DNA of 64,000 nucleotides from positions 20,150,001-20,214,000 of the forward strand of contig CM120642.1 in the NCBI GenBank assembly GCA_051362555.1, given 5' to 3'. The stretch is from Lingula anatina (lineage: Eukaryota; Animalia; Brachiopoda). The first letter of the stretch is position 1. Every line of letters starts with the position of its first letter. Positions 1 to 64,000 of the stretch are shown piece after piece. The notes beneath the pieces are model-generated. The model had not been told where the DNA came from. It worked only from the letters and a program-made list of their open reading frames with translations, and searched no databases. A program made the position numbers and the translations under genes.

Positions 1-440
1 CCTTTAATTTATAATGAAAAAATGAAGTAATATATTGATTTATAGATTTCTATGGCATATCTATATCGATTACATTCCTTCAAAATCTTTACGAAATAAA
101 ATGTTGTTTCTCTTTTAACACAGACACTCAATGTATTTCAAATTTATGACAGTTACTGATTTTTCATTTTTTGTGTGTAATCAGCAACATACACCCTATG
201 AGTGTCAAACTGTTTGTTTTACTTCAAATTTGCTGAGTAGCTGTGAATGATAAAAATAATAAGCTATCTGTCGTGTTGTCCATGTGCACTTTTGCTGTTC
301 AATAATGTTTCTTTGCCATATATATGATGATGAAACACATCAACTTTTCTTTTTCCATCTTCTGAAAAGTAAGTCTTTGAAATAAAAACTTTTTCAAACA
401 ACTGTGAACCTTTCTAAAGTTTTAAAGAGGTGTGGTTATG

Positions 441-3400
441 TCAGCTTGTGGATGAAATCCTTTGAATGTGCGGTCGTAACGCTGACATGGTAATCAAAAT
501 GGCCTCCTGAAATAATAAATAAACAACACTATAGGTATAAACTGAATTTCAGCAGTAATTTATCCAGATCTTTACGCTTGGTTTAAACAAGTGGTGTAAT
601 CAATTTTTGTGAAACTCCATGGATTCTCTATATTTATTGTTAAAATTTTACTTTATTCATCTAAAGTATAGGTTTTCTTACTAAGAAGTATTTTACATGC
701 ATTTTTAAGGCTAAAATTTACATCTAATCAAGGGCAAATTTGAGGAGCTGTGATTCATTATAATTTCACCCATCAAATCTACTTAACAAAATTTAAAAAA
801 ATCATAAATGGGCAATCTGCCAGCTGTGAGCTCTGCTTAGTCCTGCTGTATAGGCACAATTACAACGGTCCATAGAGCCCTGCTGCATAACTTACCTCAG
901 TTCTTATAGTCCTACTCCCCTGACCAGGGCATGTGTTAAGATAATGGTCAAACAGTAAACTAGGGTCCTCTATGTCCAACTTAGTGTCCACCTCCAGACT
1001 GGCCTCTAGACCCTGGACACCACCATATACTATTAGTAAGTGTCTGGAATATAGAGAATGACCAGGGAATTGAGTAATCACAGGGTGCTGAAAATGTGAT
1101 TTTGAGGAATGTGGTATTATATTTCTGTGCTCTCATATCCCAAACCGATACAGCTATAATTTTTGAATAATTTCAAATTCAAGGTGAAGGATGATTTGCA
1201 AAACTGGATCTGGGTTTCTTGCAAATCATAAACTTTATGTGACTATCTAACAACAAGCTATGGCTAATTTGTTGGCATAATAAAGAAATGGTTATTTACA
1301 GATAGCTTAACAAAACAATAAATTGCAGCATTTCCAAAATCTGGAATCTCACCTAAAATCCTTCATTTTCAGAGTGTCCACATTTTCCCCTCTTTCTGAA
1401 GTCCCAATCATCAAATCATATCCACCGTCATAGGGAGATTCTGTGAACACAGAGCTGAGACTGTCAGCTAGACGCACACTGTATCCCCAGTAAAGGTCCT
1501 CCTTCTGTCTTGGAACAGAAGGTGGGACGACTTTGCCTTTCAGAGTCTTTTTATCTAGGTAAGACGCAAGAATTGAAACCAAAAACTGAACTATAAAACC
1601 AGTATCTTCTTTACAAACACCCAATTCTGTTAAAATACTTCAAACTAATGTGTTAGAAATAGATTATTATTCAAAATAAGATATAAAAATTATTTTCCCT
1701 GTAAAAAAATTTCATCTGATTCCAAACAGCTTAAACCACCATCAAGCAATCTTGCTGACAGTAACTTACTACTGCCCGGAAAGAGACCCAAATTATTTTC
1801 ATAGGCAAAATCTTAAAATATCATTTTAATTTGTCTTGTTTTGCAAAAGAATACAGCCAAAAGAAATATATAATTATAGTTATAACAAATATTGTATTAT
1901 CCTAATGATAACTTCTTTCCATTCATAGTTTAATGCGAGAGGAAGTATCTATGTTAAAATATCTTAGAAATACTGTATGATTTTTCACAAATATAAAGTC
2001 AAATCAGTGACTTCAGATTATCAGTGTGATTCAAGTCTTACATGTATTACCTGATTGTGTAGACTTTAATTTCACAGTTACTCTCACACCAGTTTGTAAT
2101 TGTAAATCCACTTGACACTCCTGAAAATGTACAACATCTGTAGGGAACAACACACAACTGGAAACAGAGTAGCTGTTTTATAACATGGAAATAATGGCAT
2201 GCTGTTTTGGCTCAACAATTACTTTAATTCCTAAAGTGACTGCTGTATATTCAATCTTAATTACGAGTCACTAAAGTAAACAGAGTTTTAGTCAAAAAGT
2301 TAAGGTGAACTTTAAGTGTGTAGTTCCTTTGTGAATATTCTTGATTTATATAATATTATTATCATTCTGAGTCACAAACCTTCCTTAACCCAATGTTAAC
2401 ATAAGATCCTTTCCCTTCTTTAACAGGTTTGTCCAGCACCACACCTTCCCTGTAGTTACACTCGTCCTCTGCCCGCATGTGGTGGGGACAGTCCAGAGGA
2501 TTCAGAAGACCTGGAAGCAGAAATATTTGGCAAACTTAAAGATGCACTTGAAATCAAACTTTTGCCACAAACCCGGCCAAATGCCACTGTATAGTTTCAA
2601 ATAGCATATCAACTTAAAGAAATATCAAATGGCATCATTTCATATTTTCCAAAAAATGATATATGGACAGATTATTGTGCTTTCTTTGTGTGCTATAAAT
2701 ATCCCTCAGCTGTCTCTTTGAAAAAGTATGCACTTGCACTCACAGCTATACATCCATTCATGAGAGTGAGAGTGATGATACTGCAATGTGCACACAGTAC
2801 TTTGTCTTTAGCTGACCTTTATGAACTAGATAGTCAGAAAAATAGGTCAATTTATGACCAAAGTTTAGAAGAAGGTCCTGTTTTAAAGCTATTTTTGGCT
2901 GAACTAGAGATTAATTTGATTTATGATTGGCATGCTGACTTTATTTCAGTTGTATAAAAACTAGCAGAAGTAGTTTATATGCGTTACTGGAAATTCAAAT
3001 CTACACTTGCTTAATATGTATCTTAAATTTTATATACACCTTTTTGATTCAGAACATCCAGGCACAGATACATTTGGTAATTTTTTTTTTTTTTTTGGCA
3101 ATTTTGATTTTATGCATTATTTTAAAAACCATTCTGATAGTAGTTATGTAGCATCTAGGGCAGCAGAAAACAGTAAGGCTTGATTCTTTGCAACAAGAGA
3201 TAATGATCTTCCTACACTGCAGTAAATCTACATGATACTAGTAACTGACAGACATGCAAATAAACTGTTTTTTTTAAGTCATTATTTGGTTCAAAATGAA
3301 GAATTCTTTAAGCAAAACTTTAGGTAACTTTTAAAACTTAGTCTGCTAACTTTCTGTGCAGTCTTTGCTTTCAGTTCTTTTCCTTTAGTGAAAGGCTCTC

Positions 3401-6379
3401 CACTCCAGAATACAAAGACTCACTTTGCCAATCAAGATAATTAAAACACTACTCTGAAATAAAACAGCCAGAGACAATGGTTAGAGGAATAACATCAGAC
3501 CTGCATACTGTAGATCAGTGTGCTGTGGAAACAGGGACTTTCTCAGGTATTGTGGACACTCCAGGTACTGCAGTATACGGGCCAGCTGGACATTAGCATG
3601 TCCCTTCTTACCTACGCCCGTGTAGAAACCACTGGTTGTACTGAAATATATATAACAAAGCTAGCTGCATTTGGGGATTTTAAAATGAGGAGATCACAGC
3701 TGCAGTATTGATGAGAATTGACACAAAATACAATGAGATGCTTTTGTACTGTTATTAAAATAATATAATTTCTTTTACAGACCAAAATAACATGCCAATC
3801 TCTCTCTATATTTCTAATTTCACTTTGAATAAAACAAAATATGTTATTTCAATCTTGAATAAAATATAAACAGCAAAACAGACAAAGCAAAAAAGCTTCC
3901 CTGCCATAAATATTTCTGAAATAAACATGCTAGCTATGCAACTAGTAATAAATGTGGGTTTATCGCAAGGCATTTGTATTGCATTTAAAAACTGCCACTA
4001 TTTCTTACTTTTCAGCTGATCCCGTCTCGTCAAAGATGATCACTTCATCCACCTTGAAGACTACTGCTGCTCTGGCTATCTGCAACCAGGGTATATATAT
4101 ATATGTTGCAGGCCAGATTGAAATCCAGGCTGGTGTAAAATCGACCATAGTCAAATTTTATTTTCAAATGCTATGTTTGTTTTCGCAAATTCTTCCTGAA
4201 ATGTAACAACTAGATTATATAGGATACACGCCATCTTTTGTACTCATGGCCACTATAATGAAGTGGGCACCTGAAAGACAACATCATAAGAAGTGAATGG
4301 AAAAAAGCAGGACTCTCGCCTGGGTATGAGGTTAAAAATATATATATGTCATAAACAATTAAATAGTCAGGATTACATTTGTCACCTGATTTAAATCTTC
4401 CTAAGTCAAATTGGAGTTTTGATCCTGAATAAGCCCAATTAAAATCTGAAAATAAAATTTGACTATGGTTGATTTTACACCAGCCTGGATTTCAATCTGG
4501 CCTGCAACATATATATCACACACACATACACATAAACCTGTATGATCAGTAACAAAAACCTATATATTGTAACCAACATCAGGGAAAAATAATGTGTTTG
4601 CCTTAACATCCATGTAAAACATTCATCACAATAGCAAACAAGAGAAAGTATTCATATTTTCTGTACTTTCAAGAGTACATTCATGAACTAAGCTCATCAT
4701 GAGCAGTGCTGCCACCAACACAAAGTTTAAGAGGCATTCTTTTTTAAATAATAATTATAACTATAAATTCTTTTATGGCACACATTCCATTAAAAAATCT
4801 CTGTGCGTCCCACAGAATATCTAAAATCAATTTTTTAAAACAGTGAAAATAAAGAAATTTAAATTACACTGACAATAAAAAGAATCCTCAAGAATTTTCT
4901 TTGATATAATTGTCATTAATTTCCCACCTGTCCTGCCAAGTATGTCCTCAACTCTGGGGACTGGGCATTGTCCAAGATGGACCCAGGCAAGGCAATGCTG
5001 ACTGTCCTTGTTATGGCATCTGATAGAGAAGCAAATTTCAGAAAATACATACATACATACATATGTACTTAACTAAATTATCATAATGAACATAGTTGTA
5101 TAGACTAAAGGCAAATTAGCAGTTAAAATGCTACAACCATAACTTACTGTAACTTGGATCACATCAAACAAATGATGAAATATTTCATTTTAATACTTTT
5201 TTAAAATACAACTATTAAAATGAAAGTTACTGTAATTCGAAGAGACATATTTTCTCACCTAACACCAATTATAGTAACACTTTGTACAACATCACTGACC
5301 TTCTTCTTTCTTTTCTTTATTCTTGGGATCGTCATCAGTTTTCCTTTTCTTATGTTTTTCTAATTCACTAAGCAGTTTTTCTTCCTTCCATTTTCTTCTT
5401 TGGGCTTTTACTATTTAATTTAACAGTGCAGTGTTTACAGTGATATTACCTTACAGTCACATGATATATTATGGGGGCGTCTCGATAGTCCGAAGGTTCA
5501 TTGGTCCGAAGGTTCATTAGTCCGAAAAGTGGTAACATTTTCATCGATTTTTTTAATCAAAGGTTCATTGGTCCGAAGGTTCTATAGTGAACATTCGGAC
5601 CAATGAACCTTCGGACCAATGAACCTTCGGACTATCGCTACGGCCCCTACATTATTAGACGTTTCATACAAAATGGTTGCTCAACTGTTGTTTGCAATTT
5701 GATTTATAACTACAAATGGCTGTAATAACATGATTTTGTCTTCTACAAGCAAGTTGGACATCTTCAACTACCAATAATAATCCAAACATAACCATTAACA
5801 GTATGTATTCATTGCCAATTATTGCCCAATTATGCCATAAAACCAAATAACAATTGCTCCTTTTGTATAAAGCTGACTTACTTTCTTTCCAGTTTTTGTG
5901 GTTTATTTGCTGTAAAATGAATATTGATCACATGTATAAATCACTATTAGCCCAGATCATCACAGTAAGCCATTAAAGTGAATATAAAAAGACAATAATA
6001 AATAAGCTAAAAAAAAAATGATAATAATACCAATAATTCATAAACAAATAATAAAAAATAAAGAAATAATATAGACAACTGCCATGTTTGTTGGGGCTTG
6101 TCTCGATGGTTATTCTGGGTATTTTCTCAAAATGCATATAAAACGAGAATATGAGTGCTCAAAACTGATTAAGAAGACTGGGTGCGGGGGGGGGGGGGGG
6201 GGGGAGGGCGAAGGACTTCGAATTTTATTTAGTACATGTACCATGATTTTTTGACGCAATACACAAGCTTAAACAGATGGAAGCATCAAAACACAAAACA
6301 CTGCTCTTTACTTAATTCAATGACGATTTAGTATTATCATCACCTCTGTCGACTTCTTGTAATCTTGAAATGAATCCAT
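441..6379 (-). CDS. SPOUT1: SPOUT-domain methyltransferase (C9orf114/SPOUT1/CENP-32 orthologue), 11 coding exons, ~364 aa
   Basis: GT-AG exons with consistent phases: 6344-6379, 5882-5909, 5300-5410, 4928-5019, 4009-4079, 3501-3640, 2380-2510, 2051-2120, 1353-1554, 896-1043, 441-506 (1095 nt including TGA). The translation has family hallmarks: TVSIALPGSILDNAQSPELRTYLAGQIARAAVVFKVDEVIIFDE, QLARILQYLECPQYLRKSLFP, GLLNPLDCPHH, YWGYSVR, YDLMIGTSERG, YLNTCPGQGSRTIRTEEAILI. The first two small exons are the least certain. Confidence 0.95.
4104..4509. mobile_element. MITE with ~65-bp terminal inverted repeats (TGTTGCAGG...CCTGCAACA) in (TA)n
   Basis: 4104-4168 is a near-perfect reverse complement of 4444-4509; TA repeats on both flanks. 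Confidence 0.8.
5473..5647. mobile_element. Foldback/MULE-like MITE with 16-bp subterminal repeats, copy A
   Basis: GGGG...CCCC ends and GGTCCGAAGGTTCATT repeats on both arms; 8-bp TSD TATATTAT/TACATTAT. Superfamily is tentative. Confidence 0.8.
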
Positions 6380-6757
6380 CTCACAACACGCACCTTGTCT
6401 CTCCACGATGTGACACAGTTTTATCCTAGCTTGACCTACTTACAAACAGTGACATCTATCGGTGTACAAACCAAGACAGGCTACTTTATTTACCCGCAGT
6501 CAGTCCATAGATACCTTGAAATTTGATCGACGTATTGTTTAAACCCATGTGACACCATACGAATTAAGAATTCAGTATTATAAAGGGTGCAAATAGGTCT
6601 TATGATTGTAGAAACAAAACTCTGAATACTGCAAAGATAACTGTTCACGAGTTGTTGAAGATTTTCGATCGGTTTGTCGATCAACAATACGTTGCCATCT
6701 TCAGTGACCCCATTTTCTCTGACCGTGGCGCTGTCCTCTGCGTCAGGTTGCGGCCAG
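6380..6757. promoter_or_regulatory. Putative bidirectional promoter and 5' UTR region shared by SPOUT1 and the Roco gene
   Basis: SPOUT1 ATG at 6379 (-). A strong plus-strand donor CAG|GTAAAG at 6757/6758 lies in a locally CpG-richer patch and would splice to the acceptor at 7501-7502, 6 nt before the Roco ATG. Transcription starts cannot be seen. Confidence 0.5.
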
Positions 6758-7221
6758 GTAAAGATAATTTGTTATCAATTACGTATCATATGAGTGGGTA
6801 CATTTGACTTGCAGATATGTGTAGTGTTATCAGGGGTATAATTTTTCATTGGAGAATTTAAATTTACTCTACAATCAATACTATAGTTTCACTTTTTGAT
6901 GTCCATTTTCCGTTCTTTTTTTCACCTCGTACCATCTTCATGGCGGGGTGTATACCGCCGTACAGTATGGTGGAAATTCAGAGGCTTTATGCTTTAAATT
7001 TCGAATGAGTGATGAATTATTTATTTCAAATTATTTGTACTGGATTTTATGAGTCTGATAGTGAGTTTTTGTCTGTTCATGATTTCTGTCCTGATTATAT
7101 GAATCCAGGCAGTGGAAGCTGTTACTGCCTGCGGTTTATTAGTCAGTGTTAATAAAGATTATACACAACTTTTTTTACAACTTTTATAATGACTTAACTG
7201 AGCAGTTTAGAATGTATATAA

Positions 7222-7395
7222 GGGGCCGTAGCAATAGTCCGAAGGTTCAATAGTCCGAAGGTTCATTGGTCCAAATATTCACTATAGAACCTTCGGACCA
7301 ATGAACCCTTGATTAAAAAATCGATGAAAATGTTACCACTTTTCGGACCAATGAACCTTCGGACCAACGAACCTTCGGACTATCGAGACGCCCCC
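7222..7395. mobile_element. Foldback/MULE-like MITE, copy B (inverted relative to copy A)
   Basis: Reverse complement of 5473-5647; perfect 8-bp TSD GTATATAA at 7214-7221 and 7396-7403. Confidence 0.85.
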
Positions 7396-7508
7396 GTATA
7401 TAATACATGCACCAGTATTTACATGTATGTAAACAAGACTATAATTTGGTTTGTTATTGTGAACATTATTTAATTTTTTAACTCTTAATTTTATTTTTGT
7501 AGTGAGAG

Positions 7509-8624
7509 ATGGATTTCAGTCAAGGCCATTATGCATATTGTGTTGGTTCAGCATTTGAAAGTTCAGCCAAATCAACAGACAAGTAAGTAAATTAGCTGAG
7601 TTATATTCAGATATGCATATTAGATAAAATGTTTTGTCAGACATCTATATGAAATAAAAATAATTAATTTAAAGGTTGTTACACCTATATATAATACTGG
7701 GCATGCAACTATTAGAGCATGGAAAAATATTTGCATAGTTATATCACATCTGCAGGGTTCTGATGAATCACTTGGTAATTGACATACCGTATATACAGGT
7801 GGCTACACACAGACTTGAAACCAGTCCTTTAAAACATAGTAATGGACGTTAAAAATTACGGTTTGGATCTCCATGAAATTTGGCACAGTCGTTGAGAGTG
7901 TAAGAGAAAGATACAGAGAAGATGATCTAATCTTAATATTACACTATTTCAGTGGCCTTCCAACCCCAGTGGAGGTCCGAGACAAGACATGGCTGGTCTA
8001 TTTTAGCTTACCCAAACAAGTGCCAAATTGGAAGAAGAAAAAACGCACAAAAACTATAGTATTTGTGGCCGATAGCTCTGTAAGGATAATAAGTGAAAAT
8101 TCCATGACATTGTGCTCTGTAAAGGTTTAATGTACATTGTAAGGCCTAAAGTTAATATCAAGTTATTCTGTGCATTGAGTAATTGAAATGTGCCAGTTTG
8201 CACTCAAGCAAATCTTTATTTTCCTGTAAATACCTATATATAATACCTGGTTTGTGGACATTTTTCATTATGATAACTACAATAGATTATTTATCATGAT
8301 AAAAGTTTTGATAGGGATGGTTGCAAGATGAGCCTCTATCTATTTTTTTTTTCTTAAGGAATCTTTGCCTGCATGGCTTAGTAAAATCACTAGCTGCCCA
8401 GATACAAGAGATGCATTGATATATCATGTTGTGGTCCTTCAAACCAGTGGGAAAAGTACTATAGAGGTGGATGCTCAGTTAAGTGACTACCCACTTGGTG
8501 TCCTAGCCCTGGTCAGCCAGTGTTTAAAACTGTCCACAAAAGAGAAGAACCTTTCAGGACTTGTGGAATTGATGATTTTAGTAACTTTACAAAAAGGTAG
8601 GATTGGTGAATTAATTGTAATATA

Positions 8625-8675
<51 letters not shown>

Positions 8676-11600
8676 TGCTCTTAGACTCTAAAGAAGTGTC
8701 TTAACCATTATGATAAAGATAGCACTGAAAAAAAAGTTTGCAGAATAACAAATTGAAATGCAATACTTGGTCTGTTTATTTTTAAATTGGTGAATATAAT
8801 AAATTCCTAAGTGATATTTCTTAAATTGTGACTATGTTTTCAATAATCAGGATAATCAATAATCAAGATTAGATAGCTTGTCATGTTAGGAATTTTCTTA
8901 TTGAAATATGTTCATCATAATATGGCAGTCATATTGTGACACATTGATTTATAACTGCACAACAAAAAGCTGAGTGAGAAAAAAGATCTTACAATATACA
9001 TTCATCTTTAGATGTATATTTTCAGTATAAACAAACAAATAAATGAAATGATCGATTTTGAATTAACACATGTACGTGATAGTTAACACATCAGGTATGT
9101 TGTAATGGATTGCAAGCAATTATTTGGTTAATAATCAAAGTGTTTTTAATTAATTTTTAAAATTTCTATTGTATTTTTATAGAACTCCCGATTCTCAGGA
9201 ACTGCTCCCTGCCAGACAGTCTTCGACAACAAAGGGTGGGCTGTTATGATACTGTGGAGCTGTTTGTAAGTGTTTTAATGAAGGCCAATGATTGTAATGT
9301 CGTAATTATTGCTTTATGTTGTTGACTGTATCGTAACAGTTCTTGTTTTCTTTTTAGATAAGTAAATTTGTTTATTTATAAGTAATGTTTCATTCTGTCT
9401 TATTTCAATAAGATAGAAATACAGTTCCCATCCCTGCTCAAAAAATTAGTTCCTAGTATTGCTAATGTAAATTTAAACGCATGTTATAGCCATTCAGTTG
9501 CAGTGTTAAGAGGCTTTTCCAGGAACCTATATATTGAGAACTTTTTTAAACATTCTTTTATAAATTGTGGATGACACCTGGATATTTTTATCTCTGGAAT
9601 ACGTGTACCACAAATGGTCCCACTGGAATTGATGTATTTGGCCCTACAGTTCACTAAAAGCTGTTTTTCCTTTTGTAAGTTGACATTTTCTCTCCAGAAC
9701 TACATCAGCCAAGTACCAGAGGTTGAGTCCATCTTGTTTGTGAATGATGCTTGCCTTACAGACGTATTCTTCAAGATGTGTGACAATTTTAAGAAGGCAG
9801 GTTTCTTTTCTTTTTTTAAAACAAAGACTATTAGAGAAAGAAGCTGGTATAAGCTGTATTTTTGATTTTAAAATGATATATTTTATATTCAGTGGTAAAC
9901 CTAAGTATCAGGTCATATATGCTAACACACTACAATATATAATTATACTACTGATATTGATATTGATAAATCCAACAAGGCAAATAATAACGATTTCAAT
10001 TTTAGGACAAAATGGCTAAGCTGAAGAGAGTTGCCATCATGAACTGTCCACGTATCACAGACAATGGTTTATACTGGTTAGCCCAGCTGGTCAATGTGGA
10101 CACACAGGTTAGTGGTCAGCCTCTTGCCAGGGGGATGTTATGCCCCTATTTCACACAGACCACGAATCCCACGAATGGCCATGAATTGACAAATTTTACG
10201 ATTCGTGGTTGAATCGTAAACAGTTCGTGAAGTTCTTAACAGATTCGTATATATTCTTAGTCAGTTCTTGCACTTCTTGACCAACAAGAATTGGTGGCAA
10301 AAACTTTGTTGCCCCTATTTATCACAGACCACGAATCCCACGAATTGCCAGGAATTGAAAATTTCAGGATTCGTGGTTGAATCGTAATCAGTTCGTGAAG
10401 TTATTAACAGATTCATATATAATCGTAGTCAGTTCTTGCAATTCTTGATCAATCGGGAATTCGTGGCAAAAAAATTGAGCTGTTCAAAGTCTTGGCCACG
10501 AACTCCCGATTCCAAAAAATCGTAGTGAATTTCTGGACAATATTCGTGCAATTCCAGCCGAATCCCACGAATATTCGTAACACTATTGCACCTGTATCAT
10601 AACTGAATCGTGAGCATGTCGAATTAGACCAGAAAATTTCACGAATCCTCACGAATCCTGATATTTGTCAATTCCTGGCGATTCGTGGGATTCGTGGTCT
10701 GTGTAAAATAGGGGCCTTAGTGGTCAGCCTCATGCCAGAGGGACGTGAGCAATGGGGTCTGTTGTTGGTTTGAATGCTTTTGAAATTGTGTGTGGATAAG
10801 TGGTGGTATTGAGGTCCCCACAGGGAAATTTCTCATTCTTTGGTTGGTCCTAGGTATGAGATTGAGTTAGTTTATACAGTGTATTAAAATCATGTGTGTG
10901 TGTATGTGTATGTGTGGGGTACGTACAAGCTGTATTGTAAACATTGTTACAAATACATCATTGTAGCAGAAATCAAGTGCATCTATGTATATACTGTAAC
11001 ATTCAATGTACATATGTAACTACACTGCAGGCTCTACTATTTACTAATCAAAATGTCAAATGCAGTCAGTGAATCACTTCTGATTTCAGTAATATACTAA
11101 GATATATTTAATAAATATATATATTATATTTTATAGTTTTCTATTGCGTCTCTTCCCAGGTGACAATAGCAGATTGTCCCAAGGTGACAGAGCTGGGGCT
11201 TTCATACATACAGTATGAAATGGGGATACAAGTGGATACATTAGAGGGTGAAAAAGAAACAGGTATATGATCCTATGGAGTGTATTCTGGTATGATGTGG
11301 TTATGGTGCTGTGTAAGACTAGTGTCTCTATGCAGCTGTAGAATTCAACCCAGTCAAGGGATGAATTTTAAGAAAATTGCCTTTTCGAAGACTTTTAGCC
11401 TAATATGAAAAAATGTTCATTCATTGGTTATGAAAATCTTTGAGCATTGCAAATTTAAGCTTTTCTTATGAAGTTGCCACCGAGTGCTTTATTTATGCAC
11501 TTTATCCCTTATATTAACTCAGATGATTGAACTTAAAAGTGATTTTGTTGTAAGGATGATTTGTTTTCTTGTTTGAAATAGTTCTGAAAGGAACGTTATG

Positions 11601-14600
11601 TGGAATCCTTGCACCATTTTTATGTACAGACACAGATGTGTCTGTACATATAGCTATCATCTGCGTCTGTCGTCGCCGTCGCCGTCGCCGTCGTCGCTGT
11701 CGTCGCCGTCGTCGCCGTCGCCGTGCACTTTTACCGATAACACGATAAGTGGAAAACCATTTTACCTTTTGACTTGAAACTTGCAGAACTGATGAATATT
11801 CATAATACGCAGGTCAAGTTCGAAAATCAGCATGATTGGGTCACTTTTAAGGAATTAATGCAGTTTTTTCACTTTTTTCAGCATATATGCAGCACCGATA
11901 ACACGATAAGTGGAAAACCATTTTACCTTTTGACTTGAAACTTACAGAACTGATGAATATTCATAATACGCAGGTCAAGTTCTAAAATCAGCATGATCGG
12001 GTCTATTTTAGGTAATTTATGCTGTTTTTTCACTTTTTTCAATATAAATGCAACACTGATAACACAATATAAGAAAAACGGATTGGCCAATTGTAATTAT
12101 ACTCACAGGAGTGGTCAATCTTACTAAAACGCAGGTTGAGTTCGAAAATCAGCATAATCGGGCCATTATTTTAGAAGTTATACTGTTTTTTTCACATTTC
12201 CTCAGATTCAATTCTTAAGCATGTTAACAGTCTCATTATTTAACTAATAAGATGCCTTAAAAGTGTTTGTTTGATATTTCCTGCATCTTTACAACATTAT
12301 TAGTTAATTATGTAAAAAACATGGTAAACTTGTTATCATGTATTGTGTAATAAAGTGTCAAAAATGGAAATAAACTCATATCATTGCAGTTTGTCAGATT
12401 CAATCATCCACTATGTTCATAATCTCAGAATGGAGGAAATTGGACATTTAACACTGTTCTATTGATACTTTTCCCATCTCATCAATTTTTTTAGTTGGTC
12501 ATATAAAAATGGCAGTAAAATGATTATTTTGTTTTATGTTAAAAAAGTGTTAAAAATGGAAATAAACCCATTTCAGAACAGTGCTGTCTTGTTTACATTT
12601 TGGCATTTTCAAGGCGTGACTTTGAAGTTCCATGGGCCTTAAGACCTTTGCTAGTCACATTTTCTGAATATCTGTGATACAAATATTTTATAATTAAAAA
12701 TTGATGGTCCTTAAGCTGTTAAACATTATGTAATATTGCATTAAAATTTGAAGAAACCCCTATTTTGGGCACTGCTTCCATGATGACTATTTAAGGAAAA
12801 TCATGTCACTTACTGTTCTCAAACTTACAGGAAAGAAACATGGGACTAAAATACAGCTTCAGTAGGCAATGCAGTCTGTTTGGTTTTTTTTTCTGGCAAT
12901 TTAACAGTTTTTTGTGAAAATTTAATTTTTCACTTATTTGCATCTTTATTTAAAAAATTACTTGTTTTTATGTACAGACACAGATGTGTCTGTACATATA
13001 GCCATCACCTGCGTCTGTCGTTGCCGCTGTCGCCGTCGTTGCCGTGCACTTTTACCGATAACACGATAAGTGGAAAACTGTTTTTCATTTCAGCTTGAAA
13101 CTTACAGAATTGATAAATATTTATAATATGCAGGTCAAGTTCGAAAATCAGCATGATCGGGTCACTTGTAGGGAAGTTATGCTGTTTTTTCACTTTTTTC
13201 AGCATATATGCAACACCGATAACACGATAAGTGAAAAACCATTTTACCTTTTGGCTTGAAACTTACAGAATCGATGAATATTCATAATACGCAGGTCAAG
13301 TTCGAAAATCAGCATGATCGGGCCATGTTTGTGGAAGTTATGCCATTTTTTCATCTTTTTCAGCATAAATGCAACACCGATAACACGATAAGCGAAAAAT
13401 CGTTTTACTTTTTGGCTTATAAGTTTCTGAAATGATGAATATTCATAATACGCAGGTCAAGTTCGAAAATCAGTCTGATCGGGCCATTTTTATGGAAGTT
13501 ATGCTGTTTTTTCACTATTTCAGCATATGTGCAACACCGATAACACATTTCAAGGAAAATCAATTGGCCAATCGTCTTAAAATTCACAGGGGTGATCAGA
13601 TTTACTAAAATACAGATGAGGTTTGAAAATAAGCTTGATCGGTTCAGTTTTGGTGAAATTGTGCCTTTTTTTGTATGTAAGTCTTTTTTCCTCGGATTTA
13701 ATTCTTAGGCATGTTAACAATCTCATTTGTGAACTAATTAGTAATGTAAAGGTGTTCTTTTGACATTTTCTGCATCTTAACAATATTGTTAGTTGATTGT
13801 ATAAAAATGATGGTAAACCTGTTATTGTGCATTTTGTAATAAAGTGTCAAAAATGGAAATAAACTCATATCTTTACAGTTTGTCAGATTCAATCATTCAC
13901 CATGTTCAGAATCTCAGAATGGAACAAATTGGACATTTAAAATTGTTCTATTGATATTTTTCCTATGTCAACAACTTTCTTAGTTGATCTTTTAAAAACA
14001 ACAGTAAATTGATTATTTTGATATATGTAAAAAAAGTGTTGAAAGTGGAAAGAAATTCATTTCAGTACGGTTATCTCTTGTGTACATTTTGGCATTTTGA
14101 AGTTGTGACTCTGAACTTCCATGGCCCTGAAGACCTTTCCATATCAAATTTTCTGAATATCCATGATACTTTTATTATGTACAGACACAGATGTGTCTGT
14201 ACATATAGCCATCACCTGCGTCTGTCGTCGCCGTCGCCGTCGTTGCCGTGCACTTTTACCGATAACACGATAAGTGGAAAACTGTTTTTCATTTCAGCTT
14301 GAAACTTACAGAATTGATAAATATTTATAATATGCAGGTCAAGTTCGAAAATCAGCATGATTGGGTCACTTGTAGGGAAGTTATGCTGCTTTTTCACTTT
14401 TTTCAGCATATATGCAGCACCGATAACACGATAAGTGGAAAACTATTTTACTTTTTGTGTTGAAACTTACAAAACTGATGAATATTCATAATACGCAGGT
14501 CAAGTTCGAAAATCAGCATGATCGGGTCACTCTTAGGGAATTTATGCTGTTTTTTCACTTTTTTCAACATATATGCAGCACCGATAACACAATAAGTGGA

Positions 14601-17368
14601 AAACCATTGTACCTTTTGACTTGAAACTTACAGAACTGATGAGTATTCATAATATGCAGGTCAAGTTCGAAAATCGGCATGATTGGGCCATTTTTAGGGA
14701 ATTTATGCTGTTTTTTCACTTTTCTCAGCATTTATGCAACACCGATAACATGATAAGTGAAAAAAATTTTTACCTTTTGGCTTGAAACTAACAGAACTGA
14801 TGGATATTTATAATACTCAGGTCAAGTTCGAAAATCAGCATGATCGGGCCTTTATTTTAGAAGTTTAGCTGTTTTTTCACATTTCCTCAGATTCAATTAT
14901 TAGGCATGTTAACAGTCTCATTATTTAACTAATAAGATACGTAAAAGTGTTTGTTTGATATTTCCTGCATCTTTACAACATTGTTAATTGATTGTGTAAA
15001 AATGATGGTAAACTTGTTATCGTGTATTGTGTAATAAAGTGTCAAAAATGGTAATAAACTCATCATTGCAGTTTGTCAGATTCAATCATCCACTATGTTC
15101 AGAATCTCAGAATGAAGGAAATTGGACATTAAACACTGTTCTATTGATATTTTTCCCATCTCATCAATTTTCTTAGTTGGTCATATAAAAATGGCAACAA
15201 ACTGTTTATTTTGTTTTATGTTAAAAAAATGTTAAAAATGGAAATAAACCCATTTCAGAACAGTGCTGTCTTGTTTACATTTTGGCATTTTTAAGATGTG
15301 ACTTTGAAGTTTCATGAGCCTGCAGACCTTTGCTAATGACATTTTCTGAATATCCATGATACTAATATTTTATGATTAAAAATTGATGGTCATTATGCTG
15401 TTAAACATTATGTAACGTTGCATCAAAATTTGAAGAAACCCCTATTTAGGGCACTGCTCCTGTGATGACCATTTAAGGGAAAACATGTCACTTACTGTTT
15501 TCAAACTTACAGGAAAGAAACATAGGGCTAAAATATAGCTTCAGTAGGCAATGCAGTCTGTTTGGTAATTTTTTCTGGCAGTTAAACAGTTTTTTGTGAA
15601 AATTTAATTTTTCACATATTGGCATTTTCAAGGTGTGACTTTGAAGTTCCATGAGCCTGCAGACCTTTGCTAGTCACGTTTTCTGAATGTTCATGTTACT
15701 AATATTCTATTATTAAAAATTGATGGTCATTATGCTGTTAAACATTATGTAATATTGCATCAAAATTTGAAGAAACCCCTATTTTGGGCACTGATCCCAT
15801 GATGACCATTTAAGAAAAACCATGTCACTTACTGTTTTCAAACTTACAGGAAAGAAACATGGGGCTAAAATACAGCTTCAGTAGGCAATGCAGTCTGTTT
15901 GGTAATTTTTTCTGGCAGTTAAACAGTTTTTTGTGAAAATTTAATTTTTCACATATTGGCATTTTCAAGGTGTGACTTTGAAGTTCCATGAGCCTGCAGA
16001 CCTTTGCTAGTCACGTTTTCTGAATGTTCATGTGACTAATATTCCATTATTAAAAATTGATGGTCATTATGCTGTTAAACATTATGTAATATTGCATCAA
16101 AATTTGAAGAAACCCCTATTTTGGGCACTGCTCTCATAATGACCATTTAACAAAAATCATGTCAATTACTGTTCTCAAACTTACAGGAAAGAAACATGGG
16201 TCTAAAATACAGCTTCAGTTGGCAATGCAGTCTGTTTGGTAATTTTTTCTGGCAGTTAAACAGTTTTTTGTGAAAATTTAATTTTTCACTTATTGGCATT
16301 TTCAAGGTGTGACTTTGAAGTTCCATGATCCTGAAGACCTTTGCTTGTCACGTTTTCTGAATGTCCATGTTACTAATATTCTATTATTAGAAATTGATGG
16401 TCATTATGCTGTTAAGCATTATGTAATATTGCATCAAAATAGAAGAAAACACAATTTTTGGTGCTGCTGCTATGATGAGCATTATGGGAAAACCGTGTTA
16501 TGACTGTCAAACCTTTAAAAAAGAAACACAGTACTAAAATGTAGAATGAGTATGAAAAGCAATCTAATTGGCTTCTTTTTCTGGAAGTTACAATGTATAC
16601 ATTTGAGTGAAAGATTCATTATCTTTTTGGCATATTCTTTGTGGGACTCGGAGCTCCCATGGACATGAAGCCGAATGGTAATCAAATTTTCTACATGTCC
16701 ATGCTATTTATTGTCAATAATCAAAGATTGGTGATAATTATTCTATAATTTATTATGTAATGTTACATCAAAATTGACAACAATATTTTTGCATTGCTAC
16801 TGCAAACATTATGAAAAGAAAACTGTGTTACTTATTATTATTTTTAACTTACAAGTATGATTTTTAGGATTGGCATGCAGTTCAAATTAGAAAGCCAGGT
16901 CAATTGGGTTATCATTTATTATTGAATTTATGCAATTTTGTGTGAAATTTTCATTTTTCTCATTCTGGCACTTTCTAAGTATAAACTTGAACTCTGATGG
17001 GCCTGAAGCGTTATGCTTTTACTTTCGTCGTTGTTACCTGTTGTGCATAATTAAAATTTGATGTTGACTGTGCAGTAAAACATAATGTATTATTGCATCA
17101 GAATTGGTAGTCTCCTATTTTGTGCATTATTGTTTTGTGCTTTTCTTAAGATGTGACTTATGGGCCTGAAAGACCTTTGAGAGGGTCAGTCTGTTAATAT
17201 CCCTTGGGTATCACTTAGCTAATTTCTGAGTTATAAAGTCATTTGCCTAATTGATAGGCCATTAAAGGAGATTACATAAAGCACACTTGTTGATATTTCC
17301 TTGTAAACTCCCAAAAGTTAAGCTCTCTGCTAGATTAATAATAAGGAAGCAGTGATAATTATGCAGGT

Positions 17369-17423
<55 letters not shown>

Positions 17424-20400
17424 CAAAGATTAAAAGTTTGAATAGCAGCTTCATTGAAATTATATTTACCTCAGGCTCTGCCTAGGAGGTTATATTTTCA
17501 CCCCTGTTTGTCTGTCATCAACATAACTCAAAAAGTTATGGACTGATTTTGCTGAAATTTTCAGGAACTGTCAGAATTGGGCCAAAGAGGACAATGATTA
17601 GTTTTTAGTGGTGGTCTGGCTCAATAATCAATCAATAATCAACAATAATCAACAATTGCTGCCTTGGCAGAGGTCTGCACTCTCGGTGGTTTTCTAGTTT
17701 TGTTATGTTTTCCTTTACAATTTTTTCTCAAACACTTGCATTTGTGACTTTTAACTCTCATCCGCTCGAGGCTCTGCACATTTTCTGTATTTCCACATAA
17801 GCAATTGTATTGTTTTTTATGTCTTTAAACATTATATAAAATTATTTTATGCACTGTCATCATTTTTCAAATATTGAGACTTTCATCATGTGACTATAGT
17901 CTCTCATGGTCCTGAAACTGTAATCTTATTGAAGGGGTGGATTGAGACCATTTTCTGGGTCTTCTTGAAGACAGGTTATTAAGTTTATATTGATTGGTAT
18001 CTATTTTTTTCTGTTGGAAGACCATCAAAATGTCGGAGAGATGAACATAGATACTTTGGAATACTGTCAGAAAATATCTCAGGGTCCGCTCCTGTTATTG
18101 ACCATGTTACCTGTTGTGCATGATTAAAATTCAGTGTTGACTGACAGTGCTATTATAAGCATTATTTATTATTGCATCAAAATTGACAAAATGACCTTTT
18201 TTGCATCTTTATTTTCTGTTTTTTGTCTGTACATTTGACAGCTTTGCTGCCTTGTTTTATTATTAAAAATTGATGGTCATTATGCTGTTAAGCATTATGT
18301 AATATTGCATCAAAATTGAAGACAACCCCATTTTAGACAATGCCTCCATAGTGACCATTAAAGGAAAACCAAGTCACTTACTCTTCTCAAACTTACAGAA
18401 ATGTAGCATAGCACTAAATTATAGCTTCAGTTGGAAAACCTGTTATATCGGTTAACTTTCTTGGAAATTATATAGTTTTTTGTTACAATTAAAATTTTCA
18501 CATCTGGACATTTTCAAGGCGTGACTTAGTCTTTGAACTTCCATTGGCTTGAATACCATTGCTAGTCACATCTTTTGAATAGCTATGATACATTTTCTTT
18601 ATTATTAAAAATTGATGGCCATTGTGCTGTTAAGCATTATGTTAAATTGCATAAAAGATGAATAAAAAAAACCTTTTTTGGACATCGCTGCTGGGATGAC
18701 CATTAAGGAATAACCATTTTACTTATGATATTCTAACTTACTGAAAAGTTTCATAGGACTGAAGTGTAGCTTGTGTTGGAAATCAGTGTGATTGTTTCTG
18801 TTTTGGAAGCAATGCAGCTCTATGGAGTGCTATATGGGGCTACTGTTTATGGATGGTGGTAATTGTCCCTTGGGATAATCACTAGCTAAATTCAGAGCTA
18901 TAAAATTACTTGCCTAATTGATTTTCAAGTGCCCATTAAATAAGATTACATAAAACACACGTTGAGATTTCCCATTCAAGTCCTATAGGTTAAGCTCTCT
19001 TAACTGTGTCACATAATTAGGAATTGGTGATAATTATGCAGGTAAATGTTGTTTAATATTGCAAATAAGTTTACAAAAGAAAAAAATTTGTGCAATGCCA
19101 ACATTAATGCTATAGATGAATAACAGTGCCTTATTATCCTCAAACACATTGGGATTATTCATATCATGTTAATACAGAAAGATTAAAAGTTTGAATAGCA
19201 GCTTTATTGGAATATTTTTTTTTTATTTGTGTTTTCTTTTTAATTTTTTTCTAAACACTGGCATTTTCAACTCCCATCCACCTGAAGCTCTTCAGATTTT
19301 CTGTATTTCCACATAAGCAGTTGCATAGGTTTTTATGTCTTTAAACAATATGTAACATTATTTTATGCACTGTCAACATTTTTCAAATATTGGGATTTTC
19401 ATTATGTGAATTTGAACTCTCATGGTCCAGAAACTATAATCTTATTGCAGGGGTGGATTGAGGCCGTCTTCTGGGTCTTTCAGATGACGGTCAGATTTTA
19501 AAGTTTACATTGACTGGTATCAATTTTTTTTCTGTTGGAAGACCAACAAAAGTGTAGGATGGATCAACAAATATAGTTTGGAATACTGTCAGAAAATACC
19601 TCTGGATCTGCTCCTGTTATTGAGCATGTTACCTGTTGTGCATGATTAAAATTCAGTGTTGATTGACAGTGCTATTATAAGCATTATTTATTATTGCATC
19701 AAAATTGACAAAATGACCTATTTTGCATCTTTATTTTCTGTTTTTTGTCTGTACATTTGACAGCTTTGCTGCCTTGTTTCACTTTTTCAGCATATATGCA
19801 GCACCGATAACACAATAAGTGGAAAACCATTTTACCCTTTGGCTTGAAACTTACAGAACTGATGAAAATTCTTAATGCGCAGGTCAAGTTCGAAAGTCCG
19901 CATGATCGGGTCATTTTTAGGGAATTTATGCTGTTTTTTCACTTTTTTCTACATATATGCAGCACCGATAACACAATAAGTGGAAAACCATTTTACCTTT
20001 TGGCTTGAAACTTACAGAACTGATGAAAATTCTTAATACGCAGGTCAAGTTAAAAAATCAGCATGATCGGGTCACTTTTAGGGAATTTATGCTGTTTTTA
20101 TTTCAATTTTTTCAGCATATATGCAGCACCGATAACACGATAAGTGGAAAAACCATTGTACCTTTTAGCTTTAAACTTACAGAACTGATAAATATTTATA
20201 ATAAGCAAGTCAAGTTTGAAAATCAGCATGATCGGGTCATTTTTAGAGAATTTATGCGTTTTTTCCACTTTTTTCAGCATATATGCAGCACCGATAACAT
20301 GATAAGTGGAAAACCATTGTACCTTTTGGTTTGAAACTCACAGAACTGATAAATATTCATAATATGCAGGTCAAGTTCGAAAATCAGCATGATCTGGCCA

Positions 20401-23400
20401 TTTTTTAAAAAATTACTTGTATTTTCACTTTTTCATCATATATGCAACACTGAGAAGACAATAAGTGGAAAACCGTTTTACTTTTTGGCTTGAAACTTTA
20501 AAAACTGATGAATATTCATAATACGCAGGTCAAGTCAGAAAATCAGCATGATCGGGCCATATTTGTGGAAGTTATTCTATTTTTTCAGTTTTTTCAGCAT
20601 AAATGCAACACCGATAACACGATAAGTGAAAAACCGTTTTACCTTTTGGCTTGAAACTTACAGAACTGATGAATATTCTTAATACGCAGGTCAAGTTCGA
20701 AAATCAGCATGATCGGGCCATATTTGTGGAAGTTATGCCATTTTTTCATTTTTTTTCAGCATAAATGCAGCACCGATAACACGATAAGTGAAAAATCGTT
20801 TTACTTTTTGGCTTATAAGTTACTGAAATGATGAATATTCATAATACACAGGTCAAGTTCGAAAATCAGTCTGATCGGGCCATTTTTATGGAAGTTATGC
20901 TGTTTTTTCACTATTTCAGCATATTGCAACACCGATAACACATTTCAAGGAAAATCAATTGGCCAATCGTCTTGAAATTCACAGGGGTGATCAGATTTAC
21001 TAAAATACAGATGAGGTTCGAAAATAAGCTTGATCGGTTCAGTTTTGGTGAAATTGTGCCTTTTTATGTACAGACACAGATGTGTCTGTACATATAGCCA
21101 TCCTCTGCGTCTGTCGTCGCCGTCGTCGCCATCGTCGCCGTCGTCGCCGTCGTGCACTTTTACCGATAACACGATAAGTGGAACACCGTTTTTGCTTTTG
21201 GCTTGAAACTTACAGAACTGGTGAATATTCCTAATACGCAGGTCAAGTTCGAAATTCAGCATGATCGGGCCATTTTTAGGGAAGTTATGCTGTTTTTTCA
21301 CTTTTTTCAGCATATATGCAGCACCGATAACACGATAAGTGGAAAACCATTTTACTTTTTGGCTTGAAACTTACAAAACTGATGAATATTCATAATCTGC
21401 AGGTCAAGTTCGAAAATCAGCATGATCGGGTCATTTTTAGGGAAGTTAAGCTGTTTTTTCACTTTTCTCAGCAAATATACAACACCGATAACACGATAAG
21501 TGAAATAACATTTTACCTTTTGGCTTGAAACTAACAGAACTGATGGATATTCATAATACTCAGGTCAAGTTCGAAAATCAGCATGATCGGGCCTTTATTT
21601 TAGAAGTTATGCTGTTTTTTCTCATTTCCTCAGATTCAATTATTAGGTATGTTAACAGTCTCATTGTTTAACTAATAAGATACGTAAAAGTGTTTGTTTG
21701 ATATTTCCTGCATCTTTACAACATTGTTAATTGATTGTGTAAAAATGATGGTAAACTTGTTATCGTGTATTGTGTAATAAAGTGTCAAAAATGGTAATAA
21801 ACTCATCATTGCAGTTTGTCAGATTCAATCATCCACTATGTTCAGAATCTCAGAATGGAGGAAATTGGACATTAAACACTGTTCTATTGATATTTTTCCC
21901 ATCTCATCAATTTTCTTAGTTGGTCATATAAAAATGGCAACAAACTGTTTATTTTGTTTTATGTTAAAAAAATGTTAAAAATGGAAATAAACCCATTTCA
22001 GAACAGTGCTGTCTTGTTTACATTTTGGCATTTTCAAGGTGTGACTTTGAAGTTCCATGAGCCTGCAGACCTTTGCTAGTCACGTTTTCTGAATGTTCAT
22101 GTTACTAATATTCTATTATTAAAAATTGATGGTCATTATGCTGTTAAACATTATGTAATATTGCATCAAAATTTGAAGAAACCCCTATTTTGGGCACTGC
22201 TCCCATGATGACCATTTAAGAAAAACCATGTCACTTACTGTTTTCAAACTTACAGGAAAGAAACATAGGGCTAAAATACAGCTTCAGTTGGCAATGCAGT
22301 CTGTTTGGTAATTTTTTCTGGCAGTTAAACAGTTTTTTGTGAAAATTTAATTTTTCACATATTGGCATTTTCAAGGTGTGACTTTGAAGTTCCATGAGCC
22401 TGCAGACCTTTGCTAGTCACGTTTTCTGAATGTTCATGTTACTAATATTCTATTATTAAAAATTGATGGTCATTATGCTGTTAAACATTATGTAATATTG
22501 CATCAAAATTTGAAGAAACCCCTATTATGGGCACTGCTCCCATGATGACCATTTAAGAAAAACCATGTCACTTATGGTTTTCAAACTTACAGGAAAGAAA
22601 CATAGGGCTAAAATACAGCTTCAGTAGGCAATGCAGTCTGTTTGGTAATTTTTTCTGGCAGTTAAACAGTTTTTGTGAAAATTTAATTTTTCACTTATTG
22701 GCATTTTCAAGGTGTGACTTTTAAGTTCCATGAGCCTGCAGACCTTTGCTAGTCACGTTTTCTTAATGTTCATGTGACTAATATTCCATTATTAAAAATT
22801 GATGGTCATTATGCGGTTAAACATTATGTAATATTGCATCAAAATTTGAAGAAACCCCTATTTTGGGCACTGCTCTCATAATGACCATTTAACAAAAATC
22901 ATGTCAATTACTGTTCGCAAACTTACAGGAAAGAAACATGGGTCTAAAATACAGCTTCAGTTGGCAATGCAGTCTGTTTGGTAATTTTTTCTGGCAGTTA
23001 AACAGTTTTTTGTGAAAATTTAATTTTTCACTTATTGGCGTTTTCAAGGTGTGACTTTGAAGTTCCATGATCCTGAAGACCTTTGCTTGTCACGTTTTCT
23101 GAATGTCCATGTTACTAATATTCTATTATTAAAAATTGATGGTCATTATGCTGTTAAGCATTATGTAATATTGCATCAAAATAGAAGAAAACACAATTTT
23201 TGGTGCTGCTGCTATGATGAGCATTATGGGAAAACCGTGTTATGACTGTCAAACCTTTAAAAAAGAAACACAGTACTAAAATGCAGAATGAGTTGGAAAA
23301 GCAGTCTAATTGGCTTCTTTTTCTGGAAGTTATACATTTGAGTGAAATATTCATTATCTTTTTGGCATATTCATTGTGGGACTCGGAGCTCCCATGGACA

Positions 23401-26400
23401 TGAAGCCGAATGGTAATCAAATTTTCTACATGTCCATGCTATTTATTGTCAATAATCAAAGATTGGTGATAATTATTCTATAATTTATTATGCAATGTTA
23501 CATCAAAATTGACAACAATATTTTTGCATTGCTACTGCAAACATTATGAAAAGAAAACTGTGTTACTTATTATTATTTTTAACTTACAAGTATGATTTTT
23601 AGGATTGGCATGCAGTTCAAATTAGAAAGCCAGGTCAATTGGGTTATCATTTATTATTGAATTTATGCAATTTTGTGTGAAATTTTCATTTTTCTCATTC
23701 TGGCACTTTCTAAGTATAAACTTGAACTCTGATGGTCCTGAAGCCTTATGCTTTTACTTTCGTCGTTGTTACCTGTTGTGCATAATTAAAATTTGATGTT
23801 GACTGTGCAGTAAAACATAATGTATTATTGCATCAGAATTGGTAGTCTCCTGTTTTGTGCATTATTGTTTTGTGCTTTTCTTAAGTGACTTATGGGCCTG
23901 AAAGACCTTTGAGAGGGTCAGTCTGTTAATATCCCTTGGGTATCACTTAGCTAATTTCTGAGTTATAAAGTCATTTGCCTAATTGATAGGCCATTAAAGG
24001 AGATTACATAAAGCACACTTGTTGTTATTTCCTTGTAAACTCCCAAAAGTTAAGCTCTCTGCTAGATTAATAATAAGGAAGCAGTGATAATTATGCAGGT
24101 TATTATATATATTTTCACCCCTGTTTGTCTGTCATCAACATAACTCAAAAAGTTATGGACCGATTTTGCTGAAATTTTCAGGAACTGTCAGATTTGGGCC
24201 AAAGAGGACAATGATTAGTTTTTAGTGGTGGTCTGGCTCAATAATCAATCAATAATCAATAATCAACAATAATCAACAATTGCTGCCTTGGCAGAGGTCT
24301 GCACTCTCGGTGGTTTTCTAGTTTTGTTATGTTTTCCTTTACAATTTTTTCTCAAACACTTGCATTTGTGACTTTTAACTCTCATCTGCTCGAGGCTCTA
24401 CACATTTTCTGTATTTCCACATAAGCAATTGTATTGTGTTTTATGTCTTTAAACATTATATACAATTATTTTATGCACTGTCATCATTTTTCAAATATTG
24501 AGACTTTCATCATGTGACTATAGTCTCTCATGGTCCTGAAACTGTAATCTTATTGAAGGGGTGGATTGAGACCATCTTCTGGGTCTTCTTGAAGACAGGT
24601 TATTAAGTTTATATTGACTGGTATCTATTTTTTTCTGTTGGAAGACCATAAAAAATGGAGGATGGATCAACATAGGTACTTTGGAATACTGTCAGAAAAT
24701 ATTTCAGGGTCCGCTCCTGTTATTGACCATGTTACCTGTTGTGCATGATTAAAATTCAGTGTTGACTGACAGTGCTATTATAAGCATTATTTATTATTGC
24801 ATCAAAATTGACAAAATGACCTTTTTTGCATCTTTATTTTCTGTTTTTTGTCTGTACATTTGACAGCTTTGCTGCCTTGTTTAATTAGTGGGAGCTTGTG
24901 AGGGTATGGGAGGGCATGTACTCCTGATACTCTGAACTGTAAGTGTATATAATATTGACAAAGTTTATCTCTTAATTGTATTTTTGATGTAGCTAAGCAA
25001 AATCAAGAGCACCTAGCCCTTGTCTGTCCTCCGATGGATCTAAATATCAGTGTTGCAAGCTTAATTCGCCGTGGGACCAGCATAGAAGACCCAAATGTTC
25101 AAAAGCAGGCAGCGTTCAGTTATATCAAGAAGGCAAAGATGGGAGAAAGTACCTGGAATTTGCTAGAACTGCCTCTTTCCCATGTAAGTTCTGTTCCAAA
25201 GTCTTAATTTTATTTGATAAAGCATGTATTGTCTTAACTTGTCCTTGTTATTTATGTTTTATGTTTGTATGTGATTGACAAATTTAAGATAAAGAGCTGG
25301 AAAATAATTTTAAGCCTACCTTTTTGTATGTATGATTGTAGCTCAAAATAATAATAATAATAGGAAGTGAAGAGATTTGCTATTTTTTCAAAATTAATAA
25401 TAAAAGCATTGATTTAATGATATTTGTTCAGTAGCAATAGCATTATTACACTTTGATGTTAAACATTTAATTTTATTTCATTGCCTAGCCATTGTTTGAG
25501 TCTGTTGCCCCACGAAGAGTTAGTCAAGTGATAATACCTGTTGACTTTGCCAAGAGCAAAGAAGAAAGTGTGCAGCATGTTTCACAAGTGATAACAAATG
25601 TAATTGCCAAGGTAAGACGAGAAATCTAGGTATGTTTGCATGTTAAAGCCAGGTTTAGTTTATCAAAAAAAGCAAAGCCCAGTATATTGAAGAAGTTTGC
25701 TTAAAGGTACCCGCCATGGGTTTAAAAATCCCTCATATGCTTATTTTTGCCATTCATTTAAAACTTCTTAAAAAACCTTTACATACACCTTAAAAACTAT
25801 TTTTAAACCTCCCTAAATAATTTTTTTCTGGAGCATACCTGATTTTGATACTTCCATTGGAGCTTAGGAAGATGGTTGCAGGTTTAAATGACAGGCCAGT
25901 CATTTTAAACTAAATCTACTTTTATATATTAAGTTCAAGTCCAGTTTATGTCAAGTCCAAACATTTATTACTGACATCCACTTTAAACAAAAGCATATTT
26001 ACAAAACGCTATAGTTTATGGTCACTTATACATGATATTAGATAGATAACATGAATACTCAAAACTGTTTTTGCAGGATCAGTCTTTGCCGCCAATTATG
26101 AAGGAACTGCCAGTATCTAAATCTATAACCTGTGCAAGATTGGAAGGGATAGAAGAAGTGGAAGGAGACTTCAAGTAAATATCCCTGAATTTTGAAAATT
26201 ACCCCTCCATACTAACCATTATTTCTAGTAGAAGAACTGATACTTTGCCCTTGTTGTATAAATTGCTGGAAGCTCTTCCTCTGTTGTCAGCTTCTCTTTG
26301 CTGTTTTTAGCATTAAAAAAGGAACTGTAACAGAAATGACAGGGATTTTAATAGAGGAGGTATTTCCTGTAATCTGTAAAACAGACAATTACTGTACTAT

Positions 26401-29400
26401 AGTTATGTATGTACAGTACATGTCTCTAACAGCACGTCCATGGTATCAACTTCTTATCTTTAGGAACAGTAAACCATATTTTATCTCTATAATTCTTGTA
26501 AACTAGAATTAAAACCGTTACAAGAATTATAGAAACATGACAAATCTGATTGGGTACTTATTGGTTCTTTCTTATCATTTTTTTTTTTTCAGGTACACTT
26601 TTAACTCAAATGTTGCTCTTTTCATTGCAAATGAAAAGATCTGCAAGGATTTGAACTACTTTGAGATAGAAGTTGTGGACACTGGTCGCAGCGGCACTAT
26701 TACAATGGGCTGTGTCTCCGCAAGTCACAGGTCTAACAGACAGCCAGGGTGGGAACGGAACTCAGTGGCATACCATTTAGATGACGGAAGGTGAGATTTC
26801 TCTGACTTTGTTTGTTTCTTTGTTTCTTTGTTTTGTCTGTTTGTGTTTTCATAGTAAAGTTCATATATCTTATCATTTCTGGTTTGCTCTCTGTGGTTAT
26901 GCAGGTACTAAAATTATTCTAGAAAAATAGACTGTTTAAAAATACAGGAAGGATTAGCAAATTGTGGGCAGTGGGGAGGGAGGAGGAGGTTGGGTGAAAC
27001 ACAAAAAATTTACCAGCCATCCATCCTTGGAATCTTAATGTGTGTTCACAGTGAAACTTTAGTTATGGTACTACACTCCACTGGGACTCTTGCTGAATGT
27101 AAGCAGATTGAAAGCCCTGTAGTTAGATTAACACCCAGTCCCCCTCCTGGCACTATGTTGAATACTGAAGCTCTGGTGATTATACGAGGACACTGGAGAC
27201 AAGAGGAAGCATGTTAATCTGATTGCATATCAATGATAGGCATTGGATAGGATGAAACATGCATACTTAAAATTATTGTCAGGCATAATCAACACAAAAA
27301 TCCTTGCTGGCAAATTTGTATGAGTGGTTAACCATTATTTTCTTTTACTTGCAGTTTATTTGATAGAGAGAGTGGAAGTTCAAATTCGACAGCCTCTTCA
27401 TCCAAAGTGGGCCGTCCAGGGGACATTGTGGCTTGCCAGGTTTTAAGACCATTTGATGAAAAGGGAAACCTAAAGTTGAACGTCCCCGTGGATATTCAAT
27501 TTTTGAAGAATGGGAACCTGGTATATAATGTCCTATTATCTGATTTAAAAAAGGATTGAAGATTAAAATACTCAATGGAATTTTATTAAAGATACATTGA
27601 TATAGAATTTGAAAAATATGTATACTCAATGGAATTTCATTAAAGACTCCTTGATATGAAATTTGAAAAAAATATCTGGTTATAATGAAAACAAAAATAA
27701 TTTTGGGGGGGGTCACACAGCATATTTGCTAAATTAATAATTATAACAATTATTTTTCACCTAGTCCAGTTGGCCATGATTTAACCATCATGGTGATATT
27801 ATTAACAAAACTGTAACTATGTGGTGCCCATGTTTCCTCTAGAAAGCTGATTTTATATATGTTTACATTAATATATTACATATTAGTGTAAGAATAGTGG
27901 CTTTGTTATAATCTATGCATTTTTCTTTTATGTCTAGATGCACGAGAGCAGATTCACATTTTCTGCTCAACCCTATCCTGCAGTTGGTATGCACAGCAGA
28001 GGAGAGATTTTCAGATTCAAAACTGTAAGTCCAATGTAAACTGTTTTTACTAATGATATTAAAATTTTATATTAAAATTCAGTTCTATAAAAAACTTGTA
28101 TCATGGGCTGTGCATTTCAATTTGTGGAGACCTGAAATAAAACTGATGTGTCCTGCATTAAATTCATACCTTCTATAGCACGCAAGGACTATATAGGTGT
28201 ATTAAAAGTCAAAGAAAAGGCATGTGTTTTTCACTGGATCTTGGTTTATTCACATGGATTCACAAGACACGTAAAAACTAAAAAGAAGAAAAAAGAAAAA
28301 GAAAATTACAACAATGTACTTACTAACGGTTATTTACGTGTTCAAATTTACTTACTCAAAAAACTTGTACATTTCAATTATCACCAATAATAAATAACTA
28401 ATCATCAATAATCAATAATAATCAATAAACAGTATTAAAACTCACCATTTCTGCCATTCCTTTAAACTATAAATTTCAAGTAGAAATAACAGATTCAAAA
28501 GTAAGAGTACTATGTGTTTCTCCTACGGAGACACTGTGATGAATGAAATAAAGTGCAAAACTCATGGGGCACCACCCTGAATGAAAAGTTGTCACTTATG
28601 CAAATGAGTGCATTAGATGAGCCGGACACCAGGCTCCTCAATCACAACAAATGTAAACTAAACCTTACATACCGGCCACCGAAAGGCGATTTAATCAAGA
28701 TTCAAAATAGCCTTTCTAATCAAATATAAACACTATTTAATTTACTCAAAAAATGTCCTATAAAGTCACTGTCACTTAAATGCATTGCACATTAAACAAA
28801 ATTTCCTTCCAATAAACACAATTTTCGCACATCACGGCGAAAGCGTCCCTTGGCTGTTTTAACAATCACCTGGCGCACATGTCCGTATTTATCAGGAAAA
28901 GTTTCCTCTATCAGTCCTTTAGGCCACTGGCCGCGAAAGGCATTTTCATCAATAAGCAAAACAAAGTCACCTTTTTCAAAGTTTTTTGCTGGTCGGAGCC
29001 ATTTCTGACGTTCTTGAAGCACTGGCAAGTATTCTTTAATCCATCGCTGCCAAAATTGGTCTGCAATTAACTGCGCGTGTTTCCACTGTTCATTATATTG
29101 ATCACGTTCTGTGAAATTGTCAGCGGGCAAACAGGGATTCGAACGCAGCAACAGTAGTTGATTTGGTGACAAAGTTTCTAGTTCGTAATAATGGTCTGCT
29201 TTGCGGATCAACGGACGATCATTCATGATTTTCTCAACTTCAGTAAGTACAGTAAGTAATGTCTCGTCATCTACCAATCTATTTCCCAAAATCGAACGCA
29301 TGATTTTCCGCACTGATCTGATTAAACGCTCCCATACGCCACCTGCGTGGCTTGCATTTGGAGGATTGAAATACCACTGAATGTTGCGTCGTAACAGAGA

Positions 29401-32400
29401 ATCACTGATTTTTTCTTGATTCCACTGCTGTAAAATGCGTTTTAGATCTGCTTCAGCACCTCTGAAATTGGTCCCGTTGTCACTGAAAATTTCACACGGC
29501 GGTCCTCGCCGACTAATGAAACGCAAAACTGCTTGAATGAACGAGTCTGATGACAGATTATATGACATCTCCAAATGAACTGCTCTAGTCGCCATGCACG
29601 TAAAAATGCAACCATAACGCTTATTTGTTCGTCTTCCGCATTTCACTAACAGTGGTCCAAAGTAGTCGACACCAACTGAATGAAATGGTGGCTTCCCTGG
29701 TGTCACACGACTTCTTGGAAGTGGGGCCATAACTTGACTGCTGGGAACTGCATTCCATCTTCGGCACACCATGCACTTGCGAATGACTTTTTTCACTGTT
29801 GACAATCCTCGCGTTATCCAAAATTCTTGACGTATCACAGATAACACGTGATATGCTCCCACATGTCCTTCTTTAATGTGATAGTGTCGCACAATGATTT
29901 CAGTGACGTGATGATCATGCGGTAGAATTTTCGGGTGTTTCTGTGAGGTAGATATCGCTGCATTCTGGAGACGTCCTCCTACACAAAGAATCCCTTCAAT
30001 TTTGATCGGAGATAGCTTGCGCAATGGGCTCACGTATCCCTTGGAATCAGGTTTTTTGGTCATTGCAGATGATACAACGTTGCACTCTTTGGGAAATGAT
30101 TTTGCTTGTATATACATCACGATAGCATCAGTAGCAAGCGCGATTTCCTGTACTGTTAATGGTTCATTGTTTCTATCTACTGTCAATTGTCTCACGCGGG
30201 ACAGTAAGTAGCGTTTGAAACGCAAAATCCAGGCAACTGATTTCTGTAAAGTATACCACGATGAGAAATGATGCAACAATCGCTCTACACCGTCCGATAC
30301 TTCCGACGACGTAGTGACGTGTATCTGAGCTGATTTACGTTTCACTTCTCTGTCATTTTCTGGAATTTCATGTAGATTATCTGGTTGTTTCGGCCAGTGT
30401 ATCTCGGGCTGATACAAGAAAGCTGGGCCATGTAACCAACGATGTATGTCATCACCGTTGTCACTTCTGAGCTGTATTCCTCTGGAAGCGTAATCTGCCG
30501 GGTTCTGATCTGAATCAACATGATACCACTGCGATGGGGATGAAACATCATGTATCATTTGTAAACGATTGGCAACAAAAACATGGAATCTGGTCGCGGA
30601 ATTCCGAATGTACTGGAGCACAATCGTAGAATCTGTCCAGAAAACAACACGATGAATGGGCAGTTGTAGTTCTTCCATCATTTGTTTGTGGACTTTCGCA
30701 GACAATGTAGCAGCTGTTAGCTCCATTCGAGGAACAGTCACTGTTTTCAGAGGCGCAACACGTGATTTCCCCATGACAATGGTGCAAGATACTTGCTGGT
30801 TAATATCAACAAATCGCAAGTAGGAAACAATGCCATAGCCGGATAAGGAGGCATCTGAAAAATGGTGAAGTTCAATGGACTGAATATCTGCTAATTGAGC
30901 TGATTTGTAGCATCTTGGGACTTCAATTGTTTGTAAATTGTCCAATCCTTCTCTCCACTGTGTCCATGCATTAAGATGCTCTGCAGGTAAGTCACTGTCC
31001 CACGCAATGCCTTCCCGACACAATTCTTGGAGTATCTGTTTAGGTTTGAGAATAAGTGGCGCTGCAAAACCCAGTGGATCATATATCGATGCAATAAATG
31101 ACAAAATACCTCTGCGAGTATTCTTTATATCTCTCTCACGGACGCAGTATCCAAATGTATCCTTTTCTATGTTCCACTGTACGCCTAACGCATGTTCTAT
31201 CGGCTGTTTGTTAAAGTTTACATTTCTGACCGACGGTGCTTGCTCCGCAGTGGGCACACTGGATAGAACTTCCTCCTGGTTCGATATCCACTTGGTCAGA
31301 TGAAATCCACCTTTCTGCAGTAGCGAGGTGAGTTGAGTGATCATCATCTTAGCTTCATCAACGGTCTCTACAGACTTTAAGCAATCGTCAACATAGAAGT
31401 TTCTGTAGACAGTTTCAACGGTCTGGAAATCAAAGTCCTTTCCATGATCTTCTGCATTTTTGAGGAGAGCGTAGACTGTACAACTTGCAGAGGAAGTAGC
31501 ACCAAACACGTGGACTAACATTTGGTATTCTTCTGGTTGTTTGCTGAGATCTCCTGCCGGCCACCATAGGAATCGTAAGGCGTCACGATCATCAGGGTGC
31601 ACTCTCACTTGATGATACATTTGCTCAATATCAGCAACAATGGCTATCTTCTCCTGGCGGAATCTAAGGAGAACTCCAATGAGTGAATTGGTCAAATCCG
31701 GACCCTGTAACAAGGAATCATTCAGCGAAACGCCTGCATATTTCGCTGCACAATCGAAGACAACTCTAATTTTGGACTTCTTTGAATTGATCACAGGGTG
31801 ATGAGGTAAGTACCAAACAGAATTGCTGTTGTTATGCAGATTTCTGTGGTCAATCTTCTGAGCGTGTCCTTTATCAATATACTCCTGGAGAGCTTGAGTA
31901 TACTTCTCTCGTAGTTTTTCGTCACGCTGTAAACGTCTTTTGAGCAGATTCAAGCGCTTTTCAGCTGCTGGCTTATTATTGGGTAAGAGCTCGTCTGACT
32001 TCCAAGGAAGTGAAACTTGGTAATGTCCGTCAACAAATACCACGGACTCATCCATGATTCTCTTCGCTTTCCTATCTTCAAATGACATGCACTGGTTGCT
32101 GCTGACTGAAGACTCACTGAATTCATTGTTGTACATCTTGGATAGTTGGGCAGAAATGGAATCGCAGCCTCTCAGAGAATTGTCACATCCGAGTACCTGG
32201 TCTGCGTGAATGAAATTAACCGTGACGTCACCATCATTTGGTCTTTTCATGGGACCTAATATAGTCCATCCTAAAATCGTTCGGATCGCGTACGGTTGTT
32301 TCTTATCGCCTCGTCTCTCTTCTATGCGCCAATGAGCTTCAGGGTGATCATTACCGATGAGAATGGTAACTGTTTTGTCATCTAGCTCTGGCAGTTGCAC

Positions 32401-35400
32401 ATCTTTCAAATGGCTCCACTCTAAAATGTCCTCATTGTTTGGAATGTTCTTTTCACAGATGGGTAGTCTGTCGGTCGTCCAAACTTGATCTAGAATCAAT
32501 CCTTGCTGGCTATTGATAGCTTTCACTTCTAGCTGTACTTCTTGTCCTTGGTTTACGCAACTTTCATCGTTAACTGTACTGACACTGTACTGGATAGATT
32601 TCCCTCTGACACCTAACTTTTCAGCTAAACTGTGTAAACATAAACTGTGATCAGATCCATTATCTAAAAATGCATAAGTTTCAATAATCGGTCCACCATT
32701 GCCGCCGCTCACGGTCACTGGGACAATCTGTAGACTGATTCTTCTTCCTGTCGCTACCGCAGCACTCTGGACTGCAACTACGGGGTCAGTAACAACAGAC
32801 GTAGCGTTGGCACCAGGCTCACGTTGCAGTGCGGGGCTGTTGGCAGGTACACAGGGTGGGTGTAGTAACGCGTGATGTCGCTTGCCACATCCAGGGACTT
32901 GACACAATTGTTTCCATTGACACGTTCTCGCCGTGTGTGGAGGGTTGGACTGAAGACAATTGAAACACAGTTTGTTTTCCGACACAAAATTTCTCCTATC
33001 GCTGTAATTCATTCTAGCAAATTTGAAACATTGCTTGATAGTATGATTTCCAGAGCAAAACACACACGGGTCTTTCTGGACTGACGATGGCTGGGACTTG
33101 TTGGAGTTGCTTTTCTCGGCAGGGTGAACGTTAGTGGCTAGGGTAGTGGTCTTATAGGACGGGTTGTGACAACTGACCTTTGACTTAGGTTTCACATCCG
33201 GCTTGGATCCTACCAATTGTCCGAACCTTGTGTTGGCAATCTGTACCATTTCCTCCAGGTAATCTGAGAGATCCTTGAACTTGACCTCAATCCACTGATT
33301 TAACAATTTTCCGGAACGTTTGGCCCATCCAGCTTGGAGATATTGCGGTAATCGCCGGACCACTTTTTCCAGAGTATCCATAGAATTCAAATCTTCATAG
33401 TATCCCATCTTGGATGCTGTCATTTGGCACGTAGTCATGTCTCTTGAGAGCTTGGAGAGTCGTGTAATGTCTGATGCTTTAATGGGAGGACCTGTTACTA
33501 TTTTCTCCAACATAGCTTTGATGATAATGTGTTTTTGTCCGAAATGGGTCTGTAATATGTTTCTAGCCTGGAAATAACCTTCCTCTGGTTCAAGTATGAC
33601 ACAGCTTTTTATGGCTTCTTTGGCTTCACCTGTGCAGTACTGTATGAGATATGACAGTTTACTTCTAAATTCTGGTACTCTTTGTTCAATATTAGTCTCA
33701 AAGTTTCTTATGAAAGTCGGGTATGATACGGGATCACCATTGAAATACAAGTACTCACGTTTGGGCATTTCTTGGTTCAGCGTGATTTCTTGTAAAGTTC
33801 GTTGTTGTTGTTGAAGTAAGTGTGCTACTTGGTCATTCATGGTAAGCTGACGTTGTTGCTCTATGGTAGACGTACCTATTGACTGCGCCGTCATAGGTGT
33901 ATATTCCGTTGCATGTGGGTTTAACGTCATGGTTGGATCTGTATGTGATGGCACAATGTACGGTTGTGGTAGCTGTGACGGTTGTGACGACTGGGCTGCC
34001 GTAGGGAACTGCTGTGGTTGATTTGTCCTTGACATCGGTTTCGGTTGAGTGGGCTCCGTCTCATATGATACTCCTAATTGCTGAAGCTGTTGCGTGGAAT
34101 GCGGGTGATGTGCATTCATGCGTGACCGCTGTTGCTCACTCTGCTGTTGCTGTTGTGCACCGATATGCTGATGAGAAACATGATCGGAATTTGTCAGATT
34201 ATGTGCATCAATAGTATCAACGTTACCTTCTTCCATGGAATTAAAGTAGCGATCAATCGTGAAGTTGTGTTCCGATAAAGATGCGTCTTCCTGAATTTCA
34301 GCCTCAATTTCCCGCCGTCTCACCTGGGCTCGTAGGGAAAGCATTCTCATTTCATCTTTTAGTTCTTGCTCACGATACCGACGTCTTAGTGCAGTTTCCG
34401 CTTCTTCTAATTCCAACTGAGCATTAGCAATAGCGAGTGCTGCTTTTGTTCTTTGGGATTCCGATGCCGAACGCAAACTGTTGGTTCTGAATCGTCTATG
34501 GGATAGTCCGAAATCTTGTAAGCTGCCGTGGTACGCCATGATGGAATTTTCCGTGGGATGATTGAGAAATGTTTTTACTTTATATAGCACGCAAGGACTA
34601 TATAGGTGTATTAAAAGTCAAAGAAAAGGCATGTGTTTTTCACTGGATCTTGGTTTATTCACATGGATTCACAAGACACGTAAAAACTAAAAAGAAGAAA
34701 AAAGAAAAAGAAAATTACAACAATGTACTTACTAACGGTTATTTACGTGTTCAAATTTACTTACTCAAAAAACTTGTACATTTCAATTATCACCAATAAT
34801 AAATAACTAATCATCAATAATCAATAATAATCAATAAACAGTATTAAAACTCACCATTTCTGCCATTCCTTTAAACTATAAATTTCAAGTAGAAATAACA
34901 GATTCAAAAGTAAGAGTACTATGTGTTTCTCCTACGGAGACACTGTGATGAATGAAATAAAGTGCAAAACTCATGGGGCACCACCCTGAATGAAAAGTTG
35001 TCACTTATGCAAATGAGTGCATTAGATGAGCCGGACACCAGGCTCCTCAATCACAACAAATGTAAACTAAACCTTACACCTTCTTTCAATTTCACAATGG
35101 ATTTGCAGAGCTAAGTATTCAGATCATATTATTTGATATTATTTGTTGCTCTCTGTGTAATTGCAGCCCAAGTTCAAGCGTCCACCATTAATGAGAAGAG
35201 TTGAATTGCTGGATGGTAATTATTTGCGGTAAGTATTTTATGTATGGTGTTTTTATTTATGTATTGTGTGTATGTGTGTGTGTTTGCGTGCGTGCATGCA
35301 TGCATGCGTGTGTGAGAGAGAGAAAGGCGAACTTAATAGTAATGCTATGAAACTGTACATTGTTTAGTGCAGGTTTGGGGGATGGGGGGTTAATGGTGCT

Positions 35401-36632
35401 GTTAAATGCATCCTGAGTCTGCAGAGTACAGGGGTTATTAGAATGCTTCAAGGAATGAAGTATAAATTGAGGTTCAAAGTATAAAATTAAGCAATGTTTG
35501 ATATGCTTTTATACGGAGATTAAATTTCTATGTTTTTGTCACTCAGTATGAAATTCAATCACCCAGTCTTGCTTGGGACTGTATATCTTTGGAGTGGTTG
35601 AAATCTCACATCAGTGATGTATAATAAGAATGATCATTATTTATTGATTGTTTATTTTCTCTCTCAGGAGCACCGGTGGAGGAATGGGGCAGTATATTGG
35701 TATTGTTCCTCTTGAGGTCAATGACTATTTTGAATTTGAGATTTTGAACATAGATATGCAACACCACGCCATCACAATAGGAGCTGTGTCGAAATCCCAT
35801 TCAGAATCTGACCAGCCCGGTTGGAGGAGAAATTCTATTGGACTTCATGCTGATGACAGAAAGTAAGATACTTTTTTTGAATTAATTTCTTTCCTGTGAA
35901 CATCTGGTTCTTAAAGGGTGTGAAAAAAAAGGAAGGAGTTTTAGAAATCTAGTTCCTGCTGTCAAGTGCGAGTATTTTGTTTCATTTGGTGTATTGGAGC
36001 TATTTGAGAAGTTGCATATTTAACAAGTAGAGCATAGTCCAATGTGGATTTAGAAGTATATAATAAGTATGATACTTTGCAAAATAGGAGATTTCAACTC
36101 ACCAAATGGAGGCCTGAAATTCCACAAGACTTAAAAGTTATTATACACATTGTCATAGTTGGAATTTGCTTAAGTCAGTTATCTGTATTTGATTAAAAAA
36201 AATGCTAAATAAATTTTTGTTGCTTGTCCCTTTGTACAAGTCATATAGTTTACTGGCCTTACCGCAAACTCTTTCACATTGACTGTACCCCCAGATTTTA
36301 GCTATTTTTCCATTTATTTATTCAATATATAAATTTTTTTATTATTACAAGTTTTGACATGCTTTGAGAGCTTGTAGTAAGTTATCTGCATATAGCTGTA
36401 AATTAAAAGTTTGTGGAAAACACGATAACTGAATAATAACTTAAAAGTAATTTTCCACTTTTAGATGTTTTCGGGGAGGGGGATCTTTTGTGCCCAACTA
36501 TCCAGAAAACTTGGCAGGCAAAGATTTTGCAGTAGGAGACAAGATGGGGTGTGGACTGCGTCACTTTGACGTGCCAAATGGCCAGAATGTCCTCTGCATT
36601 TACTTCACATGGAGTGGGTCAATAGTATGTCT

Positions 36633-36684
<52 letters not shown>

Positions 36685-37143
36685 GCACATAAGTGTATGA
36701 ACACACGTTCAGGCATAGACACACATTCACACAACGAGCGTGCACAGTATTACACAAACACACACATCACCTGCATATCTTTGGAGGCATTATTCTTCAT
36801 TTTTTTTTCAATTTTAGGTAGTAAAAGTACCCAGAGAGGAAGTTGCCCCACCTGACGTCCCATTGTTTCCCTTCATAAACCCTGGGCTGCATTCGAATAA
36901 CGAAAGTGGTGTGAAAATAACAAGACCTTTCTTGTCCAGTAAGGTAAGATGGCTCCAATGAAAATAATATTGAAAACTTAAAACATGTATAAGCAAAATG
37001 AGGTAGGCCTATAACACTTGGCAAAGGAACATTCAATTTGGAGATTTCCTAATTTTAGTAGTCAGCTTGATCCCTCTCAGAGATAATGTGAAGGTGTTTG
37101 TCTTTGTGATTTGGGCACATTGGATTTATTGGAAGGTGATTAA

Positions 37144-37174
<31 letters not shown>

Positions 37175-38000
37175 GGCATATTATGTATTTGAAACTAGAC
37201 TTTGTGTGTTTTTATTAACTTTTCTTTGTGTATAATTTTCTTAATTTGTGATTACTTTGTTTAGGATGGTCCTTCACACGCTGGTGCAATCCCCCCTGAG
37301 CTTGTTAAGGCATCCCCTTCACAGATCTTGTATTGGGGCACACCCTTCCAAATTGCAGGGGTTGGGAAGGGCACTTTGAATGACCTGATGGAAATATATA
37401 CCCAAGCTGTGAACAAAGTACAGCAAACACATGCTGGCCTGTTGAAGCAGATGACAGCTTACAGTGATGGCTTGATGAGTGGGAAGATGTATGTATAGCA
37501 GAGCAATACTATATTGATATCGACTTTGTGAATATCAGATGCATAAATGACACACGTAGCATTGCAAATAATGATCATAGAATCTGATTTGTGTCTCAGG
37601 AAGGGCAGGGTGCATCTTTTTTTTTTTTGGTCTCAAAACTGAGGCCTTAAAAATAATTGTCTAACTTGACACTTTTTAATGACAGGCCTGAGCTTATATA
37701 GTAGCCATCTCTATTAAAGAGGTCAGTGCCAGGCCAACTGCATTTTACTCAGTCAGTCATTTTTAAAGTGTTCTTCAACTGGTGCTTCAGTACATATATT
37801 ATTACAAAGCTGTCTTGTATGACAAATTTGTCTTTTTCTTACCTAAAGCCTAAAACTGAGGTTATTTGTGAAAAAGAGTCCACAGCCAGTCGTCAGCACC
37901 CTGCAGCTGAAAGAATCTCTCTTAACTTGGCATGAACTGATGTACTTTTTTTTATGTACAGACACAGGTGTGTCTGTACATATAGCCATCATCTGCGTCT

Positions 38001-38032
<32 letters not shown>

Positions 38033-41000
38033 GCACTTTTACCGATAACACGATAAGTGGAACACCGTTTTTGCTTTTGGCTTGAAACTTACAGAACTGA
38101 TAAATATTCATAATACGCAGGTCAAGTTCGAAAATCAGCATGATCGGGCCATTTTTAGGGAAGTTATGCTGTTTTTTCACTTTTTTCAGCATATATGCAG
38201 CACCGATAACACGATAAGTGGAAAACCATTTTACTTTTTGGCTTGAAACTTACAAAACTGATGAATATTCATAATCCGCAGGTTAAGTTCGAAAATCAGC
38301 ATGATCGGGTCATTTTTAGGGAAGTTACGCTGTTTTTTCACTTTTCTCAGCATATATGCAACACCGATAACACGATAAGTGAAATAACATTTTACCTTTT
38401 GGCTTGAAACTAACAGAACTGATGGATATTCATAATACGCAGGTCAAGTTCGAAAATCAGCATGATCGGGCCTTTATTTTAGAAGTTATGCTGTTTTTTC
38501 ACATTTCCTCAGATTCAATTATTAGGCATGTTAACAGTCTCATTATTTAACTAATAAGATACGTAAAAGTGTTTGTTTGATATTTCCTGCATTTTTACAA
38601 CATTGTTAATTGATTGTGTAAAAATGATGGTAAACTTGTTATCGTGTATTGTGAAATAAAGTGTCAAAAACGGTAATAAACTCATCATTGCAGTTTGTCA
38701 GATTCAATCATCCACTATGTTCAGAATCTCAGAATGGAGGAAATTGGACATTAAACACTGTTCTATTGATATTTTTCCCATCTCATCAATTTTCTTAGTT
38801 GGTCATATAAAAATGGCAACAAACTGTTTATTTTGTTTTATGTTAAAAAATGTTAAAAATGGAAAGAAACCCATTTCAGAACAGTGCTATCTTGTTTACA
38901 TTTTGGCATTTTTAAGATGTGACTTTGAAGTTCCATGAGCCTGCAGACCTTTGCTAGTCACGTTTTCTGAATGTTCATGTTACTAATATTCTATTATTAA
39001 AAATTGATGGTCATTATGCTGTAAAACATTATGTAATATTGCATCAAAATTTGAAGAAACCCCTATTTTGGGCACTGCTCCCATGATGACCATTTAAGAA
39101 AAACCATGTCACTTACTGTTTTCAAACTTACAGGAAAGAAACATGGGGCTAAAATACAGCGTCAGTAGGCAATGCAGTCTGTTTGGTAATTTTTTCTGGC
39201 AGTTAAACAGTTTTTTTGTGAAAATTTAATTTTTCACATATTGGCATTTTCAAGGTGTGACTTTGAAGTTCCATGAGCCTGCAGACCTTTGCTAGTCACG
39301 TTTTCTGAATGTTCATGTTACTAATATTCCATTATTAAAAATTGATGGTCATTATGCTGTTAAACATTATGTAATATTGCATCAAAATTTGAAGAAACCC
39401 CTATTTTGGGCACTGCTCCCATGATGACTATTTAAGAAAAACCATGTCACTTACTGTTTTCAAACTTACAGGAAAGAAACATAGGGCTAAAATACAGCTT
39501 CAGTAGGCAATGCAGTCTGTTTGGTAATTTTTTCTGGCAGTTAAACAGTTTTTTGTGAAAATTTAATTTTTCACATATTGGCATTTTCAAGGTGTGACTT
39601 TGAAGTTCCATGAGCCTGCAGACCTTTGCTAGTCACGTTTTCTGAATGTTCATGTTACTAATATTCTATTATTAAAAATTGATGGTCATTATGCTGTAAA
39701 ACATTATGTAATATTGCATCAAAATTTGAAGAAACCCCTATTTTGGGCACTGCTCCCATGATGACCATTTAAGAAAAACCATGTCACTTACTGTTTTCAA
39801 ACTTACAGGAAAGAAACATGGGGCTAAAATACAGCGTCAGTAGGCAATGCAGTCTGTTTGGTAATTTTTTCTGGCAGTTAAACAGTTTTTTTGTGAAAAT
39901 TTAATTTTTCACATATTGGCATTTTCAAGGTGTGACTTTGAAGTTCCATGAGCCTGCAGACCTTTGCTAGTCACGTTTTCTGAATGTTCATGTTACTAAT
40001 ATTCCATTATTAAAAATTGATGGTCATTATGCTGGTAAACATTATGTAATATTGCATCAAAATTTGAAGAAACCCCTATTTTGGGCACTGCTCTCATAAT
40101 GACCATTTAACAAAAATCATGTCAATTACCGTTCTCAAACTTACAGGAAAGAAACATGGATCTAAAGTACAGCTTCAGTTGGCAATGCAGTCTGTTTGGT
40201 AATTTTTTCTGGCAGTTAAACAGTTTTTTGTGAAAATTTAATTTTTCACTTATTGGCATTTTCAAGGTGTGACTTTGAAGTTCCATGATCCTGAAGACCT
40301 TTGCTTGTCACGTTTTCTGAATGTCCATGTTACTAATATTATATTATTAAAAATTGATGGTCATTATGCTGTTAAGCATTATGTAATATTGCATCAAAAT
40401 AGAAGAAAACACAATTTTTGGTGCTGCTGCTATGATGAGCATTATGGGAAAACCGTGTTATGACTGTCAAACCTTTAAAAAAGAAACACAGGACTAAAAT
40501 GCAGAATGAGTTGGAAAAGCAGTCTAATTGGCTTCTTTTTCTGGAAGTTATACATTTGAGTGAAATATTCATTATCTTTTTGGCATATTCATTGTGGGAC
40601 TCGGAGCTCCCATGGACATGAAGCCAAATGGTAATCAAATTTTCTACATGTCCATGCTATTTATTGTCAATAATCAAAGTTTGGTGATAATTATTCTATA
40701 ATTTATTATGTAATGTTACATCAAAATTGACAACAATATTTTTGCATTGCTACTGCAAACATTATGAAAAGAAAACTGTGTTACTTATTATTATTTTTAT
40801 CTTACAAGTATGATTTTTAGGATTGGCATGCAGTTCAAATTAGAAAGCCAGGTCAATTGGGTTATCATTTATTATTGACTATTGAATTATTGAATTTATG
40901 CAATTTTATGTGAAATTTTCATTTTTCTCATTCTGGCACTTTCTAAGTATAAACTTGAACTCTGATGGGCCTGAAGCCTTATGCTTTTACTTTTGTCGTT

Positions 41001-41336
41001 GTTACCTGTTGTGCATAATTAAAATTTGATGTTGACTGTGCAGTAAAACATAATGTATTATTGCATCAGAATTGGTAGTCTCCTATTTTGTGCATTATTG
41101 TTTTGTGCTTTTCTTAAGATGTGACTTATGGGCCTGAAAGACCTTTGAGAGGGTCAGTCTGTTAATATCCCTTGGGTATCACTTAGCTAATTTCTGAGTT
41201 ATAAAGTCATTTGCCTAATTGATAGGCCAATAAAGGAGATTACATAAAGCACACTTGTTGATATTTCCTTGTAAACTCCCAAAAGTTAAGCTCTCTGCTA
41301 GATTAATATTAAGGAAGCAGTGATAATTATGCAGGT

Positions 41337-41405
<69 letters not shown>

Positions 41406-44400
41406 CAAAGATTAAAAGTTTGAATAGCAGCTTCATTGAAATTATATTTACCTCAGGCTCTGCCTTGGAGGTTATATTTTCACCCCTGTTTGTCTGTTAT
41501 CAACATAACTCAAAAAGTTATGGACCGATTTTGCTGAAATTTTCAGGAACTGTCAGAATTGGGCCAAAGAGGACAATGATTAGTTTTTAGTGGTGGTCTG
41601 GCTCAATAATCAATCAATAATCAACAATAATCAACAATTGCTGCCTTGGCAGAGGTCTGCACTCTCGGTGGTTTTCTAGTTTTGTTATGTTTTCCTTTAC
41701 AATTTTTTCTCAAACACTTGCATTTGTGACTTTTAACTCTCATCCGCTCGAGGCTCTGCACATTTTCTGTATTTCCACATAAGTAATTGTATTGTTTTTT
41801 ATGTCTTTAAACATTATATAAAATTATTTTATGCACTGTCATCATTTTTCAAATATTGAGACTTTCATCATGTGACTATAGTCTCTCATGGTCCTGAAAC
41901 TGTAATCTTATTGAAGGGGTGGATTGAGACCATCTTCTGGGTCTTCTTGAAGACAGGTTATTAAGTTTATATTGACTGGTATCTATTTTTTCTGTTGGAA
42001 GACCATCAAAATGGAGGATGGATCAACATAGATACTTTGGAATACTGTCAGAAAATATCTCAGGGTCCGCTCCTGTTATTGACCATGTTACCTGTTGTGC
42101 ATGATTAAAATTCAGTGTTGACTGACAGTGCTATTATGAGCATTATTTATTATTGCATCAAAATTGACAAAATGACCTTTTTTTGCATCTTTATTTTCTG
42201 TTTTTTGTCTGTACATTTGACAGCTTTGCTGCCTTGTTTAAACAGAAGATAAATTTTTTTGCACATCAATAGAAGTTATTCCATAAAGGACTTTTTTTAT
42301 ATTATTTCATGTGAAAATCCTTTTCAGCTCTGTGAAGAAATTCTCCTTGCTGCAGGAATTCTGCACTTTGAGCGTCCAGCTGGATAGATTTTCGAGATTC
42401 CTGGGAGCTCAAAAGGACATAGTGAAGCATGTCTGCCTGGATGAAAAGGTAAGGCCAGACAAATTTTGTAGATTGGTTGGGTACAACCTACCCTAATTTT
42501 GAGGAAATCAGTTATTGCACCTATTTTTATGTATAAAAAAAAAATTCACGGGGTATTGATGTGGTAAGAGGAAGAAATTTACAATTTACAACTCTAAAAA
42601 TATCCACGCTATGGGTTTGACATTTCCCCTTGAAATGAATATTCACCACCCTTAAAATAAAAGAAAAACACTGGCCAGCCCTGAAATTAAATTGATATGT
42701 TCGTTAAACTTCATGATGTTTTGAAAAAACAAAAACAAAGTTTAACCTAAATTTCCTCTGTCTGCCCCGTTTACTGAGAGTTGTCACACGAGAACCAGTT
42801 GATCAATTTTGTCAAAACTAATGATGAACAATGTCCATTATAAAAAGCTATGTAAGATATTAATTTTAAGAAGTTAATTTTAATGTTAAAATTTAAATGT
42901 TAACTAATAAGAAGTAAAATGTATTATTTTTCTATTTCAAGGATCTCTCAGAAAAAGTTATGTAAGAAGTTAATTCTAAGACGTTAATTTTAATGTTAAA
43001 ATGTAAATGTTAACTTAAGAATTAAAATGTATTATTTTTCTATTGCAAGGGTCTCCCAGAAATGTTCAATGGTCTTCTAATATGTCAGAAGATCAAGGAT
43101 TTTGTTAGTCCCTGGCAGACAGACAGCAAGGAGCAGAAAATAGTCCAGAGGTACGCTAGAGTGAATGCAGGCGGGATTGCAGATGACAGTTGGAAAAACA
43201 TCCATGGGATCCATCACAAGGTCCTGAAAGATTTACATTCTCAGGTAAAAAGGCTTTATAAGTTTTCTTTTTATTGCAAATTTTTGCATACTTTAGGGTT
43301 TTTCTTTTTGCTGACAAATACATAACTGATTGTAGTATAATATATATTGAAGAATCTATTTTCTTTATCATATTTACTTTCAGTAAAGTTTATTTAATTA
43401 AAAAAACTTAATATCAGAATTGTAAAAGAATGATTGTTAAGTGTCAAAATTTTAAAGGTTGAATAATATTGATTATATTTATTTATCTTATTTTATGACA
43501 GAGTATATAATTGTCATTCTGCAGTAATTGTTTAAAATTTTTATAAAAAATTAAACAGTGAACTAGAAAAATGTTACAGTCTTTTATTCAAGAAGTGTAT
43601 AGATGGTTTCAGGTTATTTATTGCCAGTATATTGATATATACACATCTCAGATTGTGCTACTGAATGTATTGAGACAAAACATTAAATTTCCATGATCTC
43701 AATTGTATCCAGAAACAATCTTTTTAATTCTGTCCCAGTTTATTGTGTTCATGATTTCATTTGTGACAGTACATAAATAAAAAAAACATTTATTTTGGGC
43801 ATGAACTTTTTAATGATGTAATGACTTTTAACTGATCACTGTATTTTAATATTAAGATTAAAATCTCTTGTTTTAGGGTATTATTCTGTACCTGAGTCAG
43901 CTTCCAGAGCCGATAGTGATCTTGAACATTGAGGTGTTTGCAGCAGTGATGAACAAGGCACTCAACTGTAGCACTCCTGTTCCCATGTCAACCCCTGTGC
44001 TATATCTGCCAGATGGGCAGAAGGTTTATACCTGTCAAAATTTGAAGGAGGCAGTTACCAGCATTGATTCTGCAATTGATGATAAAAACTTCCAGGTAAC
44101 CATATATATAAGTATTCTTTTAACCAAGCTGTTTTTGTAAAGTATATACTGTGCATGTTGTACAGTTCTGGCTTAGTTAAGTTAACATTAGATATTGGAC
44201 GGAAAAAATTATAGAGATCATTATTAACATATATATATCCCTTTGAGTTTGTAAGTGCTGATCTCTTCTATGAATTTTCGCTGTCATAAAACAATGTTAA
44301 TATAAGTTATCTACAGACACTGTGATTGAAATTGTGTTATTTTGCTACTTTCAGATACTGTACAAGATGATTAATGACCTGGGGATTCTCCAACAGGCGA

Positions 44401-44869
44401 AAAGTTTCCGCACCAGCCTCACCCCAGAAGATTGGACATATCTTTTCTTCAATTGTCGGACTGTCCAACAGCCCAGCATTCCACTGGTCAGTCAGAAATA
44501 TTACATATTACGTAATTAAGTAAATGTAGATTGTCAAAAATTACTGTTAGAGGCAAAGTAGGCAAATTATTATTCAAAAATACTTTCTTTGAAGTTGATA
44601 ATTGCAGGTAATGGATTTTAAAATTATTATTCAAAAATACTTTCTTTGAAGTTGATAATTGCAGGTAATGGATTTTAAAATTAACAATTCTCGTTCATCT
44701 AAATTTTAGCACTTTGTTCTTAACAATATGATGGCTGGTTCAAACAGGAAGCCAAGGGGTTATTCTGTTTAGTCTTTCGTTCCTCATCATATTCATTAGT
44801 GGCTACAGAGATCTTATTTTGGGATGTGTGTGCAATTAATGATAATAATAATAATAATGATAATAATAA

Positions 44870-44963
<94 letters not shown>

Positions 44964-46721
44964 ACATGAATTCTACTGCTCAGATGAGTGATAAATATTA
45001 TTGTTATCTAGAATTAATGTAGAATTTTATGCTCCTTTATATTTCAGGAAGATTTCAATTGTCCTCCCAATGCACCAGTCATCAAGAAGACACAAACCTA
45101 TACATACCCTGCCGGGTTCCACAGGGATCTTTTGCCGGCCATTTTTGCAGCTTGTGAACAGTTTGTTTCACCTGAAATTGTTTGGGCACAAGGATTTCTG
45201 TGTCGGCATGATGGAATTGAAGTCATGGTCAATGAAACTATTACTGGTGCGGTAATTTCCTAAGTAATACAAAAAAGGATTAATCATATTTTTGACCGCA
45301 TATTTCTTTTTGGACAAAACTCAAATGACGAAATGCTTGTTGAATGGGTTCATTTAAGAAAGTTGCCTGTTGAAGGCTGGGTTTTATAAGTTAAAAAAAT
45401 TATTTGAAATAGCAAATTTTAATATTAAAAAAATCTGAAATAGAGATGATTAATAATTTTGAGTTGTGGCAAACTATGTACCAATATATGTTAATGGGAT
45501 ACAGATAATCTTACATTTCTGTTACTTAGTTATAGTTACTGTAATAAATAATAGATTTTTTGTGAATTTTTTTTTTCATAGGTGTGGGCACAGGTATGAT
45601 TACCCTCTCTGGACAAAGCTACAGACCAGAGGATGAAAGGGCAAAGGCTGAGATGGAAAGAAGCATCTTGTTAGAGATGTATATCTATGGCATGGTCATT
45701 GACTCAGTGCTGGGAGAGACACAGACTCTAGCTTTTCGACAAGGTGGGTGGTTTATTTAGTAGCCCCTCTCTCAGACATCTGATAATAGCAGTCTTCATC
45801 ATTTCACTTCATTTGTCAAGAGGGATTAGGAAACTGCTAATCTGGAGTTAAAATCTGTTGATAATGGGGATAACTATCTGATTCAGAAACCAATCTTGAG
45901 CTGCAATTTTCTTTTATCTTACCAGTAATCACACAGTCAAGTAACTAATAATAAAATTATCTTAGTTTTTATACCAGTCTGACATTATATATATCTGATA
46001 GTACCAGTCATGTAACAGTGACCTATTTTATTTAGGTTGTTGGTTGTCCTGCTAAATATTTTTTTTTATTTAAGATTTTTATATTTTAAGAGTGTTCAGA
46101 TAATATGTGTTGCTTTTGTTTATCGTTTTATTACTTTTACATTCATATATTGTGCATTTGTCTTAGATCAGTAGTTTAAAAACGTTTTCTGTGATCCAGA
46201 TAAAACACTAGTCAAGAAAGCTGGGAAATGTGAAAATTTACAGTGTAGAGTTCAAAATATAATCATTATCTAACTTCAATCACAGGTGACCTGTCCGAGC
46301 TGCTGGACATAAAGGTGGACCCTTGCCTATGCCAGGAACATGTGTGGAGCCGGCCAGATGGGACATACCCTTGGGACTACAAGGTGACCGTGTGCACTCG
46401 GTGTAACAACTGCTCAGATAAAGGGATAACATGTCCATGGAATGGCATAAAGGAGAGGAGACTCAGGTATGCCTTACGCTGACTGCAGAGACATCTATAG
46501 GAGGGATAATTCATTTGACTTGAATTACTAGACATGTACATCTTAATGGAAGTATTGGTTTTAGAAAAGAGAATGTATGAACAAATTATTGTTATTTGAA
46601 CAAAAAGAATGCTCTGACGTATGTTTGTGGATCAGAGAGTGATTAAAAAGCTCTGAAAATAAATCTGTAGGAATAAATCTAAGAAATTAATGGAAACTTT
46701 TAAAAATTATCAAACTGAATG

Positions 46722-46774
<53 letters not shown>

Positions 46775-49700
46775 TTATTCAGTTCTGGAGAGGTGTGGGC
46801 ATCATCTCTCAAACAGCTGGACTCTGGTCAGGAAACCTGTCACCTGGGCACAGAGTGGCACCTCCCGGTCATGTTTGAAAACTTGGAGGAATGTGGATGT
46901 GACACAGAAATCCGTGCTTGTCGTCGCTGTGGACTGTGCAGACATTGTGCTTACGTTTTAGTGAGTTTGATAGTGTGCATGTTTTTTTCATTGCTTGGTT
47001 GATGCAGTTTGTACTGAAAAATTTGAATCAAAACATGTATTTGTCTGTTGTTTAAGAGACCAATGAATTTGTAGAAGAGTTCAAATTGTATGCAATAATT
47101 ATACTAAGACCCCATTCCCAGAGATTAGATCGATCCAACTAGATTGACCTAACTCCCTGGGGGTTCACGCTAAATAGCTGTCAGCCGCGCGGGCACGAAA
47201 GTTAATTACCCCCTTACAGCTTGTAGTAGGCGGGACGGACACTTAAGCCGGATTATCTGACAGTTATCTAGTGAGACTCCCCACGGGGATAGATCGATGT
47301 AAAATCTATGGGAATGCGCCCTAAGTCAAATTTTTGTTCACATTATTGCCTAGTATTATATTTTTATACATGTATGAATTATCCCACAGTATGTGTCAAT
47401 TATCTCACAGAATCATGCAAACATTCCCTTTTATTTTATCTCTTTATGATGATAATGTACAACTGACACGTTTCAGGGCACTATTCATGCGAGGGTGGAC
47501 CCTGGCTATGGGTCTCTGATGAATAATCTTGTGACACACGAAGCAGCGATGACCACCTACCGTTGTGAATACCCTCTAGATGGCACTGTCCATCAGATAG
47601 TCAATATTTCTGCCATGAAATACTTGAACCAAGACTTTCAGGGCATTGTTTTGCTGACTAGGTAATTGTCAAAAATATTAATTAATTAATTTTTTTTTTT
47701 TAAGAAATGAAGTAAATTTGGATGCATCGTATAACAAATGCAAATAAATGTTAGCAGGTAAACAGAAAGGTCATTGCAATGAAGATTTTTAGGTATATTT
47801 CATGTCAAATATTATACTGACTTGTTAAAAAAAAAACTTTCCATGATGAGCATCTTCCAGTTTCATTATATTCAGATCTCTTGCACTGAGATAGTAGATA
47901 TTTATGCTTGCAATAAAAATAAACAGTAAACCACCAGTTTTAATCACCATTTTCAATTTTTCTCCAAAGTCATTTTTCACGAAAAAATCTCAAAGAGTTT
48001 TTTTGTGGTTCTCTGTCATGTTCATTACAATCTACTTTCAGTTTTCTTCAAGACAAAGAATTGAAGTTGTTGATTGGGGAGGGTGGGACAGTGACACTGA
48101 TGGTAGGGCAGCAGGCTGATTATCCAGCAGCTTCCTACGGTCTGCTCCGTTCTCTAGAGAAAGGAGATGTTTTGACTCTGAAAGTAACTGTGTACCCTGG
48201 ATCCATGGAGCGGTAAAAAATCATTGAATTCAGATTCTTTTTTACGTATTTGAATTTTTCACAGACTGACAAATATTAGACTTGATTTCAAGATATACTA
48301 TATAAAGAATATGGAATTTTTCTTAGATGTGTGCTCCACAATTTCTTTGGTTTAAATTAAAGGCCTCCATTGTGATTTTGTTAAATTAAGAAACAATCCT
48401 CAGTGCAGTTCAAGATGGCATTTTCAGATTTTGATAGAATTTAAATTTTGAAATTTGTTATGTTTATTATCATTTTATAAGTATTGTTCTCTGAGTACAT
48501 GCCAATAAAGTTAATAGGATTTGCATCAACATTAAATACTTTTTCAGTTTTGACCAAAATGGAGTGACAAAGTTGATAGATGAAGATGCATCTGTTGTGG
48601 TAAGCAACGTATTGAATTTTTCAACTTTCAGTCAAGTACAATATCTGTAGTAAATAGAAATGTTCTTAGATAAAAATGTATCTTGATAATATAATTCATG
48701 GTAAATGATTAAATATATTACATTTGCACCTGACAGTTGTAACTACTAGAGCATCCAGATCACCAGAGAAAAGATGGATCCATTTCTCATTTATTTAAAA
48801 CATTTGATTATCTTTACTCAGCAAAATATAATGTGAATGAATATTTTGACAGTGAGACCAAAAAAATTTATTGTGGCTCGGTTCTTGTTAGAAAGTATGT
48901 TTTTGTGAATGAGGATAGATCATAAATCTTGAAATAAAAAAAATAAAAAATTTATTAAAGATGTGTTATTTGGATTTTCTCATATATGGCAAAATTTCAT
49001 ACTTTTCACTTACTATGTTATGTTACTTTTTCATGATATGTCATTTTAGTTACTTACACAAATGTACTAACTGACACAAAGTTAATGGTATGTTCACCTT
49101 TTTTAAGCTTTTGACTCAAAATTTCTTTGTAAGTATTGCTAACGCCGGTAAGCATTCCTTTGTGGAAAATTATATATTTATTTTGTTCAAAAAGTATTAT
49201 TATAAGTAACTATAAAACACCTACATTTTTCTGTCTCATAGCAGCTGCCAATGTATCTCCAAGTGATTCTGAATGGCGTCTGTCTGAATACGTACATGAT
49301 TCCTAATCTGGAGTGGTACCCCACACTGGTCACCCAGGGGCAGCAGGCAGGGGAGTTCAGGGGCTGGAACTTTGAATGTCCAACGATGCCCTTGGTCATC
49401 AGGGTTAGTATTTCTGTCAATTAAAGTTGCAAGTGCAGTGCATACATTCTATAAAAGAGAATTCTTAATTATGTGCCACATAAACAGTGATAATATACAG
49501 TCCGAAACAAAAAATGATATTATAATGCAAACTTTGTAATATGTTTTGTAATATGTGAAGGTATTTTTATAAGTTCAATTCTGTTACGCCAACTAAGTGA
49601 CATTTAATAAAGACTGTTAGTGACAAAGATCTAATTCAGTAAGGATTTAGCACAGCCATCCTTGATGTATTGAAACTGTGTTCATGGTCTAGAGAAATTG

Positions 49701-52700
49701 CAAGATCTCTTTTTATGTTCACAGTCCAGTTTTCCTGGAGGGAGTGTGCCTACACTGACTGCTCTTGATGAAGAAGAAGACTGCTACGTCTACAACTGCT
49801 CTGTTGATGAATCGCCCAGAGGAACTGTTGTTTCCTTCAGGTTAGACAGATATAGACCATCATTTTTGTAGTACATGTTTTCAGTGAATATTATTCCTTA
49901 TATCATAGATGTTGAGAGCTAAAGATACAAAATTAATGTGGCATTTCTCAACAACACATGTCATGCATGAAGAACAGCTACACCACACCTGGGTCCGGTT
50001 TCATCAAGGCTGGATAGCGCTGTCCAGAGGATAGCGGCCATTATTAGCCACTGGATAGCACTATGCAGCCTTGATGAAACCAGGCCCTGACTTTTTAGTT
50101 ATATATTGAGTAAGATACAGCCTTAGTCCACAAGGTTTAAATGACATCAATTCATGTGCTTAAATTATGTCCCATGCACCTCTGTGTCTCGTGGTGTAAC
50201 TATTACATACGATTACAACGGTCAGTGCAATCCCCTTTATGTGTATAAAAACCAATTTCACTTTGACACAAGTTAGAAAAGAAAGTTTTTCCTTGTGCAA
50301 AAATGTTACACTATGCTTAATGCGTTTAAGGTTCCAAACAAATATTTTTGTTTTCTGGTCTATTTTTTTCCACCCTGAGTTTCAAACATGACAGAGGGTT
50401 GCTGTTGGTAGAGGATAGTCAGGGACAGATTGGGGCCATCTTCTGGTCTTCCATAAGACGGTTAGATTTTCAAGTTTATATTGACGGGTATCTAATTTTT
50501 TCTGTCAAAAGATGGTCAAAAATGGAGATGGATTAACAAAGATAATTTGGAAGACTGTCAGAAAATATCTCTGAATCCGCCCCTGATAGTTTTGGGAACC
50601 TCTGCAGTTGGGGTAGTTTTCCTTAGAATCGACACATTGTGATATTTGAATTTTATATTCACCTGCAGCTGTATTTATTGCATAGTTTCTTTGGATTTTC
50701 TTTTTAGTTGAGAATTCAAATTCTACAGACAAATGCATTTATTAATATTTATGTTTTACATTGCAGAAAAGAAGAAGACCCATTTTTGTCCTACTGCATT
50801 ATCAAGATACCATTGGCTGGACTAGACCCTGCAAATTTTATGGAAGTAGAATTCCAAGATGTGGACATTTGTGGGAAGTTCTATATGGGACCTATCTGGT
50901 TTTCTGATGCAGAGGTGGAGGCCATGGATTTTAGAGAGACTGTGTCCTATGTTCTATCAGTTTGGGACGAGTATGTGTGAATGGTTTTATTTTTCACTTG
51001 TCCTTATATAATATCATGCAAGTTTTGTCACATTTGTTATCAGTTAATTAGTTTTATGAACTTTTCAAATTTTAGTGAAGTGTTTGTCACATCTGTTTTT
51101 AAGAATTTGATGCACCTTGGTTTGATAGATTAAAAAATATATTTTTAAATTGATAACCTAAAAATCCATTTTGTTTGTAAAGTTTGATAAGCTTTTGTGG
51201 AATTCTAACTCTATGACTTACATTTAGAAGTTGGATTTTGGTATAGTTAGTACAGATACATGTACCTAAAATGTTATTTCAGTGAGAAATTGAAGAGGAG
51301 CTTGGACTGTGGGGACAGAGTGTCTGTGGTTGTTGACATAGATAGTGTCCAGAATGTCAGCGCTGAGAACACAGAGGTTCGTGTCACTTGGGAGCTGCCA
51401 GCAGGAAGAAGCATTGTGACAACTGTAAGTCCATGTGCCTTAATTGTAATAGAAATATGCAGATAAGGACTCTTTCAGATTGATGTAGATTTAATATGTA
51501 TTACATCTTTACAGTAGATCTTCATAGATGCATCAATATTATAACTTATTTACTTCTTTAAGATCTATATGGTGATTTGATATGCATTTTCAGATTGATG
51601 CAAACATTTGTGAATGTTTTCAAAATGATAAATTTTGAGAGCTTCAAATTTTGAAGTTCTTAATCTTATCACATTCACTTTTTTGTAACCTGCTAAAAAC
51701 AAAATACAGTTTGAAGTAGGAAAGCAACTTTTGAGAGCATAAGCATTATTTCACTTCTTAAGTATTTTCCAATGAGAAATTTTAATTTTAAAAATGTTAA
51801 GGTATTATATGTAATGGTCAAAAGCCAGTCATTGAGAGGCAGGGGAATTATGTTTGAGGGGAGTAGACTGAAGAAGATTAGTAGACTGTAAAATGATGTG
51901 ACTGCATTTAAGCCTGGATCTACCGGCATCTTTATCGTCCCCCATTTTTTCAGCTACCACTATACAACCAGCCAGAGCCTGGGGTCAAAGGTCGGGTCCA
52001 TATGGCCATTTTGTTCCAGAAGAATCCAGAATTTCCTTCACCTAAAGGGCCCACTGTCAGAGTCACCAAGGTAATTGTAATATAAATAGGATGACTGTGT
52101 TTAACTGATTACTAATTATACAAAATGCTTTGCTTAATAAATAATTATAGAACTGATTTGACCACCTTTAAATTTTTTTCCAGGGTTGCTAATGTCATCA
52201 AGTAATACATGATCAGTTGTGATTGCCTTTTTATCTGCTTTTTATTACACTTGCTTGATAGCATAAATTTTAAAAATATCATTTTTCTACTTATATATTA
52301 TAATATATTTTATATGAAACAAGAAAATGTATGTGATGGTGCTAAATAGTGTCATGCTATTTAATTTAAGATGTAATAGTCTTTTTGTTACTTTAAAAAT
52401 AGTATTTTTGGGAAATACAGTTTTCCCTTTCATACTTATATTCACTAAGATTCACTATTAATTTTAGTTTGGAAATCTGGATTATAACCTTCTGCCTGCC
52501 CCCGTAAAAACACTGTCTTGCAGAAGAGTTGACCCAGGAGACAGGACTGAAATAGGTAAAATCCACAAGAAAAAAAATGCATTTTATACATATTTTGTTC
52601 ATTTATAGTGTATTTCCCTGGACTGCACACGGTCTTCCCTGAATACATGTGTTACTAGAATATTGTGCAAAATTTGTCTTGCCCTATAGAATTTTTTGTA

Positions 52701-52758
52701 ACTTTTTTATATCATTGCTATTAAGAAATGCATATTTTCCAGCCTTTTGCAAAAAAAA

Positions 52759-52823
<65 letters not shown>

Positions 52824-55800
52824 AAAAATGTTGCTGATAAAATTGGATTCACAAGTTTAATTATAATTTTGGCATTTTTCTTCATTTTTTTCAGCTCTCA
52901 CCTACAGTTCTGGTACAATGACAGCCAATGACACCCCACTTGGCACTTGGCTTCTACTCCCAGAACTAACTGAAGCAGTTCTGAAGAAGGTTACCTTGAA
53001 GAAACTTCTGGAATTTGGCAATCTGACGGCCATGTTGGCATGTCAGAATACCAGGCCTGCTTGGATACACCCGCGAGGCTACCCGCGATATCCAGGTAAG
53101 CTCAAATACAAGACTATGTCCAAGTTCATTAGCAAAAAAATTACACTAAATGGTTTAAGAAAATAAAAATAGAAATAGTTATTTGACTATTTTTGGTCAT
53201 GTGATATGTGTTACTGCCAGATCATCTGATGTTGCCAGTGCACTTGTCTACTCTGAAGTCTCTTTTCCACACATGACAGCCAGCTGCAACCAACTTTTGA
53301 AATTTAAAGGGATAATTACTCTTCATATGAGGTCTATATTTCACTATAAAAACATTGTGAATAATTCACAGAAATATAATATATTCTGTTGTACGACAAA
53401 AGCAGCAGTTATAGCTATTATTCTGATATCTGAGCTTGTCTTCAGACCACGTGACCTCCATTGATGGCTATACTCTGTTACAATCTCTTAAGAGATTTAA
53501 ACAAAAAACCAAACTTTTTAGAAAAAAACAGGGACTAACTTTGAATGTAAAAATGGATTCATTAGCCATTGGCAAGTATGGGAAAATTGTTGTTTACTCC
53601 AGGAAAATTCATTTTTTGGCCAAACGAAGAGTTATTATCCCTTTAAGCTGTGCACAATAAAAAAACTAATTCCATTATTCATGATACTGCAATAAAATGT
53701 TTGCATTTGTGCCAAGTGTACTTTTTTAATATGGCTATCTGGCTGCATCTAGATGTTTGTGTGATCATTTGTGATGGAAAATTCAATTTAATCAGCTTGC
53801 CTCACAGAATATTTCATAGAAAGTACTCAACTTATTTGCCATGTTTAAATGGTAACATTTCTTCAAATTCTTGCAGCTCATTTTCATTTGATTGACATGG
53901 CTCCCCAGAAGGTAAAGACCAGTGCTGAGGCAGTGCTGATGTTTGAGAATATGCTGATGAACAGAATTTACAGAGGCCTCGCCCAGAGAAAAGTAAGTGC
54001 ACAGATATATGTTATAAAAATTATCATTTCTTAAATCTAGAGTTCATGTAGGTACATGTGGGGATAACTTGTAGACAGTACTTGTATGAGATAAGAAGCA
54101 CCATAGTTCAGCTATTTCACATAGTTTCTTAGTAGTATTTATACTGATTGTTATGATTTCATAAAACAGTTACGGTAGAAATATCACTATTTCAATATTT
54201 CAATTTCACTATATCAATGTTTTAAAAGGCAGTATGGAATAACAAGGACTTAAACATATGAAATGTATGATGATTTGATAAATTATACCATGTTATGTAC
54301 AGTAGCATAATTTTCACAGAGAGCAAAAAAAAATGATGATAAACAGTACTTTTCTGTAAATTTTATGCTGTTTAATTGTAAGCTCTAAACATAATTAATT
54401 TTTTGCTTCTCTAGGTCTCATTGCCCCTGTTAGATTCAACAAACCCACAAGAGCGGGAAAAGGTATTGTGCAGTCACTTCCTGTTGTACTAGTACACAAG
54501 AAATATGCATCATGACCTTTTGATATATTTTGAAATGTAATCTGTAATCTTTGAATATGTCAAATATCAAAAAATATTTCAAATTAAATCTTGTGAAACC
54601 TAGTTTAACTAATAGATAGTTTTCTTATTAATTGTTCTGTCATGGCTGCCGAATCAATACATTGCTGATATTATAAGCAGGTACCAGTAATTGGAAGCAA
54701 AGTATTTGTCAATGATTTATAAGTACCTGTGTCACGATCCAAAATAATTTTACTCAGATATTATCAAAATACAATTTTCTGAGAAGGTTGCATATCTTTT
54801 TAAAAAGATATTTCCACATTACAAGAACAAAAAGTTCTCATCATTTAATTACAATGTATTCCAGATAGAGTATCTTTTCCAAGAAAGATATCTCTCCTTT
54901 TGTGCTGCCATCTGCAGGCATGTTTGGAAAGGAGGCTTCACATCGGAGAGGCAAGCTGCAGTGCCATGGATCAAGGAGTTAAGTGAGACCTATGGAGACC
55001 TGCAAGCTGGTTTAATGGAAAATCACAACCATGGTTGCAGGGAGATTCATGACAAGCCAGACGAAGTTTTTAAGGGTCCTCACGTCAGCTTGAAGCAAGG
55101 GGAAAATCTGGAAAAGTTCAAATTTGATAAAAATCGAGGCACCGAATATGCTGTTGCTGTTGTTTTGCAAAAAACAGATACAGATCTGGAGAAGATTCCT
55201 GTACAAAGTGAAGATCTGTCCACGCTATACCTTACCTGTGGTCAGCCATCGTGGTTTGAGCCGTCCACATACTCTGATGGCAATCTGGAATTGACTACTC
55301 AGCTCCCATCGACGTGGAAAATGAAAAATCTCGCAAAATTTTGTGTCAATGGCCTCATCACAACAAGCCAGAATGTTTCATCTATGGAGTGTAAAAACTT
55401 GACAGTGGTGGATGTCTCTGAGTCTCTAGTAGAGACTTTGCCAGACTTCAGGTAAATGATCCAAAGATTAAGATATTTGATAATGAATATTAATTGGAAA
55501 CAGTGTCATGTTGCAGGTGGAATTATAGTAAATAATGATGAAGGTTTTCTAGAAGTCAAAAGATAATCATGCAGAATATTTAATAGATTACTGTTTGCTT
55601 GGACTTAAGAAAGACAAAAGTATTATGAAAAACCTTTTTTATTTTGCTAATTAGTAATTCATTTATTTAGTAAAATATAGAAAATTTTAATGGAAGCATG
55701 ATAATCAGTAAGAAGGTCATTCATGCTTTATTTTGATATTCAATATGTTTTTATTATTTTCAGAGTTCTGCCTAAAGTGAGGGAGGTCAATGCATCTCAT

Positions 55801-58800
55801 TGTATGGTGACCATTCAGTCTCTGACCAGTTGTCATATTGATCAGCTGAAATATCTGGTCAGCCTGTCACTGGATGAACTGTTACTGGACTCTTTGCCAA
55901 GGAGCTTTGGACAACTGAAAACACTTCAGTATCTGTCCATTAAAGGTAGTGTTTCTCTTATCTGTGCATGGATTTATTGACTTGTTGGGTGGCCATTTGA
56001 GTGAATGAACAAATGAATGAATTGCCATTTATTTTGTTCTTAATTTGCACTTTGATTAGATATTCACCTGTTACAGATTTCAAATTGTTTAAGTTTTAGA
56101 TAAAAGAATTTTATTAACAAAAGCCGAGTTATGTCTCATTTCTTACTAGTAGATGAAATTATATAAAAACAAGTGAGAAATGAGGTTTTTGAGGGTCTCT
56201 CAACATATTTCCATAAATGACATGAGATTTAGTAGACACATACTTGTAAAACTTTATTATATCTCATTCCAAGCACAATGTATTGACCTTTCCAAGGTTT
56301 ATTGTCTATGACTGAGAAAATTATAAGATGTTAACTGTAAATCAGAAAATAATATAGTATAAAGTGAGAACTTTTGAGAGCATATTATATAATATTTGTA
56401 AGCAACATTTTCCTTTTAGCTATTTTCCCCTGTGAAAAAAATTGTCAATTTCAAGTACCATGAAAATCTTTTACAAATCTTAAATAAATCTTTGGATTCA
56501 CAACTCTCATAATATTAATTCAATTTGCAATGATGCAATTGTTTAAGTTTTACCCTATAATAAACTTAGTACATATTTCCCAGGTATCCCCTGGCTGCGA
56601 GGGGACGAGGACCCGCAGTGTGGCCAGGCAGAAACATCTGGACTCTCAAATTCTGTAGCAAAAGTTGCTGCCCGTACATCCTGCATTGAAGTAAGGAAAT
56701 ATGTTTTTATGATCCTGATTTTTTGAATGAATGGCACTTTTTCACTAATTTTTCTATTTAAAGTAAATTTATATAACTTAGACAGTTGATAATCTTTTAT
56801 CTTTTTAGTATTCACTAAAACTTGATATAAGTTTTCAACATTTCAACATAACCAGATTTCAACTTTTTAAACAATTTATTCAATTTTTTTTCAGTCTCCA
56901 AATGAGCTGTTGAAGAAGTATGACTATGACAACAATGACATACTGAATGTGAAAGAGGAGATACCTGGTCTGAACACAGAGTTGTTCATGAGTGTACCAA
57001 GATTGGGACAGACATTTAAAGGTTTTACTGTGCTTTGATCTTGCCTTTTATAATATAATCATATCTATGTTCCTTTCTATCACATATTGATCTTTTAATG
57101 AGCCATTTTGATAATTCAGTGGAGTTGATATTAACCAACTAAACTGTGTATCACAAGTTTTAATTTTGCAAGATTTTGAAAAATTAATGTTTTTTCTTAA
57201 AATCATTTTAGCTTCCATGATTTGATTCCATTATTTTCAAGAATCCCTACAATAATTTATCAATTGTTAATAAATTAAGTATTGTATAAATCCAGATGCA
57301 GACTCAAGTGGCATCCCTCTAGCCGTGTTTGAGATGGAAAATTTGAGAGAGCTTCGTCTTGCCAACCAGGGCATAAACTCTGTTCCACAAACCATCGCCA
57401 AGCTGAAGAGACTCCGGGTATTGGAGCTGTCTAACAATCCCCTTCTGGAGAGTGTTGCAGGAGAAGTGGCCTTCTTACCCATTAGAGGTTAGTTTTGACT
57501 GTTTGCCTGTTTTGAATTAAAATTTGGTCTTAGATTCTGTGTCATTTTACAATTTTGATCAATGAAGCAGTACAAAGATGCACATTTTTAGATAAAGAAG
57601 TGTTTTTTGAATTATATTAATTTCACTGACTAGAAGCCTGAGATTGAATGAATTGATATTCAACTTCAGATAATGTTAGCCAAGGCTTGAAGCTGGATGG
57701 ATGCCCTTCCCTGAAGAGTCCTCCAAATGACATAGTGGGCAGAGGAGGAGGCGCTGTCATCAGCTTCCTCAAACGTGTAGCAGGCGGCTTTACTGTCTGC
57801 AGGAGGACAAAGCTCATGTTTGTTGGACTGGGAGGAGCTGGGAAAACAAGGTGAGTTAGGGACCATTCCCAGACCCTATCATACTAACTGTGGAGCATCT
57901 ATCTCCAGTGGCATTCTCGCTAAATTGCAATGAACTTAAGCTGCAGGTTAGATGTCTGTCAGGCCTACTAAAGCTGCTTTGGGGTTATTAATTATCGTAT
58001 AGCAGCTAAAGTAGGCGTGCCAGACATTTAAGCTGCTTAAGCTGAAGGCGATTTATTGAGAAACCCCTTGGAGATGGATTGATCCTGTTAGATTGACTTA
58101 GGTGAGGGAGGCCAGTCTTAGACATAGTACAGGGAGTAGCTGGTAAAAAGAGGTGAGGTATTTAATTAAAGATTTGACTGGGAGGAGCTGGGAAATGCAG
58201 TAAGTGAAAGCATTTGGAAAATTTGGTAAGACTTTATTTGGCCTTTCATGTTGAACTTTTGAAAATCTGAATGTTCTCTTGCCAGGACGTAAAAGGTGGC
58301 ATTGACAAAAGACAAAGATGTTGAATTTTATGCTACTTAAACAGTTAAAATTCACCTAAGGTCTGTGATAACTGGTAAATTTTCACATGTCTACTTCAGT
58401 TTGCTGCGTGCTTTAATGAGTGGTAACTACAAAACAAAATCTCTGGGTGCCAAAGAAGTCACTGATGGCATTGACATCAAAGCGTGGACAGTGAAGAAGA
58501 ATGATGGGCCAGAAGTGACCTTCAGCACTTGGGATTTTGCTGGACAGAAAGTGTACTACAACACACATCAGGTGGGTGACAGTCTTATTTGACACTCATT
58601 TTCATAAGCTGGGAAACAAAATCACAGGTCTCTAGTCTGCAATTTCAGTTTCCTAATAAGCTGGTAAACAAAAATTTTTTTTAAGTCTGTGGCCAGCAAT
58701 TTTTATAAGCCAGTAAGCAAAATACAGGTCCCTGAACAGCAATTTGAAAGGGAGGTTTTTTTCTGACAAAGTGGACCTCTTTACCCTCTTAGTTGACCCC

Positions 58801-61800
58801 TTTTGAAAAGTAGAATAAAATGAATATCAAGTTTTTATGACAGACCCTTTCCAGCCAAAAAGGCAGTTTTTTTACCCCCCCCCCCCCCCCCTGCATACTG
58901 ACCTGTACATAAACAGCTGCAAAATATTTAATTTATTTGTACACATCTGACCAGGTTAATCTTCACCATGTTAAAACATGATTTATTATCACAGTGGATG
59001 CTGATGTGGTTTAAACTAAAATTAAACTATTTTGTACATTATTCTTTGTGTTCTGTTTCCCTAGTTTTTCCTGTCCAGTAGAGCAGTGTACCTGCTGCTG
59101 TGGACCACCAGATCTGGCTACGAACATGCAGGACTGGAGTTTTGGCTGAGCTCCATCGCCAGCCACGCTCCTGGAGCACCTGTTTTTGTCATCGGGACGC
59201 GAGCAGATGAGGTATGACTGTGTCAATCTCTGTCTGATATAAACACTGAATAGTGGAGATATTTCTCTTTCCTAATAAGGATGCTGGGCTTTTTGGTAAC
59301 ATCACAGGCAAATATTGAATCTTTAAATCTGTAAATTTTAATTTATTTTTAAAAGTTAATACAGCTTCAAATGAGTTCTCAATCAGATGTTTTGATTTTG
59401 ATGGATTGAAATTTGAAGAGTTAACATAAAAATTCACTTGTTAAAGATACACAGTGACTGTTTTTTAGATTGTTTCACTTTGATAGTATGATTAACATTC
59501 TTATTACCTTCTACAGGTTGATAAGCCAGAAATTCCCATGGAGAAACTACAGAAGAAATTCCCCCAAATTGCCGGCTTTCATTTCATCAGCTCTCTCACT
59601 GGACAGGTATGAAATATGAAGTGGTCAGCTGGATTTGAAAGACTGAATTGTTAATCTGGGCTCTAAATTGAAAGCATCACTAATTGCAATAGCTTTATCA
59701 CTTTTTAATTCGCGGCTATTATATAGGGCGAGTAAATCCCGAGTTATGGAATAGAGGCAAATCTCCATGCTTGCACTCAGTCGCAATTTGCGGTGCTTTT
59801 AAGTTACGGAGCCCTGGTGCTGTTATGGCGATTTATTAAATTAATCTCAAGATTTTGCAGTTTGGACAAGGTTGTTACTATTTATTACTTGGTCAATACT
59901 TTTAGGTTATAACGTACGTGTAAAGTTGATAGAGTCAGTTGGTGTTTTCAAGGTTAATAGAGCAAGTGCTGAGTTTTTCAAATGAAATTATGTACTGAAT
60001 TGTTTTCCAGTAGATAAAAAAAAATTATGCTGCTAAGGTATGTGAGAAAACAATGATATTGCGCATAAAAATAGACTAATCATTATAAGTGAATAAATAA
60101 CATAATGCAGAATTAAACCTTAATAATGATCATTATACAGTGAAGGCTGATTTAAGAAACCATATTCTATTGTGTTGTCAGGGTATCCGTGTGTTGGAGG
60201 ACCGGTTGGTGGATGTGACTTTGGCACAGAAATATATGGGTGAACAGATCCCCACTGTCTGGCTGAAACTGGAGACCGCTATTCTCACGTAGGCTTTATT
60301 AGGACACGCAGGCCCATGCATGCACACACCCACACACACATCAAATGCATAATTTATCAATTATTAAGTACATGTTGTACGGAGATAATACCAACATATC
60401 TTCAGTCTGAATGCCACTGTTTCCTTGCTAGCTTTATTTATCTTTTTTAGCGAGATATGCAGTCATTTGACTCTAAAATATGTTATTGAGTAAACAGCTT
60501 TAATGTTTTATTTTGATTTCATGTCATTTTATTTTGTTTTATTTCACAGCATGAAGGAGAAGAAGAAAGTGAGCATTGTTAAGTGGGAAGAGATTGCTGC
60601 AATGGCAAATGAAGTTGGAATTTATGAAGAAGATGATGTAAGGATGTTTATGCTTTTGTTCCTCATACAAGAGACTTCTGTGACTTTTAGATTTTTTTTA
60701 AGCAACTGCATTTAAATCTGAAAACAAACCACTTAAGAAATTCTCAGAGCAGTGACACAGATCTGTGTTTCAATGATGATTGACTAATGATGTTTCCTCA
60801 ACTCTACCAAAATGTTATTAATAATTGTGATTTTTCATAAACAATATTCTTATTATGCTATTTCAAGGCTTTGTCTTTAAATGTAATGTTAGTAAGAAAC
60901 TATTTCACTTTGTGTACATGCCTGATCCAGCAAAATATATAACCATCAATATACGGATTATGACAATGTTTTCATGAAAAATGTTTTCAAAACATGATAA
61001 TATTTCAAGAAAACATAGAAATCATTTTAAAACCATTAAAAAATGCTTTTGAATAACCTTTTAGAAAAAGTTCTTATCCTTCATATTTAAAAAATACTAA
61101 GTCTTTGACTTTCATTTTTATCCTATATCCTGACTTGTATTCACTGTGAATCACTGTGTTCTTGCAGCTGAAGGAAGCCATCCAGTTCCTGACCTACCTA
61201 GGCTCAGTGCAGTATTTTGACAATGAGTTCCTTAGGAAATATGTGGTCATCAACCCGCAGTGGATTGCTGATGTCATGGCATGCGTGGTGTCCATTAAGG
61301 CCAATGCCATTAAGGTGAGACCAATCTAGATAGAGACTGAGATAATTTATTTTAACCTGAGCAGAGAATACAAAAATTACAATAAATATTCTAAAATTAA
61401 ATTAATATGATAAAACTTAACAATATTTTACAGTCAAATAATTATTATTAATAAAACTTGCATTGCGGCTTTCCATACTTTTTAATGACTCAGATATACC
61501 TAAATGTCAATATGAACATACAGTCCTTATAATCAGTTAGAGACACAAATATTAACCAGAGTCACTTACAGAAACATTACTTCTAGTACACTTAGACTTC
61601 TACACTATTGAAATAAATAAAATTTTACTACATTTCTACTTCTTCTCTCAGGACGGTCGCCTGAACCACTCAGACATCGGTGTCATTTGGAAGGCGTATG
61701 ACAAGGAGTATCACGAGTGGCTGCTGATGTTGACCCAGGAGTTTGATCTGACCTTCCCTTTGCCAGATCAGAAGGTCAACCTGGTACCATGTCTGCTGCC

Positions 61801-62409
61801 TGGAGAGGAGCCAAAGGTCAGTCTTAAACTGACCAAATTTTGATTTTTTTTCTTTGTTTATTTTTATGTAGTTATTAATTCACTTTTGTATTTTTTTTAG
61901 AGTTTTAAAAAATTAAGAGTCTTTCATGAAGTCCATGTTCATTTATCATAAAAGAGTAGTCATGCATGAAAACTCACTTCCTAGATAGATCAACAAAATT
62001 CAGTGTGGGATATTTTTGCTTGCATAGTAATATTACATGTAATAGATGTACAACTGATGTGTGCTTTTAAAATTTTTAGCACAAGTAGTGTATTTAGGAA
62101 TTTCTTTCCACCAGAGGAACTGGTAATTTGTCAAGCTGAATAGCTACTAGGTGTGTAGACATTATAAGCTTCTCAACACGTAAAGTTCTGAAGTAAAATA
62201 ATTTAAACTTTTGTCCCAGCACCAATTTCTGTCACCCAGGGGCAGTAATCTCTTTTCCTCGCCCTCAAATTCACTAATCTAATTTTAATAACCATTTTTC
62301 ATATTTCCAGTATGACTGGCCTGATCTGGAGGCAGACTCGGGGATCAGAGAGACCAGGATGTTGTATCAGTTCACGTATTTGCCAACTGGATTGTTCAAC
62401 AGGGCACAG
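7509..62409 (+). CDS. Giant multidomain Roco-family protein (LRR, pseudo-ROC with SPRY-SPRY insert, COR-like, Cys-rich, SPRY-like, LRR with EF-hand, ROC, COR); 3' end outside the window
   Basis: 53 phase-consistent coding exons: 7509-7582, 7953-8079, 8359-8596, 9183-9265, 9698-9796, 10006-10107, 11160-11262, 24993-25183, 25489-25611, 26077-26174, 26593-26790, 27355-27520, 27938-28024, 35167-35228, 35668-35862, 36465-36624, 36818-36943, 37265-37488, 42328-42448, 43050-43244, 43877-44095, 44355-44486, 45048-45246, 45582-45743, 46286-46466, 46783-46960, 47477-47661, 48042-48212, 48548-48599, 49242-49403, 49725-49840, 50767-50970, 51283-51424, 51954-52070, 52468-52555, 52895-53095, 53446-53571, 53877-53992, 54415-54462, 54865-55451, 55764-55945, 56584-56690, 56895-57021, 57296-57487, 57670-57850, 58400-58571, 59065-59211, 59517-59606, 60182-60288, 60550-60637, 61168-61314, 61652-61816, 62311-62409. 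Total 7962 nt with no stop codon. Two joins need GC donors. The Roco identity is firm. That all exons form one transcript is inferred from frame continuity. Confidence 0.85.
8628..8672. repeat. (GA)n microsatellite
   Basis: Read directly. Similar tracts: 36636-36681 (CT)n, 37144-37170 and 52767-52818 (GA)n, 17372-17421 and 41340-41403 (TA)n. Confidence 0.95.
9698..11262 (+). other. Cysteine-containing (FBXL-type) LRRs of the N-terminal module
   Basis: Three exons give VESILFVNDACLTDVFF, LKRVAIMNCPRITDNGLYWLA and VTIADCPKVTELGLSYI, matching LxxLxLxxCxxITDxGL. Confidence 0.75.
10141..10716. mobile_element. PIF/Harbinger-type MITE with a duplicated left arm
   Basis: TIR GCCCCTATTTCACACAGACCACGAATCCCACGAAT with its complement at 10680-10716; TTA on both flanks; left ~170 bp repeated from 10311. 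Confidence 0.8.
14175..18256 (+). mobile_element. HINE/DINE-like copy 3, full length ~4.1 kb
   Basis: 5' palindrome and subterminal IR TGTACAGACA, microsatellite, four 161-bp units (14261, 14422, 14583, 14744), 337-bp units (15284, 15621, 15958, 16295), 3' subterminal IR TGTCTGTACA and short hairpin CAGC-TTT-GCTG. Inserted in a T run with no TSD. Confidence 0.85.
17466..17699 (+). mobile_element. Short second-family HINE nested in the large element (also 41448-41681, and 5'-truncated at ~24105-24323)
   Basis: TTACCTC..GCC(T/A)AGGAGGTTATATTTTCACC...GCCTTGGCAGAGGTCTGCACTCTC..TTTTCTAGTT layout with subterminal IR and CTAG end. Absent from the equivalent site in copy 2 (~19210). Confidence 0.7.
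21061..24881 (+). mobile_element. HINE/DINE-like copy 4, full length ~3.8 kb
   Basis: Same head and tail; three 161-bp units; 337-bp units at 22027, 22364, 22700, 23037; short internal deletion near 24105. Confidence 0.85.
26077..28024 (+). other. SPRY domain 1 (SPRYD3/RanBP9-like)
   Basis: NYFEIEVVDTGRSGTITMGCV...QPGWERNSVAYHLDDGSLF...GDIVAC...IQFLKNG...PYPAVGMHSRGE. Confidence 0.9.
28174..28669 (-). repeat. 3' LTR of the BEL/Pao element
   Basis: Direct repeat of 34583-35078; ends TGTAAGG...GTGCTATA on the element strand. Confidence 0.96.
28792..34539 (-). CDS. BEL/Pao Gag-Pol polyprotein (~1915 aa from the first ATG)
   Basis: Gag (YFNGDPVSYPTF), triple Zn knuckle (CVFCSGNHTIKQC, CFNCLQSNPPHTARTC, CQVPGCGKRHHALLH), protease (AFLDNGS), RT (FYVDD), RNase H (HHFSDAS, FWTDS), integrase (HIKEGH..CMVC, GVDYF, SDNGT, WERLI). 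Order PR-RT-RH-IN is typical of BEL/Pao. Confidence 0.96.
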   Translation of the reverse strand: MAYHGSLQDFGLSHRRFRTNSLRSASESQRTKAALAIANAQLELEEAETALRRRYREQELKDEMRMLSLRAQVRRREIEAEIQEDASLSEHNFTIDRYFNSMEEGNVDTIDAHNLTNSDHVSHQHIGAQQQQQSEQQRSRMNAHHPHSTQQLQQLGVSYETEPTQPKPMSRTNQPQQFPTAAQSSQPSQLPQPYIVPSHTDPTMTLNPHATEYTPMTAQSIGTSTIEQQRQLTMNDQVAHLLQQQQRTLQEITLNQEMPKREYLYFNGDPVSYPTFIRNFETNIEQRVPEFRSKLSYLIQYCTGEAKEAIKSCVILEPEEGYFQARNILQTHFGQKHIIIKAMLEKIVTGPPIKASDITRLSKLSRDMTTCQMTASKMGYYEDLNSMDTLEKVVRRLPQYLQAGWAKRSGKLLNQWIEVKFKDLSDYLEEMVQIANTRFGQLVGSKPDVKPKSKVSCHNPSYKTTTLATNVHPAEKSNSNKSQPSSVQKDPCVFCSGNHTIKQCFKFARMNYSDRRNFVSENKLCFNCLQSNPPHTARTCQWKQLCQVPGCGKRHHALLHPPCVPANSPALQREPGANATSVVTDPVVAVQSAAVATGRRISLQIVPVTVSGGNGGPIIETYAFLDNGSDHSLCLHSLAEKLGVRGKSIQYSVSTVNDESCVNQGQEVQLEVKAINSQQGLILDQVWTTDRLPICEKNIPNNEDILEWSHLKDVQLPELDDKTVTILIGNDHPEAHWRIEERRGDKKQPYAIRTILGWTILGPMKRPNDGDVTVNFIHADQVLGCDNSLRGCDSISAQLSKMYNNEFSESSVSSNQCMSFEDRKAKRIMDESVVFVDGHYQVSLPWKSDELLPNNKPAAEKRLNLLKRRLQRDEKLREKYTQALQEYIDKGHAQKIDHRNLHNNSNSVWYLPHHPVINSKKSKIRVVFDCAAKYAGVSLNDSLLQGPDLTNSLIGVLLRFRQEKIAIVADIEQMYHQVRVHPDDRDALRFLWWPAGDLSKQPEEYQMLVHVFGATSSASCTVYALLKNAEDHGKDFDFQTVETVYRNFYVDDCLKSVETVDEAKMMITQLTSLLQKGGFHLTKWISNQEEVLSSVPTAEQAPSVRNVNFNKQPIEHALGVQWNIEKDTFGYCVRERDIKNTRRGILSFIASIYDPLGFAAPLILKPKQILQELCREGIAWDSDLPAEHLNAWTQWREGLDNLQTIEVPRCYKSAQLADIQSIELHHFSDASLSGYGIVSYLRFVDINQQVSCTIVMGKSRVAPLKTVTVPRMELTAATLSAKVHKQMMEELQLPIHRVVFWTDSTIVLQYIRNSATRFHVFVANRLQMIHDVSSPSQWYHVDSDQNPADYASRGIQLRSDNGDDIHRWLHGPAFLYQPEIHWPKQPDNLHEIPENDREVKRKSAQIHVTTSSEVSDGVERLLHHFSSWYTLQKSVAWILRFKRYLLSRVRQLTVDRNNEPLTVQEIALATDAIVMYIQAKSFPKECNVVSSAMTKKPDSKGYVSPLRKLSPIKIEGILCVGGRLQNAAISTSQKHPKILPHDHHVTEIIVRHYHIKEGHVGAYHVLSVIRQEFWITRGLSTVKKVIRKCMVCRRWNAVPSSQVMAPLPRSRVTPGKPPFHSVGVDYFGPLLVKCGRRTNKRYGCIFTCMATRAVHLEMSYNLSSDSFIQAVLRFISRRGPPCEIFSDNGTNFRGAEADLKRILQQWNQEKISDSLLRRNIQWYFNPPNASHAGGVWERLIRSVRKIMRSILGNRLVDDETLLTVLTEVEKIMNDRPLIRKADHYYELETLSPNQLLLLRSNPCLPADNFTERDQYNEQWKHAQLIADQFWQRWIKEYLPVLQERQKWLRPAKNFEKGDFVLLIDENAFRGQWPKGLIEETFPDKYGHVRQVIVKTAKGRFRRDVRKLCLLEGNFV
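34583..35078 (-). repeat. 5' LTR of the BEL/Pao element
   Basis: Direct repeat of 28174-28669. Confidence 0.96.
35167..36943 (+). other. SPRY domain 2 (SPRYD3/RanBP9-like)
   Basis: DYFEFEILN...AITIGAV...QPGWRRNSIGLHADDRKCF...GDKMGCGL...IYFTWSG...LFPFI. Confidence 0.9.
37946..42238 (+). mobile_element. HINE/DINE-like copy 5, full length ~4.3 kb
   Basis: Same head and tail with unique flanks on both sides; three 161-bp units; 337-bp units at 38905, 39243, 39580, 39918, 40255. Confidence 0.88.
43050..45743 (+). other. Divergent COR-like domain (first copy)
   Basis: KVLKDLHSQGIILYL...PIVILNIEVFAAVMNKAL...FQILYKMINDLGIL...YLFFNC...TYTYPAGFHRDLLPAIF...VWAQGFL aligns by eye with the downstream COR (EAIQFLTYLGSVQYF...YVVINPQWIADVMACV...WLLMLTQEFDL...NLVPCLL...LYQFTYLPTGLFNR). 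Confidence 0.7.
44843..44963. repeat. (AAT)n followed by (ATT)n microsatellite
   Basis: Read directly; the two halves are complementary. Confidence 0.95.
46724..46779. repeat. (TAT)n microsatellite abutting a splice acceptor
   Basis: Read directly; ends at ...TATTCAG| 46782. Confidence 0.95.
47108..47321. mobile_element. PIF/Harbinger-type MITE
   Basis: Imperfect TIR GACCCCATTCCCAGAGATT / AATCTATGGGAATGCGCCC; TAA on both flanks. Confidence 0.65.
49992..50086. mobile_element. 95-bp palindromic MITE
   Basis: GGTCCGGTTTCATCAAGGCTGGATAGCGCTGTCCAG pairs with CTGGATAGCACTATGCAGCCTTGATGAAACCAGGCC; CTG on both flanks. Confidence 0.7.
50420..50585. mobile_element. Free copy of a CAGGGG..GAT/ATCCGCCCCTG MITE that is also embedded in the large HINE
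   Basis: Similar to 19448-19616 (flanked there by a TTATTG duplication) and to the matching segments of copies 3-5; here flanked by an ATAGT duplication. Confidence 0.65.
55300..57760 (+). other. LRR array preceding the ROC domain, with an EF-hand insert
   Basis: LTVVDVSESLVETLP, LVSLSLDELLLDSLPRSFGQLKTLQYLSI, LRELRLANQGINSVPQTIAKLKRLRVLELSNNPLL, and the Roco-typical LKSPPNDIVGRGGGAVISFLK cap. Confidence 0.9.
57800..60230 (+). other. Canonical ROC GTPase domain
   Basis: G1 KLMFVGLGGAGKTS (split by the 57851-58399 intron), G2 VTDGIDI, G3 WDFAGQKVYYNTHQFFLS, G4 VIGTRAD, G5 ISSLTGQGI. Confidence 0.95.
57897..58079. mobile_element. Degenerate palindromic MITE-like element
   Basis: Arms of ~75 bp are imperfect reverse complements (for example GCCTACTAAAGCTGCT / AGCAGCTAAAGTAGGC); no clear TSD. 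Confidence 0.55.
60231..62409 (+). other. Canonical COR domain (partial, continues beyond window)
   Basis: MGEQIPTVWLKLE, AIQFLTYLGSVQYF, VVINPQWIADVM, LVPCLLP, YQFTYLPTGLFNR. Confidence 0.92.
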
Positions 62410-62584
62410 GTACAAACATCTGTTTTACAAAATGACTGGAGTTTTGTGCTTTGTGAAGACAGCTTAGTTTTCATAAGTTAGTTTATAAAATTAGTTTTGT
62501 CTTATCAGCCTCAAACAATTTTATAAATGGATACTATTTTTGTTTACAGTTTTTCTTGAATCATTATAATAAAGTTTTCATATT

Positions 62585-64000
62585 GTTTTCTAAAAGGTCA
62601 TTCAAAACCATTTTTTAAAATGCTTTTAAAATGTTTTCTGTGTTTTCTCAACATATTATCATGTTTTGAAAACATTTTTCTTGAAACATAATAATTTTTA
62701 AAAAAATGTTTGCGAATGTTTTAGAGAAACATTTTTAAAAAGTTATCAAATAACATTTCAGAAAATCATTTTTAAAATGTTTGTAAATAACGTTTTAGAA
62801 AAACATTTTTAAAATGTTTTGAAATAATGTTTTAGAAAAACATTTTTAAAATGTTTTTAAATAACATTTTAGAAAAAACATTTTTAAAATGTTTTTTAAA
62901 TAACATTTTAGAAAAACATTTTTAAATGTTTTCATATAACATTGTAGAAAAACATTTTAAAAAGTTATAGAAATATTTTTGAAGTAACGATTTAGAGAAA
63001 CATTTAAAAAATGTGTTTGAATAACGTTTTAGAAAAACATTTTTAAATGTTTTCGATAATGTTTAAGAAAAACATTTTCAAAATGTTTTCAAATAACATT
63101 TTACAAAAATATTTTAAAGATGTTTTCAAATAACATTTTAGAAAAACATTTAAAAAAAATTTTAATAAAGTTTTAGAAAAACATTTTTAAAATGTTTTTA
63201 AATAATGTTTTAAAAAAACATTTTAAAAATGTTTTTAAATAACATTTAAGAAAAACATTTTTAAAATGTTTTTTAAATAACATTTTAGAAAAACATTTTT
63301 AAATGTTTTCGAATAACGTTTTAGAAACACATTTAAAATATGTTTTTAAATAATGTTTTAGAAAAACATTTTAAAAATGTTTTTAAATAACATTTTAGAA
63401 AAAACATTTTAAAAATGTTTTTTAAATAACATTTTAGAAAAACATTTTTAAATGTTTTCATATAACATTGTAGAAAAACATTTTAAAAAGTTATAGAAAT
63501 ATTTTTGAAGTAACGATTTAGAGAAACATTTAAAAAATGTGTTCGAATAACGTTTTAGAAAAACATTTTTAAATGTTTTCGAATAATGTTTTAGAAAAAC
63601 ATTTTCAAAATGTTTTCAAATAACATTTTACAAAAATATTTTAAAGATGTTTTCAAATAACATTTTAGAAAAACATTAAAAAAAATTTTTAATAAAGTTT
63701 TAGAAAAACATTTTAAAAATGTTTTTAAATAATGTTTTAGAAAAACATTTTAAAAATGTTTTTAAATAACATTTTAGAAAAACATTTTTAAAATGTTTTT
63801 TAAATAACATTTTAGAAAAACATTTTTAAATGTTTTCGAATAACGTTTTAGAAAAACATTTTAAAAATGTTTTTAAATAACGTTTTAGAAAAACATTTTA
63901 AAAATGTTTTTAAATAACATTTTAGAAAAACATCTTTAAAATGTTTTCATATAACATTGTAGAAAAACATTTTAAAAAGTTATCGAAATATTTTAGAAAA
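62585..64000. repeat. 37-bp AT-rich satellite array, runs off the window
   Basis: Monomer close to AAATAACATTTTAGAAAAACATTTTTAAAATGTTTTT (TAGAA at 62796, 62833, 62870); variant blocks recur at 62941, 63467 and 63956. Confidence 0.9.

What the first reader, a model, noticed from the sequence alone, without database searches (positions are those of the whole stretch)
9698..62409. Tandem double Roco: a dead LRR-ROC-COR module fused in frame upstream of a live LRR-ROC-COR
Seen: the spliced frame ends in a canonical ROC (GLGGAGKTS, WDFAGQ, GTRAD, SSLTGQGI) plus COR. Far upstream, right after LRRs, the protein repeats the ROC strand/helix pattern with every G motif eroded: HLALVCPPMDLNISVASLIRRG (vs KLMFVGLGGAGKTSLLRALMSG), TWNLLELPLSH (vs TFSTWDFAGQ), SQVIIPVDF then EESVQHVSQVITNVIAK (vs AVYLLLWTT then AGLEFWLSSIASH), SQILYWGTP (vs PVFVIGTR), KHVCLDEK|GLPEMFNGL (vs HFISSLTGQ|GIRVLEDRL). 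The last pair shares a phase-0 intron at the same position. A recognisable COR-like domain follows (VLKDLHSQGIILYL...VILNIEVFAAVM). Established: the Roco proteins I know (LRRK1/2, DAPK1, MFHAS1, Dictyostelium Rocos) have one ROC-COR unit, and several are regulated through COR-mediated dimerisation. Inference: this chain carries its own pseudo-GTPase partner and could form an intramolecular dead/live pseudo-dimer. I do not know of a description of this architecture but cannot exclude one.
Basis: partly seen in the sequence, partly recalled or inferred. Interest (0 to 1): 0.9.

Follow-up and report, generated by a model that had tools for sequence, protein, structure and literature searches.

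The report
Double Roco with dead first GTPase
This brachiopod gene model encodes a giant protein with two copies of the GTPase switch unit known from the Parkinson's protein LRRK2; the first copy has lost its GTP-binding motifs but is predicted to keep its shape, relatives in ten animal phyla share the layout, and the dead copy likely regulates the live one.

Summary
A 52-exon model (7509-62409, 2620 aa, no stop) is 97-99% identical to two Lingula anatina RefSeq fragments. It reads LRR, motif-less ROC (two SPRY domains inserted), COR, Cys-rich domain, unassigned region, LRR, intact ROC, COR; relatives continue with two TIRs. Among 121 sequences with a live module, all 94 with at least 1300 residues before the live P-loop carry the N-terminal COR, across ten phyla from Trichoplax to amphioxus. 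An AlphaFold2 model of the Mytilus N-terminal module (pTM 0.81) matches small GTPases (Z 15-16) and LRRK1/LRRK2/CtRoco. Only Trichoplax keeps the first P-loop (1 of 82). Corrections: beta5 is GTPFQIAG, not SQILYWG; the shared intron is weak evidence (P about 0.13). Prior art: Civiero 2014 noted a 'Ras-like domain' before ROC in this Trichoplax protein, not a second ROC-COR. The pseudo-dimer is untested (complex prediction unavailable), and no splice reads were shown. The scan had not found this architecture before; it noted a different, bacterial Roco pseudo-GTPase. Verdict: new variant of Roco proteins, interest 0.72.

The parts
7509..62409 (+). 52-exon gene model, 2620 aa in the window; the gene runs on past the window end (rest of COR-B and two TIR domains in relatives)
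   Evidence: model; RefSeq fragments P0001, P0002; TIR_2 in P0002
7509..9265 (+). four candidate 5' coding exons (aa 1-187); about aa 1-150 have no homologue support
   Evidence: (best E 0.25); blastp support starts at aa 153
9698..11247 (+). first LRR block (F-box/LRR-like repeats by pattern); intron after 9796 has a GC donor
   Evidence: profile hit aa 185-280; 83 of 125 N-terminal parts carry it
24993..25611 (+). pseudo-ROC, first half (beta1 to alpha3); no P-loop, Glu in place of the G3 Asp
   Evidence: (E 1e-10 to Tubulanus P0003); fold from orthologue model
26077..28024 (+). linker and first SPRY domain inserted between alpha3 and beta5 of the pseudo-ROC
   Evidence: Pfam SPRY E 0.0024 on one exon; E 1e-9 to 1e-12 to SPRY domains of relatives
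28167..35078 (-). BEL/Pao LTR retrotransposon in intron 13; open frame 34617-28795 (1940 aa); LTRs 28167-28669 and 34576-35078, 99.6% identical. Not part of the protein
35167..36943 (+). second inserted SPRY domain and linker
   Evidence: E 2e-7 to P0003 SPRY
37265..43214 (+). pseudo-ROC, second half: beta5 (GTPFQIAG), helical insertion, beta6, alpha5 and linker
   Evidence: orthologue model shows beta5, two long helices, beta6, alpha5
43215..45743 (+). first COR domain (COR-A and COR-B)
   Evidence: E 1.6e-23 to a family profile lacking this protein; model of Lingula P0001: top Foldseek hit CtRoco COR 3dpt, E 1.7e-6
46286..47500 (+). Cys/His-rich, probably zinc-binding domain shared by a subfamily
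   Evidence: 64 of 127 sequences; invariant Cys and His
47477..54462 (+). accessory region, unassigned here; relatives carry SPRY, MBT, PLAT or C2 domains at this place
   Evidence: pLDDT under 50; no SPRY hit; best E 0.006; relatives
54865..57806 (+). second LRR block with an EF-hand-like insertion in relatives
57807..60244 (+). intact ROC GTPase domain (G1 GLGGAGKTS, G3 WDFAG, G4 GTRAD)
   Evidence: (Pfam Roc E 2.5e-21 on P0002)
60245..62409 (+). second COR domain (COR-A and start of COR-B)
   Evidence: COR-A E 1.1e-28, COR-B E 3.1e-25 on P0002

Best explanation
The modelled gene encodes a protein with two LRR-ROC-COR units in tandem, a first one that lacks every GTP-binding motif but is predicted to keep the fold and a second one with intact motifs, and the dead unit likely acts as a nucleotide-independent sensor and brake that holds the live GTPase-TIR unit off until a ligand binds. 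Shown: one open frame in the model, the motif states, homology of both CORs, the family-wide layout, and a conserved catalytic-position Glu in the second TIR of relatives. Predicted: the ROC fold of the first unit (from the Mytilus orthologue; only the COR was folded for Lingula itself). Inferred: the first unit binds no GTP; its LRR and swappable inserted domains (SPRY here) sense a ligand; release lets the live ROC load GTP and rearrange, as in CtRoco; the second TIR then signals, possibly by cleaving NAD+. An innate-immune or stress-sensing role is inferred from the domain set only. My odds: architecture about 0.93, pseudo-GTPase state about 0.85, this regulatory mechanism about 0.45.
For: Fold: AlphaFold2 model of Mytilus P0005, pLDDT 79, pTM 0.81; residues 62-340 align to small GTPases at Z 15-16, rmsd 2.5-2.9 over 150-160 residues; residues 5-648 to LRRK2 (Z 15.4, rmsd 5.0, 429 aligned); 349-645 to CtRoco COR (Z 13.2); Foldseek top hits LRRK1 4e-11, CtRoco, LRRK2; ESM Atlas lists ROC-COR clusters by features and by structure. 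The window's segment fits the family profile built without it (ROC half E 1.4e-6, COR E 1.6e-23 among 6 targets). Ancestry: the Trichoplax member keeps GNRGVGKS and VGTHAE in the first unit, and its two best Pfam matches are Roc (E 0.0026) and COR-B (E 0.0042), both under the curated cut-off. Retention: 94 of 94 long members have the first COR; 43 of 52 supported splits of the dead-COR tree recur in the live-COR tree, and Lingula is sister to Owenia P0011 in both. Sensor-like traits: dead COR 18% mean identity against 55% for live COR, tree 3.3 times longer; the alpha3-to-COR stretch varies from 24 to 743 residues among 64 sequences. Output: Glu in the second TIR in 117 of 118, in the first TIR in 1 of 118; that Glu is critical for TIR NADase activity (PMC7075850, passage). 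GTP-driven monomerisation and LRR swing in CtRoco: PMC11052575.
Against: No experiment and no contact prediction links the two units. No splice junction of this gene was shown by reads. The live ROC-COR profile does not hit the window's N-terminal part and hits only 3 of 125 N-terminal parts at E<1e-3, one of them a Rho-like domain; profile-profile alignment covers only the COR (probability 89.7). Pfam finds no Roc or COR in P0001, P0005 or P0008. The Lingula ROC second half had pLDDT under 50 when folded without its first half. The second TIR's Glu was not seen in the Lingula copy: it lies beyond the window and P0002 stops before it. Loss of motifs does not prove loss of nucleotide binding. 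A few positions are conserved in the dead ROC (Glu at the G3 Asp site in 42 of 56) and are unexplained.
Confidence: 0.45

Rival explanations
1. Intramolecular pseudo-dimer: the dead ROC-COR docks on the live ROC-COR through the COR-B and ROC surfaces that form Roco homodimers, replacing the second protomer. This is a specific form of the brake model.
For: Both COR-A and COR-B are kept in the dead unit; 5 of its 17 best-conserved columns cluster in a short COR-B stretch (P0009 579-593); CtRoco dimerises through COR-B and ROC when nucleotide-free (PMC6337361 passages; PMC11052575), and a motif-less ROC would be permanently nucleotide-free; the two trees are largely congruent.
Against: The dead unit is far more variable than the surface it would have to bind; its conserved columns are mostly Gly, Pro and Trp, as expected of fold residues; a median of 1308 residues separates the first COR start from the live P-loop; tree congruence follows from shared descent alone.
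Confidence: 0.3
2. The first unit is an atypical but still nucleotide-binding or partner-binding GTPase-fold domain with a job of its own (localisation, membrane or microtubule docking) and does not gate the live unit.
For: Trichoplax keeps G1 and G4; conserved Glu at the G3 site (42 of 56) and a conserved Gln in the helical insertion; Civiero 2014 proposed separate roles for the two GTPase domains.
Against: No P-loop Lys or Gly is conserved in the other members; G1 is present at beta1 in 1 of 82.
Confidence: 0.15
3. The first unit is a decaying relic kept only as a folded spacer.
For: Low conservation and tolerance of large insertions.
Against: Kept in 94 of 94 long members across ten phyla; no long member lacks it.
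Confidence: 0.06
4. Two adjacent genes wrongly joined.
For: RefSeq splits the Lingula gene into P0001 and P0002 on different scaffolds, and P0001 ends in a short unrelated tail; no junction reads shown.
Against: P0001 runs across the whole 45743-54865 stretch and overlaps P0002 by about 290 residues; the odd ends are a frame-shifted exon start, intron read-through and a tail absent from the window; 102 of 121 sequences carry both units in one predicted chain.
Confidence: 0.04

Closest known systems
Trichoplax TRIADDRAFT_57945 (P0092 here) as noted by Civiero et al. 2014, PMC4104024 (section 5 part 1 and passages read)
   Same: Same family; the authors saw a 'Ras-like domain N-terminally of ROC' in this and two other Trichoplax proteins and called two GTPase domains in one chain novel and intriguing.
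   Different: In the text read they did not call it a ROC with its own COR, treated it as a possibly active Ras-like output, and did not extend it beyond Trichoplax. Figure 1 itself could not be seen. Here it is a full LRR-ROC-COR, motif-less in 81 of 82 members, in ten phyla.
Invertebrate LRR-ROC-COR-TIR proteins: Aplysia LOC101848126 (P0067 here; PMC9334734 passages) and actiniarian NG1 with oyster and Trichoplax look-alikes (PMC5094078 section 11)
   Same: LRR, ROC, COR and TIR with MBT, C2 or EF-hand accessories; proposed immune role.
   Different: Described from Pfam/InterPro with one ROC-COR; P0067 has the cryptic first COR. NG1 is at most about 1300 aa, so a single unit; whether it is related to either unit was not tested.
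LRRK1/LRRK2 and Chlorobium tepidum Roco
   Same: LRR-ROC-COR core; best structural matches of the dead unit.
   Different: One ROC-COR each; LRRKs have a kinase, absent from all Pfam scans of this family, so the 'kinase roco5' label on P0002 is a misnomer.
MFHAS1 and DAPK1
   Same: Top Atlas structure rows for the dead unit (TM 0.65 and 0.62). A helical insertion after beta5 in MFHAS1 is recalled, not tested.
   Different: Single, motif-bearing ROC-COR (recalled). Whether the dead unit descends from them or from a duplication of the live unit is open.
Pseudo-GTPase domains of p190RhoGAP (search listing only) and the tandem GTPase EhRabX3 (PDB title only)
   Same: More than one GTPase-fold domain in one chain; p190 carries degenerate ones.
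   Different: No COR, LRR or TIR; analogy only.

Membership tests
Roco proteins (C-terminal unit) | ROC GTPase domain directly followed by COR | tested here: met
   Pfam Roc, COR-A, COR-B above cut-off on P0002, 99% identical to the window model
Roco proteins (C-terminal unit) | G1-G4 GTPase motifs | tested here: met
   G2 and G4 patterns in 121 of 121 live modules (G1 and G3 were the selection criteria)
Roco proteins (C-terminal unit) | GTP binding and hydrolysis | not testable with these tools
   needs purified protein
Roco proteins (N-terminal unit) | small-GTPase fold followed by COR fold | tested here: met
   predicted model of the Mytilus orthologue; COR of Lingula P0001; Lingula ROC part by profile only
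Roco proteins (N-terminal unit) | G1-G4 GTPase motifs | tested here: not met
   absent in the window; G1 at beta1 in 1 of 82 and WDxAG in 0 of 82 members
Pseudo-GTPases | GTPase fold with degenerate G motifs | tested here: met
   (fold is predicted)
Pseudo-GTPases | no nucleotide binding or hydrolysis | not testable with these tools
   needs binding assays
LRRK / kinase-bearing Rocos | protein kinase domain after COR | tested here: not met
   TIR domains follow COR; no kinase family
MFHAS1 orthologues (origin of the dead unit) | grouping with MFHAS1 in a ROC-COR tree | not tested
   no MFHAS1 sequence was fetched; only an Atlas structure row
TIR NADases (second TIR, beyond the window) | catalytic Glu after beta-C | tested here: inconclusive
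   117 of 118 family sequences have it; not visible for the Lingula copy; activity untested
Roco dimers | COR-B/ROC dimer interface between the two units | not tested

The most novel reading that the evidence does not exclude
An ancient animal family of single-chain Roco pseudo-heterodimers: a motif-less LRR-ROC-COR docks on the live ROC-COR in cis and gates a TIR pair that is itself dead/live, forming a GTP-switched intracellular receptor with interchangeable sensor domains.
Probability: 0.3. Interest if true: 0.88.

Novelty: new variant of a known kind. Interest (0 to 1): 0.72.

Why it matters
How the ROC-COR unit switches (monomer versus dimer, role of the partner protomer) is a standing question for LRRK2. 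A natural chain that pairs a nucleotide-blind ROC-COR with a live one, kept from placozoans to amphioxus, lets one test what ROC-COR does without GTP and whether an asymmetric dimer is enough. It also re-annotates about a hundred invertebrate proteins filed as 'uncharacterized' or 'kinase', adds a ROC to the short list of pseudo-GTPase folds, and points to a GTP-gated TIR receptor class in invertebrates. Trichoplax, which keeps the first P-loop and the first TIR Glu, offers a natural comparison.

Tried and rejected
No whole genome is held for this window. No RNA holder was listed; nine same-species raw-read runs were offered. Four of them laid on 42300-62299 were dominated by intronic repeats; exon-bearing bins had mean depth about 0.2-2.6 on the expected strand in two stranded runs, and none of the 15 joints shown (62 not shown) was a splice of this gene. 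A second lay on the pseudo-ROC exons did not complete. Complex prediction of dead with live unit was not available: no verdict. The Atlas query with the Lingula segment did not complete. Word-based search with P0001 for longer proteins found nothing; the family was reached through HMMER and the live module. Live-profile-to-dead search is weak. The first iterative profile was contaminated by two live CORs (P0120, P0124); these were dropped and the profile rebuilt. A missing exon between 11248 and 24992 was sought and not found; the LRR-ROC linker is about 30 residues shorter than in most relatives. The middle region could not be assigned. The shared intron was rejected as evidence of duplication. 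The Rho-like N-terminus of Owenia P0011 was set aside as a likely gene-model fusion. No vertebrate, arthropod, echinoderm or cnidarian row was among the 120 of 133 hits listed; this word-based, length-limited search does not show absence. Eight literature searches found no description of a second ROC-COR; the library lacks most subscription papers, and no supplements (for example Table S10 of PMC5094078) or figures were seen.

Full report
Gene model. From hand-read exon positions, a coordinate-only script chose splice sites and gave 52 exons from 7509 to 62409, 2620 codons without a stop, all AG acceptors, 51 GT and one GC donor. The longest exon finds two Lingula anatina RefSeq proteins: P0001 covers window 37292-56693 and P0002 covers 54850-62415 and goes on through COR-B and two TIR domains. 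They sit on different scaffolds, overlap by about 290 residues, and their odd ends trace to a frame-shifted exon start, intron read-through and a tail that is not in the window. Exons upstream of 37265 are in neither RefSeq fragment and rest on splice signals and homology; residues 1-150 have no homologue. RNA reads did not settle the junctions: repeats swamped the table and depth on exons was low, though on the expected strand in two stranded runs.

A family, not a one-off. HMMER with P0001 found three distant relatives in the first-COR region; a search with the live module of the Tubulanus relative listed 120 of 133 hits. Of 127 sequences (126 fetched plus the window model), 121 had a live module by G1 and G3 patterns; P0120 and P0124 lacked the G3 pattern and were dropped, and four N-terminal fragments were added to give 125 N-terminal parts. 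A profile grown only on those parts finds the first COR in 105 of 125. Of the 121, 102 have both units; the 19 without have at most 1223 residues before the live P-loop, and all 94 with 1300 or more have the first COR. By the source names, members with the first LRR and COR come from placozoans, cephalochordates, hemichordates, nematodes, rotifers, flatworms, annelids, nemerteans, molluscs and brachiopods. These are predicted proteins. Lingula has at least two paralogues (P0053, P0069).

The first unit is a ROC-COR. Sequence: the clean first-COR profile hits 117 of 121 live modules at E<1e-3, best 5e-16, reversed control best 1.8. The reverse search is weak (3 of 125; none in the window protein), and Pfam sees nothing in the Lingula or Mytilus first units, which explains why annotation missed it. 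Structure: the Mytilus fragment P0005, which lacks the SPRY insert, folds with pLDDT 79 and pTM 0.81 from a 29-sequence alignment; its elements run beta1, alpha1, beta2, beta3, alpha2, beta4, alpha3, a disordered insert, beta5, two long helices, beta6, alpha5, then COR. Foldseek ranks LRRK1, CtRoco and LRRK2 first (E 4e-11 to 1e-8). VIA-align matches residues 62-340 to Arf, Rab, Rag and Ras domains (Z 15-16, rmsd under 3), 5-648 to LRRK2 (Z 15.4, rmsd 5.0) and 349-645 to the CtRoco COR (Z 13.2). The Atlas's own model agrees, with MFHAS1 and DAPK1 clusters on top. For Lingula itself, P0001 residues 18-1196 fold confidently only over about 150-530 of that stretch, whose top hits are COR domains; its pseudo-ROC is assigned through the family profile, built without the window protein. 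That profile also moves beta5 to GTPFQIAG, in register with GAPVFVIG of the live ROC, and places the two SPRY domains between alpha3 and beta5, where the Mytilus insert lies.

The first unit is motif-less. Among 82 sequences with first LRR and first COR, one has GxxxxGK[ST] at beta1 and none has WDxAG; three other P-loop-like matches lie far from beta1. The exception is Trichoplax P0092, with an intact G1 and a G4-like VGTHAE but no G3; its two best Pfam matches are Roc and COR-B, below cut-off. The G3 Asp column is Glu in 42 of 56 compact members. The dead COR evolves about 3.3 times faster than the live one, yet 43 of 52 supported splits recur in the live tree, so the two have travelled together. 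The shared intron is not good evidence for internal duplication (P about 0.125). Some likeness of the beta4 and beta5 contexts to the live ROC points to duplication, the helical insertion and Atlas ranking to an MFHAS1/DAPK-like donor; the origin is open.

Output end. Relatives end in two TIR domains. The second has Glu at the catalytic position in 117 of 118, the first in 1 of 118, again Trichoplax. This Glu is critical for NADase TIRs (PMC7075850, passages). No kinase was found in the family.

Mechanism. CtRoco is a nucleotide-free dimer that GTP turns into an open monomer (PMC11052575, abstract and part 1 of the discussion; PMC6337361, passages). A ROC that cannot bind GTP would stay in one state. 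I infer that the first unit is a fixed sensor and brake module: variable, tolerant of inserted domains, always retained, and upstream of a conserved GTPase-TIR switch. I give the general brake/sensor model 0.45 and the specific pseudo-dimer 0.3.

Prior knowledge. Civiero et al. 2014 noted Ras-like domains N-terminal of ROC in three Trichoplax proteins, including P0092. Aplysia and sea-anemone surveys list LRR-ROC-COR-TIR proteins with one ROC-COR. Passages of PMC8195603 and PMC11378527 give bacterial and algal Roco immune-like contexts but no double unit. Eight searches found no description of a second ROC-COR or of a pseudo-ROC in animals; subscription papers, figures and supplements were not seen. 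The scan's own notes hold no look-alike and one unrelated bacterial Roco pseudo-GTPase. Verdict: real, ancient, partly foreshadowed; a new variant of Roco proteins; interest 0.72.

Noticed in passing
window 28167-35078 (-): Young BEL/Pao LTR retrotransposon with an uninterrupted 1940-aa frame and 99.6% identical 503-bp LTRs, inside the intron between the two SPRY domains.
   Followed up: partly
window 11248-24992 and 37489-42327: The two large introns are filled with the same 161-bp and 337-bp tandem repeat arrays; a 3-kb block is 96.7% identical between them.
   Followed up: partly
window 863-1639 (-): Exons of a SPOUT-type RNA methyltransferase (Pfam Methyltrn_RNA_3) on the opposite strand, apparently head-to-head with the Roco gene.
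   Followed up: no
window 9796: The model needs one GC-AG intron in the first LRR block.
   Followed up: no
window 47107-47315, 50446-50585, 53304-53647, 57880-58085: Short intronic repeats that are abundant in poly(A) RNA from other loci.
   Followed up: no
P0092 (Trichoplax) residues 195-202, 288-293 and first TIR: The only member that keeps both the first-unit P-loop and the first-TIR Glu, a possible record of the ancestral double-live state.
   Followed up: partly
P0011 (Owenia) residues 1-190: The predicted protein begins with a complete Rho-like GTPase ahead of the double Roco; probably a fused gene model.
   Followed up: no
P0004, P0006, P0007 (Sinanodonta, consecutive locus tags): Near-identical tandem copies; P0007 ends in a BTB/Kelch-like region that may be a fused neighbour.
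   Followed up: no
window 62719-63978: AT-rich 37-bp tandem array in the intron at the window end.
   Followed up: no
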